A stretch of 40,666 nt of DNA from NCBI GenBank assembly GCA_016280525.1, contig JAEEGW010000194.1:1-40666 (forward strand). Reading direction: 5' to 3'. This document shows positions 1 through 40,666 of the stretch, piece by piece. The stretch comes from Clostridiales bacterium. Its GTDB lineage: Bacteria > Bacillota > Clostridia > Oscillospirales > CAG-272. The notes below the pieces were generated by a model that did not search any database, was not told where the DNA came from, and saw only the letters and a program-made list of their open reading frames with translations. Within the stretch, counting starts at the first letter, position 1. The number at the start of each line of letters is the position of its first letter. The position numbers were made by a program, and so were the translations under genes.

Positions 1-870
1 ATCATAGCTCGTCAGCGTTTCGCAGACTCCGCAGTACGCGGCGAATTTCGTGAAACCGAGCCCGTCGATGTTGACGTCGATGTACGACGTGTAACCGGAC
101 GACGAAGCATGGAATCCCACGCCTTTGCTGAAGAACTTGCCATCCGTGCTGAATATGATCTCGTTCGCGGTATTGCAGTCGCGGCCGACGATATTGCCGG
201 TGTACGTGTGGTTGTCGGACCAGTAAAGGTCGCTTATGTAAGCGTGATCGCCCGAAACGAGCTCGGCCGGCTGAGGTTCGTCCGTTTTGTCGGGATCGAA
301 GCCGCCGGAGCCCTGGCTCTGCCATTCCGGCGTCTCGGGCTTTTCATTGCAGAGCATCGCGTCGCCCCAGATTCCGGCGTCGCAGGCGTAGTTGCCGCAG
401 TTGTTCTGCGTGAGCCGCAGAAGCTTTACGCCCTCCACGTCGACGCAGATGAAATACGGCTTTTTGCCCCAGTCGATCTCGGGAGTCTGCGCGAGCAGCG
501 CTCCGTCGCCGTAAACGCTGAAGGAGATGCTCCCCCATTCGAGAAAATAAGACGCCTCCTGCAGTACGCCGACCGTGGCGTAGAAATATTTCATACCGAG
601 CGACGATATATCGAATTCGATATAAGCGTCCTTGTCCGGCAGACAGTGCATGCCGATGCCTTTTTTGAACGTCAGCTGCCAGGTCTTCAGTTTTTCACCG
701 GAGTGCGCGGCGTTCATGCCTATGCCGTCAAGGCTTTCGTGCGCGGTCATCAGATCCGCCCTGTCGCCCAGACTCACCTGTTCTTCCGCCGCGGATACGC
801 GCAAGACGAAAAGCGGCAGAACGAGAAGGACCGCGGCGGCAGCGGAGATGATCCGCAGCAGTTTTTTCAT
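1..870 (-). CDS. Secreted protein with two NPCBM-like carbohydrate-binding modules; N-terminal part only, continues past the left edge
   Basis: Absent from the ORF track because it runs off the window. The reverse complement of 868-870 is ATG, preceded by GGAAAGGAG (rc of 877-885). My hand translation is open for all 290 codons to position 1. It starts with a signal-peptide-like MKKLLRIISAAAAVLLVLPLFVLRVSA. It then shows KGIGMH..AYIEFDI..FYATVGV..ISFSVYGDG..DAGIWGDAML and a second KGVGFHASSSGYTSYIDVNIDG..FAAYCGV, the pattern I associate with NPCBM modules. The listed + ORF 109..957 is its antisense shadow. Confidence 0.75.
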   Translation of the reverse strand, partial: MKKLLRIISAAAAVLLVLPLFVLRVSAAEEQVSLGDRADLMTAHESLDGIGMNAAHSGEKLKTWQLTFKKGIGMHCLPDKDAYIEFDISSLGMKYFYATVGVLQEASYFLEWGSISFSVYGDGALLAQTPEIDWGKKPYFICVDVEGVKLLRLTQNNCGNYACDAGIWGDAMLCNEKPETPEWQSQGSGGFDPDKTDEPQPAELVSGDHAYISDLYWSDNHTYTGNIVGRDCNTANEIIFSTDGKFFSKGVGFHASSSGYTSYIDVNIDGLGFTKFAAYCGVCETLTSYD

Positions 871-1011
871 GTCGATCTCCTTTCCTTGATGTTATCTGTG
901 TCAATGATATCACAAAAACGGCGCATTGTCAACCCGACGACTCAGCTCAGGCGATAAAAATCACATAAATGAATATGTAAAAAAATCAGATATAACATTA
1001 AAAAAACCATC

Positions 1012-1040
1012 TTGACAAACATCTGCTCGTGCGATATAAT
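1012..1040 (+). promoter_or_regulatory. Sigma-70-type promoter belonging to a relic of a sister element
   Basis: TTGACA (1012-1017), a 17-bp spacer, then TATAAT (1035-1040). The block 1011..~1160 aligns by eye with 31556..~31705 of the main island. Confidence 0.6.
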
Positions 1041-1045
1041 GTGCT

Positions 1046-1059
1046 CGAACAGACGTTCT
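1046..1059. promoter_or_regulatory. LexA-type (Cheo/SOS) box in the relic promoter
   Basis: CGAACAGACGTTCT has the GAAC-N4-GTTC form and lies immediately downstream of the -10. It occupies the same position as box 2 at 31592..31605. Confidence 0.5.
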
Positions 1060-1086
1060 AATATCATTTTATCGGGGGGAATATAG

Positions 1087-1185
1087 TTGACAGAAAGCAA
1101 GATCGAACTGTCAAAAGAGGACATAGACGAATTAAAATCGTTTTTCAAAAAGAATAATATTTTCAATACTGATCTAACGGGATAA
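1087..1185 (+). pseudogene. Truncated 5' fragment of a homologue of the 31635..32567 gene
   Basis: A TTG-initiated 32-codon ORF, MTESKIELSKEDIDELKSFFKKNNIFNTDLTG*. Its first ~25 residues match MTENKIELSQEDVAELKSFFEKNDI of the island gene. Homology stops near 1163. Confidence 0.65.
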
Positions 1186-1207
1186 TATAAGCCCCTATGT
1201 AGATAAA

Positions 1208-1252
1208 AACACCGCATATCCTGCGATCTTGCAAGATATGCGGTGTTATTTT
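1208..1252 (+). terminator. Terminal hairpin/terminator of the relic element
   Basis: A 13-bp stem, AACACCGCATATC (1208-1220) pairing with GATATGCGGTGTT (1235-1247), followed by ATTTT. The block 1197..1251 aligns with 37812..37866 at the right end of the main island. Confidence 0.6.
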
Positions 1253-1292
1253 GGTGCGGGTGACAAGAATTGAACTTGCACAGCCTTGCGAC
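1252..1292 (-). other. 3' fragment of a different tRNA gene (T-arm + acceptor + CCA), possibly Leu-like; att remnant of the relic
   Basis: The reverse complement reads ..GTCGCAAGGCTGTGCAAGTTCAATTCTTGTCACCCGCACCA, with a T-arm GCAAG/TTCAATT/CTTGT and a 3' acceptor CACCCGC-A-CCA. I could not find a matching 5' acceptor strand (CACCCGC on the + strand) to the right, so it is not a complete tRNA. The extent is approximate. Confidence 0.45.
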
Positions 1293-1412
1293 TATAAGAA
1301 CCTGATGGTAACGTCCCCTCCTTACCGTGCTTATAATTCGGTTTGTGCAAAGAGGCCTACGTAACCGTTAATATTTTCCGAAAGTGTAGTTAGGTACAAT
1401 AGACATATTGTG

Positions 1413-2513
1413 TCAATCTTCAAAATCAACGTCGCCAAAGGGAAATTCGATTCCGGACATGTTTTTCACCTTTTCAACATATGCCCCGAATCGCTCAGAA
1501 TTCCGGATGCGGTCAAATGCGTGATTTTGAATGTGACACAGAATATAGTCGCGGTTATGGTGTGTGTACGCAAGATCGCGATTATAGACAATCTCATTTA
1601 AAAATGGATTATTCTCATATCTATGTTCACCGAGAGGAAGGTTATCTTCAAACAGGGCTGTTTCGTACCATTTGTCCAACACCTCGAAGGTTTTGTCGTC
1701 ATTTCCGATGGATGCGCAGCACTCTGCGAGGTGTGTATAAAGAGCCATATAAACATAGCTGATCCACGCTTTGTCTCCAAGATAAGTTAGATCAAGGATC
1801 TTTTCAGCAGTTTCGTAGGCGAATATTCGGGTCTCCATGTCAGGGAATTTCATGTTCATAACAGCCCATGCCATGCCTTCACCGTAATATTTAAAAACCT
1901 GTTGGCACCAATAATTTTTCTTTTCATAACCATCAATCTTTGACAGCATTTCCGCTTTGAGCGTACCCCAATCACCGCCAATGTTTGCAATACGGAGAGC
2001 GTTTTCGGAATCGCGAAGACAGTTATAAATATGATGCAGAGCTTCCATTGTTCGGCTCCTAAGAGCGTTATCAGTGCTTTCATCCATAACTTTTTCGTAA
2101 AATTCTGCGGCTTTTTTACAATGGCAAATATAATTTTCATCGTCATAGGCCTTTGCACAGTAGAAGTGCGTTTGCGCAATTTCAAAATGTATAGTGCTAT
2201 TGTGGGGATATCTCGCGTACAGTTTCATCCATGCCTCAAGCGCATCTTCGTTTGCTGTTTCTAGAGCATCGCAGTATTTTCTCGTTTCTTCAATTTCTTT
2301 TTCCATGCCGTCCGGGCTGATTCCGAAAAGAACGTCAGCCGATACGCCAAAAAGTGCCGAAAGAGGTACAATGAGTGAAACATCAGGAGAGCAGATTTCC
2401 ATTTCCCATTTTGACACTGCCTGCGCCGATATATTCAGTTTGGCCGCAAGATCTTCCTGCGTCATACCGCGCTCCTTACGGAGCTTTCTGATGTTTTGTC
2501 CAAGGGTAGTCAT
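1413..2513 (-). CDS. XRE-family HTH transcriptional regulator with a long helical/TPR-like C-terminal domain (RNPP-like architecture)
   Basis: 366-aa ORF with RBS AAAGGAGAAAAATT before the ATG. The N-terminus LGQNIRKLRKERGMTQEDLAAKLNISAQAVSKWE is a classic Cro/C1-type HTH. The remaining ~300 aa are helical and rich in repeated aromatic/Ala pairs. Confidence 0.85.
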   Translation of the reverse strand: MTTLGQNIRKLRKERGMTQEDLAAKLNISAQAVSKWEMEICSPDVSLIVPLSALFGVSADVLFGISPDGMEKEIEETRKYCDALETANEDALEAWMKLYARYPHNSTIHFEIAQTHFYCAKAYDDENYICHCKKAAEFYEKVMDESTDNALRSRTMEALHHIYNCLRDSENALRIANIGGDWGTLKAEMLSKIDGYEKKNYWCQQVFKYYGEGMAWAVMNMKFPDMETRIFAYETAEKILDLTYLGDKAWISYVYMALYTHLAECCASIGNDDKTFEVLDKWYETALFEDNLPLGEHRYENNPFLNEIVYNRDLAYTHHNRDYILCHIQNHAFDRIRNSERFGAYVEKVKNMSGIEFPFGDVDFED

Positions 2514-2573
2514 AATTTTTCTCCTTTGAAATAGTTTTCGGTACCGTTGAGAATATTATAGCAGAAAATCAGG

Positions 2574-2624
2574 TTATTTCAACAGGTTAAATTTACAGAA
2601 AAACTCAACCGTGGGTTGAAATAA
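2574..2624. promoter_or_regulatory. Perfect 10-bp inverted repeat upstream of the XRE gene (candidate operator)
   Basis: TTATTTCAAC (2574-2583) and GTTGAAATAA (2615-2624). A nested palindrome CAACC-GTG-GGTTG lies at 2606-2618. The site is 60-110 bp upstream of the minus-strand start at 2513. Confidence 0.4.
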
Positions 2625-2780
2625 TGTGTCGAAGATTTAGATGCCATTGAAGAAAAACACATATACCGCACTACTTTTATGTTTTTTGGAGTATAATTGG
2701 CAGTTACATCACCTTATGTGGCGAAGAAAGGCTCTGATAGTGCCAACTGCCCAACTTCCAAAAAATGGGGTAAACTCAGC

Positions 2781-2814
2781 AAAAAAAGCCCTAAAAATCA
2801 CCGATTTTTAGGAC
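2781..2814 (-). terminator. Rho-independent terminator that originally followed the tRNA-Pro 3' end
   Basis: Stem CCTAAAAATC (2790-2799) pairs with GATTTTTAGG (2803-2812) around a 3-nt loop. On the minus strand it is followed by a T-run (rc of A7 at 2781-2787). It lies directly after the displaced tRNA 3' segment at 2821..2866. Confidence 0.6.
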
Positions 2815-2820
2815 TTTTTG

Positions 2821-2866
2821 TGGTCGGAGTGAGAAGATTTGAACTTCCGGCCTCTTGGTCCCGAAC
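2821..2866 (-). repeat. attL: displaced 46-bp 3' segment of tRNA-Pro
   Basis: TGGTCGGAGTGAGAAGATTTGAACTTCCGGCCTCTTGGTCCCGAAC is identical to 37867..37912. Sequence diverges immediately on both sides. Confidence 0.85.
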
Positions 2867-2975
2867 GGCGGTTTTTTATTCCTTTTACATTTTTTTGGGT
2901 TTTTTATCCCTTTTTAATCGGTAAAATACTTTTTTCAGCAGTCTTTATACCGTCGTCTACATTTGTTTTATTTCC

Positions 2976-2998
2976 GTTTGTGGTCAGATATGTGGTCA
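2976..2998 (+). promoter_or_regulatory. Candidate arm-type integrase binding site (left arm)
   Basis: GTTTGTGGTCAGATATGTGGTCA contains TGTGGTCA twice at a 12-bp register. The 23-mer is identical to 37757..37779, in the same orientation. Confidence 0.5.
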
Positions 2999-3432
2999 AA
3001 ATCGGACACGATCAAATATCGTGACGCAAGCCAAAGAAAAAACAATTACGAAATCCTCAGGCTTTAAGATGTGAGGCGGCGACGGGTATCAGCCAAACGT
3101 CGTTCTATTTTATTGCTCCATTGATTTTGTCGCACATGCAAAATGTTGTTATGCGCTGTGCTGACAGCTTCCGTTTTCAGCAGCGCAATTAACGTCAGTA
3201 TAATTCATTTTACACCTCCGTTCTGCATACATTATACACTGTTGTTTCGCAGATATCAAGATATACGAAACAAAAATTATTAAAAATTCAGAAATCAATA
3301 CAAATTGTTACGTCTCATTTGCTATGCTGGCTCAAAGCCCGGCACATTTTCAGGCAAAAACAAAAACACGTATATTAATGTAAAAGTTTTGTGAACAATA
3401 ACAAAAAAACGCGAAACTGTACGCGTTGCTTA

Positions 3433-3460
3433 TTGTAATTTTAATAATTTTTGATATAAT
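3433..3460 (+). promoter_or_regulatory. Putative promoter of the cargo operon
   Basis: TTGTAA (3433-3438), a 16-bp spacer, then TGATATAAT (extended -10, TATAAT at 3455-3460). It lies in a long AT-rich non-coding stretch ~60 bp upstream of the 3518 start. Confidence 0.4.
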
Positions 3461-3517
3461 ATAGTTAATATAATACAAACTAACTAAATATAATAAAAAT
3501 AAAGGATGTAACAGATT

Positions 3518-6148
3518 ATGAGCGGTTTTGTTATTGAAAACGGAGTTTTGAAAAAGTACACCGGAAAAGGCAAAGACGTCGTCATACCGGAAAGCGTAAC
3601 AAAAATAGGCGATAGTGCGTTCTTCAGCTGTAGCGGTCTTACAAGCATCACGATACCTGGCAGCGTAATGTCAATAGGAGATCAAGCGTTCAGCTATTGC
3701 AGAGGTCTTACAAACGTAACAATACCGGACAGTGTAATGAAAATAGGCGATGATGCATTCGCCGGTTGCAGCGGTCTTAAAAGCGTTACTATACCGGGCA
3801 GCGTAACGAAAATAGGCGATTGTGTTTTCGAATGCTGCAGCGGCCTTATGAATGTGACGATACCAAACAGTGTAATGAAAATAGGCAATAATGCGTTCCG
3901 CGAATGCCGCGCCCTTACAAACGTTACGATACCCGACGGCGTAATTTCAATAGGCAATAGTACGTTCTACGGCTGCAATGGTCTAACAAGCGTTACGATA
4001 TCCGACAGTGTAACGAAAATAGGCAAGAGTGCGTTCAGCTATTGCAACAACCTTACAAGCGTGACGATAGGTAACGGCGTAACGGAAATAGGCGATGGTG
4101 CGTTCAGCTGGTGCAGCGGCCTTACAAGCGTGACTATACCGGACGGTATAACGTCGATAGGTAAACAGGCGTTCTCCGGCTGCAGGGGTCTTACAAGCGT
4201 GACGATATCGGACAGCGTAACGTCAATAGGCGATTGTGCGTTCTCCGGCTGCAGCAGTCTTACAAGCGTAACGATACCTGGCAGCGTAATAAGAATAGGC
4301 GATTATGCGTTCTCCTCCTGCAGCGGTCTTACAAGCGTGACAATACCTGACGGTGTTACGGAAATAGGCGAGGGTACATTTTCTTGCAGCGGCCTTACAA
4401 GCGTGACTATACCGGACGGTATAACGTCGATAGGTAAACAGGCGTTCTCCGGCTGCAGGGGTCTTACAAGCGTGACGATACCGGACAGCGTAACATCAAT
4501 AGGCGATTGTGCGTTCTTCCGCTGCAGCGGTCTGACAAGCATCACTATACCTGGCGGCGTAACGGAAATAGGCGATGGTACGTTCTCCGACTGTAACGGC
4601 TTGACATATAACGAATATGACAATGGCTTGTACATCGGAAATTATAATAATAAATACTTTGTTTTAGTAAAGGCAAAAAACACATGGATAACATCGTGTA
4701 ATATACATAATTATACAAAATTCATACATTCTTTTGCGTTCAATGGATGCAACAGTTTTACAAGCGTGACGATACCGGATAGTGTAACGAAAATAGGAGA
4801 TGGGGTGTTCCACGGTTGTAGCGGTCTTACAAGCGTGACGGTCGGCAGCAGCGTCAAAACAATAGAATGGGGTGCGTTTGACGGCTGCGTCAATTTTAAA
4901 AACGTAATTCTGAAAAACGGAAAAGATCTGTTGTGGTTTGCAGAAAATAGCGGCAATTACGCTCCGCTCTGCTGTAACGCGACGGAAGAAGAGATGGCGG
5001 AGCTGATAAAAGCCGCCGCAAAATGGGACAAGGATAAAAAAGAGGCTTTTTACAATACGTATATGATAAGCGAAACGCGCGCCGCTATACTGCTTGCGGA
5101 AAAGCGGAAAGAAATGGAAGCTTACGCGGAGTTTCATAACACCACGGTCGACGATATGCGCGACAATATGCTCTCCGATCTCGGGCTTGACGAAGACGGC
5201 TGCAAGAAATACGATATCGGAAATATGACGGTAAACGTCAGAATGCTGCCCGACTTTACGTTCACGGTCGAGCTTCCGGACGGGAAAGCCTCAAAGTCGA
5301 TCCCCAAAAAAGGCGCAGATGAAAAGAAATACGAAGAGGCGAACAAGGACTTTTCTGAGATCAAAAAGAATGTCAAGAAGATATGGAAAAACCGCTCTGA
5401 CGTTATCCTGTCCGATTTCATAACCGGAAAAGAGCGTGAAGCGTCGTACTGGCGGAAAACGTATACGGACAACCCCGTACTTCGCGGAGTTGCAAGCCTT
5501 ATCGTCTGGGAACAGAACGGAGCGTATTTCACACAAACGGAAAAAGGACCCGTGTCATGCGACGGCGTGCCGTATGAACTTGGAGAAGGTACGATCAGTG
5601 TCGCTCATCCGCTTGAAATGACTTTGGATCAAATCGCTTCATGGCAGAAATATTTCACCGATCGCGCACTGAAACAGCCGTTTGCGCAGATCTGGGAGCT
5701 CGTACATAAACCGGAGGATATAAAGCCGGACAGATATAAAGACTGCCCGATACTGTTCTTTGCGCTGCAGGGCGCCGGAAAGCACGGCTTTGACGAAAAG
5801 CTTGAGATACCCGGCTGCAAGATCGAAACGAACTGGACTTCCGAAAAAGCGCCGAACGGCAATTCCGTAAGCTACTGCAATATCACAAGCTTCAAGATAG
5901 AAAAGTACAGCCGCGCCGTGAATCACGCGATAGCGTATCTCGACCGCACGACAGTTCTCGGACGTATAGCGAAAGACGATATCAGCGTCATGGATTATGT
6001 AAAAGGCTGCAATATAGCGCAGATCACGGATTATATCGATGCCGCGTCAAATGCGAAAGCCGTAAACGTCCTCGCCGCGCTTATGGAATACAAAAACAAA
6101 ACCTACCCCGACGTCGACCCGATGGCGGAATTTACACTTGAATGGTAA
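3518..6148 (+). CDS. Cytoplasmic BspA/TpLRR-type LRR protein fused to a DUF4132-like C-terminal domain
   Basis: 876 aa. About 19 repeats of 23 aa with consensus C.GLTSVTIPDSVTSIGD.AFSG. There is no N-terminal hydrophobic signal. The C-terminal ~400 aa contain SIPKKGADEKKY..LIVWEQNG..AHPLEM..WQKYF..KQPFAQIWE, the pattern I associate with DUF4132 (MolR/YehI type). The protein ends EYKNKTYPDVDPMAEFTLEW. Confidence 0.85.
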   Translation: MSGFVIENGVLKKYTGKGKDVVIPESVTKIGDSAFFSCSGLTSITIPGSVMSIGDQAFSYCRGLTNVTIPDSVMKIGDDAFAGCSGLKSVTIPGSVTKIGDCVFECCSGLMNVTIPNSVMKIGNNAFRECRALTNVTIPDGVISIGNSTFYGCNGLTSVTISDSVTKIGKSAFSYCNNLTSVTIGNGVTEIGDGAFSWCSGLTSVTIPDGITSIGKQAFSGCRGLTSVTISDSVTSIGDCAFSGCSSLTSVTIPGSVIRIGDYAFSSCSGLTSVTIPDGVTEIGEGTFSCSGLTSVTIPDGITSIGKQAFSGCRGLTSVTIPDSVTSIGDCAFFRCSGLTSITIPGGVTEIGDGTFSDCNGLTYNEYDNGLYIGNYNNKYFVLVKAKNTWITSCNIHNYTKFIHSFAFNGCNSFTSVTIPDSVTKIGDGVFHGCSGLTSVTVGSSVKTIEWGAFDGCVNFKNVILKNGKDLLWFAENSGNYAPLCCNATEEEMAELIKAAAKWDKDKKEAFYNTYMISETRAAILLAEKRKEMEAYAEFHNTTVDDMRDNMLSDLGLDEDGCKKYDIGNMTVNVRMLPDFTFTVELPDGKASKSIPKKGADEKKYEEANKDFSEIKKNVKKIWKNRSDVILSDFITGKEREASYWRKTYTDNPVLRGVASLIVWEQNGAYFTQTEKGPVSCDGVPYELGEGTISVAHPLEMTLDQIASWQKYFTDRALKQPFAQIWELVHKPEDIKPDRYKDCPILFFALQGAGKHGFDEKLEIPGCKIETNWTSEKAPNGNSVSYCNITSFKIEKYSRAVNHAIAYLDRTTVLGRIAKDDISVMDYVKGCNIAQITDYIDAASNAKAVNVLAALMEYKNKTYPDVDPMAEFTLEW
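4112..4252 (+). repeat. Intragenic direct repeat, copy 1 (273-bp register)
   Basis: 4112..4207 is identical (96/96 by eye) to 4385..4480. The next ~45 bp are near-identical. The offset is 273 bp, which is 91 codons or four LRR units minus one residue. Confidence 0.8.
4385..4525 (+). repeat. Intragenic direct repeat, copy 2
   Basis: See 4112..4252. The same sequence TGCAGCGGCCTTACAAGCGTGACTATACCGGACGGTATAACGTCGATAGGTAAACAGGCG... recurs here. Confidence 0.8.
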
Positions 6149-6161
6149 AGGAGAAAAGAAA

Positions 6162-6380
6162 ATGAATAACGACGGATGGAAAGCGGCGGCTTTTGACCGC
6201 GCGGGATACAACGGTATCCGTGAAGAACATATTGAAGCAGTTGCTGACGAGCTTGCGGCGACGGGATTGACGACGATAACGCGCGACGATTTTGACCGCG
6301 CCTGCCTGCGCTGCGGTATCGATGGCAGCAATTTCAAGCAGTCCGATCTTGACAGGCTGAAAGAACTACTTAATAAATAA
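6162..6380 (+). CDS. Small acidic hypothetical protein (72 aa)
   Basis: I prefer the ATG at 6162 over 6138 because it is preceded by AAAGGAGAAAAGAAA, the same RBS context as the next gene (GAGGAGAAAAGAAA before 6398). There is no recognisable domain. It is locally more GC-rich than its neighbours. Confidence 0.6.
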   Translation: MNNDGWKAAAFDRAGYNGIREEHIEAVADELAATGLTTITRDDFDRACLRCGIDGSNFKQSDLDRLKELLNK

Positions 6381-6397
6381 TACGAGGAGAAAAGAAA

Positions 6398-8761
6398 ATG
6401 AGTGATTTTGTAATTGAAAACGGAGTTTTAACTAGTTACAACGGCACCGATGCTGACGTGATCATACCTGATGGTGTTGCGGAGATAGGAAGATGGGCGT
6501 TTTCCGGATGCAGAAATCTTGTAAGCGTCACTATACCGGACAGCGTAAAAATACTTGATAATCAAGCATTTAGCGGATGTAGAGGGCTGACATTTAACGT
6601 TCCGAGCTTGAGTTTTCTCTTGAATCTGCCTTTTGATAAGACAGACCTTGAAAACGGTTTGGTATCTTCTGTCGTTATTCAAGGCGAACCGTTGAAAAAA
6701 ATTACGATTGATGTTAGTATCGATATCAGTGCAAAAAACGTAGCTCTGATTAAGGGTTTGCGCGGCGTAGAGGTCATTCTGGATGATTCCGCATGCGAAA
6801 CTGGAAAAGCGTTGCCGATTGATATTGTGAAGACAATAAAACCGACAGGCAAACAGCTTGCATATTTTTTGCTGTATCAATACGGAAAGAACTGGGAAGC
6901 ATTTTTATCGAAAATCGCTAATGATAATTATGTAAACACCTTAATGAAAAATTGCGTTGAGATTCTCAGTTCGCTGAAAAAGCTCTCGGAGAAGCAGGCG
7001 AATCAGGTAATCAAGACTGCTCTTTTGCATAGCGATCATATAGAAAAAGACGTATTATCGGATCTTTCTCGTGCATTGGCCGCATTAAGTCGAAAAAGCG
7101 ATGAGCTGGATAAATTGCTCGTAACCGATAATGACGAAAAATGTTCTGATACGGCGACAGAAAAGCTCGATCAGTTCACCGCTGCTTGCGATCAAAGTTC
7201 TGAAGATTACAAAGCCGCTGTAAGTATAGTCAAAAGTGGTTTCAAAATAAGAAACTCCGATAAGAATTCTTCTTTGAAATCGGCGGTGGCTTTAGTTTCC
7301 GGGTTTATAAAACTTTGGCGCGAATCACGTACCATCACATACGGAGAGATGTCTCAGGTGGAAATGCTGACTATGCACGACTTTGGGAAAAAAAGCGGGG
7401 CAAAATTCGCCTGCCATACGTATGACGATATCATAAATGAGCTGGATTATGAGGATTTTATCGCGTTTTTGAGAAAAAATATCGAAGGAAAGAATTATAG
7501 ATTTTTCCTGATTCCTTTCTGTACTTATGCGAATGAAAAGGATATAATCAGTTTTATTGCAGAGATACGAAGCGGAAAAAAAGGAAATGCTAAAAGTAAA
7601 TATAAAGCTATCAGTTCGGAAGTCGCAATGCTTTTAAGCGAAACAAAAGCAGCGGCAATGTACTTTGACAGTACCGGATTATTCGATGAGTACGCTTCGT
7701 TTCACGGCGTTGATCCGGAAGTTATGCGTATAAAACTACTTTATGATTTCGGTTTCGATGAAAACGGAGAGAAGATATATGATCTTGGTGACAAAACCGT
7801 CACTCTGAAATTGAATCGTGAACTCTCACTTTCTCTTTTTGACGGTGATAAAGAAGTTAAATCCGTACCGAAAAAAGGCAGCGATCCTGAAAAATATGAA
7901 ATTGCAAAAAAGGACTTTGCCGATATGAAAACAACCTTTAATAAGGTCGTGAAAAATGTAGTCAAACATTTACATCGTTGTTTTCTCTTGAATCAGTCAT
8001 ATTCAAAGGACGCATGGAAGAATCAGTTTTGCGTAAATCCCATGCTCAGATCCATCGCTCGGTTGATCGTGTGGAATCAAAACGGAAACACCTTTGTTCT
8101 CACCGATGAAGGTGCGTCAGATAATACCGGGGCGTCCGTTTCACTGACAGAAGATAAGATCATTTTTGCACATCCGATGGAAATGGAAAATGAAGAAGTA
8201 ACTGCCTGGCAAAAGTATCTTGTATCTCATATGCTTAAACAACCGTTTTGCCAAATGTGGGAACCGGTAGCAGACTTTCAGAATTTTAAGGAGAATCGCT
8301 ATGAGAATTGCGACATTCCTTTGTATCGGTTTGACAATCAATACGGCATCGAAACAGTAAAAGAAACGGAGTATGATTACCGTTCTGGAATTTATGTTTA
8401 TACACGTTATGACATTATACTCGATGACTGTAAGTTTGATTGGGAACCTGTCTCCGGTACCATTGAAAGCTTGAATAAACAATCTATAATCCGAATCAAA
8501 AGTATAAACTGTCTTAAAGTTACAAGGATGACAAATCACATTATATCATACCTTGATAAGTGTACCGTTTTCAGCAGGATCGGCAAAGATGACGTAACTG
8601 TTTTGGAAATATTGCCTTCTTATACCGCCGCTCAGCTTTTGGAATTTATCAAAGCCGCGGAAGAATCGCACGCGGTAAATGTCGCGGCTTTGTTGCTTGA
8701 ATACAAAAACAAAACGTATCCCGATTTTGATCCCATGGCGGAATTCACGCTTGAATGGTAA
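6398..8761 (+). CDS. Short-LRR / helical / DUF4132-like protein, a divergent paralogue of the 3518 and 23422 products
   Basis: 787 aa. The N-terminus MSDFVIENGVLTSYNGTDADVIIPDGVAEIG is followed by only ~2 LRR units and then a ~400-aa helical region. The same C-terminal core follows: SVPKKGSDPEKY..LIVWNQNG..AHPMEM..WQKYL..KQPFCQMWE. The tail is EYKNKTYPDFDPMAEFTLEW. Confidence 0.8.
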   Translation: MSDFVIENGVLTSYNGTDADVIIPDGVAEIGRWAFSGCRNLVSVTIPDSVKILDNQAFSGCRGLTFNVPSLSFLLNLPFDKTDLENGLVSSVVIQGEPLKKITIDVSIDISAKNVALIKGLRGVEVILDDSACETGKALPIDIVKTIKPTGKQLAYFLLYQYGKNWEAFLSKIANDNYVNTLMKNCVEILSSLKKLSEKQANQVIKTALLHSDHIEKDVLSDLSRALAALSRKSDELDKLLVTDNDEKCSDTATEKLDQFTAACDQSSEDYKAAVSIVKSGFKIRNSDKNSSLKSAVALVSGFIKLWRESRTITYGEMSQVEMLTMHDFGKKSGAKFACHTYDDIINELDYEDFIAFLRKNIEGKNYRFFLIPFCTYANEKDIISFIAEIRSGKKGNAKSKYKAISSEVAMLLSETKAAAMYFDSTGLFDEYASFHGVDPEVMRIKLLYDFGFDENGEKIYDLGDKTVTLKLNRELSLSLFDGDKEVKSVPKKGSDPEKYEIAKKDFADMKTTFNKVVKNVVKHLHRCFLLNQSYSKDAWKNQFCVNPMLRSIARLIVWNQNGNTFVLTDEGASDNTGASVSLTEDKIIFAHPMEMENEEVTAWQKYLVSHMLKQPFCQMWEPVADFQNFKENRYENCDIPLYRFDNQYGIETVKETEYDYRSGIYVYTRYDIILDDCKFDWEPVSGTIESLNKQSIIRIKSINCLKVTRMTNHIISYLDKCTVFSRIGKDDVTVLEILPSYTAAQLLEFIKAAEESHAVNVAALLLEYKNKTYPDFDPMAEFTLEW

Positions 8762-8770
8762 AGGTTAAAC

Positions 8771-10144
8771 ATGACTGAAGAAGAAAAAACAAAACGGGCC
8801 GGTGAGATCGCAAAAGACGTGTTGAATTACGCCCGCAACTCGCTTCTTGTGAATATGCGTTTTCTCGATTCGGCGCTCAGCCGGCTCGGGCTTTTTCCCG
8901 CGGATACCGATATAACGCTCGGTACTGACGGAAAAAATCTGATATATCAGCCGATGCACGTTCTGAGACGTTTCAAAACGGGAAAAACCGTTATGACGCG
9001 TGATTATCTGCACGTCATTATGCACTGTATTTTCAGGCATATGTTCATAAACAGCCTGGTAAATCAGGCGGCGTGGGATCTTGCGTGCGATATAGCGGTA
9101 GAAAACGCGATATCCGGGCTCGGACTCAATACGGTTGAAACCGATGAATCGGGAAAACAAACCGCATTGTTTTCCGAATACGAAAAGAAAGCCGGCGGTA
9201 TCACCGCGGAGAGGGTATATAAGTACCTTATAGACAGCGGGTTTTCCGATGACGAGCTTGAGAAAAGACGTCAGTTCTTCAAAGCGGACGACCATTCGGT
9301 CTGGTATATGACCGACGAAGAAAAAGCGTCCGCCGGACTTCCGTCAAGCAGCGACGGTGAAAGCAAAGACGACAACGACGATGAAAATCAGGACGACGGC
9401 TCCGGCGCCGCCTACGGTTCGGAAGAAGACTGGAGGAGCATATCCGAGCACATACAGACCGACCTTGAGACGTTTCATTCACGTGGCGATACGGCAGGTA
9501 ATTTTATGCAGAACCTGCGCGAGCTGAACCGCGAAAAATACGATTATACGTCGTTTTTGAAAAAGTTTGCTGTGCTCGGTGAGGTGATGAAGATCAATCC
9601 TGAGGAATTCGATTACGTTTTCTATACATACGGTTTAAGGCTGTATGAAAAAATGCCGCTTATCGAACCGCTTGAATACAAAGACGTAAAGCGCATCAAG
9701 GATTTTGTTATCGCTATCGACACGTCCGGCTCGGTCGCCGGTGATCTTGTTCAGACGTTTTTGCAGAAAACGTTCAATATTTTAAAGTCAACGGAGAGTT
9801 TTTTCTCAAAAATAAACCTGTATATAATCCAGTGCGACGCGGCGATACAGGAAGCGTCAAAGATAACGACGCAACAGGAATTTGATGCGTATATCTCAAA
9901 TTTGACACTCAAAGGCTTCGGCGGCACGGATTTCCGCCCTGTTTTCGGTTACGTAAACTGGCTTATAGAAAAAAAGGAATTCACAAACCTCAAAGGACTT
10001 ATCTACTTCACGGACGGTTACGGCGTGTTCCCTGAAAAAAAGCCGTCGTATGAAACCGCATTCGTATTCATAGACGACGAATTCAACAACTACGACGTCC
10101 CGCCGTGGGCTATAAAGCTGATACTTAAAAAAGATGAAATATGA
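8771..10144 (+). CDS. VWA-domain protein with N-terminal DUF2201-type putative metallopeptidase-like domain (MoxR partner type)
   Basis: 457 aa. N-terminal LHVIMHCIFRH..WDLACDIAVEN resembles the DUF2201_N peptidase-like motif. An acidic linker follows (SSSDGESKDDNDDENQDDG). The C-terminal VWA domain has the MIDAS motif FVIAIDTSGSVAGD and later GGTDFRPVF..IYFTDGYG. Confidence 0.8.
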   Translation: MTEEEKTKRAGEIAKDVLNYARNSLLVNMRFLDSALSRLGLFPADTDITLGTDGKNLIYQPMHVLRRFKTGKTVMTRDYLHVIMHCIFRHMFINSLVNQAAWDLACDIAVENAISGLGLNTVETDESGKQTALFSEYEKKAGGITAERVYKYLIDSGFSDDELEKRRQFFKADDHSVWYMTDEEKASAGLPSSSDGESKDDNDDENQDDGSGAAYGSEEDWRSISEHIQTDLETFHSRGDTAGNFMQNLRELNREKYDYTSFLKKFAVLGEVMKINPEEFDYVFYTYGLRLYEKMPLIEPLEYKDVKRIKDFVIAIDTSGSVAGDLVQTFLQKTFNILKSTESFFSKINLYIIQCDAAIQEASKITTQQEFDAYISNLTLKGFGGTDFRPVFGYVNWLIEKKEFTNLKGLIYFTDGYGVFPEKKPSYETAFVFIDDEFNNYDVPPWAIKLILKKDEI

Positions 10145-10154
10145 GAGAAATATC

Positions 10155-10996
10155 ATGAGCATAAACGAAACAATAAAAGATTTTGTCGCCTTTGACCTTG
10201 AGACTACCGGGTTTTCACGCGAGTTCGACGGTATAACCCAGATCGGCGCGATACGCGTAAAAGACGGGAAAATAATGGCAGGCGAAAAAGACAGATTCAA
10301 CAAACTTGTTTATCAGGGCAACGGTTACGGCAGACGGATACCGCCGGACGTTGTTGCTCTTACGGGAATAACGAATGAAATGGTATCGCGCGCCGACCCG
10401 ATAGAAAAGGTTTTGCCGGAATTTCTTGAATTTGCAGGCGACGATATACTTGTCGGCTACAACTGTGACAGGTTCGACAGCAGCTTCCTGTACGCCGCGT
10501 GTAATCACTGCGGTATAACGATGAACAACAGATTCGTTGACGGCGTGTATCTTGCCAAAAAGTACATAAGATACAAAATGCCGGGCTGCCTGAAATATAA
10601 TCTCGGTCTGATAACCGATCTGCTCGGGCTAAAAACGAGGCGGCGCATAACGCGTATTACGACGCATACGTAACGGCGCAGGTTTATCTGCGACTTTGCG
10701 AGGAGAACATACCGGAGCCGGTATATGTAAACACAACGTATGTGCGAAATGAGAAAAACGTTGATATAAGGAACAAAGACGGCGTCAATCCCGGGATCGC
10801 TTCATATCTTGACAAAACCGTTGAAATGCTCTGGCAAATGTATCCTGACGGCGTTCTTCCCGATACGTTATTTACATTCAGCGACGAGACAGGAATAATC
10901 ATATACGAATTCCGCAAAAAAGTCAAAGCCGCGTACGGCATCAGACTTGAACAGTACCTCGCGCAATGCGGATTTACCTCGATCCCGTTGTCATGA
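10155..10996 (+). pseudogene. DnaQ/RNase T-type 3'-5' exonuclease interrupted by a -1 frameshift in an A5 tract (10631..10635)
   Basis: Frame 1 (track ORF 10134..10673; I prefer the ATG at 10155) carries ExoI FVAFDLETTG and ExoII LVGYNCDRFDSSFL. The ExoIII motif AHNAYYDAYVTAQVY is read only in the frame of track ORF 10742..10996. One extra A in CTAAAAACGAG would give ..LLGLKNEAAHNAYYDAY.. in a single frame. Confidence 0.7.
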
Positions 10997-11045
10997 CAAT
11001 ATTACATAACTAATAAAATTTCCAAAGATGAAAGGAATTAAAAAA

Positions 11046-11633
11046 ATGAGCGATTTTGTTATCGAAAACGAATTTGATGATTCTGAAATGGAATACAGAA
11101 AAGAACTGCTTTCCGAAGAACCCCTGAGAGACATTTTAAGTAGATTATGCGAAGAAAATGATGTGGAATTGCCGAGCAAACTGCGGATAACGTGTCCCGA
11201 AAATACAGATCCGGATAGTTTGGCAAAGCAAATAGTATCGGAAATCAAAACGATCATCAAGACTGCCGAACGTGGTATCAAAGCATCATTGAACGAAGGA
11301 AACGAACTGGATTTTTCATCTGGCGTTTTATATAATACCGAAAACAATAAGATATATATCAAAGTGTACGTATCATTTGAAGAATACGGCAAAGATGTAT
11401 GCTACCATGGCGATCTGGATGATCTGGATAAGAAAATAAATCAGATTCTGAAAAATAAATCTAAAGAATACCCAGGTTTGAAATATGAAGGTATTGTTTC
11501 ATGGAAGCAGTATTACGGCAGCGCATTAACATATTTCGGCCTCATAAAAAACACGAGGACAGATAAATATGCAAAAGAACTAATATTAAACGATGATGAA
11601 TTCTGGGAAGAATACGGCGATTTGTTAGAATAA
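11046..11633 (+). CDS. Hypothetical protein keeping only the MSDFVIEN N-terminus of the LRR family
   Basis: I chose the ATG at 11046 because its upstream GAAAGGAATTAAAAAAATG context duplicates that of the 11706 start. 195 aa, MSDFVIENEFDDSEMEY..., with no LRR units and no domain I recognise. Confidence 0.6.
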   Translation: MSDFVIENEFDDSEMEYRKELLSEEPLRDILSRLCEENDVELPSKLRITCPENTDPDSLAKQIVSEIKTIIKTAERGIKASLNEGNELDFSSGVLYNTENNKIYIKVYVSFEEYGKDVCYHGDLDDLDKKINQILKNKSKEYPGLKYEGIVSWKQYYGSALTYFGLIKNTRTDKYAKELILNDDEFWEEYGDLLE

Positions 11634-11705
11634 AAAATTACTGTTGAGCTTACGTTTACTTGAATTTGAATTCAAGAATATCCGAAAGACGAAAGGAATT
11701 AAAAA

Positions 11706-13439
11706 ATGAACGATTTTGTTATAATAAAAGGAGTTTTGACAAAGTACACGGGAAATGATGCAGACGTTGTAATTCCCGACGGTATAACGGAAATAGGCGA
11801 AAGGGCTTTTGACAGACGTGACAGACTTATAAGTGTGACGATACCGGAAAGCGTAACGAAAATAGGAGAGAATGCATTTTCCGGCTGCAGCGGTCTTACA
11901 AGCGTAACGATACCTGACAGCGTAACGTCAATAGGCTGGTCTGCGTTCGATGGCTGCAGCAGTCTTACAAGCGTGACGATACCGGGCAGCGTAACAGAAA
12001 TAGATCGTTCTGCATTCTGGGGATGCAGCAGTCTTACAAGCGTGACGATACCGGACGGTGTAACGAAAATTGGCAGTCGGGCGTTCGAAAACTGCGGTAG
12101 TCTTACAAGTATTACTATACCGGAAAGTATAACAATAATATATGATTATGCGTTCGGTAGGTGCGGTAGTCTTACAAGTGTCAATGCATCCGAAGAGCAA
12201 TTCGAAATGGTATGGAGTGTTCTTGATTCTGACCAAAAAACAAACATTGCGTACAACTGTCTGAAAATCGGTACGGTATATAATATAGTCAAAGGATTTA
12301 TAAAGAGGAAAAAAGATGATGTTCTGAACAGGATAATACAAAACGACGATGTTAAAGCACTTGAAATATATTTGCAGCTGTTCAAAAAGCCGGACATCGG
12401 AACACTTGATAAATATATTGAAAAAGCGCAGAACGCTGTCAATATCAAAGCGTATCTTATCGATTATAAAGCGAAAAATTATACAAATGAGCAGACAGAG
12501 GCGTTTTACGACGATCAGACAGAAAAAGAGATCGGATTTAAAGAGCGCACGCTTGCTGAATGGCGAAAGATATTCAAAATATCCGACAAAGACGGCAAAA
12601 GATATATCAGCGGTTATAAAGCTGATGATGCTATGGTGATAATTCCCTCGAATATCGCCGGTATGCCTGTATATGGTATAGCGGACAATGCGTTTAAAAA
12701 CTGCACAACTCTGACAAGCGTGACGATACCTGGCAGCGTAATGTTGATAGGCAATAGTGCATTCTATGGCTGCAACAGTCTTATAAGCGTTACTATACAG
12801 GATGGTGTAACGTCAATTGATGATAGAGCGTTCTTTATGTGCAGCAATCTTACAAGCGTAACTATACCCGGCAGCGTAACGTTAATAGGACGTGATGCGT
12901 TCTTAGGATGCAGCAGCATTTCAAGCATAACTATACCTGATAGCGTAACAAATATAGGAACTTGCGCGTTTCACTTTTGCGGCAGTCTTACAAATATAAC
13001 CGTTGATGAAAATAATAAAAACTATTCATCACAAGACGGGGTGTTATTTAGTAAAGATAAAACAACACTGATAAAATGTCCTGCAGGTAACGAAAGAACA
13101 GAATACACTATACCTGACAGCGTAACGTCGATAGGCGATCAGGCGTTCTCTTGGTGCAGCATCCTTACAAGTATGACGATACCCAACAGCGTGACGTCAA
13201 TAGGTGACAATGCGTTCTCCGGCTGCATCGGTCTTACAAGTATAACGATACCGGACAGCGTAACAAAAATAGGTCAAAGTGCGTTCTCATGGTGCGACAG
13301 TCTTGCAAGCATAACTATACCCGAAAGTGTTACGAAGATAGGAGGATCCGCGTTTGGCAATTGTACAATAATTGCCTCGAAAGGTTCATACGCTTACAAG
13401 TACGCGATAAAGAATAATATAAACGTTAAAGAGTTATAA
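11706..13439 (+). CDS. Cytoplasmic LRR - helical spacer - LRR protein
   Basis: 577 aa. The N-terminal leader MNDFVIIKGVLTKYTGNDADVVIPDGITEIG is followed by ~6 LRR units. A ~165-aa helical module follows (ASEEQFEMVW..AYLIDYKAKNYT..), shared with the 20764 product. A second LRR array of ~10 units completes the protein. There is no signal peptide. Confidence 0.85.
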   Translation: MNDFVIIKGVLTKYTGNDADVVIPDGITEIGERAFDRRDRLISVTIPESVTKIGENAFSGCSGLTSVTIPDSVTSIGWSAFDGCSSLTSVTIPGSVTEIDRSAFWGCSSLTSVTIPDGVTKIGSRAFENCGSLTSITIPESITIIYDYAFGRCGSLTSVNASEEQFEMVWSVLDSDQKTNIAYNCLKIGTVYNIVKGFIKRKKDDVLNRIIQNDDVKALEIYLQLFKKPDIGTLDKYIEKAQNAVNIKAYLIDYKAKNYTNEQTEAFYDDQTEKEIGFKERTLAEWRKIFKISDKDGKRYISGYKADDAMVIIPSNIAGMPVYGIADNAFKNCTTLTSVTIPGSVMLIGNSAFYGCNSLISVTIQDGVTSIDDRAFFMCSNLTSVTIPGSVTLIGRDAFLGCSSISSITIPDSVTNIGTCAFHFCGSLTNITVDENNKNYSSQDGVLFSKDKTTLIKCPAGNERTEYTIPDSVTSIGDQAFSWCSILTSMTIPNSVTSIGDNAFSGCIGLTSITIPDSVTKIGQSAFSWCDSLASITIPESVTKIGGSAFGNCTIIASKGSYAYKYAIKNNINVKEL

Positions 13440-13553
13440 GAATTCGGAAAACATGTAAATGATATGAACGAATATGCAGTTCAAAATAAAATTCCGGGTA
13501 AAGAACAGGAAGAATAAAAAAGGTAGCAAAAAAACCATAAACGGAGAAACATT

Positions 13554-15059
13554 ATGAATATCAAGGAAGCAAAACAAGAGATCAAAAACGCGATGACGGC
13601 GTATTTTACAAAAAACGAATTCGGTGAATACGTTATTCCGGCTAACAGACAGCGCCCGGTATTTCTCATGGGCCCTCCCGGAATCGGAAAAACGGCGATA
13701 ATGGAGCAGATAGCGGAGGAACTCGGTGTCGGGCTTATCAGCTATTCCATGACGCATCACACGCGCCAGTCCGCGCTCGGTCTGCCGTTTATAGAAAAAA
13801 AGAATTACGGCGGCAAGGAATACGACGTTTCCGAATACACCATGTCGGAAATAATAGCGTCAGTTTATGATATGATGGAGGAAACGGGGCTTAAGGAGGG
13901 AATCCTGTTCCTTGACGAGATAAACTGCGTTTCCGAAACGCTGGCGCCCGTAATGCTGCAGTTTTTGCAGTACAAAATATTCGGAAAGCACAAAGTTCCG
14001 GACGGATGGATAATCGTCACCGCCGGAAACCCGCCGGAATATAACAATTCCGTGCGCGAATTCGACGTCGTGACGTGGGACAGGCTCAAGCGCATCGACG
14101 TAGAAGCCGATTACAACGCCTGGAGAGAGTACGCGCTGAACACGGGCGTTCATCCCGCCGTACTTACGTATCTCGATATAAAAAAGTCGAATTTCTATTC
14201 GATCGAAACGACGGTGGACGGCAAGAGCTTCGTAACCGCGCGCGGCTGGTCTGACCTTTCCGATATGATACGGCTTTACGAGCAAAACGGTATAAAACCG
14301 AATGAAAAGCTCATAGCTCAGTATCTGCAGAACAAGAAAATCGCAAAGGATTTTGCCATTTACTATGATCTTTTCGTAAAATACAGATCCGATTATCAGG
14401 TAGACACGATCTTATCCGGCAAAGCGGACGACGCGATAAGACAGAGAGCGAAAAACGCGAAATTTGACGAGAGACTCAGCCTGCTTGGCCTTTTGCTTGA
14501 CGGTATAAACGAGTATTTCAAAAACGTGTACAGAAGTGAACTCACGCTCACGGAGCTTTTGAATTCCCTGAAAAACGTCAGAATGGAACTCGGAAGAACG
14601 GGAGCGGACGCGGCGATAAGCAAACAGATAAAAGCGAGAAAAACCGAGCTGAGCGCCGGCAGAACAGCGTCAAACATCTCCGCGGACAAAATATACGCGT
14701 TAAATAAAGTCGTATCCGTTCTTGAAGACGATCTTGCCGCAATATCAAACGATCATCCCGCCTCGCCGGAAGACGCTTTCAAGCTGTTAAAAGAGGATTT
14801 TGACAAGCGCACAAAGGGTCTTAAAAAGCAGGCGGAAGAATCGGGTGAAAAACTGTCCAACGTATTCCGCTTCTGCGACGAAGCGTTTGCCGACGGGCAG
14901 GAACTGGTCATACTTGTAACGGAGCTGACGATAAACTATCACAGCGCGCACTTCATCTCCCGCTACGGCTGTAAAGAATACTTTGAGCATAACAAAGCTC
15001 TGCTCTTCTATGAGCGCCAGAAAGAAATAATCCAGAGCATAGAAGACCTGAAACTGTAA
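13554..15059 (+). CDS. MoxR-like AAA+ ATPase (AAA_5 type) with helical C-terminal extension
   Basis: 501 aa. Walker A VFLMGPPGIGKTAI, Walker B GILFLDEINC, then IVTAGNPPEYN and WDRLKRI, typical of the MoxR/dynein-related AAA_5 group. RBS ACGGAGAAAC. Confidence 0.85.
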   Translation: MNIKEAKQEIKNAMTAYFTKNEFGEYVIPANRQRPVFLMGPPGIGKTAIMEQIAEELGVGLISYSMTHHTRQSALGLPFIEKKNYGGKEYDVSEYTMSEIIASVYDMMEETGLKEGILFLDEINCVSETLAPVMLQFLQYKIFGKHKVPDGWIIVTAGNPPEYNNSVREFDVVTWDRLKRIDVEADYNAWREYALNTGVHPAVLTYLDIKKSNFYSIETTVDGKSFVTARGWSDLSDMIRLYEQNGIKPNEKLIAQYLQNKKIAKDFAIYYDLFVKYRSDYQVDTILSGKADDAIRQRAKNAKFDERLSLLGLLLDGINEYFKNVYRSELTLTELLNSLKNVRMELGRTGADAAISKQIKARKTELSAGRTASNISADKIYALNKVVSVLEDDLAAISNDHPASPEDAFKLLKEDFDKRTKGLKKQAEESGEKLSNVFRFCDEAFADGQELVILVTELTINYHSAHFISRYGCKEYFEHNKALLFYERQKEIIQSIEDLKL

Positions 15060-15071
15060 GGAGAATATTTA

Positions 15072-18000
15072 ATGACTGATTTTGCTATTGAAAACGGAGT
15101 TTTGAAAAAATACAATGGAAATGATACCGCCGTCACAATTCCCAACGGTATCACAGCAATCGGATATGGTGCATTTAAAAAAAACAAAACGATTACGGAA
15201 ATCATTATACCGAATACGGTATTGTGTATTGAATCCTTGGCTTTTCAAGGATGCGCAAAGCTGAAATCCGTCGTTTTTTCAAATGTTTTGGAGAAAATAG
15301 GAGAGGACTGTTTTGAAAATTGCAAATCTTTAAAAACGGTGGAGTTACCCAAAACGCTGCGTTTTCTTGGAGCAGGCGCATTTGCCGGCTGCACAAAACT
15401 GATTTCCGTAAAATGCGATTCGGAAGTTTTTGAAGCCGGAGAAGACCCGTTTTCTCCCAGATTTTCATACTCGCTCGACCGTCAAATATCTCCTTGCACA
15501 CAACTTGCGGACGAACAGGGATTCCTTATCTTTTGCGGTGTACTTTACGCTTATTACGGGAATTCGACCGAGATCGTTGTTCCAAACAGTGTAAAAGTCA
15601 TTGTTGCCGGAGCTTTTAAATCCGGTGAATTTTACTGGGAAAGAAAATTGAATTTAAAGAGTGTTGTGATCCCCGATACCGTAAAAGAAATAGGAGCTGC
15701 TGCATTTGCAAACAACAAGAAGCTTAAAAGCATTAAAATGCCGAGCGGGATCAAACTCGGTCAAAATGTGTTTTTCGGATGTAAAGATCTTGCTGATGAA
15801 AACGGTTTCTTCGTCTATGATCAAACAGCATATACGTATTACTATGACGATGAAAACGTTACTGTTACCGAAGGGGTAAAGAAATTATCCGCGGGTTTGT
15901 TTGAAAATAAAAAAATGCATTCCGTATCGCTCCCAGATAGTTTGATATGCGTAGGAGAAAAGGCTTTCTGCGGGTGCGGTAACTTGGAATCAATAATAAT
16001 ACCTGAAGGAGTTAAGAGAATAGGAGCAGATGCATTTAAAAGCTGTAAGTGCCTTGCGAATGTTTCTATTCCGGATTCCGTTGAATCAATAGGAGACGGC
16101 ATTTTTACGGGATGCGAAAGGTTAGCGGATAAAAACGGCTTTGTAATTATGAATGACACGATCCAGTCTTTCTTTGGCACGGCTCGTGATATCGTTGTGC
16201 CTGAAGGAATAATATCTATCGCAGACAGTGTATTTGACAGTACAAATATAGCGTCGATCAAACTTCCTACCACTCTGAGAAAACTCGGACAATCCGTGTT
16301 TGAAAATTGTAAAATGCTTACAGAAATCGAGATCCCGGAAGGAATAGCAGAATTAAAAAGCGAAGCTTTTTACGGATGCAGCAGACTGGAGAAAGTCTCG
16401 CTTCCGGATTCGCTTACCGAAATCGACAGCTATGTATTTTGCGGATGTGATAAACTGACTGAAATTCAGATTTCCGAAAACGTAAAGAGGATCGGAGCGG
16501 CTGCGTTCTCAGGGTGTTCATCTCTTCGTAAATTCAACATCCCGAACGGTGTGAAAACAATAGAATATAATACGTTCAGTGAATGCTGTTTTTTAGAAGA
16601 GATCACGATCCCCGAATCGGTCGAAAAGGTTGAGGATAATGCTTTCTTAAACTGTAAAAATCTGAAAACAGTTAATTGCAGGACAACCCAAACATCATTC
16701 AGCCGAAGCGCATTTAACGGATGTACAGGCTTGATCGATAAAAATGGCATGACGATAATTTCCGGCATATTGTTCAAAGTTGAAGACGGTCTGGAAAACG
16801 TTATAATTCCGGAAGGAGTAACAACGATCGCGCCTGATGTATTAAGGGAAGGTATAGCGTATTTTGGAGGATCGTTCAATACATATAAGAATGCAGGAAC
16901 ATTGAAAAGTGTTGTTCTGCCGTCCACGTTGAAAGATATATGCAGCGGCGCTTTCGCCGGATGCGAGTCTTTAAAGACCGTTTCTGTTCCTAACGGAGTA
17001 AAGCGTATTGGCGAAGAAAGCTTTGCCGGATGCAGTGCGCTAACCGAGATTGATATTCCGAACAGCGTGACACGGGTGGATAAACGGGCTTTCAAGGGTT
17101 GTTCATCTTTAAAAAGCGCAAAGCTCTCAGCTTCTTTGATTGAATTAAACACAGAGGTGTTCTTTAGTTGTAAATCTTTAAAGACCCTGCATATTCCGGA
17201 AACTACGGTATCCATAGAAATCGACGCTCTGAAGGGTTGTGATTCTCTTAAATCGATCGAAGTTGATAAAAACAATCCGGAATACTGTTCAATCGACGGA
17301 ATGCTTTTCAATAAAACCGGAGATGAACTGCTGTACGTTCCCGGAGGAAAACTGTCGCATGAATATGAAATACCCGGGTATGTGAAAACAATCGGCAGCC
17401 GTGCATTCGCTGATTGTACAGCGCTGAAAAAAATCGTTATTCCGGGTTCGGTGAAAAATATCGGAGACGAAGCGTTTCCCAGAAAAACCTGGAACAGTAA
17501 TTCTTATCTTAACGACATAGAAGTATCCCCTGAGGCCAGCTCCGGGATGATCGGCAACAATATTTTTGATATCGCGGATGGCGATAAACCTCTTGTTTTT
17601 CCAAAACTTCCGGTATCCTTTGTAAAAGAGCAGGCAATTCAGGTTTGTCTGGGATTGGGGTATTGTCTGAATCCCGAAAAATACGAGGGCGAATATGCAG
17701 ATATTTACAAAAAGTATGCGCTGTCTCATCAGAGAATACTTATTAAAAAAGGACAGGAGCAAAAGCTGTCGGAAATTGAGCAGTATTTTGCTTCCGTAAA
17801 CCCAGATGATGGATCATCGGTATGTGCTTACAAACCGGAGCTTTCCCTGAAAAAACCAAATGAGCTTCAAAAGGTCGAAATTCTGGAAGAGGCCGTAAGA
17901 AAAGGAACGCTCGACGATCTTAAAGCTGTTATCAAAACTTACAAACCATTTGAGATCACAGCTCGTGCTTTAGGATTGGCATGCAGATATCGCGGCCTTG

Positions 18001-19910
18001 ATTTCGTGCGTGAACTCGTTGGCGCCGGTGCAACATTTGATTACAAGAGTACGCCTCAGATAATCAGAAAATACAAAACAGATCAGAACACCGCAAGCGG
18101 CAGCTACAGCACAGAGTATTATCTGATGCTCGTTCCTTCAAAAATCGATATAAACCGTAGTTATGAATATACTCCGATGTACGGCGTACCGAATATTTAC
18201 ATTACAAAAGAACTTGAAGATCAAGCTCTTCCGCTAAACGATCGTATCGAAATAGTAAAATTTCTTTTGCCAAAATATAGGAAACTCGGGATTTCTCTTG
18301 ATGAAATGCTGTATTGGGCGTTGACAAGAGGCGAGATCGAATTTGCCGACGCTTTGATCAACATGGGTGTAAATCTTAATAAAACTCCTCCGAAATACTA
18401 TTCATCGTGGGGGAACTCAACGTATATAACAATAATCACGGAAGGTTATCAGTCAAATTACTGGACTTCATATATAACTGCATTATCTGATTTGCGATCC
18501 GATCAGCTTTTGCCGATGCTGAAAAGAATAGCCTTGCTTGCATCGGATTTCGGGAAAAAACCGGTCATAAGTCAGAAAATGTTTGATGAACTTAAGTGGA
18601 ATGATGAATCTTTGTCGTTCGCTTTGGATAACTGTGATTTTTCAAAAGTTAATCAGAAAAAGGCTCTCGAATCGAGCGTTTCTGGCAACCGTGATGTTTC
18701 TCTTGCAAAGATGGCTGAGATCGGATGGCTCAGTCAAGCGGCAAAACTTGATAATCTTATTGCGTTTGCCCAGGAGAATAAAAAGAATGATATTCTGGCT
18801 TGGTTGATAGATTACAAAAACAAAACAGTTGATATTGCGGCAGAAGGAAGAAAAAAAGAAGCCCAAATGATAAAAGAGCTTAGCGAAGATCCAAATTCTG
18901 TTTCATCAATAAAAAAGGTATGGAGCTATGAAAAGCTGAGCGACGGAACGCTTTTGATTACAAGTTATAAAGGAACTGAAACGAACGTCGTGATACCGTC
19001 GGTTATCGGCAAAACTGCGGTAACGGTCATCGGGAACGAAGCGTTTTCTGCGTCATCTTTCGGTAGAAAGGCATCTAATTACGAAATAAGAAAAAAGATC
19101 ACGTCGATCATTATTCCGGAAGGGGTAAAAGAAATATGGTCTTGGGCATTCAGTTGTTGTGAATCTCTTGTAACTGTCACGCTTCCGGATACGCTCAAAA
19201 CAATAAGTAATTATGCATTCAGCTCCTGTGAAAAGCTTAAGGATATTTCAATACCAAAAGGGATCAAAACAATCGATCCGTCTGCGTTTTCAGGTTGTGA
19301 TTCATTGAAGGACGAAAACGGTTTTGCCGTGGTAGACGGGTTTTTGCTCGGTTACTATGGTTACGATTCTTCGCTTCGTATTCCGGATGTTGTTAAATAC
19401 GTCGTGTCGCTTTTAGGCAAATACTCTTCATTTAATAAAAGTATAACTGAGATAATATTGCCGGAAGGACTTGAAAATATCGGAGAAGGCGCTTTTGAAA
19501 ACTCAACAGAGCTTGAATCGATATCTATACCGTCAAGCGTAAAAACAATAGGTAAAAAAGCGTTCTTTAAATCGGGAATAGAGACAATTGAACTGAAGGA
19601 AGGACTTAAGACGATCGGAGCCGAAGCGTTTGCACACACTCCGCTTAATTCAGTAAAAATCCCGCAAAGTGTAGTAAAGATCGGTCCGCAGGCGTTTTTC
19701 AGCTGCAGGAAGCTGAAAGACGTTTATATATCCGAAAAAACAGTAAAATTCGGTAAAGAGATCCTCGGAGCATACGATTCTGACACCTCGTTGGGAGTTG
19801 TTAAACCTTCTGGCGTTTACGTACATACACCTGCAGGATCGGCGGCGGAAGAATATATGAAACAGTACGGCGGCGTATGCATTGTCAATGATTACGGGGA
19901 GGATAAATGA
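15072..19910 (+). CDS. Giant cytoplasmic LRR - ankyrin-like helical core - LRR protein (1612 aa)
   Basis: The N-terminus MTDFAIENGVLKKYNGNDTAVTIPNGITAIG is followed by ~800 aa of divergent BspA-type LRR units (IP..V..IG..AF..C..L). A ~450-aa helical region has ankyrin-like segments (ALGLACRYRGLDFVRELVGAGATFD; LYWALTRGEIEFADALINMGVNLN) and ends AWLIDYKNKTVD. A second LRR array of ~330 aa follows. The stop overlaps the next start (ATGA). Confidence 0.85.
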   Translation: MTDFAIENGVLKKYNGNDTAVTIPNGITAIGYGAFKKNKTITEIIIPNTVLCIESLAFQGCAKLKSVVFSNVLEKIGEDCFENCKSLKTVELPKTLRFLGAGAFAGCTKLISVKCDSEVFEAGEDPFSPRFSYSLDRQISPCTQLADEQGFLIFCGVLYAYYGNSTEIVVPNSVKVIVAGAFKSGEFYWERKLNLKSVVIPDTVKEIGAAAFANNKKLKSIKMPSGIKLGQNVFFGCKDLADENGFFVYDQTAYTYYYDDENVTVTEGVKKLSAGLFENKKMHSVSLPDSLICVGEKAFCGCGNLESIIIPEGVKRIGADAFKSCKCLANVSIPDSVESIGDGIFTGCERLADKNGFVIMNDTIQSFFGTARDIVVPEGIISIADSVFDSTNIASIKLPTTLRKLGQSVFENCKMLTEIEIPEGIAELKSEAFYGCSRLEKVSLPDSLTEIDSYVFCGCDKLTEIQISENVKRIGAAAFSGCSSLRKFNIPNGVKTIEYNTFSECCFLEEITIPESVEKVEDNAFLNCKNLKTVNCRTTQTSFSRSAFNGCTGLIDKNGMTIISGILFKVEDGLENVIIPEGVTTIAPDVLREGIAYFGGSFNTYKNAGTLKSVVLPSTLKDICSGAFAGCESLKTVSVPNGVKRIGEESFAGCSALTEIDIPNSVTRVDKRAFKGCSSLKSAKLSASLIELNTEVFFSCKSLKTLHIPETTVSIEIDALKGCDSLKSIEVDKNNPEYCSIDGMLFNKTGDELLYVPGGKLSHEYEIPGYVKTIGSRAFADCTALKKIVIPGSVKNIGDEAFPRKTWNSNSYLNDIEVSPEASSGMIGNNIFDIADGDKPLVFPKLPVSFVKEQAIQVCLGLGYCLNPEKYEGEYADIYKKYALSHQRILIKKGQEQKLSEIEQYFASVNPDDGSSVCAYKPELSLKKPNELQKVEILEEAVRKGTLDDLKAVIKTYKPFEITARALGLACRYRGLDFVRELVGAGATFDYKSTPQIIRKYKTDQNTASGSYSTEYYLMLVPSKIDINRSYEYTPMYGVPNIYITKELEDQALPLNDRIEIVKFLLPKYRKLGISLDEMLYWALTRGEIEFADALINMGVNLNKTPPKYYSSWGNSTYITIITEGYQSNYWTSYITALSDLRSDQLLPMLKRIALLASDFGKKPVISQKMFDELKWNDESLSFALDNCDFSKVNQKKALESSVSGNRDVSLAKMAEIGWLSQAAKLDNLIAFAQENKKNDILAWLIDYKNKTVDIAAEGRKKEAQMIKELSEDPNSVSSIKKVWSYEKLSDGTLLITSYKGTETNVVIPSVIGKTAVTVIGNEAFSASSFGRKASNYEIRKKITSIIIPEGVKEIWSWAFSCCESLVTVTLPDTLKTISNYAFSSCEKLKDISIPKGIKTIDPSAFSGCDSLKDENGFAVVDGFLLGYYGYDSSLRIPDVVKYVVSLLGKYSSFNKSITEIILPEGLENIGEGAFENSTELESISIPSSVKTIGKKAFFKSGIETIELKEGLKTIGAEAFAHTPLNSVKIPQSVVKIGPQAFFSCRKLKDVYISEKTVKFGKEILGAYDSDTSLGVVKPSGVYVHTPAGSAAEEYMKQYGGVCIVNDYGEDK

Positions 19911-20764
19911 TGTCAAAAATACTTTTACTCGGCAACGGGATAAACCGCTGCTTTGCGAAAAGCTCGTGGCGGGACGCCATTGAAAACGTTCGGTCAAAAT
20001 ACGGCGTGAAAACAACGGCGAAGCAAATAGAAAAGCTGCCGTATAATATGCAGATCGTCGCGGCTTCAAACGATAGAGTTGAAGACGCGATGAAGGATTA
20101 CTGCGCGGATCTGTGCGCGGACGAGATAAGTGAAGAAAACAAAGATCTTATTCTCAATATCACGGACGGTTTTGACGAAATCCTGACAACAAATTACAGT
20201 TTTGAGATAGAGCAGGCGCTCGGCGTCAAGCCTTCCGCCGCGTCGTACCGCAGAATTTCGAATCAGAGCAGAGACGGTCTGAAAGACCGGCAGAAAAAGA
20301 TGAATATATATAAATATCACAAAGCAAAGGACAAGCGTATTTGGCACATACACGGCGACGCCGCCGCGCCGAGATCGGTAGTTATGGGTCACTACTATTA
20401 CGGCAAGCTTTTGAGGGAGATTCAGGAGAGAGTATCGGAATTCGTGCCCGGATATATGGGCAAAACGGCAGAGGGTTTGGAATACGAACCGTCAAGCTGG
20501 GTCGATCTGTTCCTTATGAACGACGTTTATATCATCGGTTTTGCATTTGATCTGTGCGAGTACGATCTGTATTATCTGCTCTGCTGCAAAAAACGCAGAG
20601 AAAACGGCTCGACCGTAACGTATATCGTAAAAGAAGGCGAGACGATAGACCCGGAAAAGAAAATAATGCTTGACGCATATAATGTAAAAACAAAAAAAAT
20701 AAAAGCCGCGGACTATAAAGAATTTTATAAAGCCGCTGCGGAATACGTAAGGAGGATAAAATAA
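19907..20764 (+). CDS. SIR2-like (SIR2_2 family) protein, candidate NAD+-consuming effector
   Basis: 285 aa with ILLLGNGINRCF, ILTTNYSFEIEQAL, RIWHIHGD and VYIIGFAFDLCEYDLYYLL. These match the G.G, TTNYD, hHG and IGYS..D pattern of SIR2_2 domains as I remember it. An alternative ATG at 19910 has better spacing from GGGGAGG. Confidence 0.7.
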   Translation: MMSKILLLGNGINRCFAKSSWRDAIENVRSKYGVKTTAKQIEKLPYNMQIVAASNDRVEDAMKDYCADLCADEISEENKDLILNITDGFDEILTTNYSFEIEQALGVKPSAASYRRISNQSRDGLKDRQKKMNIYKYHKAKDKRIWHIHGDAAAPRSVVMGHYYYGKLLREIQERVSEFVPGYMGKTAEGLEYEPSSWVDLFLMNDVYIIGFAFDLCEYDLYYLLCCKKRRENGSTVTYIVKEGETIDPEKKIMLDAYNVKTKKIKAADYKEFYKAAAEYVRRIK

Positions 20765-20906
20765 TGAGTGATTTTGTAATTGAAAACAGAGTTTTGATCA
20801 AGTACACGGGAAAAGATTCAGACGTCGTAATTCCCGACGGCGTAACGTCAATAAGCTGGCGTGCGTTCGAAGGCTGCAGTAGTCTTACAAGCGTGACGAT
20901 ACCGGA
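20691..20906 (+). repeat. 216-bp direct repeat, copy 1 (3' end of SIR2 gene + 5' end of LRR gene)
   Basis: Near-identical to 23350..23564. By eye I found three small differences: the A8 versus A7 run, GAATTTTAT versus GATTTCTAT, and AACAGAG versus AACGGAG. Confidence 0.85.
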
Positions 20907-23325
20907 AAGCGTAACAACAATAGGCGCACGGGCATTTTCTGACTGTTGGAATCTTACTAACGTGACAATACCAGGCAGTGTAACGTCAATAGGAAGTTAT
21001 GCGTTCTTACGCTGCAGAAGTTTTTCAAACATGACTATACCAGACAGCATAACGTCAATTGCAGAGAGTGTGTTCTCCGAATGCAGCAGTCTTACAAGTG
21101 TGACCATACCGGGCGGAGTAACGGAAATAGGCAAAAATGCATTCCATGGCTGCAGCAAATTGATATATAATGAATATGATAATGCACTTTATTTGGGAAA
21201 TACGCATAATCCATATTATGCGTTAATTAAAGTAAAAAACAAGTCAAGAAAAATTGGTAATATAAATGAAAAAACAAGAATTATCGCAAGTGGAGCGTTT
21301 AACAACTGCAGCAGTCTTACAAGCATAATGATCCCCGACAGCGTGACCTCAATCGGCAATGAAGCGTTCCATAGCTGCGCAAGTCTGACAAGCATGACGA
21401 TCCCCGACAGTGTGACCTTGATCGGCAATAAAGCGTTCTATAGCTGCGCAAGTCTGACAAGCGTGACGATACCTGACAGCGTGACCTTAATCGGCAATGA
21501 AGCGTTCCATAGTTGCGCAAGCCTGAAAAGCGTGACGATACCGGATAGCGTAATATCAATAGGCATATCAGCATTTGAAAACTGCAGTGAATTGGATTAT
21601 AATGAATATGACAGTGCGCTTTATTTGGGAAATAAATATAATCCGTACCACGTTTTGATCAAAGGAATAAACGAGTCAATAAAAAGTGTTAATATAAACG
21701 AAAAAACAAAGGTCATTGCATGTGGTGCATTTTATAAATTCAACAGTCTTACCAGTATAACAATACCGGACGGCGTAACGTCAATAGGCGCTTATGCGTT
21801 TGATAGCTGCAGCGTTCTTGAAAGCGTGACTATAGGAAACGGTGTAAAGTCAATAGGCTATCGTGCATTGTGCAGCAGTCTTAAAAGCATAACTGTATCA
21901 GACAAAAAAGGTGTATATCATGCATCCGGCAACTGTCTTATAGAAACCGAGAGCAAAACGCTGATAAAAGGCTGCGAAAACAGTGTGATACCGAATGACG
22001 GCAGCGTAACATCAATAAGTGATAATGCATTTTTAGAATGCAATCTTAAAAATGTGACGATACCGGATAGCGTAACAAAGATTGGCGGTTGGGCGTTTTG
22101 CGGTTGCAGCAGTCTTACAAACATTACGATACCAGACAGTGTAACGTCAATAGGCGATTATGCGTTTTACTACTGCAGAAGTCTTACCAAAGTGACGATA
22201 CCGGGCAGTGTAACGTCAATAGGTTATGGCACGTTCGAAGAATGCAGTAACCTTACAAACGTTGATGCGTCTGAAGAGCAGTTCACGCTTGTGTGGAATA
22301 CGCTTGAACCAGATCAGAAAAATAATATTGCATACAATTGTTTGAAATTCGGTCAGACATATAACAAAGTCAAAGATTTTGTTAAGAGAAAAAAAGATGA
22401 TGTTTTAAACATAATAATCAAAGACGACGACGTTAAAGAGTTTGAATCATATTTACTGATGCTCAAAAAGCCGGACGTCGGGGCACTTGACGAATATCTT
22501 GAAAAATCGCAGAATACCATCAATATCAAAGCGTATCTTCTCGATTATAAAGCAAAAAATTTTTCAAGAGTACAAACCGAAGAATACTACGACGATCAGA
22601 CCGAAAAGGAGCTCGGATTTAAAGAACGTACATTATCGGATTGGCGAAAGATTTTCAAAATAACCGATAAAGACGGCAAAAGATATATCAGCGGCTATAG
22701 AGCTGATGATCCGACGGTGGTAATTCCCTCGGACATCGCGGGCAAGCCCGTATACGGTATAGCAGACAAGGCGTTTAAAAAATGCACAACCCTGACAAGT
22801 GTGATGATAGAGGACGGCGTAAAGTCAATAGGCGCTTGGGCGTTCGCCGGTTGCAGCAGTCTTACAAGCGTGACGATACCGAAAAGCATGACTTCAATAG
22901 ACTCCCTTGCGTTTGACGATTGTATCAGACTTAAAAGAGTTTACATAACCGATATTGCAAAATGGTGTGAGATAAGTTACTCTAATAATATATCAAATCC
23001 GTTGATTATTGCTCATAACCTGTATTTAAACAACGAATTGATGACTGATCTTGCTATACCGGACAGCGTGACGAAAATAGGCGAGAGTGCGTTCGACGGT
23101 TGCAAGAGTCTTACAAGCGTGATAATACCGGATAGCGTGACTAATATTGGTGATTATGCGTTCTATAACTGCAGAAATTTAACAAGCGTGACTATACCGG
23201 ATAGCGTAATATCAATAGGTGACAAAACGTTTTCCCGATGCAAATCGCTTAAAATATGCGCATCTGCAGGGTCATATGCCGATAAATACGCTAAGAAGAA
23301 TAAGATTCCTTTTGAGGCAATTTGA
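20764..23325 (+). CDS. Cytoplasmic LRR - helical spacer - LRR protein (853 aa)
   Basis: The start overlaps the SIR2 stop (TAATG). The N-terminus is MSDFVIENRVLIKYTGKDSDVVIPDGVTSIS. LRR arrays flank the same helical module as in the 11706 product (ASEEQFTLVW..AYLLDYKAKNFS..RYISGYRADDPTVVIPSDIAGKPVYGIADKAF). Confidence 0.85.
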   Translation: MSDFVIENRVLIKYTGKDSDVVIPDGVTSISWRAFEGCSSLTSVTIPESVTTIGARAFSDCWNLTNVTIPGSVTSIGSYAFLRCRSFSNMTIPDSITSIAESVFSECSSLTSVTIPGGVTEIGKNAFHGCSKLIYNEYDNALYLGNTHNPYYALIKVKNKSRKIGNINEKTRIIASGAFNNCSSLTSIMIPDSVTSIGNEAFHSCASLTSMTIPDSVTLIGNKAFYSCASLTSVTIPDSVTLIGNEAFHSCASLKSVTIPDSVISIGISAFENCSELDYNEYDSALYLGNKYNPYHVLIKGINESIKSVNINEKTKVIACGAFYKFNSLTSITIPDGVTSIGAYAFDSCSVLESVTIGNGVKSIGYRALCSSLKSITVSDKKGVYHASGNCLIETESKTLIKGCENSVIPNDGSVTSISDNAFLECNLKNVTIPDSVTKIGGWAFCGCSSLTNITIPDSVTSIGDYAFYYCRSLTKVTIPGSVTSIGYGTFEECSNLTNVDASEEQFTLVWNTLEPDQKNNIAYNCLKFGQTYNKVKDFVKRKKDDVLNIIIKDDDVKEFESYLLMLKKPDVGALDEYLEKSQNTINIKAYLLDYKAKNFSRVQTEEYYDDQTEKELGFKERTLSDWRKIFKITDKDGKRYISGYRADDPTVVIPSDIAGKPVYGIADKAFKKCTTLTSVMIEDGVKSIGAWAFAGCSSLTSVTIPKSMTSIDSLAFDDCIRLKRVYITDIAKWCEISYSNNISNPLIIAHNLYLNNELMTDLAIPDSVTKIGESAFDGCKSLTSVIIPDSVTNIGDYAFYNCRNLTSVTIPDSVISIGDKTFSRCKSLKICASAGSYADKYAKKNKIPFEAI
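21307..21513 (+). repeat. Three near-identical tandem 69-bp units (one LRR each)
   Basis: Units 21307-21375, 21376-21444 and 21445-21513 encode C(S/A)SLTS(I/M/V)(M/T)IPDSVT(S/L)IGN(E/K)AF(H/Y)S. The nucleotides are nearly identical between units. Confidence 0.8.
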
Positions 23326-23349
23326 TTGAAGAGCAAATAATGTATAAAT

Positions 23350-23564
23350 CAAAAAAATAAAAGCCGCGGACTATAAAGATTTCTATAAAGCCGCTGCGGA
23401 ATACGTAAGGAGGATAAAATAATGAGTGATTTTGTAATTGAAAACGGAGTTTTGATCAAGTACACGGGAAAAGATTCAGACGTCGTAATTCCCGACGGCG
23501 TAACGTCAATAAGCTGGCGTGCGTTCGAAGGCTGCAGTAGTCTTACAAGCGTGACGATACCGGA
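23350..23564 (+). repeat. 215-bp direct repeat, copy 2 (orphan SIR2 3' fragment + 5' end of LRR-DUF4132 gene)
   Basis: It carries a non-functional copy of the last ~22 SIR2 codons (KIKAADYKDFYKAAAEYVRRIK*), including the TAATG junction with the 23422 start. Confidence 0.85.
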
Positions 23565-25278
23565 TAGCGTAACGAAAATAGGTAACGAGGTGTTCTGGGG
23601 TTGTAGGAACCTTTCTAACATGGCAATAGGAAACGGAGTAACGGAAATAGGTGATTCTAAGTTCTCTTATTATACCGGTCTTAAGAGCGTTATATTGTCG
23701 GACAGTATTACATCTATTGGCAATCGTGCGTTCGAAGGCTGCAGCAGTCTTACAAGTGTGACGATACCGGATAGCGTAATAACAATAGGCAAAGAAGCGT
23801 TCTGGGGTTGCAGCAGCCTCACAAAAGTAACGATAGGAAGCGGTGTAACAGAAATAGGTGATTCTGCGTTCTCTCATTGCAGCAGTCTTAAGAGCGTTAC
23901 GATACCGAACAGCGTAATGAAAATAGGCGGCGCTGCCTTTTTCGGTTGCCGCAGTCTTACAAACGTAACGATAGGAAACGGGGCAGTGATAATAGGTTAC
24001 TCTGCATTCAAAGGATGCAATAAGCTTGAAAGCATAACTTTACCAGAGAGCAAAAATCTGTCAAGGTTGGCTGAAGAGTGTAATGATTACGATCCGCTCT
24101 GTCGTGCTGCAACTGAAGAGCAAATGGCGGAGCTTATAAAAGCGGTGGCAAAATGGGACAGATATAATAAAGAAGCCTTTTATGTATCATATATGATAAG
24201 CGACACACGCGCGGCGATACTGCTTGCGGAAAAGCGAAAGGAACTTGATAAATACGCGGATATGCGCGGGATGACGGCGGATGAGGTGCGTGACAGACTG
24301 CTTTCAGATTTCGGACTTGACGCCGATGGATGTAAAGAATATGACCTCGGAAACACCGTAGTGAAAGTCAAAATGCTGCCCGATTTCACGTTTGCTGTGG
24401 ATCTGCCGGACGGCAAGATCTCAAAATCGCTGCCGAAAAAAGGCGCAGATGAGAAAAAGTTCAAAGAAGCGGATAAAGATTTTTCGGAAATGAAGAAAAA
24501 CGTGAAAAAGGTTTGGAAAAACCGTTCCGATCTGCTGTTATCCGATTTTGTGAGCGGTAAAAAACGCGCCGCGTCTTATTGGAAAAAGACTTACACGGGC
24601 AACCCGGTGCTTCGCGGCGTAGCAAAGCTTATAGTATGGGAGCAGAACGGCAAATACTTCACACTCGCTGACGGCGGTACGATCGGATCGGACGGTTCTC
24701 CGTATGAACTTACAAAAGAATCAGTCCGTTTGGCACACCCGTTGGAAATGAGCAAAGACGATGTCACGTCGTGGCAGAAATACTATACCGATCGCGGACT
24801 CAAACAGCCGTTTGCACAGATATGGGAGCCCGTACATAAGCCTGAGAATATAAAGTCTGACAGATATAAAAATTGTCCGATACTGTTCTTTGCGCTGCAG
24901 GGAGCGACAAAACACGGCTTTAATGAGAAACTTAACATCCCCGGATGCACGATCAAAACGGAATGGAAATCAGAAAAAGCGGCAAACGGTAATTCGGTGA
25001 GTTATTGCAATATTCTTGATTTCAATATTGAAAAATACAGCCGCGCCGTAAATCACGCCGTCGCATATCTCGACCGCACGACAGTTCTCGGACGTATCGC
25101 AAAGGACGATTTAAGCGTGATGGATTACGTTGAAGGCAGCAATATCGCGCAGATCACCGACTATATCGAAGCCGCGTCAAACGCAAAAGCAGTAAACGTT
25201 CTCGCCGCTCTTATGGAATACAAAAACAAAACTTACCCCGATTTCGATCCCATGGCGGAATTCACACTTGAATGGTAA
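23422..25278 (+). CDS. Cytoplasmic LRR protein fused to a DUF4132-like C-terminal domain (close paralogue of the 3518 product)
   Basis: 618 aa with ~8 LRR units. The C-terminal ~410 aa are highly similar to the 3518 product over its length (my rough estimate is three quarters or more identical): LPKKGADEKKF..LIVWEQNG..AHPLEM..WQKYY..KQPFAQIWE..EYKNKTYPDFDPMAEFTLEW. Confidence 0.85.
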   Translation: MSDFVIENGVLIKYTGKDSDVVIPDGVTSISWRAFEGCSSLTSVTIPDSVTKIGNEVFWGCRNLSNMAIGNGVTEIGDSKFSYYTGLKSVILSDSITSIGNRAFEGCSSLTSVTIPDSVITIGKEAFWGCSSLTKVTIGSGVTEIGDSAFSHCSSLKSVTIPNSVMKIGGAAFFGCRSLTNVTIGNGAVIIGYSAFKGCNKLESITLPESKNLSRLAEECNDYDPLCRAATEEQMAELIKAVAKWDRYNKEAFYVSYMISDTRAAILLAEKRKELDKYADMRGMTADEVRDRLLSDFGLDADGCKEYDLGNTVVKVKMLPDFTFAVDLPDGKISKSLPKKGADEKKFKEADKDFSEMKKNVKKVWKNRSDLLLSDFVSGKKRAASYWKKTYTGNPVLRGVAKLIVWEQNGKYFTLADGGTIGSDGSPYELTKESVRLAHPLEMSKDDVTSWQKYYTDRGLKQPFAQIWEPVHKPENIKSDRYKNCPILFFALQGATKHGFNEKLNIPGCTIKTEWKSEKAANGNSVSYCNILDFNIEKYSRAVNHAVAYLDRTTVLGRIAKDDLSVMDYVEGSNIAQITDYIEAASNAKAVNVLAALMEYKNKTYPDFDPMAEFTLEW

Positions 25279-25304
25279 AAATAAAATAAAGGAGAAAATA
25301 AAAA

Positions 25305-26639
25305 ATGGATCAGTTACAGCTAATTTCAAAACAAAACCCCGGCGTTGTTTCGATAGAAAATTTTGAACAGCTGAAAGCGGGATTGTCCCGGTATCTCAGC
25401 AGATATAAAGGAGCGGTCTATACCGAGCGGATGCTGTCCGACGCTAAGGATGACAAAAAAGAGCTCACAAGGCTGAGAAAAGAAATAGACGAAAAAAGGA
25501 AAGATATAAAACGCGCTTATCTTGAACCGTATAACGAATTTGAATCAAAAGTCAAAGAGCTTCTTGCGTTGATCGACGAACCGCTGAACGACATAAAAGA
25601 GTTTATCGGCGGAATGGAAGAACGTGAGAAAGCACAGAAAAAAGAACGGATCAAAGCGTTTTACAATACCGTATCCGCCCCTCTCGGAAAGCTTGCGGAC
25701 AGTTTGTTTGAAAGCGACGCGTTTTTCAACGATAAATGGCTCAACAAGACCGCGTCTGAAAAAGCGTGGCGCGACGAGATAGTATCAAAAGTATCGCAGG
25801 CGTCAAAAGATCTGACAGTAATACAAAACACAGGCGGATCGAACACGCCCGCGCTTGTGGCTCAGTATATTGACAGTATGGATATTGATTCCGTGCTTGA
25901 ATACAAAAAATATCTTGAGACGAAAACAGAGCTTATAACCGGTATCAGTGAATTTTCATCCGAGATCGACAACGTTACAGGTTATAAAATCGTTAAACTG
26001 AGCGGCACGGAACAGCAGATCACTCAGCTTATGGAATACGCGGAGTTTCTTGGTGTTGAAACGGAAATAACCGAAGACGGGTTCCCGTCCGATATGGTCG
26101 AACTGACCGTTCCAGATTTTGACAGCTTCGTCTGCTTTGATATAGAAACGTCCGGCTCGTTCGGCGCCGCTTCCGGCGACTCGGAATCTGAAATAACGGA
26201 AATAGGCGCTGTCAAGGTCATAGACGGACAGATAGTTGAAAGGCAGGACTGGATGTGCAACCCGGGAAGAAAAATAACGCCTTTCAACGCAAGAAAAACA
26301 CACATAACCGACGATATGGTTAAAAACGAGCCGCCTGTCGACGAGCAGGTGAAGAAGTTCATCGATTTTGTCGGAGATCTGCCCGTTGTCGGACACAATA
26401 TCAAAGCTTCAGACCTGCGTTATATAGGTAAAGCGACAAAACGCGCCGGCGTCATGTTTTCTCCCTCATATTTTGATACGTATCTGTACGCGAAAAATTT
26501 CAAAGAGGAAAATGGCTGGACAAATCTCAAACTTGAATATCTGTCAGATTTCTTCTGCATAAGTCAACCCGACGCTCACCGCGCCTGGTGCGATGCAGAA
26601 GCAAATACAAAACTATATTATAAACTAAAAAATTTATAA
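25305..26639 (+). CDS. DUF1351-like (phage-associated) N-terminal domain fused to a DnaQ-type 3'-5' exonuclease
   Basis: 444 aa. The N-terminal ~200 aa (ENFEQLKAGLSRYLSRYKG.VYTE..DAKDDKKELTRLRKEIDEKRKDIKRAYLEPYNEFE) resemble siphovirus DUF1351 proteins. The C-terminus has ExoI FVCFDIETSG, ExoII VVGHNIKASDLRYI and ExoIII AHRAWCDAEANTKLY. Confidence 0.7.
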   Translation: MDQLQLISKQNPGVVSIENFEQLKAGLSRYLSRYKGAVYTERMLSDAKDDKKELTRLRKEIDEKRKDIKRAYLEPYNEFESKVKELLALIDEPLNDIKEFIGGMEEREKAQKKERIKAFYNTVSAPLGKLADSLFESDAFFNDKWLNKTASEKAWRDEIVSKVSQASKDLTVIQNTGGSNTPALVAQYIDSMDIDSVLEYKKYLETKTELITGISEFSSEIDNVTGYKIVKLSGTEQQITQLMEYAEFLGVETEITEDGFPSDMVELTVPDFDSFVCFDIETSGSFGAASGDSESEITEIGAVKVIDGQIVERQDWMCNPGRKITPFNARKTHITDDMVKNEPPVDEQVKKFIDFVGDLPVVGHNIKASDLRYIGKATKRAGVMFSPSYFDTYLYAKNFKEENGWTNLKLEYLSDFFCISQPDAHRAWCDAEANTKLYYKLKNL

Positions 26640-26663
26640 AACGTGATTTTCAGGAGACAAAAA

Positions 26664-27488
26664 ATGGAAAAGTATAATGAATCCCATGAAGAGATGATAA
26701 CAACGATCGCATCTTTATTTAAAACGCTGCCTTACGATATTAAAAATCAACCGCTTACGAGACTGGATATAGATCCGGCGGCTGCCGACGCTTTATCGGC
26801 TATAGGCATATATACGATAGGTCAGCTTTTCGGAGATAAAAATGCAAAATACGATTATTTCAGTGAAACAGATGAAATATCTGAATACAAAACAAGCAGC
26901 GACAGCGCAGCCGAAACCGCTTATACTTCAGCGTATACATCTTTTGAACACACGGAAAGCATTTACGGCACAAAAAAAGAAGATGTATCCTCTTATCCGG
27001 AAAAATCAGATCCTGTCGTAAAGCCCTGTTCTCCGGAAGTATCTGACGTGATTAAAAATACCGAGTTTACAAGCACACTTGTCGGAGCATCGGAAACGAT
27101 CCGCTCCACGCCGGAAGAGCGTGAACCGACAGTTAAATCACCGATACGCGAATTACCGAACGGCATAAGAACAAAACGGTATTCCGGAGCGGCACAGGAT
27201 ACGGCGCCGGAAGATCAGCCGCGTTATGATACATATGTATCAAGCGACAGAATAATAACGGACGATCTGCCTGAAAGTATAAAAAGGATGTCCGTAATAA
27301 ATCTGAAAATCAACAGCCGCGCCGTGAACGCGCTCATGCGAAGCAAAGTGGCAAGGATCGGTCAGCTTGCAGATATGAGTCGTGAAAAGCTGCTTTCGAT
27401 AAGAAACCTCGGTGAGGAGACCGCAGAGGAAATACTTCGTGAAATGGCACTTTTGGCAGAACAGAAAGAAAACTATTTCAACGAGTGA
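26664..27488 (+). CDS. Protein with RNA polymerase alpha-CTD-like helix-hairpin-helix modules at both ends and a low-complexity linker
   Basis: I prefer the ATG at 26664 (AGGAG at 26652-26656) over the GTG at 26643. The C-terminus MSVINLKINSRAVNALMRSKVARIGQLADMSREKLLSIRNLGEETAEEILREM fits the alpha-CTD pattern. A weaker copy is near the N-terminus (LTRLDIDPAAADALSAIGIYTIGQLFG). The middle is S/T/E/P-rich. Confidence 0.6.
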   Translation: MEKYNESHEEMITTIASLFKTLPYDIKNQPLTRLDIDPAAADALSAIGIYTIGQLFGDKNAKYDYFSETDEISEYKTSSDSAAETAYTSAYTSFEHTESIYGTKKEDVSSYPEKSDPVVKPCSPEVSDVIKNTEFTSTLVGASETIRSTPEEREPTVKSPIRELPNGIRTKRYSGAAQDTAPEDQPRYDTYVSSDRIITDDLPESIKRMSVINLKINSRAVNALMRSKVARIGQLADMSREKLLSIRNLGEETAEEILREMALLAEQKENYFNE

Positions 27489-27504
27489 AAACGGGGTACA
27501 GAGA

Positions 27505-28644
27505 ATGAAAATCATACATCTATCCGATCTTCATCTCGGAAAAAGACTGAACGAATATTCATTGATAGACGACCAGAAATATATACTGATAAAAATCAAA
27601 AACGTTATTGATGAAGAAAAGCCCGATCTTGTCGTTATTGCGGGCGACATTTACGACAAATCCGTACCGTCTGCCGAGGCGGTCGAACTGTTTGACGATT
27701 TTTTGGTATCGCTGGCACAGAGAAAACTGCAGGTGTGCGTTATAAGCGGCAACCACGATTCACCTGAACGTCTTGCGTTCGGCAACAGACTTATGGATAA
27801 AAGCGGTATTCATATAAGTCCGGTCTATAACGGCAAAACAGAACCTCTTCTCTTCCGCGACAGCTATGGCGAAATATTCGTTTATATGCTTCCTTTTATA
27901 AAGCCTGCAAACGTCAGAAGGTTTTTTGAAGATGAAGAAATAAACACGTATACCGACGCGATGAGGGTCGCGATTTCGGCAATGAATATAGACGAAAGCA
28001 AGAGAAATATTCTTGTAACGCATCAGTTCGTTACCGGGGCGGAAAGGTCGGAATCTGAGGAGATCAACGTTGGCGGTTCGGACAATATCGACGCGTCTGT
28101 TTTTGAGGTTTTTGATTACATCGCCTTAGGCCACATACATGGGCCTCAGAATATCGGATCTGAACGTATTCGCTATTGCGGTACGCCGCTGAAATACTCT
28201 TTCTCCGAAGTCAAACATCAAAAATCCGTAACGGTGGTTGAGTTGAAAGAAAAGGGGATTCTTGATGTCAAAACGGTACCGCTAACGCCAAGGTGCGATC
28301 TGGTTGAGATAAAAGGTAAATACAATGATCTTATGTCAGCAAGCTTCTACGAGGGAACTACTTACCGCGAAGACTACATGCGCGTTATACTCACCGATGA
28401 AGACGATATTATTGACGCGATCTCAAAACTGCGTGTTGTATATAAAAATATTATGAGCCTTGATTACGACAACAAAAGGACAAGATCAAAATCAGCTGTG
28501 ACCGGATCAGCGGATATCGAAAATAAAACTCCGCTGCAGCTGTTTTCAGATTTTTTTGAAATACAGAACGGATCGCAAATGACAGATGAGCAGACTGAAT
28601 ACGTATCGGATCTAATCAATAAGATCTGGGAGGAAGAACAATGA
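27505..28644 (+). CDS. sbcD: SbcD/Mre11-family nuclease
   Basis: I prefer the ATG at 27505 over the upstream 27412 start, which overlaps the previous gene. The calcineurin-like phosphoesterase motifs IIHLSDLHLG, IAGDIYD, SGNHD and LGHIHG are present. The stop overlaps the sbcC start (ATGA). Confidence 0.85.
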   Translation: MKIIHLSDLHLGKRLNEYSLIDDQKYILIKIKNVIDEEKPDLVVIAGDIYDKSVPSAEAVELFDDFLVSLAQRKLQVCVISGNHDSPERLAFGNRLMDKSGIHISPVYNGKTEPLLFRDSYGEIFVYMLPFIKPANVRRFFEDEEINTYTDAMRVAISAMNIDESKRNILVTHQFVTGAERSESEEINVGGSDNIDASVFEVFDYIALGHIHGPQNIGSERIRYCGTPLKYSFSEVKHQKSVTVVELKEKGILDVKTVPLTPRCDLVEIKGKYNDLMSASFYEGTTYREDYMRVILTDEDDIIDAISKLRVVYKNIMSLDYDNKRTRSKSAVTGSADIENKTPLQLFSDFFEIQNGSQMTDEQTEYVSDLINKIWEEEQ

Positions 28645-31406
28645 GACCGTTAAAACTTACTATGTCCGCTTTCGGACCATATGCTAAAGAAGTGACGGTA
28701 AACCTTGAAAAGCTTGGTTCAAACGGGTTATACCTTATCACTGGCGACACCGGAGCTGGTAAAACAACGATATTTGATGCCATAACGTATGCGCTTTACG
28801 ATGAAGCCAGCGGAGATACGCGCGACAAGAATATGCTGAGATCAAAATATGCCGAGGAGAATACTCCTACGTTTGTAATTCTTGAATTTGAATACGGCGG
28901 AAGAATATACACTGTCAGAAGAAATCCGGATTATGAACGTAAATCCTCACGCGGCGACGGTATGACGGTCGAAAAAGCCAATGCGGAATTGACCATGCCG
29001 GACGGCAAAGTGGTAACAAAACTGAGAGACGTCAACAGATCGATTATTGAAATAATGGGTATTGACAAACACCAGTTTTCACAAATTGCCATGATAGCTC
29101 AGGGAGATTTCCGCAAGCTTCTTAATGCTTCCACCGATGAGCGCAAAGCAATATTTCAAAGACTTTTCCGTACACAGTGTTATTATCAGCTTCAGCAGAC
29201 TTTAAAAAACGATGTGTCCGTTTTAAGAAAAACATACGATGAACTAAAAATACGCATAGGACAATATATCCGCGGCATTTCATGCAGCGATAACAGCGTT
29301 TTGAAGGTCGACGCGGACAAAGCAAAAAACGACAGTCTGACGTTGACGGAAACAATATTGCTTATAGACAGGATTATTAAAGAAGATACGCAAATAGACA
29401 GACGTTTAAGCGACGAACTTAAAAAAGCCGACGACGAGCTTATGGAAATAAGTAAGACCGCGGCACTTATAGAAGAACGCCGCAAAAAAGAAAATGCCGT
29501 TACCGCGCTGAAGATAGATCTTATAAAAGAATTGCCTAAGCTTGATACGGCAAAACTCACTCTTGATACAGAGTCGTCAAAAAGGTTTGAGGCGGATCAG
29601 CTTGCTAAAGACGCTGCGGCGCTTGAAACGACAAGACCGGACTATGATGAACTGGATAAAAAACGCATAGATGCAGCAGCTCTTGAAAGCGAAATAAAAC
29701 GTCTTACAACTGAAATCTCCGAAAGGTCGATAGTGCATGCAAATGCAAAAGCCGAGCTTGAACGTATAAGATCTGAATTATCGGATCTATCCGGTATAGA
29801 AGCCGAAAAAGCCGATCTGGATATCGTTTCAAACGATATATCGCTGCAGTCCGAAGCTGTTGCAAAGCTCGAGAAAATGATAAGCGAATACGAGACGTCA
29901 AAAGCAGCGCTTGTACGCTTACAAGATGAATATATCCGTCTGCGTGACGATTCAGAAGCAAAAAAAATCGAATACAACGAAAAATATCTAGCATATATAG
30001 ATGGGCAGGCAGGAGTTATTGCCGAAGGACTTGAAGACGGTAAACCTTGCCCGGTATGCGGTTCTTTGACCCATCCCAATCCGGCACACAGATCTGAAAA
30101 CGCTCCGACAAAAGAAGAACTTGATATTTTGAAGACCAGATCTGAGTCAGCGGAAAGACGGGCTACGGAAGCAAGTGAAAAATCCGGAGCGCAGCAGTCA
30201 GTTGTTACAGAGAAAAAGACCGTGCTTGAGAATACGGCAAAAGAAACTCTCGACACAAATATATTTGATGAAATCGTACCGGCGCTGACAGATAAGAAAA
30301 CAGAGCTTTTGTATAAGAGAGTTGAGCTTTCAAAAAAACTGGATGAGGTCCGCGGCAGAATAGTCAAGAAATCCACGCTTGAAAGATCGGTACCGGAAAA
30401 AGAAAAAAACATACAGTCGCTTTATGAACTGCTCAACGGTATGACAAAAATGCTTACCGAAAAAACGGCGATTTGCGATAGTATGACAACACGCGTAAGA
30501 GAACTGTCATCAAAGCTTTTATTCGGATCGGCGCGTGAGCTTGAAGCTCATATAGGCGATCTTATGCAAAAAAAGAGTACTCTTGAAAGGGCATTTGAAA
30601 AAGCTACTGCCGATTATAACGAACAAGACAAGCTCGTAAGCTCGCTCAGAGCAAGGATTGCCGAGATAGAAACTTCGCTGTCGGATAAGATCGATGTTGA
30701 TATACACGCTGTTGCCGGAAGAAAAAACGAACTTGCTCAGAAAAAAGAAAAGATCAGTTCCGAACTTCGTAATATTGCTGCGAGACTGAGTAATAACGGT
30801 AATATAAAAACTGCGCTTGATGATAGCACAAACAGCATTGAAGAGATCGAAAAGAAATTCAGTATGGTAAAATCTTTGTCAGATACCGCGAACGGAAATT
30901 TGACAGGCAAAGAAAAGTTGATGCTCGAGACGTATATCCAGACCACGTATTTTGACAGAATAATAGACCGCGCAAACCTGAGATTGTTGATTATGTCGGA
31001 CGGACAGTATGAACTTAAAAGATGTGAGGAAGCTGAAAATAACAGAAGCCAGAGCGGTCTTGATCTTAACGTTATAGATCATTATAACGGAACGGAAAGA
31101 AGCGTTAAAACATTATCCGGCGGCGAATCGTTCAAGGCGTCTCTTTCGCTTGCGCTAGGATTATCTGACGAGATCCAGTCTTCCGCAGGCGGCGTAAAGC
31201 TTGATACGATGTTCGTGGACGAAGGTTTCGGTTCACTTGACGATGAGTCTCTCGATCAAGCGATGAAAGCACTTTCAAACCTTGCAAACGGCAATCGTCT
31301 GGTTGGCATCATATCACACGTTGCCGAGCTTAAAAACAGAATAGATAAACAGATTCTCGTTACAAAAGACCGCGCAGCAGGCAGCGCTGTAAAAATAGTT
31401 GGGTGA
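28641..31406 (+). CDS. sbcC: SbcC/Rad50-family ATPase
   Basis: 921 aa. Walker A ITGDTGAGKTTIFDAI, a long coiled coil with zinc hook KPCPVCGS, signature LSGGESFKASLSLAL and Walker B TMFVDEGFGSLD. Confidence 0.9.
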   Translation: MRPLKLTMSAFGPYAKEVTVNLEKLGSNGLYLITGDTGAGKTTIFDAITYALYDEASGDTRDKNMLRSKYAEENTPTFVILEFEYGGRIYTVRRNPDYERKSSRGDGMTVEKANAELTMPDGKVVTKLRDVNRSIIEIMGIDKHQFSQIAMIAQGDFRKLLNASTDERKAIFQRLFRTQCYYQLQQTLKNDVSVLRKTYDELKIRIGQYIRGISCSDNSVLKVDADKAKNDSLTLTETILLIDRIIKEDTQIDRRLSDELKKADDELMEISKTAALIEERRKKENAVTALKIDLIKELPKLDTAKLTLDTESSKRFEADQLAKDAAALETTRPDYDELDKKRIDAAALESEIKRLTTEISERSIVHANAKAELERIRSELSDLSGIEAEKADLDIVSNDISLQSEAVAKLEKMISEYETSKAALVRLQDEYIRLRDDSEAKKIEYNEKYLAYIDGQAGVIAEGLEDGKPCPVCGSLTHPNPAHRSENAPTKEELDILKTRSESAERRATEASEKSGAQQSVVTEKKTVLENTAKETLDTNIFDEIVPALTDKKTELLYKRVELSKKLDEVRGRIVKKSTLERSVPEKEKNIQSLYELLNGMTKMLTEKTAICDSMTTRVRELSSKLLFGSARELEAHIGDLMQKKSTLERAFEKATADYNEQDKLVSSLRARIAEIETSLSDKIDVDIHAVAGRKNELAQKKEKISSELRNIAARLSNNGNIKTALDDSTNSIEEIEKKFSMVKSLSDTANGNLTGKEKLMLETYIQTTYFDRIIDRANLRLLIMSDGQYELKRCEEAENNRSQSGLDLNVIDHYNGTERSVKTLSGGESFKASLSLALGLSDEIQSSAGGVKLDTMFVDEGFGSLDDESLDQAMKALSNLANGNRLVGIISHVAELKNRIDKQILVTKDRAAGSAVKIVG

Positions 31407-31482
31407 AGTGACAGAATCGTTGAAAGCGTAATTAACGTCATTTATCTCAGTTATCTATTAGATAGAATGGTCTTGAAAAAAT

Positions 31483-31526
31483 CTCCGGCTCTGAATTGCA
31501 AATATTCAGAGCCGGAGTCTTTTTTC
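31483..31526 (+). terminator. Strong rho-independent (bidirectional-looking) terminator closing the cargo block
   Basis: A 14-bp perfect stem, CTCCGGCTCTGAAT (31483-31496) pairing with ATTCAGAGCCGGAG (31504-31517), followed by TCTTTTTTC. An A-run precedes it. Confidence 0.8.
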
Positions 31527-31556
31527 TGTAAATCTGAAGAAAATTAATATATCCTC

Positions 31557-31585
31557 TTGACAAACATATGTTCGTGTGATATAAT
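31557..31585 (+). promoter_or_regulatory. Consensus sigma-70-type promoter of the mobility module
   Basis: TTGACA (31557-31562), a 17-bp spacer, then TATAAT (31580-31585) with TG at -15/-14. Confidence 0.75.
31561..31574. promoter_or_regulatory. LexA-type box 1 (within the promoter spacer)
   Basis: CAAACATATGTTCG has one mismatch to the Gram-positive consensus CGAAC-N4-GTTCG. Confidence 0.55.
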
Positions 31586-31591
31586 AGAACA

Positions 31592-31605
31592 CGAACATAT
31601 GTTCT
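31592..31605. promoter_or_regulatory. LexA-type box 2 (just downstream of the -10, around the expected transcription start)
   Basis: CGAACATATGTTCT has perfect GAAC-N4-GTTC half sites. Confidence 0.65.
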
Positions 31606-31634
31606 GATATCAAAATAAAAAAAGGAGAAAAAAG

Positions 31635-32567
31635 TTGACAGAAAACAAAATCGAATTATCACAAGAGGACGTAGCCGAATTAAAATCGTTTTTCGAAAAG
31701 AACGATATCACAAGATTTGCTACGCTTGACAAAGAATATACGCTCTGCGGAAAGAAAAGCGATATATTTGCAAAGGCAAAAAAGTATTTGTCAGAAAAAT
31801 GGGATGCAAATCTCCCGGAGCTCGGAATCAAAAGGAATATGAAAAACTACTCCGCCGTATATCCGGTAAATCTGATTAAAGACACGGATGCCGGATATTT
31901 TGCGGAGCAGGTGGCTGATATCTTTTCCGATGAAGAAAAATACCGTAATGCGATCGATATATTTTTTGAAATGTATGAAGAGCCTTTGTCCGCGGGTTTT
32001 GAAGCGTACGCCGCAAAGATAAACAAGCCTGTCGAAGAATTGACGGACGATGAAATATGTTGTGTCATTGATCAGATCGCAGATACTATAGACGGCGAAC
32101 TGACGAACGTAACTATGATAGGACAAAAGGTGCCGGAGATATTCGGCGTATCGAAAAATACAAAGGCTCATGAAGACTACAGCAAAAAAGCAAAAAATCC
32201 CGACAGAACGAATTTTGAAAAAAGCTGGTATCACAGCGATACAAAGATCGGCACAATGCTTTCGCTTGAAGAACTGCAGGAAAAGGACGAAAAGAACGGA
32301 ACCGACGTAATTGCAAACGCACGCAGTGTTTTTGATGACGGTAGTCAGAGCGCTGCCGATGCTGACGCAGAGTGTATGAAACTGCGCAACGCTTTCGCAG
32401 ATACGCTTGACAGCACGGATCTTGCTATATTCGAAATGCGGGAAAAGGGCATGAAGGATAAAGAGATCGCCGCCGCGCTGAAATACAAAACGCACAGCGC
32501 CGTTGTTAAAAGACTGGCGAAGATGAAAGAAAAGTATATGGAATTCAGAAAAACATATACGTTTTGA
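31635..32567 (+). CDS. Sigma-70 region-4-like HTH protein (regulator of the mobility module)
   Basis: TTG start after AAAAGGAGAAAAAAG. 310 aa. The C-terminus LDSTDLAIFEMREKGMKDKEIAAALKYKTHSAVVKRLAKMKEKY looks like a sigma region 4 / LuxR-type HTH. I did not recognise the N-terminal part. Confidence 0.65.
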   Translation: MTENKIELSQEDVAELKSFFEKNDITRFATLDKEYTLCGKKSDIFAKAKKYLSEKWDANLPELGIKRNMKNYSAVYPVNLIKDTDAGYFAEQVADIFSDEEKYRNAIDIFFEMYEEPLSAGFEAYAAKINKPVEELTDDEICCVIDQIADTIDGELTNVTMIGQKVPEIFGVSKNTKAHEDYSKKAKNPDRTNFEKSWYHSDTKIGTMLSLEELQEKDEKNGTDVIANARSVFDDGSQSAADADAECMKLRNAFADTLDSTDLAIFEMREKGMKDKEIAAALKYKTHSAVVKRLAKMKEKYMEFRKTYTF

Positions 32568-32825
32568 CGTTTTTTTCATAAAGCCGGGAACAATTTGCAG
32601 ATCTCGCGTTGATATATATATATGGAGGGAGACAGCAAAGCAATAATTACCGTCGGGGTAAGCCCGGCGGTTTTGATTTGCTGAAAATCTTTTATCATAC
32701 AGGAGGTGTTGTGAATTGGTTTAATAACTGATATTCCAGCCAAAGAAAAAGCGAAAATCAAAAATCGTATAAGGAGGTACAGTAATACGATACAGTCAAA
32801 AATCAAAAGCTACGATGAACTGCCG

Positions 32826-32999
32826 TTGTTCATCAACGCAAAAACACTTGCCGATACGCTCGGCATATCTATCTCTTCCGCATATGAGCTGATGACGGAA
32901 AAAGGATTCCCGTCGATAAGGATCGGTAAACGTCTTGTCGTACAAAAGGAAAAATTCATATCGTGGATAAACGGAAAGAGCGGAGGAAATAAATATTGA
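32826..32999 (+). CDS. Excisionase-like MerR/HTH_17-type DNA-binding protein
   Basis: Not in the track (under 60 aa from a canonical start). The frame is open from 32715. Its translation ..LFINAKTLADTLGISISSAYELMTEKGFPSIRIGKRLVVQKEKFISWINGKSGGNKY* is a typical Xis/HTH_17 pattern. The first canonical start is TTG at 32826 and has no good RBS. A strong AAGGAGG at 32771-32777 suggests an earlier non-canonical start, so the 5' end is uncertain. Confidence 0.55.
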   Translation: MFINAKTLADTLGISISSAYELMTEKGFPSIRIGKRLVVQKEKFISWINGKSGGNKY

Positions 33000-33484
33000 G
33001 TTATGAAAACGTCCGAGATCATTTCTTTCCCGTGCCGAACGATATATTCATACTCGGTCTTACGGCGGGAGAAGTCGCAGTGTATTCATATCTGTCATAC
33101 TGCGAAGACAGACGCACGTACAAATGTCATCCGTCGTATAAAACGATAGGCAAATCGCTTCATATGTCAAAGAATACCGTGTCAAAGTACGTGCGTATGC
33201 TTGAAGATAAACGTTTGATAAAAACGGAAACGACTCAGTTATACAGAAAAGGTATGCTGCAGAACGCAAATCTCAGGTACACCATACTGCCGGTAAAGGA
33301 AGCGGTTAAGCTGTATTACGACAGACAGTACGAAAAAGCGGAAGAAGATATGAGATTAAGAAAAATTGATGAAAAAATCGTCAATTGGGAGAAAAATCGT
33401 CCCCGTCCGATTTGCAAGCAGGATAAAGCCGCGGCTCGCGCCGCGCCGGATCACACCGTCCGGCAGTGCCGGTCGGGATATTAA
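32996..33484 (+). CDS. Winged-helix DNA-binding protein (replication-initiator/regulator-like)
   Basis: TTG start overlapping the previous stop, with GGAGG at 32982-32986. 162 aa. FPVPNDIFILGLTAGEVAVYSYLSYCEDRRTYKCHPSYKTIGKSLHMSKNTVSKYVRMLEDKRLI is the pattern of small wHTH Rep-like proteins of Firmicutes mobile elements. Confidence 0.6.
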   Translation: MSYENVRDHFFPVPNDIFILGLTAGEVAVYSYLSYCEDRRTYKCHPSYKTIGKSLHMSKNTVSKYVRMLEDKRLIKTETTQLYRKGMLQNANLRYTILPVKEAVKLYYDRQYEKAEEDMRLRKIDEKIVNWEKNRPRPICKQDKAAARAAPDHTVRQCRSGY

Positions 33485-33554
33485 AGGATAAAAAAGCACG
33501 TTCTATACGAAAAACGCATCAAATCTCATATATCCCGCGTAACTCAATTATACG

Positions 33555-33581
33555 GGGCAGTCCCATTAAAGAGGACTGCCC
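33555..33581. promoter_or_regulatory. Perfect 9-bp inverted repeat upstream of the relaxosome genes (oriT candidate)
   Basis: GGGCAGTCC (33555-33563), a 9-nt spacer, then GGACTGCCC (33573-33581). It ends 2 bp before the AAAGGAGG RBS of the RHH gene and is not followed by a T-run. Confidence 0.35.
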
Positions 33582-33595
33582 GAAAGGAGGCTAAT

Positions 33596-34021
33596 TTGGC
33601 AGAAAAAGAAAAAAACTGTGGTACGATGAAGGATCACAGCATCAGATTTCCCGATGAAATATGGAAGAAGATAGGCGGTATGCTCGACGCCGCCGACGTT
33701 AAAAACAACAATGAATTCGTACGCGAAGCCGTTTCGTTCTATATCGAATATCTATCCCGTCCCGACAGTTTCAGATTCATAACGCCCGCGCTTGAATCCG
33801 TAATAGACGGAAAGATAAAGGACAGCGAGGGGAGAATAAACAGAATGCTGTTCAAACTTGCCGTGGACGTTGCGTTCCTTTCGGAGATCATCGGTATCAA
33901 TTATGAATACAGCTACGATGATCTGACGGCATGGAGAAACGAATGTATAAATACGGTAAGGGCGACAAACGGCAGTCTGAGTATCATAGACAGTATGACA
34001 AAAGAGAAAGGTGACCAATAA
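33596..34021 (+). CDS. Ribbon-helix-helix-type relaxosome accessory protein (MobC-like)
   Basis: TTG start after AAAGGAGG. 141 aa. The N-terminal segment HSIRFPDEIWKKIGGMLDAADVKNNNEFVREAVSFYIEYL fits a beta-strand then helix-helix (CopG/RHH) layout. The stop lies 2 nt before the relaxase start. Confidence 0.55.
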   Translation: MAEKEKNCGTMKDHSIRFPDEIWKKIGGMLDAADVKNNNEFVREAVSFYIEYLSRPDSFRFITPALESVIDGKIKDSEGRINRMLFKLAVDVAFLSEIIGINYEYSYDDLTAWRNECINTVRATNGSLSIIDSMTKEKGDQ

Positions 34022-34023
34022 AT

Positions 34024-35130
34024 ATGCCGAGACTGATACTGAAAGCTCCGTACTATTCTCCGGTATCAAGAAGCGCTAACGGAGGCGGCAGAGGAAGATA
34101 CGCCGAATATATTGCCACACGTGAAGGCGCGGAGATCATAAAAGACCGCGGCGGCATGGTCTCGTATATCGGAGAGCGAAAAGGCTCGAACGGTTTGTTT
34201 TCAGACGCGGGAGTACCGATAGTGCTGTCAAGAATATCGGATGAGGTAAATAACCATCCCGGAAATATATGGGGCTTCATCGTATCCCTCCGACGTGACG
34301 ACGCGGAGAGGTACGGATACAACAACGCAGAATCGTGGATGAATCTTATCCGTTCGCACAGAAACGATATAGCGAAACAGATGCATATATCGCCCGAAAA
34401 CTTCAGATGGTACGCCGCGTATCATCAGAAAGATACTCATCCTCACGTTCATATACTCGCCTGGTCGGACAAGCCCGGCGAGCCGTATCTGTCAAGAAAA
34501 GGTATTGAGAATATCAAAAGCACGTTTGCAAATGACATTTTCAGACAGGAGCTTTACACGTTGTACAGCCGGCAGAGCGCCGTAAGAGACAGAATAAGGC
34601 AGACGTACAGAGACAGGCTTCAAGAGCTGAAAGAAAAGCGTCACCTGGCGGATAACGGTATCGCGCTTATGCTGTCTGATCTATCAGTCAGGCTAAAAAA
34701 GGTAAAAGGCAAAAAGCAGTACGGTTATCTCAGCAAAGATATGAAAAAGCGCGTGGATGAAATAGTAAAGGCGATATCGGATCAGCCGGATATACGCGAA
34801 ATGTATGATCTGTGGTATGAGCTTCAGTGTGAGAAATACAGAACGTACACGGACGCGACTCCGGCTAAAATACCGCTTGAAGAAAACAAAGAATTCAGAG
34901 CAATAAGAAACGCGGTGATCAACTCTGCAAAGGCTATAGGTCAGACAAACGGAACGAAGGCTGATCGTCAGCCGAAGGATTACGCCGCGGCGATCATTAA
35001 GTTTGCGTCGTCGTTGATTTGTGAAAAGTCACCGACGTTCTCGTACGATGAAGAATATGACGATATTGATAAAAAGCTGAGAAGAGAGATAAGGATGGTC
35101 AAAAACGGGGAACCTGTGTTGAGTATGTAA
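34024..35130 (+). CDS. MobL-like relaxase / mobilization protein
   Basis: 368 aa. The N-terminus APYYSP..GGGRGRYAEYIATREGAE is typical of MobL-type relaxases as I recall them. A histidine-rich motif AAYHQKDTHPHVHILAWS (H.D...PH.H) is present. Confidence 0.7.
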   Translation: MPRLILKAPYYSPVSRSANGGGRGRYAEYIATREGAEIIKDRGGMVSYIGERKGSNGLFSDAGVPIVLSRISDEVNNHPGNIWGFIVSLRRDDAERYGYNNAESWMNLIRSHRNDIAKQMHISPENFRWYAAYHQKDTHPHVHILAWSDKPGEPYLSRKGIENIKSTFANDIFRQELYTLYSRQSAVRDRIRQTYRDRLQELKEKRHLADNGIALMLSDLSVRLKKVKGKKQYGYLSKDMKKRVDEIVKAISDQPDIREMYDLWYELQCEKYRTYTDATPAKIPLEENKEFRAIRNAVINSAKAIGQTNGTKADRQPKDYAAAIIKFASSLICEKSPTFSYDEEYDDIDKKLRREIRMVKNGEPVLSM

Positions 35131-35198
35131 CTTTTCATATAATCTCTGGACTTGTGAAAAAAACGTGGTATTGTATAACAGTGAAAGGATGTGATAAT

Positions 35199-36362
35199 TT
35201 GGCAAAAAGAAGACCGAACGGTGACGGCATGGTCAGGCGCCGCAAAGACGGAAGATGGGAAGGCAGGATAATCGCCGGTCATAAAAGCGACGGCAGACCG
35301 ATATACAAAAGCGTGCTCGCAAAAACGCAGAAGGAACTGAGCGAAAAGCTGAATGAGCTTAAAACGGCGCATAACGGCGTCGAGCTGACGGAAGGCGGAG
35401 ATATATCGCTTTCGGAATGGCTTGATAAATGGATGTCCGAATACAAAAGCAGGACGGTTCGCCCGACAACGTATAAGTCCTATGTGAATTTGATCGAAAG
35501 ACATATAAAACCGGTAATAGGGAAGAAGAAACTGTCCCGTTTATCTGAGACGGACGTTCAGAAGTTCTATAACGATAAACTGAACGACGGGTTATCGGCG
35601 TCGTCGGTAAGGGCGATCCATATGGTACTTCATCAGGCTGTGAACGCCGCACTGTGCTGTGGAGCCGTGCTTCACGATCCGACGGACGGAGCCGTACTGC
35701 CGAAAAGAGAAGTTTTTGAGAAAAGCGTTCTTTCAAAGCCACAGACAGATGCCCTTCTGAATAATCTGAAGGACGATCCGATTTGGTACGATTTTTTCTG
35801 TACGGAAGTTATGACTGGCATGAGACGCGGCGAGATATGCGCTCTTAAATGGGAGGATTTTGACGAGAACAACGGAACGCTTCATATACGCAGATCGGTG
35901 CACTACGAGCACGGAGAGCCGGTGACGGGAGATACGAAAACGAGCGAGGGAAACAGAACGATAGTATTGCCGGCTACTGTTTTGGAGATGTTGATAGACA
36001 GAAAGAAACGGATAGGCGGAGAATGGATCTTCCCCGATCCGTTCAAAGCAAAAAGACCCGTTATACCGCAGTCGGCATATATAAGGCTGCAGAAAGCTCT
36101 GAAGGAGGCGGGTCTGCCGCATATACGGTTTCACGATCTGCGTCACAGCTTTGCAACCATGGCGGCGTCAAACGGCGTCGATCCGAGAACGCTTGCCGGA
36201 GTACTCGGGCATACCAACGCGTCATTTACGCTTGACGTCTATACTCACGTAACGACGGATATGCAGAAAAACGCGGCAGAAAAGATAGGCATCTATATCA
36301 CGGATGTATTGGGAGGTGATCTTAAGCCGTGGCAAAAAGACGAAAAAAAGGCGACGGTCTGA
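35199..36362 (+). CDS. Tyrosine recombinase/integrase 1
   Basis: I prefer the TTG at 35199 so that the N-terminus (M)AKRRPNGDGMVRRRKDGRWEGRI parallels integrase 2. The catalytic set is TGMRRGEI (R), HDLRHSFAT (H..R) and GHTNASFTLDVYTH (H..Y). Confidence 0.85.
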   Translation: MAKRRPNGDGMVRRRKDGRWEGRIIAGHKSDGRPIYKSVLAKTQKELSEKLNELKTAHNGVELTEGGDISLSEWLDKWMSEYKSRTVRPTTYKSYVNLIERHIKPVIGKKKLSRLSETDVQKFYNDKLNDGLSASSVRAIHMVLHQAVNAALCCGAVLHDPTDGAVLPKREVFEKSVLSKPQTDALLNNLKDDPIWYDFFCTEVMTGMRRGEICALKWEDFDENNGTLHIRRSVHYEHGEPVTGDTKTSEGNRTIVLPATVLEMLIDRKKRIGGEWIFPDPFKAKRPVIPQSAYIRLQKALKEAGLPHIRFHDLRHSFATMAASNGVDPRTLAGVLGHTNASFTLDVYTHVTTDMQKNAAEKIGIYITDVLGGDLKPWQKDEKKATV

Positions 36363-37732
36363 TATACCGCCGCAAAGACGGCAGATGGGAAGGCAGAGTT
36401 GTCGTCGGATATGATGGTAACGGTCTTCCGATCACGAAAAACGTACTCGCTAAAACAAAATATGAGTGCGCGGAAAAACTGGAAAAGCTTAAGGACAAAA
36501 GACCGGATTGCACTCCTGCTGAGTATTCACGCAGTATGACGTTCGGTGAATGGATTGATTACTGGTACAACACGTTTTGCAAGCCGGCGCTGCGAGACAG
36601 CACCGCATCAGGATATGAAAGTCACATATACAATCATATCATATCGGATATCGGAGATATACCGTTATGCAAATTAAAGCAAAACAATCTGCAGCAGTTC
36701 TATTCCGATCTTAAATCAAAGGGCAGAAAAACGCGGACCGAGATATATGGTACCGGTTTGTCCGACAGAACAGTTAGAGCAGTTCACGCATGCTGCCGCG
36801 CCGCGCTTGATAAAGCGGTGAAGATGAAGCTGATACGCGTTAATCCCGCGGATATGTGCAGGTTGCCTCCGAAAAAGGGAAAGGAAAAACAAATACTGTC
36901 CGATGACGAAATGAGACGGCTTATGATACAGGCGAAAGAAGACGGATTCTACGAGATGTTTCTTCTCGATCTTTCAACAGGTATGAGGCGCGGAGAGCTC
37001 CTTGCGCTCAAATGGGACGATATAGATTTACAGAGCGGAGAGATCAGAATAAGCAAACAGGTAAAGATAAAAAACGGTCAGACCGTTATATCTGCGCCTA
37101 AAACAAAAAATGCGGTAAGGTCAATAATAGTACCGCCTGAAATAACAGGGATATTAAAAGAATACAAAGAAACTGTCAACTCGGAATGGGTGTTTCCATC
37201 GCCGATAAAGGATGACGCTCCGAGAGATCCCACGGCGTGCCGTAAAAGTCTTACTAAAATCCTTGAACGCGCTGGATGTAAGCACGTCAGATTTCACGAT
37301 CTGCGGCACACGTTCGCGACAAACGCATTGAAATACGGTATGGACGTAAAAACGCTCGCGGCGACGATAGGTCATGCCTCGGCTGAAACTACACTCGATA
37401 TCTACAGCCACGTAACGGACGATATGAAAAGACAGGCGGCGAAAAGAATAGACGCCGTAATAAACGGAACGAAATCTGTACCTGATGAAACTGCCGGAGT
37501 AACAACTAAAAAATTCGAAACCGTTTTCGAGCCTTACAAAGGAAAAATACGCAAGCGCGGAACCGGTTGCATATCAAGGATCAACGAAAACACGTGGGAG
37601 GGACGGTACGCGCCTAAGATAGACGGAAAACGCATTCAGCGAGTGGTTTACGCTCACAGCGAGGAAGACTGCGAAGAAAAACTGAAAGAACTAATAGCCG
37701 AAATGAACGCGGAAAAGGCGCGTAAAATATGA
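36329..37732 (+). CDS. Tyrosine recombinase/integrase 2 with an extra C-terminal arm-binding-like domain
   Basis: GTG start after GGGAGGTG, overlapping integrase 1 by 34 nt. The catalytic set is TGMRRGEL, HDLRHTFAT and GHASAETTLDIYSH. The N-terminus KGDGLIYRRKDGRWEGRVVVGYDGNGLPITKNVLAKTKYECAEKLEKLK is echoed at the C-terminus by KRGTGCISRINENTWEGRYAPKIDGKRIQRVVYAHSEEDCEEKLKELI. Confidence 0.85.
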   Translation: MAKRRKKGDGLIYRRKDGRWEGRVVVGYDGNGLPITKNVLAKTKYECAEKLEKLKDKRPDCTPAEYSRSMTFGEWIDYWYNTFCKPALRDSTASGYESHIYNHIISDIGDIPLCKLKQNNLQQFYSDLKSKGRKTRTEIYGTGLSDRTVRAVHACCRAALDKAVKMKLIRVNPADMCRLPPKKGKEKQILSDDEMRRLMIQAKEDGFYEMFLLDLSTGMRRGELLALKWDDIDLQSGEIRISKQVKIKNGQTVISAPKTKNAVRSIIVPPEITGILKEYKETVNSEWVFPSPIKDDAPRDPTACRKSLTKILERAGCKHVRFHDLRHTFATNALKYGMDVKTLAATIGHASAETTLDIYSHVTDDMKRQAAKRIDAVINGTKSVPDETAGVTTKKFETVFEPYKGKIRKRGTGCISRINENTWEGRYAPKIDGKRIQRVVYAHSEEDCEEKLKELIAEMNAEKARKI

Positions 37733-37756
37733 TACGCCGGGCAAAGAAAAAAGTCT

Positions 37757-37779
37757 GTTTGTGGTCAGATATGTGGTCA
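37757..37779 (+). promoter_or_regulatory. Candidate arm-type integrase binding site (right arm)
   Basis: GTTTGTGGTCAGATATGTGGTCA is identical to 2976..2998 and lies 88 bp inside attR. Confidence 0.5.
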
Positions 37780-37822
37780 GAACAAAATCCGATATGAACA
37801 GGTAGTGCAAAATGTAGATAAA

Positions 37823-37867
37823 AACACCGCATATCAGGCAGCAATGCAAGATAAGCGGTGTTATTTT
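37823..37867 (+). terminator. Terminal hairpin: terminator of the integrase operon, and on the other strand of the regenerated tRNA-Pro
   Basis: AACACCGCATATC (37823-37835) pairs with GATAAGCGGTGTT (37850-37862) with one mismatch, followed by ATTTT. On the minus strand the hairpin is followed by TTTTTATC. Confidence 0.65.
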
Positions 37868-37912
37868 GGTCGGAGTGAGAAGATTTGAACTTCCGGCCTC
37901 TTGGTCCCGAAC
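37867..37912 (-). repeat. attR: 46-bp core inside the intact tRNA-Pro
   Basis: Identical to 2821..2866. Confidence 0.85.
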
Positions 37913-37943
37913 CAAGCGCTCTACCAAACTGAGCCACACCCCG
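37867..37943 (-). tRNA. tRNA-Pro (anticodon CGG), CCA encoded
   Basis: The reverse complement is CGGGGTGTGGCTCAGTTTGGTAGAGCGCTTGGTTCGGGACCAAGAGGCCGGAAGTTCAAATCTTCTCACTCCGACCA. It folds by hand into a cloverleaf: acceptor CGGGGTG/CACTCCG, D stem GCTC/GAGC, anticodon stem CTTGG/CCAAG with loop TTCGGGA, and T stem GGAAG/CTTCT with loop TTCAAAT. Confidence 0.9.
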
Positions 37944-37961
37944 TTTTTTCATGCGTGTGCA

Positions 37962-37990
37962 ATTATATCACAATATTTTGCATTTGTCAA
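37962..37990 (-). promoter_or_regulatory. Promoter of tRNA-Pro
   Basis: On the minus strand: TTGACA (rc of 37985-37990), a 17-bp spacer, then TATAAT (rc of 37962-37967) with an upstream TG. It is about 19 nt upstream of the mature tRNA 5' end. Confidence 0.6.
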
Positions 37991-38084
37991 GTCCTTATGA
38001 AAAAAAGAATCATTTTTCCTATATCACTTATTTTTTGCGTATGCACGGATTGTGCATAATATACATAAGATATTTGTTTTAATA

Positions 38085-38113
38085 TTGACAAATAAAAAAT
38101 TATATGATAAAAT
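38085..38113 (+). promoter_or_regulatory. Putative promoter of the dockerin-esterase gene
   Basis: TTGACA (38085-38090), a 17-bp spacer, then TGATAAAAT (TAAAAT at 38108-38113). Confidence 0.45.
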
Positions 38114-38142
38114 TAAAAAAAACTTACGGGAGTTGTTTGAAT

Positions 38143-40008
38143 ATGAAAAAGGTCATTTCTTTTATGATCGTTATCGTTTTGGTATCGGCGATATGTATCG
38201 GTTCGGCCATTTACGCCGCCGCCGTGCCGGGTGACATGAACGGCGACGACGAGGTCAACAACAAGGACGTTGTGACTCTGTTCAGATACGTTTCCGCCGG
38301 CATCACAGCGGAAGACGAGTCGATGTACGATATAAACGGCGATAACGAGGTGAACAACAAAGACGTTGTCGCTCTGTTCAGAGCGGTAAGCTCCGACGTG
38401 ACACTGACCGAAACGGAAGAGGACACGGAAGGCGTGCCATCCGAAGAAGTGACCGAGCCGGAAGAATCCGAAGATCTGACGGAAACGGATGAAAGCACGG
38501 AAGAAATATCCGAGGAGTCGTCCGAAGAGGAAACGGAAGAAAACTCCGAGGGTGTAGACGGTGAATTTGAAATAATACCGGACGATACGGCGGAACTCAG
38601 CATCCCGCGCGTATTCGGCGATCATATGGTCATACAGCGCGACCAAGTGATAACAGTCTGGGGCACCTCGAACATGGAAGGCGCGAAGATACGCGGATTT
38701 TTCATGGGGGACGAGGCGCGCGGCACCGTAAGAGACGGCAAATGGGAAATAGCGTTTGCTCCGAAGAGCGCGACCGCAATACCGCAGAAGCTGACGGTTG
38801 AGGACAACTGCGGAAACAAGATAGAAATACAGGATATTCTCGTAGGCGACGTGTGGGTCATGGGCGGTCAGTCCAACGCCAAAGCCACGGTAAGCATGCT
38901 GAAACTTAACTTTCCGGTAGACAAATCCGTGCCTATGCGCGTATTCATGCAGGATGAAACAGACGTCTGGAACAACAGAGAAGCCGCGAAGCAGCCCTGT
39001 GAAGACGTAATAAATCCGAGCCGCAAATGGAGAACGGGCAGCAAATCCGCAGCGTACTCCTTCTCTGCTCTCGGCTGGTTCATTGGATACAGGCTCGCGC
39101 AGGAGACCGGCGTTCCGCAGGGCGTCGTCTGTATGGCAGCCGGCGCGGCGAGCATAGCCGAGCTTATGCCGATTGAGCTGGTAAATCAGTTCGGTTACAC
39201 GAAGGGCATATACGTAGGTCCCGCGGAGCATTACAACGGACTTATGCATCCGTTTTTGAAGATGAAATTCAAAGCCATGGTATTCTTCCAGGGCGAAGCC
39301 GAGGGAGGAACGAACTCCGTGCCGACCTCATATAATTACGCCCGCGATCTTGAAGCTCTTATTGCAGAGTACAGAAACAGATGGGGCTTTGATTTCCCGG
39401 TATACAACGTACAGATCTCCAACTATACGGGCGAGGAATGCGAAACGTACTGGACTCACGTAGGCGAAGTAAGAGCGCAGCAGTACGACGCGTATAAAGT
39501 CATGACCGGGACAAGGCTCACGCCGTCCTTCGACCTGGGCTCAAAGTCGACCGACCCGGACGGCGCGCATTCGCCTTACAAAAAAGAACTTGCGGACAGG
39601 ATAGTCGATCTGGCTCTTGCGGATCTTTACGGAACGGGCAGCGCGGACGACGCGCTTGCGCCCGAGCCCGAGCAGATAACCGTCGTAAGTACAACAGATA
39701 CTGAAAAAGTAATAGAAATTAAATTTGCAAACGCAGGCGAAGGACTCGTTTCATTAAGCGGCACGTCAGAGGCGTCCGGATTCGTCTGCGGCAAGGCCGT
39801 TCATCCATACAGCTCCACGTGTCAAAACGTAAGCGGCGAGATCATATCGGCCGACACGGTGCGCGTAACGGTCCCGGCTGACGCCGTTTACATAGGATAC
39901 GCGTGTATGCAGCTGACCGCGACGAGCGACGACGTGCTGATACCGCAGCTTTACAATTCACACGATCTGCCGCCGCTCGCATTCTATCTTCAGTTTGAAG
40001 AACAGTGA
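38143..40008 (+). CDS. Secreted dockerin-containing SASA-family (sialate O-acetylesterase-like) carbohydrate esterase
   Basis: I prefer the ATG at 38143 because it gives a signal peptide, MKKVISFMIVIVLVSAICIGSAIYAAA. Two dockerin repeats are present (DMNGDDEVNNKDVVTLFRYVS / DINGDNEVNNKDVVALFRAVS), followed by an acidic E/T/S linker. The catalytic region has GDVWVMGGQSNA and FFQGEAE. The antisense ORF 38113..39249 is a GC-rich shadow. Confidence 0.8.
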   Translation: MKKVISFMIVIVLVSAICIGSAIYAAAVPGDMNGDDEVNNKDVVTLFRYVSAGITAEDESMYDINGDNEVNNKDVVALFRAVSSDVTLTETEEDTEGVPSEEVTEPEESEDLTETDESTEEISEESSEEETEENSEGVDGEFEIIPDDTAELSIPRVFGDHMVIQRDQVITVWGTSNMEGAKIRGFFMGDEARGTVRDGKWEIAFAPKSATAIPQKLTVEDNCGNKIEIQDILVGDVWVMGGQSNAKATVSMLKLNFPVDKSVPMRVFMQDETDVWNNREAAKQPCEDVINPSRKWRTGSKSAAYSFSALGWFIGYRLAQETGVPQGVVCMAAGAASIAELMPIELVNQFGYTKGIYVGPAEHYNGLMHPFLKMKFKAMVFFQGEAEGGTNSVPTSYNYARDLEALIAEYRNRWGFDFPVYNVQISNYTGEECETYWTHVGEVRAQQYDAYKVMTGTRLTPSFDLGSKSTDPDGAHSPYKKELADRIVDLALADLYGTGSADDALAPEPEQITVVSTTDTEKVIEIKFANAGEGLVSLSGTSEASGFVCGKAVHPYSSTCQNVSGEIISADTVRVTVPADAVYIGYACMQLTATSDDVLIPQLYNSHDLPPLAFYLQFEEQ

Positions 40009-40048
40009 GCTCGTATTCTGATATGCACCGGCAAAACAGGAGGTTCTT

Positions 40049-40666
40049 ATGAAAAAAACAATATCTCTGCTTATAGCGGTTTTGATGGCTGCGGCCTTAT
40101 GCATAGGCTCTGCGGTAACCGTCGCCGCGCTTAAAGGCGACGTGAACGGCGATAACGAGGTAAACAACAAGGACGTTGTGACTTTGTTCAGATACGTTTC
40201 AAGCAGCAGCAAAGAAGAAGACGAGTCCGTATACGATTTTAACGGTGATACCGAAGTAAACAACAAAGACGTCGTTGCCCTGTTCAGAGCCGTAAGCGAA
40301 GTTCAGACTTCCGAAGGATCCGGGACCGAAGAGGAAACGGAAGAAATAATAGATGAAGAATTCACCGTAACGCCGGATCCGGACGCGGAGCTTTCCGTAC
40401 CGCGCGTAATAGCGGAGCACATGGTCCTGCAGCGCGATACCGAATTAAAGATATGGGGCACATCAAACAGGAACGGCGCACTCGTGCGCGGTCAGTTTAT
40501 GGGCGAGGAAGCTATCGGCCGCGTCAAAGACGGAAAATGGGAAATTAAGTTTTCACCGAAATCCGCGACGTTTGACCCGCAGACGCTCGTCGTTGAAGAC
40601 AGCTGCGGAAACAGACTAGAATATACCGATATACTCGTAGGCGACGTATGGCTCATAGGCGGTCAG
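40049..40666 (+). CDS. Second dockerin + SASA-family esterase paralogue, N-terminal part; continues past the right edge
   Basis: Not in the track because it has no stop in the window. The ATG follows ACAGGAGG. The translation is MKKTISLLIAVLMAAALCIGSAVTVAALKGDVNGDNEVNNKDVVTLFRYVS..FNGDTEVNNKDVVALFRAVS..GDVWLIGGQ, open for 206 codons to the window end. Confidence 0.8.
   Translation, partial: MKKTISLLIAVLMAAALCIGSAVTVAALKGDVNGDNEVNNKDVVTLFRYVSSSSKEEDESVYDFNGDTEVNNKDVVALFRAVSEVQTSEGSGTEEETEEIIDEEFTVTPDPDAELSVPRVIAEHMVLQRDTELKIWGTSNRNGALVRGQFMGEEAIGRVKDGKWEIKFSPKSATFDPQTLVVEDSCGNRLEYTDILVGDVWLIGGQ

Follow-up and report, generated by a model that had tools for sequence, protein, structure and literature searches.

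What might be the function of a gene run in which LRR proteins, several of them with a DUF4132 domain, accompany a VWA protein, an AAA+ ATPase and a SIR2 protein? In the window, by which we mean the whole 40,666-nt stretch of DNA that was analysed (Table 1), the arrangement of these genes is far beyond chance. The cluster is cargo of a 35-kb integrative mobilizable island inserted in tRNA-Pro, and the candidate conflict module fills 22-28 of these 35 kb, the bulk of the island. The earlier proposal of a mobile element is borne out by the att repeats (96% identical over their 52 nt), the tRNA-Pro gene, the MobL relaxase and the integrases, all of which are present. A Cheo/LexA-type box (CGAACATATGTTC) overlaps the backbone promoter at 31557..31604; upstream of the cargo operon, inspection of the leader sequence revealed no LexA box.

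Table 1. Features of the window and of the island it contains.
Feature	Position	Strand	Basis or remark
Source DNA, contig JAEEGW010000194.1 (GCA_016280525.1)	1-40,666	forward	gut or rumen Clostridia host
attL, copy of tRNA-Pro 3' part, left end of island	2815..2866	.	52-nt direct repeat, family D18
Promoter-like site, TTGTAA-16-TATAAT with TG	3433..3460	+	consensus scan only
LRR_5 + C-terminal DUF4132 protein, 876 aa, ~16 repeats of 23 aa	3518..6148	+	Pfam, repeat map
Conserved small ORF, ~72 aa, after LRR-DUF4132 gene	6162..6380	+	comparison with L002
LRR N-terminal cap + one LRR unit + C-terminal DUF4132, 787 aa	6398..8761	+	Pfam, repeat map
VWA protein: DUF2201_N zincin-like + DUF2201 VWA	8771..10144	+	Pfam
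DEDDh (RNase_T) exonuclease gene, split	10134..10996	+	Pfam, tblastn
201-aa protein, no family assigned	11028..11633	+	profile searches
LRR_5-only cytoplasmic protein, 577 aa	11706..13439	+	Pfam
AAA+ ATPase, AAA_5 type, possibly MoxR-like	13554..15059	+	Pfam
Giant LRR_5 protein, 1612 aa	15072..19910	+	stop codon overlaps SIR2 start
Stand-alone SIR2/AbiH-like NADase-type protein, 285 aa	19907..20764	+	Pfam, model
LRR_5-only protein, 853 aa	20764..23325	+	Pfam
LRR_5 + DUF4132 protein, 618 aa, conserved tail DPMAEFTLEW	23422..25278	+	Pfam
DUF1351 + DEDDh exonuclease fusion, 444 aa	25305..26639	+	recurs in related islands
RNA polymerase alpha-CTD-like helix-hairpin-helix protein, 281 aa	26643..27488	+	
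SbcD	27412-28644	+	Pfam Metallophos+SbcD_C
SbcC	28641-31406	+	Pfam AAA_23+SbcC_Walker_B
Strong bidirectional intrinsic terminator, 14-bp stem, end of cargo unit	31483..31517	+	first strong one in run
Consensus sigma-70 promoter (TTGACA-17-TATAAT), head of backbone operon	31557..31604	+	
Island backbone: 310-aa protein, HTH_36 protein, 141-aa protein, MobL relaxase, two tyrosine integrases	31635..37732	+	
MobL relaxase	34024-35130	+	
Two tyrosine integrases	35154-36362, 36329-37732	+	
tRNA-Pro(CGG), 3' part = attR	37861..37943	-	attR repeat 37861-37912

All eleven open reading frames listed in the sequence-only reading lie on the plus strand exactly where it had placed them. The gaps of 0-115 bp that it described are joined by two larger ones. 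One of these (6148-6398) contains the conserved small ORF (the ORF finder's start is TTG 6138), which is about 75% identical to two 70-aa ORFs following the LRR-DUF4132 genes of a syntenic relative, L002; the other (10673-11028) contains the 3' part of the DEDDh exonuclease gene, shifted out of frame. Relative to L002, this gene has a 1-nt deletion at about position 10631, its ORF 10134-10673 is without motif III, and in tblastn the L002 orthologue matches the window in frames 1 and 3, with 95% and 99% identity. Both this ORF and 11028-11633, whose N-terminus MSDFVIEN copies an LRR-gene N-terminus, sit within the run and were missing from the earlier list. The co-transcribed unit probably extends past 25278 to 31406, which would add the DUF1351-exonuclease, the alpha-CTD protein and SbcCD; the sole basis for a single operon is the absence of strong terminator-like sites before 31483. 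The promoter-like site upstream of the first cargo gene lies within an AT-rich leader of 650 bp. Pfam supports the assignments made before, namely LRR_5, DUF4132, DUF2201_N plus DUF2201, AAA/AAA_5 and SIR2_2, and since no signal peptide or transmembrane segment was detected in the cluster proteins (maximal 19-residue Kyte-Doolittle mean 1.52), the label 'cytoplasmic' is reasonable as well.

Of the DUF4132 proteins, the first (3518-6148) matches LRR_5 with an E-value of 7e-195 and DUF4132 with 1e-22, the second (6398-8761) matches DUF4132 with 2.5e-23 and a single LRR_5 unit with 1e-9, about 400 residues in its middle being without assignment, and the third (23422-25278) matches DUF4132 with 2.4e-25. 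For the C-terminal 354 residues of the latter, a structure was predicted with a pLDDT of 88.6, for which no structural neighbour was found. Compared with L002, the enzymes of the window are 70-95% identical, whereas the LRR-only genes, with 30-41% identity (41% for 11706-13439) and differing lengths, diverge far faster. The 5' ends of 20764-23325 and 23422-25278 are 96% identical over 250 nt (family D7), and such near-identical 5' cassettes (families D5, D7 and D8) point to recombination.

The VWA protein matches DUF2201_N (3.8e-11), DUF2201 VWA-like (2e-12) and PHROG 1314 (3e-40). Its MIDAS is intact (D317, S319, S321, T386, D415), the DTSGS...T...D residues being invariant across 20 homologues; its zincin-like domain, with H-V-I-M-H, belongs to a clade that has lost the catalytic Glu, and is predicted to be catalytically dead. 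The ATPase carries Walker A (GPPGIGKT), Walker B (ILFLDE) and TAGNP motifs and, at its C-terminus, a conserved helical region of about 200 residues, and matches AAA (37 bits), AAA_5 (32.4 bits, cut-off 22) and PHROG 1297 (4e-41). Its former label 'MoxR-type' is supported as far as AAA_5 is concerned, but MoxR membership is marginal (bpMoxR 27.2 bits, cut-off 27).

The SIR2 protein scores 30.4 bits against SIR2_2 (cut-off 24.5) and 27.7 bits against AbiH, under the cut-off of 30.9. A Foldseek search with its predicted structure (pLDDT 95) returned exclusively ThsA, KomC, DSR2 or Avs5 among the top 50 matches, ThsA being the best (6e-9), followed by KomC, DSR2 and Avs5, and in its motifs TTN96Y and H147-I-H149-G the residues N96, H147 and H149 are invariant in homologues; the model shows an immune-type fold in which the catalytic Asn and His are kept. 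Its start and stop codons overlap both flanking LRR genes, to which it is predicted to be translationally coupled, and L002 has the same order, LRR-SIR2-LRR, with enzymes that are 70-82% identical. Elsewhere, members of this clade frequently occur as solitary genes or stand in unrelated contexts, some of them paired with a Metallophos and SMC-like couple. By its gene neighbourhoods, the SIR2 seems to be a portable AbiH-like effector that this locus has recruited.

How general is this composition? The VWA family has more than 8000 matches, and among gut and rumen Clostridia the module is present in no fewer than 593 GTDB species-representative genomes; in line with the earlier proposal, the gene set co-occurs in other genomes, with the same partners and, in relatives, the same gene order. 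Of 74 loci in a VWA-seeded survey, 51 have AAA downstream of VWA, and 13 of those without it break off less than 3 kb after VWA; LRR genes adjoin VWA in 43 loci, and between VWA and AAA their count ranges from 0 to 6. The conserved unit is [LRR]n-VWA-[LRR]0-6-AAA-[LRR]n. DUF4132 is present in five of the 74 loci and SIR2 in one, plus two further loci; therefore, the fixed chain of sensor, DUF4132/VWA/MoxR switch and SIR2 effector that had been envisaged is not the general design. When the survey was seeded with DUF4132, VWA or AAA was found in 25 of the 41 loci with a length of 8 kb or more, and directly beside 35 of 92 DUF4132 genes, 44 of the 92 being at contig ends: this DUF4132 clade usually adjoins VWA or AAA, yet a minority of modules carry DUF4132.

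The accessory genes vary in a similar manner. SIR2 lies in LRR/VWA/DUF4132 operons of the window, L002, L008, L052, L102, L127 and L149, HEPN_Swt1 within the operon of L005, TIR_2 in two loci, Macro in two loci and PARP in L102. SIR2 is an occasional, swappable accessory, other loci having TIR, HEPN, Macro or PARP genes, and is therefore not an obligate effector; both the effector and the nuclease genes are accessory to the module rather than constant parts of it. Near most modules, consisting of VWA-AAA with 0 or 1 LRR, no recognisable toxic effector was found. The SbcCD pair recurs in L074, L098, L105, L133 and L169, and SbcC has LmuB as its best PADLOC model (79 bits); larger relatives of the alpha-CTD protein bear two to three alpha-CTD domains and sigma-70 region 4. 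At least three kinds of mobile-element backbone bear the module: MobL with tyrosine integrases, as in the window; ImmA, VapE and ParB_N with a serine recombinase; and a conjugative element, which bears LRR and DUF4132 genes only. About 10% of flanking genes are of defence type (WYL, type IV restriction, GajB-like, PD-T4-6), a modest share given without a control set.

These surveys establish the composition, conservation, variability and mobile-element location of a VWA, AAA+ and LRR module that is widespread and undescribed: we found no literature on this composition and, as the sequence-only reading had expected, PADLOC matches no system to it. MoxR-vWA pairs have been predicted to regulate conflict systems whose effectors vary and whose third component is a sensor (PMC7159879), and Lamassu shows that DNA-end sensors derived from SbcCD can drive effectors, Sir2 among them (PMC12663957). 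We tentatively consider an anti-phage or anti-mobile-element conflict system the most probable role of the module, a reading to which we give somewhat less than even odds. In such a system, the LRR arrays would be interchangeable binders of invader proteins, and the VWA MIDAS site would grip an acidic peptide in a partner with LRR or DUF4132; the conserved disordered tail ...DPMAEFTLEW is a candidate for this peptide. The AAA+ ring, using ATP, would then remodel or release the complex of VWA and partner and thereby license the effector encoded at the given locus. In the window this effector would be the stand-alone SIR2 NADase; judging from ThsA, KomC and Avs5, it could be activated by oligomerisation, deplete NAD+ and abort the infection. 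SbcCD, the DEDDh exonucleases and the DUF1351 protein, probably transcribed in the same unit, may either sense or destroy foreign DNA ends.

Could the module serve the element against its recipients instead? The LRR set would then bind immune or restriction proteins of recipients, VWA and AAA+ would unfold or sequester them, and the exonucleases, SbcCD and the DUF1351 protein would protect or process incoming element DNA during establishment. Location on mobilizable, integrative and conjugative backbones, with so large a share of the island, fits this equally well, diversifying binders are equally expected for anti-defence, and most modules are without a toxic effector; moreover, jumbo phages carry remote AAA-VWA pairs, and a conjugative-plasmid region that has many small ORFs, an addiction toxin and an orphan cytosine methyltransferase also encodes a remote homologue of the VWA protein. 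However, self-toxic effectors within operons (SIR2 NADase, TIR, HEPN) are typical of abortive infection rather than anti-defence, the family is nearly absent from IMG/VR viral contigs (3 loci), and many modules sit beside ordinary chromosomal genes with no element backbone visible within 10 kb. A defence role is tentatively favoured for this candidate, counter-defence being the less probable of the two.

About as improbable, in our estimate, is a mere juxtaposition of independent units: VWA-AAA-LRR, possibly with a role outside conflict such as that of a chaperone in LRR-scaffold assembly, a solitary AbiH-like SIR2, and a module of the element for recombination or DNA-end processing by the DUF1351-exonuclease and SbcCD. 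Maturation chaperones are the classic role of MoxR-VWA pairs, in keeping with such a scenario. Because SIR2 occurs in a few percent of loci, and its homologues are often solitary or have unrelated partners such as the Metallophos and SMC-like couple, it may simply have inserted among LRR genes as an independent gene of AbiH type; a precedent is AbiH, a sirtuin-like Abi that consists of one gene and is frequent on integrative conjugative elements (PMC13064643), and fewer than half of the VWA loci have SbcCD, DUF1351 and exonucleases within 10 kb. Against this stand the codon overlaps of SIR2 and its conserved place in L002, the recurrence of SIR2, SbcCD and the DUF1351-exonuclease in LRR/VWA/DUF4132 islands in several independent arrangements, and the lack of a strong terminator between the units in the window. 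Least probable is a DNA-damage or DNA-break response of the element, in which DUF4132 and partners would sense lesions and control repair or excision as in E. coli yeh/molR: it draws on the BRCT, HIRAN, PARP, Macro, SNF2 and UvrD-PD-(D/E)xK genes that related islands carry with SbcCD, on the backbone LexA-type box, and on DUF4132 being fused to or beside WGR in other bacteria, in damage-induced genes (PMC8533742), as well as on yehF, but it leaves the diversifying LRR set and the NADase, TIR and HEPN genes unexplained, a LexA box was not found ahead of the cargo operon, and immune systems such as Lamassu use the same DNA-end-sensing domains.

How does the favoured candidate, a conflict system, compare with known ones? 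The E. coli cluster yehF-yehH(molR)-yehI-yehK-yehL-yehM-yehP-yehQ does combine WGR, DUF4132, MoxR and VWA, in agreement with the association of the last three given in the sequence-only reading, and likewise places DUF4132 proteins beside an AAA+ ATPase and a VWA protein. This likeness holds at the family level for DUF4132, the window's region being homologous to YehI (hhalign 97.8%, E 7.6e-13), but the VWA and ATPase are from other families and not specific relatives of YehP and YehL; furthermore, yeh is chromosomal and has WGR, SWIM and YehM but no LRR, whereas the window has none of the former three. The MoxR-vWA ternary systems (Kaur, Burroughs, Iyer, Aravind 2020, eLife; PMC7159879), predicted to be diversifying and tightly regulated, share the AAA+/vWA pair with a variable presumed sensor and variable effectors. 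Here, however, VMAP, iSTAND, FtsH or a beta-propeller is replaced as third component by one or more stand-alone LRR_5 proteins with or without DUF4132, the VWA is of the DUF2201 type with a presumably dead zincin, MoxR-clade membership is marginal, effectors are separate genes instead of fusions, and the loci lie on mobile elements of unicellular gut Clostridia. Lamassu (LmuA-LmuB-LmuC, including Sir2 types), which derives from SbcCD and senses DNA ends (PMC12663957), resembles the window in joining a Rad50/SbcC-like ATPase to a SIR2 effector, with matches to LmuB and to the LmuA effector domain; unlike in Lamassu, the window's SIR2 has just 285 residues without the LmuA C-terminal domain, its SbcD is a full Mre11-type nuclease, and the two are 6.6 kb and four genes apart.

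With the defence sirtuins (AbiH, KomC of Kongming, and the SIR2 domains of ThsA, DSR2 and Avs5), the SIR2 protein shares fold and catalytic Asn/His and, with KomC or AbiH, its size; it differs in being predicted to be coupled in translation to the LRR genes between which it lies, without a ThsB, KomA/KomB, HerA or STAND partner. The BspA-type surface adhesins of Firmicutes and Bacteroidota are built from the same LRR_5 family of 23-aa units, but the LRR proteins described here are without signal peptide, lipobox, anchor or transmembrane segment, and their genes are operonic with cytoplasmic enzymes. Finally, the LRRs of eukaryotic NLRs are ligand binders, and the logic of repeat-domain sensor, NTPase switch and effector in NLR/Avs-type STAND receptors is like that proposed for the module; here, however, the ATPase falls outside the STAND NTPases, separate polypeptides would serve as sensor, switch and effector, and each locus holds many sensor paralogues.

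What does the gene run at the centre of the contig encode? Every ORF listed by the sequence-only reading was recovered at its stated position on the forward strand, and Pfam bears out most of its domain calls: LRR_5 together with DUF4132 in the first and third DUF4132 genes, LRR_5 in all three LRR-only genes, a DUF2201_N plus DUF2201 VWA-like domain in the VWA protein, and SIR2_2 over its threshold in the SIR2 protein, where AbiH falls slightly under its own. DUF4132 is matched at E values of 1e-22 to 2e-25 across the proteins that carry it; in the second of these it stands, whereas the LRR part of the call shrinks to a single LRR unit. All six LRR proteins begin with a common motif, MSDFVIENGVL.KY.G, and their description as cytoplasmic holds, with neither a signal peptide nor a membrane segment in any protein; the BspA-type surface features sought (secretion signal, hydrophobic N-terminus, transmembrane anchor) are absent from the window LRR proteins.

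Positions of genes and other features in the window (forward-strand coordinates)
Feature	Position	Remark
GAAC-N4-GTTC box	1047-1058	left of attL
Copy of backbone gene start	1076-1160	resembles 31624-31708
Degenerate tRNA-3'-like repeat	1246-1297	
HTH_3 repressor-like gene	1413-2513	
attL	2815-2866	left copy of direct repeat
First DUF4132 gene	3518-6148	LRR-DUF4132
Small acidic ORF, conserved	6162-6380	~72 aa; directly after first LRR-DUF4132 gene
Second DUF4132 gene	6398-8761	
VWA gene	8771-10144	
DEDDh exonuclease gene, split	10134-10996	1-nt deletion at ~10631 beside A5 run, relative to L002 orthologue
201-aa protein gene	11028-11633	
First LRR-only gene	11706-13439	
AAA gene	13554-15059	
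Second LRR-only gene	15072-19910	
SIR2 gene	19907-20764	
Third LRR-only gene	20764-23325	
250-nt direct repeat	20675-20924 / 23333-23582	
Third DUF4132 gene	23422-25278	LRR-DUF4132
DUF1351-DEDDh exonuclease fusion gene		additional cargo gene
Alpha-CTD-like helix-hairpin-helix protein gene	26643-27488	additional cargo gene; 281 aa
SbcD gene	27412-28644	additional cargo gene; bona fide SbcD/SbcC pair
SbcC gene	28641-31406	additional cargo gene
Terminator	31483-31517	
Sigma-70 promoter	31557-31604	perfect TTGACA-17-TATAAT; heads backbone operon (310-aa protein, HTH_36, MobL, integrases)
LexA box	31592-31604	
Tandem tyrosine integrase genes	35154-37732	overlapping
attR	37861-37912	right copy of direct repeat
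tRNA-Pro(CGG)	37867-37943	
Dockerin + SASA-type esterase genes	38104-40666	host flank

The statement that neighbouring genes are separated by gaps of 0-115 bp needs two exceptions, of 249 bp past 6148 and 354 bp past 10673. The first contains the small acidic ORF, which matches no family and is present in two copies in the related locus L002, after its LRR-DUF4132 genes. The second is the remaining out-of-frame portion of the DEDDh exonuclease gene, whose deletion leaves a 179-aa product that lacks motif III. The independent sample L090 shows this split too, and the gene could be a true pseudogene, contain a slippery site or owe its split to misassembly. The 201-aa protein that follows opens with the LRR-gene motif MSDFVIEN, then diverges and matches no known family, which suggests a chimeric gene formed by recombination at a shared 5' cassette.

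In the VWA protein the MIDAS residues D317, S319, S321, T386 and D415 are invariant, and its profile has no match among PDB sequences. HExxH, a zincin motif, is present in distant homologues from jumbo phages and a conjugative plasmid but is replaced by H[V/I/A]xxH in the window clade; judged from this substitution, the VWA protein is very probably inactive as a peptidase, and we have set aside an active metallopeptidase as the effector. The ATPase conserves Walker A, Walker B, a TAGNP sensor and a C-terminal region of ~200 aa. Pfam assigns it to AAA and AAA_5, the latter at 32.4 bits (cut-off 22) over the full model, while bpMoxR is reached at 27.2 bits (cut-off 27), leaving its proposed placement in the MoxR clade marginal; nSTAND3 matches at 18 bits, under its cut-off of 27.2, over the P-loop only. 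The PDB, searched with both its profile and the single sequence, likewise gave matches confined to the P-loop region, with midasin as the best. The DUF4132 region corresponds by homology to the C-terminal portion of YehI (E. coli) and was modelled with pLDDT 88.6 and pTM 0.83; with no Foldseek match at E < 0.001 in either the PDB or BFVD, the predicted fold is apparently novel. Its conserved, disordered tail (...DPMAEFTLEW) may be a candidate ligand of the MIDAS or of the ATPase pore.

The model of the SIR2 protein (pLDDT 95) has the SIR2 Rossmann-like fold, and the top 50 Foldseek matches are all ThsA, KomC, DSR2 or Avs5 (best E 6e-9, TM ~0.6). All 47 homologues keep the catalytic Asn N96 (TTNY) and the HxHG histidines H147 and H149. 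The modelled protein thus shares both fold and catalytic residues with anti-phage NADases, and NAD+ hydrolysis on activation is predicted. The start and stop codons of its gene overlap the neighbouring LRR genes. Homologues with ~40% identity are often solitary or placed in other contexts, and the protein fits a portable AbiH-like effector (compare PMC13064643). In three other loci (L099-L101, e.g. L099:1362-6877), a SIR2 homologue (36% identity) forms a tight operon with a Metallophos protein (Mre11/SbcD-like) and an SMC_N/AAA_23 protein (Rad50-like), standing opposite a BRCT gene; this trio may represent a separate, Lamassu-like system that is uncatalogued.

How widely does this gene set recur? 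The VWA family has >8000 matches at E < 1e-10, mainly from gut and rumen metagenomes. At least 593 species-representative genomes carry it, spread over Oscillospiraceae, Ruminococcaceae, Acutalibacteraceae, Lachnospiraceae, Mogibacterium and other groups, and it is nearly missing from IMG/VR (3 loci). Labelling 80 genome loci with profiles built from the window proteins revealed a core operon of the form [LRR]n-VWA-[LRR]0-6-AAA-[LRR]n. The AAA gene lies downstream of the VWA gene and co-oriented with it in 51 of 74 loci, 13 of the remainder being truncated, and LRR genes adjoin the VWA gene in 43 of the 74. DUF4132 is present in 5 of the 74 and SIR2 in 1, plus two further loci. The window order is kept in L002-L004, three loci whose VWA is 70% identical to that of the window (Sel1, two LRR-DUF4132, VWA, exonuclease, LRR, AAA, LRR, SIR2, LRR-DUF4132). 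Seeding with the DUF4132 region instead, and counting loci of at least 8 kb (n=41), gave 33 LRR-DUF4132 fusions, with a VWA or AAA gene in 25 of the 41 loci and DUF1351-exonuclease, alpha-CTD proteins, SbcCD and SIR2 seen repeatedly.

Beyond this core, composition varies. Other members add UvrD-PD-(D/E)xK, WYL, HEPN_Swt1, HIRAN, BRCT, PARP, TIR_2, Macro or SNF2 domains; a minority of operons encode SIR2, TIR_2, HEPN_Swt1, Macro or PARP as genes of their own, and most have none of them. The mobile backbones also differ, with ImmA/M78, VapE, ParB_N and a serine recombinase in loci of the L160 type and MobL with tyrosine integrases in the window; in L097, where relaxase and coupling protein mark a conjugative element, only the LRR and DUF4132 genes are present. 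By Pfam censuses the immediate flanks are highly heterogeneous, with many housekeeping genes and about one in ten of defence type, and BLAST clustering of 380 unlabelled neighbours found no family in >7 loci. Two further protein types were seen among the loci. Proteins of 900-1000 aa with two to three RNA polymerase alpha-CTD domains and a sigma-70 region 4 (L116:21-5842, L118, L119, L105:15669-18803, L005:17255-20155) often precede a 402-aa protein and an SNF2 helicase, and the alpha-CTD protein of the window looks like a short relative of them. Directly upstream of the AAA gene, L007, L010, L011, L023, L084, L098 and L116 (e.g. L116:14517-14981) encode a ~155-aa protein with a weak DUF4760 match (30 bits), which is absent from the window.

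The LRR-only genes diverge far more than the enzymes: compared with L002, the latter are 70-95% identical, whereas the former retain 30-41% identity and vary in length. Within the window, the 250-nt direct repeat (96% identity) spans the 5' ends of two LRR genes together with the sequence upstream of each, and the 3' kilobases of the first and third DUF4132 genes are 71-87% identical. On sequence grounds, these likenesses indicate that gene conversion or an exchange of cassettes has recently taken place among the LRR paralogues, and the shared 5' cassettes argue for recombination among these genes.

The proposal of a mobile island is well founded. Repeats of 52 nt (96% identity) copy the 3' part of tRNA-Pro(CGG), the sole structured RNA found with Rfam, and immediately inside the right one lie a MobL relaxase and two tyrosine integrases; the cluster therefore rides on a 35-kb island with all the defining features of an integrative mobilizable element, mating-pair genes being absent. 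The two integrase genes, at the island end, are 71% identical over 127 nt near their 5' ends. A prophage origin, suspected from the HTH_3 gene, DUF1351 and PHROG matches, was rejected: the HTH_3 gene falls beyond attL, MobL and integrases are present on the island while virion genes are not, and the occurrence of the VWA family on just 3 IMG/VR contigs also disfavours it. The sole strong terminator within the island directly follows SbcC, and we infer two transcription units, a cargo of 3518-31406 and a backbone of 31635-37732. The core drawn by the sequence-only reading, which ends at 25278, would thus extend to 31406 and take in genes left outside it. A Cheo/LexA-type box, CGAACATATGTTC, overlaps the backbone promoter, whose spacer holds a further near-copy of it, so that the backbone is probably under SOS control and excision and mobilisation of the island may be SOS-induced; no such box was seen upstream of the cargo operon. 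To the left of attL, the copy of the backbone gene start (85% identity) is preceded by the GAAC-N4-GTTC box and followed by the degenerate repeat, and the region 1047-1297 resembles what an older, related island at this site would have left behind. The two paralogous esterase genes in the host flank (74-78% nucleotide identity) suggest that the host makes a cellulosome, and since such a dockerin-bearing carbohydrate esterase lies beyond the right end of the island, the host is probably a cellulolytic, Ruminococcus-like Clostridium. The window takes up a whole NCBI contig of 40,666 bp.

What, then, is the physiological role of the cluster? Our comparisons support a conserved functional unit in which the VWA protein and the AAA+ ATPase are joined by diversifying cytoplasmic LRR proteins. 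DUF4132 is a frequent yet optional C-terminal module of some of these LRR proteins, and effectors (NAD-linked or RNase) and enzymes acting on DNA ends may be added. The fixed chain of LRR, DUF4132/VWA/MoxR and SIR2 first proposed is too specific, as SIR2 and DUF4132 are missing from most modules. The signature of a conflict system is seen here, in that NTPase and co-factor are invariant, the repeat proteins hypervariable and the toxic effectors swappable, on mobile elements; we rate the cluster as an NTPase-regulated, repeat-sensor conflict system with an unusual multi-gene LRR repertoire. Defence is the role we tentatively favour because SIR2, TIR and HEPN are self-toxic abortive-infection effectors; mechanistic steps past composition, conservation and fold we infer. 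Counter-defence by the mobile element is an unlikely alternative: the module does travel on such elements, and the effectors that point to defence accompany a minority of operons. Juxtaposition of independent units appears just as improbable; the solitary SIR2 homologues would accord with it, the overlap of the SIR2 start and stop codons with the flanking LRR genes would not. A DNA-damage role, for which the BRCT, HIRAN, PARP and SbcCD genes of related islands might speak, is very unlikely, as it leaves the diversifying LRR set unexplained. Returning to defence, it is conceivable, if rather doubtful, that the module represents an unrecognised immune class on mobile elements of gut and rumen Clostridia, in which recombination-diversified, free-standing cytoplasmic LRR receptors would be serviced by an AAA+/VWA machine, with DUF4132 as adaptor and exchangeable SIR2, TIR, HEPN or nuclease effectors. 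If so, AAA+/VWA remodelling would be tied to NADase activation, and a module spread over hundreds of Clostridia species from gut and rumen, though mentioned in no defence catalogue or paper we found, would bear on phage and plasmid dynamics in the gut microbiome. DUF4132, which E. coli has too, would gain a role, as would the DUF2201-type VWA and AAA+ pairs, known also from plasmids and jumbo phages.

Among known systems, PADLOC profiles gave no system-level match, and searches of the literature on DUF4132, DUF2201, vWA-MoxR, yeh and LRR-MoxR/BspA brought up no description of a system of this composition, as had been supposed. Thoeris is rejected, with no TIR (ThsB) or SLOG match in the window. 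The SbcCD and SIR2 side echoes Lamassu (PMC12663957), and SbcC scores 79 bits against LmuB (PADLOC); Pfam assigns it to SbcC (AAA_23 + SbcC_Walker_B), and its partner is a true SbcD. LmuA joins an effector to a C-terminal LmuB/C-binding domain and adjoins LmuB, whereas the SIR2 protein has 285 aa, covers only positions 20-181 of the 433-position LmuA model and is encoded 6.6 kb upstream of SbcD; membership thus fails on LmuA architecture and adjacency. The parallel drawn with the E. coli yeh cluster survives for DUF4132 (YehI, hhalign 97.8%, E 7.6e-13, 302 columns), but not for the ATPase, which aligns with YehL at Walker A only (E 0.16), or the VWA protein (YehP, hhalign probability 0.7%), and the yeh partners WGR, SWIM (YehQ) and YehM have no Pfam match among the window proteins. 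Our reading, if true, would nevertheless provide a first way into the function of DUF4132 and of the orphan yeh/molR cluster. The module also echoes predicted MoxR-vWA ternary systems (PMC7159879). As in those of Kaur et al., an adjacent vWA with intact MIDAS is present; unlike them, the window proteins include no VMAP, inactive STAND, FtsH or beta-propeller third component, the recurrent third component being LRR_5 with or without DUF4132. STAND/NLR-like systems (Avs, bNACHT) are rejected as well, since no STAND NTPase is fused to repeats and the LRRs are separate proteins. Should our reading hold, LRR recognition in bacteria would proceed through many separate receptor genes per locus, an organisation closer to eukaryotic receptor repertoires than to the known fused bacterial sensors.

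Follow-up and report, generated by a model that had tools for sequence, protein, structure and literature searches.

The six BspA-type leucine-rich repeat (LRR_5) proteins encoded in the 40,666-nucleotide stretch of DNA analysed here (the window) may be cytoplasmic, variable target-recognition subunits of a machine composed of a MoxR-like AAA+ ATPase and a VWA protein, probably a conflict system. We put the probability of this reading at about 0.5. The proposal is built on a three-part cassette comprising a DUF2201-type VWA protein, one to several BspA-type LRR proteins and the ATPase, in which the LRR proteins would be the variable third component. In the window the cassette appears to have expanded to six LRR paralogues on a 35-kb island, together with a SIR2-like enzyme, DEDDh exonucleases and SbcCD. 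The features of the island are listed in Table 1.

Table 1. Features of the island and its borders (window coordinates).
Feature	Position	Strand	Evidence and remarks
attL, left island border	2815..2866	.	Direct repeat of tRNA-Pro 3' end; 52 nt, 96% identical to 37861-37912
Two overlapping sigma-70-like promoter matches, directly upstream of LRR1	3433..3494	+	TTGTAA-16-TATAAT with TG; TTAATA-18-TATAAT; consensus matches only
LRR1, 876 aa: ~17 BspA-type repeats and C-terminal DUF4132	3518..6148	+	LRR_5 7e-195, DUF4132 1.3e-22; no signal peptide
Small conserved gene, ~70 aa, 3' of LRR-DUF4132 genes in related islands	6162..6380	+	80-86% identical to 70-aa genes of L004 and L087
LRR2, 787 aa: N-terminal cap and ~2 LRR units, helical middle, DUF4132	6398..8761	+	LRR_5 1e-9, DUF4132 2.5e-23
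VWA partner: zincin-like DUF2201_N, acidic disordered linker, VWA with intact MIDAS	8771..10144	+	Pfam, AF2 model, Foldseek
DEDDh (RNase_T) exonuclease, frameshifted near 10631 in this contig	10134..10996	+	RNase_T 1e-20
'Orphan' ORF, shares only MSDFVIEN with LRR genes	11046..11633	+	No family match; same ORF present in L001
LRR3, 577 aa: LRR module, helical middle domain, LRR module; 15 repeat units	11706..13439	+	LRR_5 1e-122
MoxR-like AAA+ ATPase, Walker A GPPGIGKT and Walker B ILFLDE intact	13554..15059	+	AAA, AAA_5 and bpMoxR matches
LRR4, 1612 aa: several LRR modules around ankyrin-like helical domain; 33 units	15072..19910	+	LRR_5 3e-193, weak Ank_2
SIR2_2/AbiH-like protein, candidate NADase effector	19907..20764	+	SIR2_2 4.9e-7 above cut-off; AbiH 3.7e-6 below cut-off
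LRR5, 853 aa: 22 repeat units, helical middle domain as in LRR3	20764..23325	+	LRR_5 3.6e-161
Recent segmental duplication forming LRR6 5' end	23333..23582	+	250 nt, 96% identical to 20675-20924
LRR6, 618 aa: 9 LRR units and DUF4132, conserved tail DFDPMAEFTLEW	23422..25278	+	LRR_5 1.3e-59, DUF4132 2.4e-25
DNA-processing module: DUF1351 and DEDDh exonuclease, RNAP alpha-CTD-like protein, SbcD, SbcC	25305..31406	+	Pfam matches
Mobility genes: MobL relaxase and two tyrosine integrases	34024..37732	+	MobL 5e-29, integrase ORFs; adjoin attR
tRNA-Pro(cgg) and attR, right island border	37861..37943	-	ARAGORN tRNA at 37867-37943; repeat of 2815-2866

Repeat arrays and constant modules of the LRR proteins

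All six ORFs scored far above the gathering cut-off of Pfam LRR_5 (PF13306, BspA-type), with E-values from 1e-9 to 7e-195. An earlier, sequence-only reading of this DNA had described them as one LRR family, and that description holds with a correction for LRR2 (6398), which has only about two repeat units. Their lengths (876, 787, 577, 1612, 853 and 618 residues) summed on recount to 5323 residues and 15,987 nt, or 45.7% of the 34,994-bp island, in agreement with the earlier figures of 5323 residues, about 16 kb and about 45%. The same reading had added a seventh ORF (11046-11633) said to begin with the common MSDFVIENGVL... unit. Only its first 8 residues (24 nt; MSDFVIEN) are shared; the ORF then diverges and has no LRR_5 match.

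An iterated repeat HMM identified 98 units in the window (96 in the alignment) of a tandem 23-residue repeat with 69-nt periodicity and the consensus L-x-x-V-x-I-P-x-x-V-x-x-I-G-x-x-A-F-x-x-C-x-x. The LRR parts matched solved BspA/TpLRR structures; with LRR6 as query, phmmer returned 4fs7 (3e-56), 4gt6 (8e-50) and 6mlx (TpLRR, 2.5e-25). The AF2 model of LRR6 had a pLDDT of 91.4, falling below 50 in the tail. In LRR4 a cap unit restarts each LRR module. No NTPase domain was found by Pfam in any of the six proteins.

LRR1, LRR2 and LRR6 carry DUF4132 (1e-22 to 2e-25), a module homologous to E. coli YehI (hhalign probability 97.6%, E 2.6e-12), and the DUF4132 tail residues of LRR6 are conserved at 90% or more. 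The N-terminal modules upstream of the constant DUF4132 vary, being LRR_5, DUF6273 plus LRR_5, or unknown regions. The duplicated segment at the start of LRR6 is a copy of the SIR2 3' end and the first 160 nt of LRR5.

A VWA-LRR-MoxR cassette across Clostridia

The MoxR-like AAA+ ATPase is the conserved engine of the cassette. At E<=1e-10 it had at least 8000 clusters of homologues, the best 120 listed being 72-100% identical to it; GPPGIGKT and LFLDE were invariant in the homologues, whose source annotations read 'MoxR family ATPase'. The VWA partner is similarly constrained. Among 72 homologues the MIDAS motif DTSGS..T..D was conserved at 97% or more and the His/Cys motif was invariant; the N-domain motif, H-x3-H-C-x3-H, is without a catalytic Glu, and Foldseek matched the protein to VWA/integrin I-domains with a probability of 1.0. 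AAA and VWA identities were 56-85% among the closest homologues listed, and dN/dS was 0.07 for AAA and 0.07-0.16 across AAA and VWA.

We surveyed 80 AAA-anchored loci from different Clostridia species. The VWA and AAA genes occurred together in 69 loci, and at least one LRR_5 gene was present within 10 kb in 60, contiguous with AAA in 51 of them, usually in the order VWA, LRR(n), AAA. A scan of 185,579 species genomes yielded at least 590 confirmed matches, and the ATPase/VWA gene pair occurs in hundreds of species of gut Clostridia. The flanks in the surveyed loci were unrelated housekeeping genes, so the cassette is self-contained. Effectors (SIR2, exonucleases) were present in only a subset of loci, the SIR2 gene recurring beside AAA in L021, L023 and L025, and the minimal three-gene cassette contained no recognisable effector. 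Only about 5 of 127 immediate neighbours matched defence families, which amounts to no defence-island signal.

Such a profile might also be expected of a non-immune chaperone or assembly system, in which the MoxR-VWA pair is a housekeeping-type remodeller like RavA-ViaA, CbbQ-CbbO or NorQ-NorD and the LRR proteins are its scaffolds, adaptors or clients; paralogue number would then track the number of clients. The abundance of AAA and VWA, their extreme conservation under strong purifying selection, the mostly purifying or relaxed selection on orthologous LRRs of other species, and an effector-free minimal cassette among housekeeping genes all suit this explanation, and established MoxR-VWA pairs are maturation chaperones (reviewed in PMC7159879). 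We nevertheless consider it rather unlikely. LRR copy number ranged from 0 to 8, and the number, length and sequence of the LRR genes changed quickly between close relatives while the backbone remained stable. The window cassette, moreover, lies on a mobile island with SIR2, exonucleases and SbcCD. In CbbQO, NorQD and CoxDE the client enzyme is conserved alongside the pair, whereas the neighbourhoods of the LRR cassette offered no candidate for a conserved client.

The tRNA-Pro island

The island between the att repeats is 34,994 bp long and tRNA-Pro-associated, and has the tRNA att direct repeats, two tyrosine integrases and MobL relaxase of an integrative mobilisable element. Two islands, L004 and L087, are syntenic with it and retain the same backbone. 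Identity between the related islands was 82% for AAA, 70% for VWA and 75% for SIR2; the best matches of LRR3, LRR4 and LRR5 reached only 27-41%, and LRR copy number and length differed too. The 70-aa genes of L004 and L087 are 94-100% identical to each other, and their counterpart in the window had no Pfam match. Residues 1-160 (95%) and 160-280 (99%) of the 280-aa DEDDh exonuclease of L004 aligned to the window gene in two frames. The SIR2-like protein gave a weak match to PADLOC LmuA (2e-7). No plus-strand intergenic terminator-like site was found downstream of the LRR1 promoter matches within the scanned interval 2500-22000. SbcC/SbcD genes adjoin the cassette in 5 of the 80 loci (L007, L009, L010, L012 with SbcC only, and L069) and in the related island L087, and the DUF1351-exonuclease is linked to the cassette in L009.

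The att repeats, relaxase and integrases, the shared backbone of the syntenic islands, the recurrent linkage to SbcCD and DUF1351-exonuclease, and a few homologues in viral-fraction contigs raise the question of whether the LRR genes are mobile-element cargo that serves the element itself. The LRR arrays would then be decoys or inhibitors of host defence or repair proteins (anti-defence), or entry-exclusion or addiction factors, and SbcCD, the exonucleases and DUF1351 would serve the element's own DNA processing. This is improbable, since most of the 80 loci have an ordinary chromosomal context without mobility genes, cassette homologues had only 4 matches in IMG/VR and none in plasmids, and a SIR2/AbiH-like gene is more typical of host defence.

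Evidence for a cytoplasmic location

The absence of export signals and anchors, the lack of room for an N-terminal extension, translational coupling to cytoplasmic enzymes, the DUF4132 and ankyrin-like fusions and the nature of the relatives together support a cytoplasmic location for the six LRR_5 proteins, as far as sequence can show. Hydropathy and motif searches of the six proteins found no signal peptide, transmembrane segment, lipobox, Tat motif or LPxTG, and Pfam gave no match to an anchor, SLH, CWB or dockerin domain. The maximum of a 19-residue Kyte-Doolittle window was 1.43 or less in all six, compared to 2.71 in the dockerin control. These export calls come from hydropathy and motif heuristics, which did flag three window controls with obvious signal peptides (the minus-strand gene 1-870, 38143 and 40049) and five signal-peptide-bearing LRR ORFs of other loci. 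Both the signal-less state of the six proteins and the obvious signal peptides of the three secreted ones had been noted by the sequence-only reading, and both were confirmed.

Every LRR ORF is preceded by a Shine-Dalgarno sequence and, 3-33 nt before its ATG, by an in-frame stop, making a hidden N-terminal extension impossible. SIR2 overlaps its neighbours at both ends, its start with the stop of LRR4 and its stop with the start of LRR5, which points to translational coupling with a cytoplasmic enzyme. An N-terminal hydrophobic segment was absent from 111 of the 116 complete LRR ORFs in the 80 other-species loci; signal peptides occurred in the cassette-adjacent L042|11518 and in four further ORFs nearby. 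There was no sign of a dedicated exporter, nor is one conserved in the cassette neighbourhoods of the 80 loci.

That the six are conventional BspA-type surface adhesins leaving the cell by a non-classical route (through lysis, a C-terminal signal that escapes recognition, or an exporter whose gene lies elsewhere) is very improbable on these grounds and in view of the fusion to ankyrin-like repeats and to DUF4132, which in E. coli accompanies WGR, MoxR and SWIM genes, even though the characterised bacterial BspA/TpLRR proteins are all surface proteins, the weakly matched NCBIfam models (HupY/LrrG adhesin, Gli349) likewise describe surface proteins, and the five ORFs just mentioned carry signal peptides.

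Since the LRR proteins are without export signals and are variable partners of a conserved ATPase/VWA pair, the BspA-type repeat probably also acts inside the cell as a recognition module. An intracellular recognition role had been suggested by the sequence-only reading, which had missed the DUF4132 fusion and the conserved MoxR-VWA-LRR cassette. Its cytoplasmic part is supported by the sequences and its recognition part is plausible.

Variability and selection within the repeat

Variability in the repeat was concentrated at positions 12, 15, 16 and 19 (3.0-3.8 bits), which lie on either side of the invariant I-G and A-F. Thr/Ser/Thr predominated at the canonical x positions of the beta-strand (2, 3 and 5), which means that the predicted concave face is not hypervariable, contrary to the expectation of the sequence-only reading.

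At positions 12, 15, 16 and 19 the closest pairs had amino-acid identities of 0-24% and dN/dS of 1.75-6, the values above 1 resting on 16-68 codons in repeats that may be aligned out of register. In LRR1, pN exceeded pS at the same positions. Values of dN/dS above 1 were seen only in comparisons within this island family, while at the hypervariable positions 10 of the 11 independent pairs of orthologues in other species gave 0.03-0.8, indicating relaxed constraint rather than positive selection.

Proposed function

In the reading we prefer, that of LRR proteins as recognition subunits, the LRR solenoid would bind a specific intracellular ligand through the hypervariable stripe at positions 12, 15, 16 and 19. 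The link between LRR array and VWA protein would be made by the constant modules (DUF4132 and its conserved, flexible, acidic tail, ...DPMAEFTLEW, or else the ankyrin-like helical domain). A VWA domain has in its MIDAS a site suited to gripping an acidic peptide, and our guess is that this site grips the DUF4132 tail. The MoxR ATPase would then remodel or release the LRR-VWA complex. The purpose would most likely be conflict, with phage or other mobile-element proteins being sensed; output may pass through the linked SIR2/nuclease genes where present, and in the minimal three-gene form may consist of sequestration or remodelling of the bound target.

Two published lines of work bear on this scheme. 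Extended peptides bind at VWA MIDAS sites, and in conflict systems MoxR-vWA pairs serve as threshold switches whose third component varies (PMC7159879). In Deinococcus, depletion of DdrO strongly induces a DUF4132 gene (DRA0166) and another gene with a WGR domain (DR2173) as part of a DNA-damage-response regulon, and E. coli MolR is described as a LexA-regulon member (PMC8533742). Counted against our reading were the conservation of AAA and VWA, unusual for immune genes, the effector-free minimal cassette, a zincin-like domain without the catalytic Glu, the lack of a PADLOC system or defence-island signal, the relaxed constraint in 10 of 11 orthologue pairs, the small number of codons and possible misregister behind the dN/dS values above 1, and hypervariable positions other than the canonical concave ones.

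A broader and more tentative proposal, which we hold to be doubtful, is that gut Clostridia have a MoxR-VWA ternary surveillance system of an undescribed class, in which BspA-type LRR solenoids would serve as cytoplasmic pattern-recognition receptors and DUF4132 would plug the sensors into the VWA/ATPase. If so, a fraction of the Firmicutes 'BspA-like adhesins' would be intracellular immune-type sensors, and a function could be assigned to DUF4132, that of the E. coli yeh locus included.

Almost all annotation and discussion of BspA/TpLRR repeats treats them as surface adhesins of mucosal microbes. A large, conserved subset without export signals, whose genes are linked to those of a MoxR ATPase and a VWA protein, means that thousands of gut Firmicutes annotations could be read differently. 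The cassette also provides a testable joint context for DUF2201 VWA/zincin-like proteins, their MoxR partner and DUF4132, all of them very abundant and poorly understood. Were the conflict role correct, bacterial immunity would gain an LRR-based intracellular sensor whose engine is an AAA+ protein of its own and not a STAND NTPase fused to the repeats; were the chaperone explanation correct, a widespread unknown client-adaptor system would operate in anaerobes.

Comparison with known systems

The LRR_5 cassette is a candidate new form of MoxR–vWA ternary system. As in the MoxR-vWA ternary conflict systems (Kaur, Burroughs, Iyer & Aravind 2020, eLife; PMC7159879), it combines a MoxR-clade AAA+, a MIDAS vWA and a variable third component made of supersecondary-structure repeats. 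The window encodes a predicted MoxR-clade AAA+ ATPase with intact Walker motifs, placed just at the Pfam bpMoxR threshold (27.2 vs 27.0 bits), and an adjacent vWA with the MIDAS aspartates. On hypervariable or modular effector and sensor parts the observations are mixed: LRR genes turn over quickly and carry hypervariable positions, omega >1 is not general, and SIR2 and exonucleases are confined to a subset of loci. The beta-propeller subtype also has a core without a conventional effector. The differences lie in the third component (LRR_5 with or without DUF4132 here; VMAP, inactive STAND (iSTAND), FtsH or propeller in Kaur et al.), in the vWA protein, which here has an N-terminal zincin-like DUF2201_N and no C-terminal propeller, in contrast to the propeller subtype, in the P-loop (canonical GPPGIGKT, compared to GXXXTAKS in the propeller/FtsH subtypes) and in the hosts (gut Clostridia, compared to Bacteroidetes, Proteobacteria and Planctomycetes). 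A full-text search of that paper gave no match to DUF4132, DUF2201 or 'leucine-rich' and a single one to 'LRR'.

The E. coli yehF-yehH-yehI/yehLMPQ cluster (WGR, DUF4132, MoxR YehL, DUF5682, VWA YehP, SWIM) likewise has DUF4132 beside MoxR and VWA. It differs in its VWA_CoxE protein YehP, in DUF5682 YehM, SWIM YehQ and WGR, whereas the window VWA is of the DUF2201 type and the N-terminal module is LRR_5. BLASTP of the window AAA against YehL gave E 0.16, with no significant similarity beyond the P-loop, and Pfam found no DUF5682, SWIM or WGR domain in the window proteins scanned.

None of the systems defined in PADLOC-DB v2 was matched among the ten proteins scanned. The VWA protein had no PADLOC match and the AAA protein only a P-loop-level match to IetA. 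SbcC matches the Lamassu component LmuB, but its partner is a bona fide SbcD, and the third Lamassu component, LmuC, had no match among these ten.

The BspA/TpLRR surface proteins (Tannerella BspA, Treponema TpLRR/LrrA, Streptococcus PcpA; 6mlx, 4fs7, 4gt6, 4cp6) have the same 23-residue repeat. They are secreted, lipid-anchored or wall-bound by description, whereas the window proteins are without export or anchoring signals, and unlike them the window proteins have DUF4132/ankyrin-like fusions and an operon with an AAA+ ATPase, VWA, SIR2 and exonucleases. LIC_12901 of Leptospira interrogans, compared here by domain layout, is a 1616-aa LRR, WGR and DUF4132 protein without a signal peptide (PMC11674859); as in the window proteins an LRR array is fused to DUF4132, and the WGR domain is additional.

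With repeat-sensor receptors (bacterial Avs/NLR-like STAND proteins; eukaryotic NLR and VLR) the LRR proteins have in common a solenoid, position-specific hypervariability, presumed ligand sensing and lineage-specific paralogue expansion. In contrast to those receptors, the hypervariable positions are not the canonical concave beta-strand ones, and dN/dS above 1 is confined to the island family, with its ambiguity of register (absent from 10 of 11 pairs of other species). STAND/NLR sensors such as Avs and bNACHT fuse the NTPase to the repeats, whereas here it is a separate MoxR AAA+ protein.

A conserved VWA-LRR-MoxR cassette in Clostridia

The six LRR genes belong to a conserved cassette, composed of a DUF2201-type VWA gene, one or more BspA-type LRR genes and a MoxR-like AAA+ ATPase gene, that is present in at least several hundred species of Clostridia and is amplified here on a mobile island. 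This is a larger finding than that of the sequence-only reading, whose observation of a BspA-type LRR family was confirmed as a whole, and which saw neither the DUF4132 fusion described below nor the conserved context. Scanning one genome per GTDB species gave at least 590 confirmed matches; 80 loci, each from a different species, were kept and annotated with window-derived queries. These loci span Oscillospiraceae, Acutalibacteraceae, Lachnospiraceae, Anaerovoracaceae, Peptococcaceae and other families. The VWA and AAA genes occurred together in 69 of the 80 loci, and 60 had one or more LRR_5 genes within 10 kb (range 0 to 8). An LRR gene was contiguous with the AAA gene in 51 loci and the full set was contiguous in 41, the usual order being VWA, LRR(n), AAA.

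No further conserved partner (effector or exporter) emerged when the surroundings of the 80 loci were clustered; the flanks are diverse housekeeping genes. The 127 immediate neighbours carried 142 Pfam families, led by DUF6273 (6), SbcD (4) and AspRS (3), and only about five had PADLOC-family matches. The cassette is self-contained and lies outside recognisable defence islands. An argument from defence-island context was rejected, since nothing recurred among the neighbours beyond DUF6273 (6 loci), SbcD (4 loci) and scattered housekeeping genes. SbcC/SbcD genes adjoin the cassette in loci L007, L009, L010, L012 (SbcC only), L069 and L087. A phage or plasmid origin was likewise unsupported: the matches were limited to seven small faecal contigs labelled 'Bacteriophage sp.', all unannotated, and four IMG/VR loci, with no plasmid at >30% identity.

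The LRR genes lie on an integrative island in tRNA-Pro

As listed in the table, the LRR genes form a single block of co-directional, tightly packed genes. The 3' end of tRNA-Pro is duplicated upstream of this block, and the block therefore lies within an integrative mobilisable island of 34,994 bp in tRNA-Pro, whose integrases adjoin attR. Together the six LRR ORFs amount to 5323 aa and 15,987 nt, or 45.7% of the island, in agreement with the share of about 45% first put forward.

Features of the window and their coordinates
Feature	Coordinates	Strand	Length	Annotation
Minus-strand gene	~870 to 1	-		real gene of this stretch; leaves window; signal peptide
Listed ORF	109-957	+	282 aa	probably spurious
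Remnant	942-1300			decayed, related element
tRNA-Pro 3' repeat	2815-2866		52 nt	96% identical to tRNA-Pro 3' end
Island	about 2867-37860		34,994 bp	integrative, mobilisable
LRR block	3518-25278			single block
LRR1	3518-6148	+	876 aa	LRR_5, C-terminal DUF4132
Small conserved gene	6162-6380		~70 aa	no Pfam match
LRR2	6398-8761	+	787 aa	LRR_5, C-terminal DUF4132
VWA gene	8771-10144	+		DUF2201_N + DUF2201 'VWA-like' (Pfam)
Exonuclease	10134-10673, 10742-10996	+		RNase_T/DEDDh (Pfam), two ORFs
Orphan	11046-11633
LRR3	11706-13439	+	577 aa	LRR_5
ATPase gene	13554-15059	+		AAA/AAA_5/bpMoxR (Pfam)
LRR4	15072-19910	+	1612 aa	LRR_5
SIR2 gene	19907-20764	+		SIR2_2/AbiH-like (Pfam)
LRR5	20764-23325	+	853 aa	LRR_5
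LRR6	23422-25278	+	618 aa	LRR_5, C-terminal DUF4132
Downstream of LRR block				DUF1351 + second exonuclease, RNAP alpha-CTD-like, SbcD, SbcC
Further downstream				HTH_36 protein, MobL relaxase, two tyrosine integrases
tRNA-Pro(cgg)	37867-37943	-		ARAGORN
Dockerin + SASA gene	38104-40008			signal peptide
Dockerin + SASA gene	40049-40666			signal peptide

The first exonuclease gene is broken by a frameshift near 10631, and the intact 280-aa exonuclease of L004, one of the two loci closest to the island, matches it in two different frames (residues 1-160 at 95%, 160-280 at 99%); it is either a pseudogene or the product of a sequencing error. The ~70-aa gene (…DGWKxAAFDRAGYNGIREEHI…GIDGSNFKQSDLDRL…), which occupies a position 3' of LRR-DUF4132 genes, is 80-86% identical to its copies in L004 (two copies) and in L087, the other close locus. 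Those copies are 94-100% identical to one another, and the gene is better conserved than the genes that adjoin it.

Several features lie beside the island. In the decayed remnant, 1076-1160 matches 31624-31708, where a 310-aa gene begins, at 85% identity, 1197-1277 matches 37812-37892 at 84%, and a degenerate tRNA 3' end is found at 1246-1297; the remnant and the island together suggest tandem accretion at tRNA-Pro. Just outside the island, the tandem dockerin + SASA (sialate O-acetylesterase-like) paralogues are 74-78% identical in nucleotide sequence and point to a cellulosome-bearing host.

Construction of the LRR proteins

All six proteins matched LRR_5 in Pfam (E-values 1e-9 to 7e-195), and the LRR part of LRR6 matched solved structures of the BspA/TpLRR class (4fs7, 3e-56; 6mlx, TpLRR, 2.5e-25). 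An iterated repeat HMM matched 98 units of 23 residues (96 in its alignment), with which a 69-nt periodicity in the DNA agrees. LRR2 has only a cap and about two repeats. In LRR4 several LRR modules follow one another, and each begins anew with an internal copy of the N-terminal cap unit (DEQGFLIFCGVLYAYYG, DENGFFVYDQ, DKNGFVIMND and DENGFAVVDG are examples); the modules lie on either side of an ankyrin-like helical domain. The end motif of this domain, L-I-D-Y-K-N-K, is common to LRR4, the DUF4132 proteins, LRR3 and LRR5.

Recent recombination or duplication builds new LRR genes here: a segment of 250 nt at 20675-20924, in which the 3' end of the SIR2 gene is followed by 160 nt from the start of LRR5, recurs with 96% identity at 23333-23582, where it makes up the 5' end of LRR6. 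Of the first unit that seven ORFs had been said to share, the orphan has only MSDFVIEN (24 nt); it then diverges and matches no family. Considered as a cassette or shufflon element, the common N-terminal unit was rejected because the seven starts, all on one strand, are only 66-75% alike at the DNA level, with the recent LRR5/LRR6 duplication as the sole exception.

The DUF4132 module

DUF4132 was detected at the C-terminus of LRR1, LRR2 and LRR6 (Pfam, E 1e-22 to 2e-25). A search with this module returned 122 clusters, nearly all metagenomic, the few with a named source being Clostridia or Oscillospiraceae. Many combined LRR_5 with DUF4132, some had DUF6273 + LRR_5 + DUF4132 and in others the N-terminus was unassigned; a constant C-terminal DUF4132 module thus lies under a variable N-terminal module. 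The AlphaFold2 model of the module (pLDDT 91.4, pTM 0.84) gave no Foldseek match in the PDB at E < 0.001 and no functional lead from its fold. In the tail, ...DFDPMAEFTLEW, the residues D, P, E, F and L are at least 90% conserved, and the tail is predicted to be flexible (pLDDT below 50).

DUF6273 recurs beside the ATPase gene, as an alternative or additional module, at L080:6570-7733 and in five other loci, and is fused N-terminally to LRR_5 + DUF4132 in the proteins P0006, P0007 and P0009; it may be another sensor head of the same system. In P0120, a metagenomic protein of 400 aa, a DUF2201_N zincin-like domain is joined directly to the C-terminal half of DUF4132, with the end ...DFDPMNEFTLEW. 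This one cluster from one contig may hint, in Rosetta-stone fashion, at a link between VWA and DUF4132, or may be an assembly chimera.

Full-text literature searches found no functional study of DUF4132, of DUF2201 (InterPro and COG identifiers included) or of a MoxR-LRR pairing. In Deinococcus, depletion of DdrO strongly upregulates two separate genes of the DNA-damage-response regulon, one with DUF4132 and one with WGR, and E. coli MolR is described as a member of the LexA regulon (PMC8533742).

Cellular location of the LRR proteins

An in-frame stop lies 3-33 nt 5' of each LRR ATG, and a Shine-Dalgarno sequence precedes every one, so no N-terminal extension could hide a signal peptide. The 19-residue Kyte-Doolittle mean did not exceed 1.43 in any of the six proteins, compared to 2.71 for the dockerin protein at 38104. 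Motif searches of the six found no lipobox, Tat motif or LPxTG, and Pfam found no anchor, wall-binding or dockerin domain, which bears out the sequence-only reading on this point. Its secreted controls (the minus-strand gene 1-870, 38143 and 40049) had textbook signal peptides in 3 of 3 cases. The genes are also tightly joined: the VWA start follows the LRR2 stop by 9 nt, LRR4 begins 12 nt after the AAA stop, the SIR2 start overlaps the LRR4 stop and the LRR5 start overlaps the SIR2 stop. Promoter-like sites lie immediately 5' of LRR1, and no terminator-like site was found on the + strand in the intergenic gaps of the scanned region (2500-22000). The upstream stops, low hydropathy, lack of export motifs and tight junctions therefore support LRR proteins that would be cytoplasmic and co-expressed with cytoplasmic enzymes.

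Comparison with other loci gave the same picture. Among 116 complete LRR ORFs of the 80 loci, called as longest ORFs, only 5 had a signal-peptide-like N-terminus, and 4 of these lay outside the VWA-to-AAA core. The remaining ORFs mostly open with the window-type cap, (M)xDFxIxNGVLxKYxGxxxxVxIPxGVTxIG; a second class opens with the ankyrin-like helical domain also seen inside LRR4, its Ank matches being sub-threshold. One exception is L042:11518-13536, an LRR_5 ORF directly 3' of the ATPase gene with a signal-peptide-like N-terminus (MKRLISMLLVLCLTLFLLPATAWA). In the literature the BspA repeat is a surface or mucosal adhesin module, with most bacterial members in Firmicutes (PMC2843621). Non-classical secretion of the LRR proteins is the less likely explanation.

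Variability and selection in the LRR repeats

Relative to L004 and L087, identity was 82% for the AAA protein, 70% for VWA, 75% for SIR2, 71% for SbcD and 90-95% for the exonuclease. The best matches of LRR3, LRR4 and LRR5 in these loci reached only 27-41%, and the LRR genes differed in number and length. Within the repeat, entropy was highest at positions 12, 15, 16 and 19 (3.0-3.5 bits in the window, 3.5-3.8 bits over 1299 repeats), which border the invariant I13-G14 and A17-F18. A hypervariable concave face had been predicted; the variable stripe lies instead off the canonical LRR beta-strand x positions 2, 3 and 5, which are mostly T/S/T in the window.

Position-specific hypervariability of the repeat is real, and diversifying selection at positions 12, 15, 16 and 19 is suggested only. 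In LRR1 internally, pN exceeded pS at these positions. Aligned LRR-DUF4132 pairs showed 0-24% amino-acid identity there, with dN/dS of 3.2, 0.96, 6.0, 1.8 and 1.75, compared to 0.1-0.5 at core repeat positions, 0.13-0.2 in the DUF4132 part and 0.07 in the ATPase, these island-family estimates resting on 16-68 codons with near-saturated substitutions and repeats possibly out of register (LRR6 and its L004 orthologue, for example, were offset by three repeats in the alignment). At the same positions, 11 independent pairs of reciprocal-best orthologues from other species gave omega of about 0.03-0.8, with the exception of one pair at 2.4 and one that was inestimable (dS saturated); core positions gave 0.03-0.16. 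The dN/dS above 1 of most island-family pairs was not reproduced in the independent pairs, whose omega values indicate elevated variability and not general positive selection.

The ATPase and VWA proteins

Walker A (GPPGIGKT) and Walker B (LFLDE) of the ATPase are invariant, and the VWA MIDAS (DTSGS...T...D) is present in at least 97% of 72 homologues. Foldseek matched the model of the C-terminal VWA domain to integrin I-domains and other VWA structures with probability 1.0, and also to midasin; it confirmed only this domain, the zincin-like N-domain having no separate match. The two domains are predicted to be parted by a disordered acidic linker. The N-domain contains an invariant H81-x3-H85-C86-x3-H90 in the 72 homologues. 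Two of its histidines have the spacing of the zincin HExxH, with Val/Ile at the position of the catalytic Glu throughout. We infer that the domain probably binds metal and is non-proteolytic; given the Val/Ile, the family name 'metallopeptidase' in some sources may be wrong.

Among the candidates scored, homologues of the ATPase fell into >8000 90%-identity clusters at E<=1e-10, the best 120 listed being 72-100% identical, and those of the VWA protein likewise into >8000, the best listed being 56-85% identical. Salmonella phage vB_SalP_TR2 and Vibrio phages of ~190 kb encode distant relatives of the ATPase, at 26-28% identity, and a genome paper on an N4-like coliphage cites both InterPro identifiers of the DUF2201 domains. 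The ATPase-VWA pairing may be older and broader than Clostridia.

A proposed role and its alternatives

The sequences show a conserved linkage of cytoplasmic-type LRR proteins to a MoxR ATPase that looks active and a VWA protein with a competent MIDAS; the LRR genes turn over fast while the backbone stays stable. In the mechanism we propose, the LRR arrays would act as ligand-binding sensors or adaptors that DUF4132 or the helical domain couples to the VWA protein, and the complex would then be remodelled or released by the ATPase. The conserved DUF4132 tail is a candidate contact for the VWA MIDAS; MIDAS sites of VWA domains bind extended acidic peptides (PMC7159879). Of the intracellular recognition role suggested earlier, the cytoplasmic location is well supported by sequence and comparison, and recognition is plausible.

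The genes that the island adds (the SIR2_2/AbiH-like gene flanked by LRR genes, a pair of DEDDh exonucleases, SbcCD) fit a role in conflict. A non-immune chaperone/adaptor system is a serious rival because the minimal cassette has no effector, PADLOC match or defence-island enrichment, and its engine is strongly conserved; PADLOC gave no system-level match to the non-LRR proteins of the island. That the cassette serves the mobile element itself, as an anti-defence function, is less likely. Lamassu, with SIR2 as LmuA and SbcC as LmuB, was rejected, since a true SbcD pairs with SbcC 8 kb from SIR2 and none of the ten proteins scanned matched LmuC.

Relation to systems already described

Of the kinds described so far, the MoxR-vWA ternary conflict systems (Kaur et al. 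2020, PMC7159879) come closest. They fall into four subtypes, defined by VMAP, inactive STAND, FtsH or a vWA-fused propeller. The last of these, considered because of the bpMoxR Pfam match, also has a P-loop of the form GXXXTAKS and is found in Bacteroidetes and Proteobacteria; it was rejected on its defining features, and the window cassette has none of the features that define the four subtypes. We file the cassette as a MoxR-VWA system whose third component is a BspA-type LRR protein.

Other combinations of the same parts exist. A Leptospira protein without a signal peptide joins LRR, WGR and DUF4132 (PMC11674859). With hhalign, the DUF4132-family profile aligns over 283 columns with the C-terminal part of YehI from E. 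coli (probability 97.6%, E 2.6e-12), and in E. coli K-12 yehI adjoins yehL (MoxR AAA_5 ATPase), yehM (DUF5682), yehP (VWA_CoxE) and yehQ (SWIM). Although DUF4132 stands beside a MoxR/VWA pair in both cases, the subfamilies and accessory genes are different: the window VWA is of DUF2201 type and YehP of CoxE type, and BLASTP found no significant match between the window AAA protein and YehL. Two lineages that are very far apart thus both have DUF4132 next to a MoxR/VWA pair.

Follow-up and report, generated by a model that had tools for sequence, protein, structure and literature searches.

A stand-alone SIR2-domain gene carried by a mobilizable element and the association of its relatives with repeat-protein genes in Clostridia

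The 40,666-nt stretch of Clostridiales DNA analyzed here (the window) contains a gene for a minimal enzyme that consists of a SIR2 domain alone, is of the same kind as ThsA, DSR2 and KomC and has an intact NAD-site signature. This gene is part of the cargo of an approximately 35-kb integrative mobilizable element inserted at a tRNA-Pro gene, and it is flanked on both sides by genes for BspA-type leucine-rich repeat (LRR_5) proteins (Table 1). Because relatives of this SIR2 protein adjoin fast-changing repeat-protein genes far above chance, the analysis suggests that together they form an undescribed immune-like gene set. On the basis of its sequence and modeled structure, the SIR2 protein is predicted to be an NAD+-cleaving enzyme.

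The assignment of the protein to the SIR2_2 family, which the earlier note had made from sequence motifs, was upheld by several lines of evidence. The Pfam SIR2_2 model (PF13289) matched residues 91-180 with a score of 30.4 bits (E 4.9e-7), above its gathering cut-off of 24.5 bits, and the sequence contains all four motifs quoted in support of the assignment (GNG at residue 9, TTNY at 94, HIHG at 147 and GFAFD at 211). The earlier note had further proposed comparing the structure with the SIR2 domains of ThsA and DSR2 and assessing the conservation of the catalytic Asn and His, and both comparisons agree with its reading. The AlphaFold (AF2) model presents a confident Rossmann-type SIR2 fold over the whole protein (pLDDT 95.9, pTM 0.92), and its best match in a Foldseek search of the PDB was ThsA (8btp, E 7.6e-9). 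The top 50 matches were all defence NADase SIR2s, the highest TM-score among them being that of KomC (TMq 0.65); ThsA, DSR2, KomC and Avs5 were matched with a probability of 1.00, about 300 aligned columns and TMq values of 0.56-0.65. Profile searches matched KomC (E 2.4e-4), FAM118B and ThsA with the TTNY and HIHG motifs aligned, the NAD-site residues corresponding to TTNY in KomC and to TTNF/HIHG in FAM118B. No variation was seen at residues G9-N10-G11, N96 (in TTNY) and H147/H149-G150 (in WHIHG) among 81 relatives, the most distant of them 33% identical. The SIR2 domain fills the whole 285 aa, with no further Pfam domain found, and the best 150 representatives of the family are all stand-alone proteins of 184-358 aa, none of them fused to a partner domain, in agreement with the earlier statement that the protein has no sensor domain of its own.

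The same structural neighbors bear on the possibility that the protein is a non-lethal, modifying sirtuin, which would use NAD+ to ADP-ribosylate or deacylate a protein or nucleic acid, perhaps one of the repeat proteins or of the MoxR/VWA proteins, in a regulatory step that does not deplete NAD+. We regard this as improbable, since the strong neighbors are all NAD+-depleting defence SIR2s with no deacylases among them, viral sirtuin deacylases match the model poorly (TM 0.37), and the classical sirtuin deacylase family (PF02146) gave no profile match at E <= 0.01, with no CxxC pairs for a zinc module seen in the sequence. The conserved Asn and His nevertheless fit a NADase and a transferase alike, chromosomal copies that stand alone and have no evident regulator (a clade coupled to an MFS transporter, and locus L010) suggest that there is no intrinsic toxicity, and Tpt1, PARP and NUDIX genes beside close relatives point to an NAD/ADP-ribose theme.

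Table 1. Features of the SIR2 gene train and of the integrative element that carries it.
Feature	Coordinates	Strand	Remarks
Left att, 46-nt direct repeat	2821..2866	.	Of the integrative element
LRR_5 + DUF4132 protein, 876 aa	3518..6148	+	Profile match
LRR_5 (one unit) + DUF4132 protein, 787 aa	6398..8761	+	Profile match
DUF2201_N + DUF2201 VWA-like protein, MoxR partner	8771..10144	+	Putative metallopeptidase-like; HVIMH replaces HExxH
DEDDh (RNase_T) exonuclease, 179 aa	10134..10673	+	Profile match
201-aa protein, no family matches	11028..11633	+	N-terminus with LRR-gene start motif (MKGIKKMSDFVIEN...)
LRR_5 protein, 577 aa	11706..13439	+	Profile match
MoxR-like AAA+ ATPase	13554..15059	+	Walker A GPPGIGKT, Walker B ILFLDE; 82% identical to L001 orthologue
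BspA-type LRR_5 protein, 1612 aa	15072..19910	+	LRR_5 E 3.4e-193; N-terminus MTDFAIENGVL..., max KD19 1.43; no signal peptide/TM
Stand-alone SIR2-domain protein, predicted NAD+-cleaving	19907..20764	+	285 aa, ATG start; ORF, Pfam, AF2, Foldseek
BspA-type LRR_5 protein, 853 aa, predicted cytoplasmic	20764..23325	+	LRR_5 E 4e-161
Non-coding copy of last ~85 nt of SIR2 gene, incl. Shine-Dalgarno and TAATG	23333..23421	+	Ahead of next LRR gene
LRR_5 + DUF4132 protein, 618 aa	23422..25278	+	LRR_5 E 1.3e-59, DUF4132 E 2.4e-25
DUF1351+RNase_T exonuclease	25305-26639	+	Recurs beside cluster in related loci
RNAP alpha-CTD-like protein	26643-27488	+	Recurs beside cluster in related loci
SbcD	27412-28644	+	phrog_100, SbcD_C; recurs beside cluster in related loci
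SbcC	28641-31406	+	Recurs beside cluster in related loci
Mobility module	32996..37732	+	HTH_36 replication-initiator-like protein, MobL relaxase, two tyrosine recombinases
MobL relaxase	34024-35130	+	In mobility module
Tyrosine recombinases (two)	35154-36362, 36329-37732	+	In mobility module
tRNA-Pro(CGG)	37867..37943	-	Its 3' 46 nt (37867-37912) = right att repeat

The SIR2 gene lies in an uninterrupted same-strand gene train, an arrangement consistent with co-transcription, together with genes for six LRR_5 proteins (three of them with DUF4132), a MoxR ATPase and a DUF2201 VWA protein. The LRR proteins of the train carry no signal peptide or transmembrane segment and are predicted to be cytoplasmic, and none of the candidate partner proteins matched a PADLOC defence model. 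As described in the earlier note, the SIR2 ORF is wedged between LRR genes by shared stop/start codons, its start being merged with the TGA stop of the 1612-aa ORF (ATGA, 19907-19910) and its TAA stop with the ATG of the 853-aa ORF (TAATG, 20762-20766). A second in-frame ATG is found at 19910, and the GGAGG at 19897-19901 lies 8 nt from it, a better spacing than the 5 nt separating it from ATG 19907; if ATG 19910 is the true start, the upstream overlap is TGATG, of 1 nt. Since this GGAGG and an AGGAGG (20750-20755, 8 nt ahead of the ATG) precede their respective starts, the SIR2 gene and the downstream 853-aa LRR_5 gene each have their own ribosome-binding site. The 15222-23925 interval holds no plus-strand terminator-like site, and promoter-like sites occur at chance level (34 observed versus 32 +/- 5.8 expected).

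These overlaps had been taken to imply a fixed stoichiometry with the LRR proteins, a notion that finds no support because shared stop/start codons are commonplace along the train (5 of 14 same-strand junctions in the 3518-31406 region overlap, counted from the ORF list), each of the two genes is preceded by a Shine-Dalgarno sequence of its own, and the closest syntenic relative (locus L001, SIR2 77% identical) retains the TAATG junction but lacks the upstream overlap, with a 17-nt spacer in place of ATGA. The junction between the SIR2 gene and the downstream LRR gene has also undergone a recent cassette duplication, visible as a 250-nt repeat (20675-20924 versus 23333-23582, 96% identical) that includes the non-coding copy of the SIR2 3' end.

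SIR2 relatives located beside repeat-protein arrays occur in gut and rumen Clostridia that are themselves abundant. A repeat protein (LRR_5, TPR-TIR-RCC1/DUF6273 or Sel1) is encoded directly adjacent to the SIR2 gene in 34 of 72 species-level loci, and such proteins make up 27.9% of SIR2-adjacent genes versus 3.1% of genes at least 4 positions away, an approximately 9-fold difference (P ~1e-25, a value that ignores the phylogenetic non-independence of the 72 loci). LRR_5 genes account for 15 of the 72 loci (11% of adjacent versus 1.2% of distant genes), and pairing with TPR-TIR-RCC1/DUF6273 proteins plus Band7 is equally frequent. Junctions between the SIR2 gene and its neighbors are typically overlapping or shorter than 20 nt, and more than 25 independent loci have overlapping junctions of an operon-like kind. 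The L001 locus keeps the order MoxR-LRR-SIR2-LRR/DUF4132, and the same component set is found in permuted order in eight other loci (L003, L018, L022, L032, L040, L050, L053 and L100). The SIR2 gene takes varying positions inside LRR/MoxR/DUF2201/DUF4132 clusters, lying between LRR and MoxR in L022 and L050. Between the window and L001, the MoxR and SIR2 proteins are 82% and 77% identical, versus only about 30% for the LRR protein encoded between them. In approximately 18 related loci the SIR2 gene lies among several TIR-domain genes, whose products are TPR-TIR-RCC1/DUF6273 proteins of 800-1100 aa with no PADLOC match. DISARM, HsdM and BREX genes are also found beside SIR2 relatives.

The distribution of the family is uneven in other respects. 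About half of the loci present no recognisable repeat-protein neighbor, and solitary members are numerous. In 41 metagenome loci anchored on DUF2201 the LRR-DUF2201-MoxR triad is itself conserved, several of these loci being ordinary chromosomal sites without SIR2, and no description of the triad was found in the literature searched. The SIR2 gene is an optional add-on to this triad, and not a fixed partner, because the triad occurs without it in 40 of the 41 loci, SIR2 being present in one; among SIR2 loci, 8-9 have the gene embedded with the MoxR-VWA pair. The earlier proposal that the flanking LRR proteins regulate the SIR2 protein is partly supported, by genomic context: the recurrent LRR_5 adjacency and the placement of SIR2 inside LRR clusters speak for such a link, whereas the equally common TIR-RCC1/DUF6273 pairing, the solitary copies and the triads devoid of SIR2 speak against an exclusive one.

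The same observations could be accounted for by an autonomous single-gene effector following an AbiH-like logic, in which the SIR2 protein would sense and act alone, and the LRR arrays would be merely permissive hot spots for insertion and recombination whose LRR proteins are uninvolved. Solitary loci (e.g. L010, beside parAB; L011, L016, L017, L026-L029) and SIR2-less triads fit this explanation, as does the interleaving of context types on the SIR2 family tree, since it indicates that the gene moves easily. The lack of fusions and the repeat covering the SIR2 3' end, which shows recombination at the junction, can be read in the same way. The enrichment in repeat-protein adjacency, however, holds even when the comparison is with genes of the same loci that are only a few kb distant, the operon-like junctions recur in independent loci, the gene is embedded at positions that vary by locus, and the protein has no domain beyond SIR2 able to sense, so that we consider this explanation rather unlikely. 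A weak Pfam match to AbiH (PF14253), the Lactococcus single-gene abortive infection protein, is also in its favor, and the two proteins are similar in size and single-domain. The match (27.7 bits, residues 46-230) nonetheless lies below the gathering cut-off of 30.9 bits and no PADLOC AbiH match was returned for the SIR2 protein, so that membership of this abortive-infection family was not sustained.

The genes downstream of the LRR cluster raise a further possibility, namely a Lamassu-like system in which the SMC/Rad50-like SbcC, together with SbcD, would respond to foreign DNA ends and control the SIR2 protein as its LmuA-type effector. The PADLOC LmuA model matches the SIR2 protein (28.4 bits) and the LmuB model matches SbcC (79 bits); SbcD- and SbcC-like genes lie directly 3' of SIR2 in L006, L007 and L024 and in the same cluster in L050, and SbcCD genes are divergently placed beside the LRR-DUF4132-DUF2201-MoxR module in six loci (L102, L103, L106, L107, L126 and L133). 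The LmuA match, however, spans only model positions 20-181 of 433, the SIR2 half, and therefore the LmuB-binding C-terminal part is absent from the SIR2 protein. LmuC was not found among the window proteins scanned, the SMC-like protein is partnered by a canonical SbcD, and four genes (6.6 kb) separate SIR2 from SbcD in the window. We hold this explanation to be very improbable.

To our knowledge, defence SIR2 NADases are always fused to a sensor or work with a defined partner (TIR/SLOG signalling, HerA, pAgo, KomB). The window locus and those of its relatives vary this theme of a SIR2 effector plus a separate sensor, in that a bare SIR2 protein is repeatedly encoded beside arrays of cytoplasmic, fast-changing LRR, TIR-RCC1 or DUF6273 proteins. 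KomC of Kongming (PDB 8zsf, 9xvc), a SIR2 NADase that works with KomB, is similarly a 264-aa SIR2-only protein needing separately encoded partners, and is the best sequence-profile match in the PDB, with the GxG loop and TTNY aligned. Identity is nevertheless about 14%, no KomA (adenosine deaminase) or KomB (HAM1-like) domains were found in the window ORFs scanned with Pfam, and the candidate partners here are LRR_5, DUF4132, MoxR and DUF2201 proteins. Thoeris ThsA is a SIR2-SLOG NADase activated by a TIR-made signal; one relative (L019) weakly matches the PADLOC ThsA model, and the loci with SIR2 among several TIR genes recall one ThsA with several ThsB. The window protein, in contrast, aligns as SIR2 over all 285 aa, with no SLOG or other C-terminal signal-binding domain, and no window protein matched a TIR domain, so there is no adjacent ThsB gene. 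DSR2 and Avs5 share the SIR2 NADase fold and place a SIR2 effector under the control of a large repeat/solenoid sensor, an arrangement that is only proposed here; theirs is a single polypeptide, whereas the candidate sensors here are separate, multiple and paralogous.

A MoxR-type ATPase, a DUF4132 protein and a VWA protein co-occur in the E. coli yehLMPQ-type set, as in the window train, and we know of no established function for the yeh genes; in the window, by contrast, the DUF4132 domains are joined to BspA-type LRRs, the genes are present in several copies and SIR2 is embedded among them. MoxR-vWA NTP-dependent conflict systems combine a MoxR AAA+ ATPase and a VWA-type protein with diversifying accessory genes (Kaur, Burroughs, Iyer, Aravind 2020, PMC7159879). 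The window MoxR, with its Walker A/B motifs, and the DUF2201 VWA-like protein similarly share a train, and the pair is found in the 41 triad loci. DUF2201, NADase and SIR2, however, do not appear in the text of PMC7159879, where LRR occurs once, in a reference; beta-propeller and VMAP components are missing from the window set, whose hosts are unicellular gut Clostridia.

We propose that a mobile SIR2 effector is plugged into an LRR(-DUF4132)/DUF2201/MoxR module, in which LRR sensing would lead to NAD+ loss and arrest of the cell, a reading to which we give an even chance. The LRR(-DUF4132)/DUF2201/MoxR set would be a self-sufficient module and the SIR2 protein its optional effector. An invader-derived cue would be recognized by the fast-diversifying LRR proteins, perhaps with the MoxR-VWA pair as intermediary. 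The SIR2 enzyme, released or assembled by them in turn, would degrade NAD+ and halt the infected cell, as in abortive infection. The divergence of the LRR protein from its L001 counterpart, the lack of signal peptides and transmembrane segments and the cassette duplication were counted toward sensor-like behavior of the LRR proteins, and the mobile-element cargo and the DISARM/HsdM/BREX and Tpt1/PARP/NUDIX neighbors toward a setting of conflict. The SIR2-less triads, the loci without a repeat neighbor, the lack of fusions and of PADLOC partner matches were counted against the proposal.

A broader reading, which we consider doubtful, is that Clostridial immune loci of an undescribed class may share this small SIR2 family as their NAD+-depleting executioner, with arrays of fast-diversifying cytoplasmic repeat proteins as a germline-encoded receptor repertoire. 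The arrays would be of two kinds, one combining BspA-type LRR proteins, whether or not they carry DUF4132, with a MoxR/VWA pair, and the other TPR-TIR-RCC1/DUF6273 proteins with an SPFH protein, and such loci may be the bacterial equivalent of innate immune receptor arrays based on LRRs, with a separately encoded effector. Should the link between SIR2 and the LRR genes have no function, the gene would simply add to the uncharacterised SIR2_2 genes carried as cargo by mobile elements. With a functional link, LRR proteins, the sensors that typify innate immunity in plants and animals, would join bacterial immune sensing, a conserved LRR-DUF2201-MoxR triad would be defined, and a first functional handle would be gained on DUF4132, DUF2201 and intracellular BspA-type LRR proteins, all of them widespread uncharacterised families.

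The 285-aa protein that the earlier note took for a SIR2_2 family member is encoded in the window as described, and is an uncharacterised member of the SIR2_2 superfamily. It scores 30.4 bits against the Pfam SIR2_2 model (cut-off 24.5), finds no match in NCBIfam or PHROGs, and matches among the PADLOC models only the SIR2 half of LmuA. A PDB search with the single sequence returned no match, and a family profile was needed to reach KomC (2.4e-4), FAM118B and ThsA, with the TTNY and HIHG motifs aligned. Its 694 relatives, found in Lachnospiraceae, Oscillospiraceae and similar groups, are almost all 280-330 aa long. Across an alignment of 81 sequences, extending down to 33% identity, residues G9-N10-G11, N96, H147 and H149-G150 are invariant or nearly so, as is a family-specific GHYYY motif. 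The top PDB structural matches of the AlphaFold2 model (pLDDT 95.9, pTM 0.92) are all SIR2 domains of defence NADases (ThsA, 7.6e-9; DSR2; KomC, TMq 0.65; Avs5); the fit to viral sirtuin deacylases is poor (TM 0.37). The protein has the SIR2 fold, and its NAD-site signature is intact. With both the profile match and the catalytic residues in place, the SIR2 assignment stands for what is a predicted enzyme. Approximately 300 columns align structurally, so the entire protein is SIR2 domain, bearing out the proposed lack of a sensor domain. A profile search against the library yielded 2,099 representative clusters; stand-alone proteins of 184-358 aa make up all of the best 150, and none of these is fused to another domain. 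A non-lethal, ADP-ribosylating or deacylating sirtuin is decidedly unlikely: the structural ranking points to NADases, and the protein falls outside the classical sirtuins.

The SIR2 NADase-type module is shared with KomC, ThsA, DSR2 and Avs5, yet at least one defining feature fails for each of Thoeris, Kongming, Lamassu, DSR2 and AbiH. The protein has no SLOG domain and the window no TIR gene (Thoeris), the window ORFs scanned show no KomA or KomB (Kongming), LmuA is matched over half its length and the window proteins scanned include no LmuC (Lamassu), the fused sensor of DSR2 and Avs5 is lacking, and the AbiH score (27.7 bits) remains below the Pfam cut-off of 30.9. The candidate partner proteins match no PADLOC model. 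A literature search on DUF4132, DUF2201, DUF6273, MoxR+vWA+SIR2 and TIR+SIR2+SPFH found no description of these gene sets, which are not covered by Kaur et al. 2020 (PMC7159879).

The SIR2 gene is mobile-element cargo in an operon-like position. A 46-nt exact direct repeat matching the 3' part of tRNA-Pro(CGG), the mobility genes (two tandem tyrosine recombinases, a MobL relaxase and an HTH_36 initiator-like protein) and a GC content that falls from 0.54-0.55 in the window's outermost kilobases to 0.37-0.49 inside together define an integrative mobilizable element of ~35 kb. Its cargo is a single long plus-strand gene train (Table), relative to which the SIR2 gene shows no compositional anomaly. 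A phage origin of the gene was rejected, with only two weak tblastn matches in 50,697 phage records, three in IMG/VR and weak structural matches in BFVD, as was a plasmid origin (a single distant Vibrio match). One distant homologue, from Salmonella, is carried by an ICE. The DUF2201 and MoxR proteins match phage families phrog_1314 and phrog_1297 at ~140 bits. The "putative metallopeptidase" region (DUF2201_N) has HVIMH (residues 81-85) in place of HExxH and would thus lack the catalytic glutamate, provided that it is aligned correctly. Taken from its mechanical GTG start, the SbcD ORF shares 77 nt with the gene before it; the conserved phosphoesterase N-terminus (MKIIHLSDLH) is reached only at residue 32, and the real start is thus probably near 27505. 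A dockerin-bearing SASA-type carbohydrate esterase just outside the element points to a cellulosome-forming, Ruminococcus-like Clostridial host.

Features of the window and loci of relatives discussed in the text (L-handles are genome or metagenome loci fetched for comparison)
Feature	Position or loci	Strand	Remark
Direct repeat, 46 nt	2821-2866; 37867-37912		exact
tRNA-Pro(CGG)	37867-37943
Conserved LRR 5' ends	3516, 6396, 11704, 15070, 20762, 23420		~106 nt each
LRR_5+DUF4132	start 3518	+
LRR_5+DUF4132	start 6398	+
DUF2201 metallopeptidase-like/VWA-like	8771-10144	+
DEDDh exonuclease	start 10134	+
201-aa protein, no assigned family	start 11028	+	LRR start motif, 11028-11090
LRR_5	start 11706	+
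MoxR AAA+	start 13554	+
LRR_5	15072-19910	+	1612 aa
SIR2	19907-20764	+	285 aa
LRR_5	20764-23325	+	853 aa
LRR_5+DUF4132	start 23422	+
DUF1351+RNase_T, alpha-CTD-like protein, SbcD, SbcC	end of train, after 23422 gene	+	SbcD start region, 27412-27504
Direct repeat, 250 nt	20675-20924; 23333-23582		96% identical
Dockerin-bearing esterase	38104-40008
SIR2 in TPR-TIR_2 arrays with Band7/SPFH	L019, L025, L033, L035, L037, L042, L057, L079, L081, L008/L009
Full LRR-type component set	L003, L018, L022, L032, L040, L050, L053, L100		order permuted
MFS-coupled SIR2	L056, L058, L061-L063, L065, L066, L071, L077, L078, L085
SbcD/SbcC-like recurrence	L006/L007, L024, L050; L102, L103, L106, L107, L126, L133; window 27412-31406
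LRR_5-DUF2201-MoxR triad	L094-L134		gut/rumen metagenomes; e.g. L113 9083-12898, L121 3292-7079

Both overlaps on which the earlier note had based translational coupling are present: ATGA joins the SIR2 start to the TGA stop of the upstream ORF, and TAATG joins the SIR2 TAA stop to the ATG of the downstream one, the two flanking ORFs being of the BspA-type LRR_5 family (E-values 3e-193 and 4e-161). The GGAGG at 19897-19901 has a better spacing to an alternative in-frame ATG at 19910 than to the first, and the upstream overlap may hence be 1 nt instead of 4. The plus strand has no terminator-like site from 15222 to 23925, and promoter-like sites occur at chance level, so that no internal promoter or terminator above chance splits SIR2 from its neighbours. 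Overlaps are routine here (5 of 14 same-strand junctions across 3518-31406, counted from the ORF list), SIR2 and the downstream LRR gene each have their own Shine-Dalgarno sequence, and the closest syntenic relative (L001) retains the TAATG junction only. This makes co-transcription likely and translational coupling possible, but implies no fixed stoichiometry.

To place the gene in a wider context, 80 species-level genome loci, all from Clostridia, and contigs of selected homologues were annotated with window proteins and domain probes. In about 18 loci SIR2 accompanies a Band7/SPFH protein and arrays of TPR-TIR_2 proteins that are 800-1100 aa long and vary at the C-terminus (RCC1 or DUF6273); these array partners match no PADLOC model, and the set could be Thoeris-like but undescribed. 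A second context combines LRR_5, with or without DUF4132, MoxR and DUF2201, often with Sel1, SbcCD or DUF1351-DEDDh; LRR genes directly adjoin SIR2 in 15 of its loci. The two contexts are interleaved on the neighbour-joining tree, indicating that the SIR2 gene moves between array types. In one monophyletic SIR2 clade, with Evtepia and Ruminiclostridium among its members, an MFS transporter gene takes the place of repeat proteins and is tightly coupled to SIR2, often through a 4-nt overlap; further SIR2 genes are solitary. In a SIR2-SbcD-SbcC context, SbcD/SbcC-like genes directly follow SIR2; they also lie divergently beside the LRR-DUF4132/DUF2201/MoxR module. This recurrence, and the 79 bits that the window SbcC scores on the PADLOC LmuB model, bear on a Lamassu-like pairing of SIR2 with SbcC/SbcD, which is highly improbable given the missing Lamassu components. 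Tpt1/KptA RNA 2'-phosphotransferase directly follows a 70%-identical SIR2 (contig of homologue P0004, GCA_016648615.1), and PARP-like and NUDIX genes occur in L003 (2974-4512 and 20796-20882), so that NAD/ADP-ribose genes adjoin close SIR2 relatives; defence genes (DISARM DrmB, HsdM, BREX) adjoin others.

SIR2 junctions in the relatives mostly overlap or span less than 20 nt. A SIR2 gene was called in 72 loci, and a repeat-domain protein directly adjoins it in 34 of them. Repeat proteins make up 27.9% of SIR2-adjacent genes versus 3.1% of those lying at least four positions off within these loci (binomial P ~1e-25, relatedness ignored); for LRR alone the values are 11% and 1.2% (P ~1e-10, relatedness likewise ignored). 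The association of SIR2 with polymorphic repeat proteins, predicted to be cytoplasmic, is thus statistically enriched and independent of gene order. The converse does not hold. Of 41 metagenome loci collected around the DUF2201 protein, most of those long enough to show them have an LRR gene, DUF2201 and MoxR together, often in ordinary chromosomal surroundings and also beside BREX, and no description of this triad was found in the literature searched. SIR2 occurs in one of the 41 (L100, between DUF6273 genes), which rules it out as an obligatory part of the module and makes it an optional add-on. The proposal that the LRR proteins are SIR2 partners hence gains from the enriched adjacency and permuted order, and loses from this rarity; overall, the observation in the earlier note is confirmed and its interpretation partly supported.

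All six LRR proteins share the N-terminus MSDFVIENGVL.KYTG and lack a signal peptide and TM segment, which predicts a cytoplasmic location, unlike that of classical BspA adhesins. The 201-aa ORF shows this motif too, 6 residues in, and so resembles the decayed start of an LRR gene. Such shared 5' ends may serve as recombination handles when cassettes are shuffled. Ahead of the last LRR gene, 89 nt (23333-23421) duplicate the SIR2 3' end, its Shine-Dalgarno sequence and the TAATG junction at 96% identity; they form part of the 250-nt direct repeat and indicate a recent cassette duplication or recombination across the SIR2-LRR junction. MoxR and SIR2 are 82% and 77% identical between the window and L001, versus only ~30% for the LRR gene between them (41% for its best-matching paralogue). 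The solitary genes and the recombination at the SIR2-LRR junction speak for an autonomous AbiH-like effector that only lodges in recombination-prone arrays, and the enriched adjacency speaks against it; we consider this account rather unlikely.

In the model we infer instead, which has about an even chance of being right as a whole, the repeat proteins would provide recognition (LRR(-DUF4132) in the window, TPR-TIR-RCC1/DUF6273 elsewhere), the MoxR/VWA pair may serve as a threshold or chaperone, and SIR2 would be the NAD+-depleting output. Judged by genomic context, the recurring architecture of a bare SIR2 with arrays of diversifying, predicted cytoplasmic LRR, TIR-RCC1 or DUF6273 proteins varies the theme of a SIR2 effector plus a separate sensor.

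Follow-up and report, generated by a model that had tools for sequence, protein, structure and literature searches.

The gene of a 310-aa regulator, at the left edge of the mobility module of a ~35-kb island, is headed by a promoter with two LexA-type boxes; the island lies in the window, the whole 40,666-nt stretch of DNA analysed here. Control of this promoter (31557–31605) by host LexA is well supported in silico, with the host motif assumed from other Clostridia, and from the sequence features we infer that LexA would bind the boxes and that DNA damage would induce the promoter. Read as a whole, the locus probably encodes a cascade in which LexA would repress the regulator and the regulator would activate the mobility genes, making the island SOS-inducible. 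The first-pass annotation had proposed that host LexA controls excision and mobilization directly. The LexA-type operators are supported in silico by their sequence, position and conservation, and by a design identical to that of a genuine lexA/yneA promoter, while for excision a two-step circuit is likelier than direct control.

A mobilizable island at tRNA-Pro

The island, its mobility module and its immediate surroundings comprise the following features.

1413–2513, minus strand: XRE-type gene, 366 aa, just outside attL
2815..2866, no strand: attL, 52-nt direct repeat, a copy of the tRNA-Pro 3' end, 50/52 identical to 37861–37912
3518 to 31406, plus strand: cargo of the island, a long plus-strand run described by its domain content
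32826..32999, plus strand: Xis/AlpA-type excisionase (HTH_17, Pfam); the frame is open from 32787 and the start is uncertain
32996..33484, plus strand: HTH_36 DNA-binding protein, 162 aa (Pfam)
33596..34021, plus strand: 141-aa protein with no family match, always adjoining the relaxase
34024..35130, plus strand: MobL/MobP3-family relaxase (Pfam 5.3e-29; NCBIfam MobP3 7.6e-88)
35154..36362, plus strand: tyrosine recombinase 1, 402 aa (Pfam)
36329..37732, plus strand: tyrosine recombinase 2, 467 aa, a paralogue of recombinase 1 (family D18) that overlaps its 3' end
37861..37912, no strand: attR, 52-nt direct repeat, inside tRNA-Pro(cgg)
37867–37943, minus strand: tRNA-Pro(cgg), whose 3' end is attR

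The 52-nt repeats at 2815–2866 and 37861–37912 delimit an island of ~35 kb (2815–37912). It carries two tyrosine recombinases together with flanking att repeats at the tRNA-Pro 3' end, and its own MobL/MobP3 relaxase without a T4SS or coupling protein: no T4SS or T4CP domain was detected in any large island ORF, and no phage genes were found in the island. Judged by its genes and repeats, the island is an integrative mobilizable element (IME). The mobility module forms its right end, with the boxed promoter as the left edge of the module, and the same island is present on other metagenome contigs. The mobility genes that had been assigned downstream of the promoter were recovered (Xis-type HTH_17 protein, MobL/MobP3 relaxase and two tyrosine recombinases), except that the protein called Rep is an HTH_36 protein only.

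The cargo encodes BspA-type LRR/DUF4132 paralogues, a MoxR AAA protein, a VWA/DUF2201 protein, a SIR2/AbiH-like protein, a DUF1351–RNase T protein, an alpha-CTD-like protein, and SbcD with an SbcC/LmuB-like protein. Analysis of the cargo with PADLOC returned only weak LmuA/LmuB-like and DEDDh matches and no recognised defence system. In agreement with the first-pass annotation, which had seen no CI/ImmR-like repressor within the island, Pfam identified no cI/ImmR/XRE or S24-peptidase repressor in any sizeable ORF of the repeat-bounded island.

A consensus promoter with two LexA-type boxes

The region between the cargo and the mobility genes begins with the following features.

31483..31517, plus strand: bidirectional terminator-like hairpin, 14 bp, 8 GC, closing the upstream cargo operon
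31557..31585, plus strand: perfect sigma-A-type promoter, TTGACA, 17-nt spacer, TGaTATAAT; 0.03 exact matches expected per window
31557–31562, plus strand: −35 hexamer TTGACA, read directly and followed by the 17-nt spacer
31561..31574, no strand: LexA-type box 1, CAAACATATGTTCG, within the promoter spacer
31577–31585, plus strand: extended −10, TGaTATAAT, read directly
31592..31605, no strand: LexA-type box 2, CGAACATATGTTCT, at ~+1 to +14
start at 31635, plus strand: ribosome-binding site AAGGAG, N7, then a TTG start, read directly
31635..32567, plus strand: 310-aa regulator with a TTG start; its C-terminal residues 240–310 have a sigma region-4/ECF −35-binding fold

Across 31540–31640 the order is CCTC-TTGACA-AACATATGTTCGTGTGA-TATAAT-AGAACA-CGAACATATGTTCT-...-AAGGAG-N7-TTG. 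The promoter had been described beforehand as TTGACA-17-TGxTATAAT, and it was read as such at 31557–31585, with both candidate boxes exactly where they had been placed (31561–31574 and 31592–31605). Each box agrees at 13/14 positions with CGAACATATGTTCG, the B. subtilis LexA consensus as tabulated in PMC8270828, which may not be the consensus of the host. The dyad is that of the Firmicutes-type LexA (DinR) operator or Cheo box, CGAAC-N4-GTTCG with GAAC/GTTC arms. Box 1 lies in the −35/−10 spacer and shares two bases with the 3' end of the −35, where its left arm reads AAAC; this overlap forces its single mismatch. Box 2 follows TATAAT with both arms intact, and since it starts 7 nt past the −10, it spans ~+1 to +14, the expected start site. 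Both box positions would block RNA polymerase. The terminator-like hairpin 5' of the promoter, also found in L081 and L085, shields the promoter from upstream read-through.

The window contains three exact matches to TTGACA-N16-18-TATAAT (0.03 expected): at 1012, at 31557, and on the minus strand at 37990–37962, where it precedes tRNA-Pro. With up to one mismatch, CGAAC-N4-GTTCG has exactly three matches in the window (0.87 expected), all of them boxes of the promoter or of its relic described below, and the full 14-mer CGAACATATGTTCG is matched twice, 31 bp apart, where 0.007 matches are expected in the window. It is extremely improbable that the palindromes are chance sequence, or remnants, and play no part in regulation. 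With up to two mismatches, LexA-like matches are as numerous in the window as in shuffled sequence (25 against 24.9 expected for CGAAC-N4-GTTCG). This is the chance level, and therefore the near-perfect boxes alone count; these, however, are limited to the promoter and the relic.

A relic of a sister element

One further feature repeats the boxed promoter.

983..1277, plus strand: relic of a sister element, outside the island; promoter and first ~25 codons fused to the right end of the element

Positions 983–1160 are 80% identical to 31530–31708 (promoter and ~25 codons), and positions 1197–1277 are 91% identical to 37812–37892, the extreme right end of the island. The relic has its own TTGACA-17-TATAAT promoter at 1012–1040, boxes CAAACATCTGCTCG at 1016–1029 and CGAACAGACGTTCT at 1046–1059, and a truncated reading frame (1087–1185) past the promoter. 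With its promoter end fused to the right end, the relic is an internally deleted sister element, and its alignment indicates that the conserved mobile unit begins at the boxed promoter. The location of the relic had been misjudged, as it lies outside the island, left of attL (2815–2866). The retention of the downstream box in the relic copy (1012..1059) had also been taken as an argument for function. The coordinates and the box were correct, but the argument is weak: the box of a dead relic shows ancestry and is not proof of selection, and function is argued here from live homologues.

Conservation of the boxes among homologues

Homologues of the 310-aa protein are numerous in rumen and gut Clostridia, and the loci compared were those of its close homologues (46–88% identity) together with 80 genomic relatives. 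The upstream alignment comprised 10 promoters in 8 distinct variants, the truncated relic counted, from homologues in that identity range. The GAAC and GTT of box 2 are invariant in 10/10 promoters (8 distinct). Apart from the start codon and portions of the −10, the sole invariant upstream block is the GAAC..A.GTT of box 2, whose arms show stronger conservation than either the −35 or the −10 hexamer. The N4 centre occurs in five variants (ATAT, AGAC, ATAC, GCAT and AGAT), the flanks of the box diverge, indels shift the distance from the −10 to the box by 4–5 nt, and the sequences upstream of the −35 are unrelated. The C/G flanking the arms is kept, as in the pattern counted as LexA-box-like. 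Box 1 is kept in the closest relatives (L084–L087) and lost in L001 and L089.

In this alignment, fixed arms around a free centre, within free surroundings, are the footprint expected of a LexA operator, and as a pattern of conservation this is one that recent common descent alone cannot explain. It also speaks against chance, since the arms are invariant over 8 divergent promoter variants despite the nearby indels. Strict GAAC-N4-GTTC boxes give a similar indication: only 11 occur in 1.02 Mb (89 related loci), and all 11 lie just upstream of regulator-family genes.

Before the ~299-aa and ~282-aa relatives, no LexA boxes, or inconsistent half-matches only, were found; the ~299-aa clade, from human-gut Oscillospiraceae and ~43% identical, has no LexA box. 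In the Mogibacterium/Anaerovoracaceae group, GAAC-N4-GTTC is present in L070 only and close relatives read TGTAC/TGGAC, and the box was not counted as conserved there. Separately, in L061 the arrangement TATAAT, 7 nt, TGAACATTCGTTCG precedes a 24%-identical family member with an uncertain start codon, a weakly supportive observation.

The promoter design matches that of a lexA/yneA region

A metagenome scan with the 29-nt core promoter (pattern TTGACAAACATNTGTTCGTGNGATATAAT) matched a single contig, L094, where the match sits between divergent lexA and LysM yneA-like genes. The lexA product contains LexA_DNA_bind (1.6e-24) and Peptidase_S24 (3.5e-35) domains and is 100% identical to the LexA of a Candidatus Mediterraneibacter species; the match thus comes from a Lachnospiraceae, a different lineage from the window host. 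In B. subtilis, the divergent lexA/yneA region is the classic SOS node subject to autoregulation. The core promoter in L094 is identical to that of the window at 27/29 positions, with a counterpart of box 1 in the same spacer register and a further box, AGAACAGATGTTTG, past the −10; in total, five LexA-type boxes lie inside 105 nt. By this comparison, the window promoter is built like a genuine SOS promoter of gut Clostridia. Capture from a host SOS promoter and convergence are both compatible with the 27/29 identity; convergence is possible because the −35, the −10 and the box fix nearly every position of the 29-mer. In C. thermocellum the lexA/yneA region is conserved (Clo1313_1449/1450) and the LexA motif obtained by DAP-seq equals that of B. 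subtilis (PMC8457756), and in C. difficile the LexA motif is GAAC-N4-GTT(C/T) (PMC4234289).

It is distinctly unlikely that the palindromes are operators for an element-encoded protein and only coincidentally resemble LexA boxes. Among such proteins, the 310-aa regulator would be the most plausible, as a LuxR/GerE-like HTH dimer that controls the promoter of its own gene. The boxes accompany the regulator gene in every case, even where the rest of the locus differs, and relatives carry another palindrome at the same node (ACTGT-N7-ACAGT in L003, L004 and L015); a precedent is Tn916, in which Orf7/Orf8 activate their own promoter (PMC5812530). However, the recognition helix of the regulator (KTHSAV.KR) is invariant across the family, whereas the boxes are confined to one clade and missing before the ~299-aa relatives, which argues against the boxes being the regulator's own operator. 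The combination of fixed arms, free centre and retained flanking C/G is the pattern of a LexA box, and the same promoter-plus-box design occurs in the real lexA/yneA region of L094 with no such regulator gene nearby. Two 13/14 matches to CGAACATATGTTCG are, moreover, far beyond chance. LexA is the preferred candidate ligand of the boxes.

A regulator with a sigma region-4 domain

The N-terminal two thirds of the 310-aa regulator belong to no known family and give only a weak match to DUF7626, on which no literature was found. In the AlphaFold model (pLDDT 60 overall), residues 240–310 have pLDDT values of 87–91 and match the −35-binding domain of Mtb SigD (3vfz; probability 0.97, TM 0.81, rmsd 1.2, 57 aligned columns). 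Weak Sigma70_r4_2 matches were obtained for 33/40 regulator-family members, and Sigma70_r2 (region 2) was detected in none of the 40, even at E <= 1. The protein was considered as a sigma factor and, having region 4 only and no detectable region 2, was classed as a region-4-domain regulator. The description "sigma-like regulator" used in the first-pass annotation holds for the region-4 domain (fold match and weak Sigma70_r4_2 matches) but not for region 2. Given the poor overall model and the undetected region 2, the protein may be a conventional activator or something else.

Searches with the whole-protein fold (Foldseek) and against PDB sequences yielded nothing significant, and no characterised homologue that would indicate the function of the regulator was found. 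A genome scan with the single protein detected no relatives; a profile scan then found them. Megablast of 31300–33600 against phage and plasmid collections gave no match, and a viral-contig scan with the regulator family gave one weak partial match and no sign of a phage-borne family.

A candidate ECF-type promoter precedes the mobility genes

Two features lie between the regulator and xis.

32587..32614, plus strand: candidate ECF-type promoter, GGAACA-N16-TTGATA, 19 nt past the regulator stop
32649..32671, plus strand: GC-rich 9-bp hairpin, then TTTTGATTT (U-tract); terminator- or attenuator-like, in the leader of the mobility genes

A GGAAC-type −35 thus adjoins the regulator gene, as expected of a cognate promoter. 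GGAACAWTTT occurs once in the 40.7-kb window. Downstream of the family gene, 15 non-redundant loci share GGAACAtTTT, ~12 nt, TTGT and then a GAGGGA block; their proteins are 24–48% identical to the window regulator. The motif (GGAACAtTTT-N12-TTGT) lies 19–160 nt downstream of the family members in these loci and always faces recombinase and relaxosome genes. GGAACA was found on the plus strand in 32/46 downstream regions (background, 0.14 per 300 nt), and in ~27 of the 32 the motif is complete. For the general ECF pattern GGAAC-N14-19-CGTT the window shows no enrichment (3 occurrences, 2 expected), and the −10 was read according to the comparative consensus, GGAACA-N16-TTGT, instead of as CGTT. 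As the ECF pattern is unremarkable within the window alone, its weight comes from the comparison with relatives. From this comparison we infer that the regulator recognises the GGAACA promoter, its proposed target, and that it would thereby act on the mobility genes in the second step of the cascade.

The leader hairpin (RNA fold −31.8 kcal/mol, z = −5.1) is conserved in 5 elements, among which the stretch from regulator to xis is 91% identical. This terminator-like structure separates the candidate ECF promoter from xis. The regulator and the mobility genes had been described as one transcription unit; the boxed promoter does head both, but the ECF-type promoter and the hairpin intervene before xis, and because of them control of excision is most likely indirect, through a cascade.

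In the proposed mechanism, LexA would bind the two operators, one in the spacer and one at the start site, and hold a strong housekeeping-sigma promoter shut. DNA damage would lead to RecA-stimulated self-cleavage of LexA and free the promoter, and the 310-aa regulator (31635–32567) would be made. Acting either in a sigma-like manner or as an activator, the regulator would then switch on the GGAACA-N16-TTGATA promoter 19 nt behind its own gene. Transcription from the ECF-type promoter, with some read-through past the leader hairpin, would allow expression of xis, the relaxase and the two integrases, the hairpin serving as a further checkpoint or a limit on read-through. In this way the SOS response would induce the 35-kb tRNA-Pro island to excise and be mobilized without an island repressor.

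A rather unlikely alternative is that the boxes are genuine LexA operators while the regulator does not drive excision or transfer and the mobility genes are independently controlled; an SOS-induced regulator could instead control the defence-like cargo or host genes. The terminator-like hairpin between regulator and xis would fit such a role, as would the failure to find any characterised homologue from which to read the regulator's function. In L084 and L087 the boxed promoter and regulator are followed by unrelated genes without integrases (a PriCT_1 protein on the opposite strand and a Gp49/HTH_3 pair), and the downstream module of L083 is devoid of relaxase and integrases. Across clades, however, the gene heads a recombination and relaxosome module, with tyrosine integrases here and NikA/ParB/serine recombinase genes in the 299-aa clade. 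The conserved GGAACA promoter is directed towards the mobility module, and the relic places the boxed promoter as the leftmost conserved part of the mobile unit. Regulation of the mobility genes by the 310-aa protein is the preferred reading.

Discussion

The closest parallel to the proposed circuit is Salmonella genomic island 1 (SGI1), an IME in which LexA represses the master activator operon sgaDC (PMC9927553). In SGI1 host LexA acts, as it would in the window island, at the promoter of the element's own activator gene in a two-step IME cascade, and the regulon for excision and mobilization is triggered by SOS with no SOS-sensitive repressor encoded on the element. SGI1 differs in its gammaproteobacterial host, its CTG-N10-CAG box and its FlhDC-type activator, whereas the window island, known from sequence alone, has two Firmicutes GAAC-N4-GTTC boxes on a consensus promoter and an uncharacterised region-4-domain regulator family with a proposed ECF-type target promoter. 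B. subtilis-type lexA/yneA promoters resemble the window promoter in having several CGAAC-N4-GTTCG boxes that overlap a sigma-A promoter, but they belong to chromosomal SOS genes and the window promoter to a mobile island.

Coupling of a LexA-site-bearing, UV/mitomycin-inducible region to an alternative sigma factor is found in the uviA/bcn system of the C. perfringens plasmid pIP404 (PMC4459074, PMC4885068). Like the window island, pIP404 is a clostridial mobile element, and its LexA-site region is linked to a sigma-type factor that transcribes payload genes. UviA, however, is a complete group-5 (TcdR-family) sigma factor, while region 2 was not detected in the 310-aa protein, and the output of pIP404 is a bacteriocin, where that proposed for the island is excision and transfer. 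Tn916 also carries small sigma-like or HTH regulators, Orf7/Orf8, directly upstream of xis-int; they boost transcription into the excision genes, with leader and terminator structures involved (PMC5812530). Its input is tetracycline-dependent attenuation and the Orf9 repressor rather than LexA.

Direct control by host LexA has been described for GIL01 (PMC4551915) and for SPbeta genes with SOS boxes (PMC8270828), which, as proposed for the window island, use host LexA as a damage sensor through boxes in element promoters; GIL01 also requires a small co-repressor, gp7. Such LexA-using comparators are phages, satellites and integrons, whereas the window island bears a relaxase and no phage genes. 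Further elements that use LexA include CTXphi, coliphage 186 (tum), the Gifsy antirepressors, SaPI operon I and the integron integrases.

Given SGI1, GIL01, the SPbeta genes and uviA/bcn, the tapping of LexA by mobile elements is already well established, and the present advance is incremental. Three features are new: the setting, in which a tRNA island of uncultured rumen Clostridia bears a relaxase; at the level of sequence, a double-box consensus promoter that mirrors the lexA/yneA promoter; and the predicted coupling of this promoter to a family of uncharacterised regulators that share a region-4 domain and have a conserved candidate target of the ECF type.

We tentatively suggest a broader possibility. 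The regulators might constitute an uncharacterised family, widespread in rumen and gut Clostridia with hundreds of variants, whose members would be "half-sigma" master activators with region 4 only; located at the head of mobility modules in defence-carrying islands, they would fire a conserved promoter of the ECF type. The activator promoter might then be an exchangeable input socket, filled in this rumen clade by a copy or perfect mimic of the host lexA/yneA SOS promoter that wires transfer to host LexA, and in other clades by other operators such as ACTGT-N7-ACAGT.

If the proposed cascade is true, large islands with cargo would be excised and mobilized in uncultured Clostridia as a direct response to DNA damage in the rumen or gut, and possible triggers would include fluoroquinolone-type antibiotics, oxidative stress, phage attack and incoming conjugative DNA. 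The sensor would be the host's own LexA and not an element repressor, and the LexA-sgaDC circuit of SGI1 would gain a counterpart among Gram-positive bacteria. In addition, a common unannotated protein family (weak DUF7626), whose members stand at the head of mobility modules in many gut and rumen islands, would acquire a function and a DNA target that can be tested.

Candidate target and downstream region of the regulator

An ECF-type promoter motif (GGAACAtTTT-N12-TTGT...GAGGGA) occurs family-wide behind the regulator gene (310-aa product in the window), 19-160 nt 3' of its stop codon and oriented towards the mobility genes. This candidate motif is probably the target of the regulator itself.

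Occurrences of the ECF-type promoter motif
32587-32614, in the window
Related loci L001, L003, L004, L010, L011, L013, L015, L017, L026, L030, L033, L038, L057 and L061

The window motif lies in the intergenic stretch between the regulator gene and xis (32567-32826), which has 91% identity across five elements and is more conserved among them than the regulator coding sequence. The same stretch includes a hairpin followed by a U-tract (32649-32671) with strong predicted folding (z = -5.1), as well as tiny ORFs. A good ribosome-binding site for xis is found at 32772-32779, yet there is no canonical start codon close by. The intergenic stretch could be an attenuator or an oriT.

Island ends, cargo and flanking sequence

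The two tyrosine recombinase genes (35154-37732) are tandem, overlapping and paralogous (a 127-nt stretch close to the 5' ends is 71% identical), and the pair is kept together in L081, L082 and L086. An exact 23-nt direct repeat, GTTTGTGGTCAGATATGTGGTCA, which contains an internal GTGGTCA repeat, is present at 2976-2998 (~110 nt inside attL) and at 37757-37779 (~80 nt inside attR); both copies may serve as arm-type binding sites for the integrase. Directly 5' of tRNA-Pro(cgg) (37943-37867) is a third perfect TTGACA-17-TGaTATAAT promoter (37990-37962, minus strand). The G+C content is 43% in the island (2867-37860) compared with 51-56% in the flanks (1-980 and 37944-40666), consistent with a foreign origin of the island and a host whose G+C exceeds that of the element.

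The cargo (3518-31406) includes six large BspA-type LRR_5 proteins. DUF4132 is present in three of these and in a seventh protein (6398-8761) with a single LRR_5 match, and the BspA-type/DUF4132 proteins contain repeats with a 69-nt period as well as paralogous segments that have recombined (5144-6149 versus 24274-25279 is one such pair). Also encoded are a MoxR AAA protein, a VWA/DUF2201 metallopeptidase-like protein, two DEDDh exonucleases, a SIR2/AbiH-like protein (weak LmuA), an RNAP alpha-CTD-like protein, SbcD, and an SbcC/LmuB-like ATPase. The cargo looks like a defence island, and no recognised PADLOC system was matched within 3518-31406.

Two features lie to the left of attL, outside the island:

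983-1297, relic of a sister element with an internal deletion that joins its left end (promoter and ~25 codons) to its own right end
1413-2513, minus strand, located between attL and the relic, gene for a 366-aa protein whose N-terminus has an XRE/RstR-like HTH

Since the 3' tRNA-like fragment after the relic (1246-1297) shows only 62% similarity to the tRNA-Pro att repeat, the relic either stems from an element whose att differed or is heavily decayed. The 366-aa protein belongs to a 90% cluster of 119 members on contigs of up to 380 kb, and its gene could be a host gene or a remnant of another element.

Variation of the regulatory node among relatives

The regulator gene and its promoter with LexA-type boxing form a cassette that recombines as one unit, and this cassette is also seen with different downstream genes:

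L083, 10001-12203, small ORFs downstream, without integrases
L084, 1474-3889, on the opposite strand one PriCT_1 and one Sigma70_r4_2 gene
L087, 193-2678, a Gp49/HTH_3 toxin-antitoxin-like pair

In the distant ~282-aa clade, autoregulation is suggested because an ECF-like motif (GGAACA-N18-CGTTAA) occurs 5' of the regulator gene itself (L042-L047, L050-L053, L058-L060, L066 and L073-L079). Relatives in the ~299-aa clade (L003, L004, L008, L015, L016 and L035) carry another palindrome, ACTGT-N7-ACAGT, before the regulator gene, ~40-20 nt 5' of the -10 element and adjoining a TGnTATAAT -10. The same regulatory node may have been fitted with different operators in different clades.
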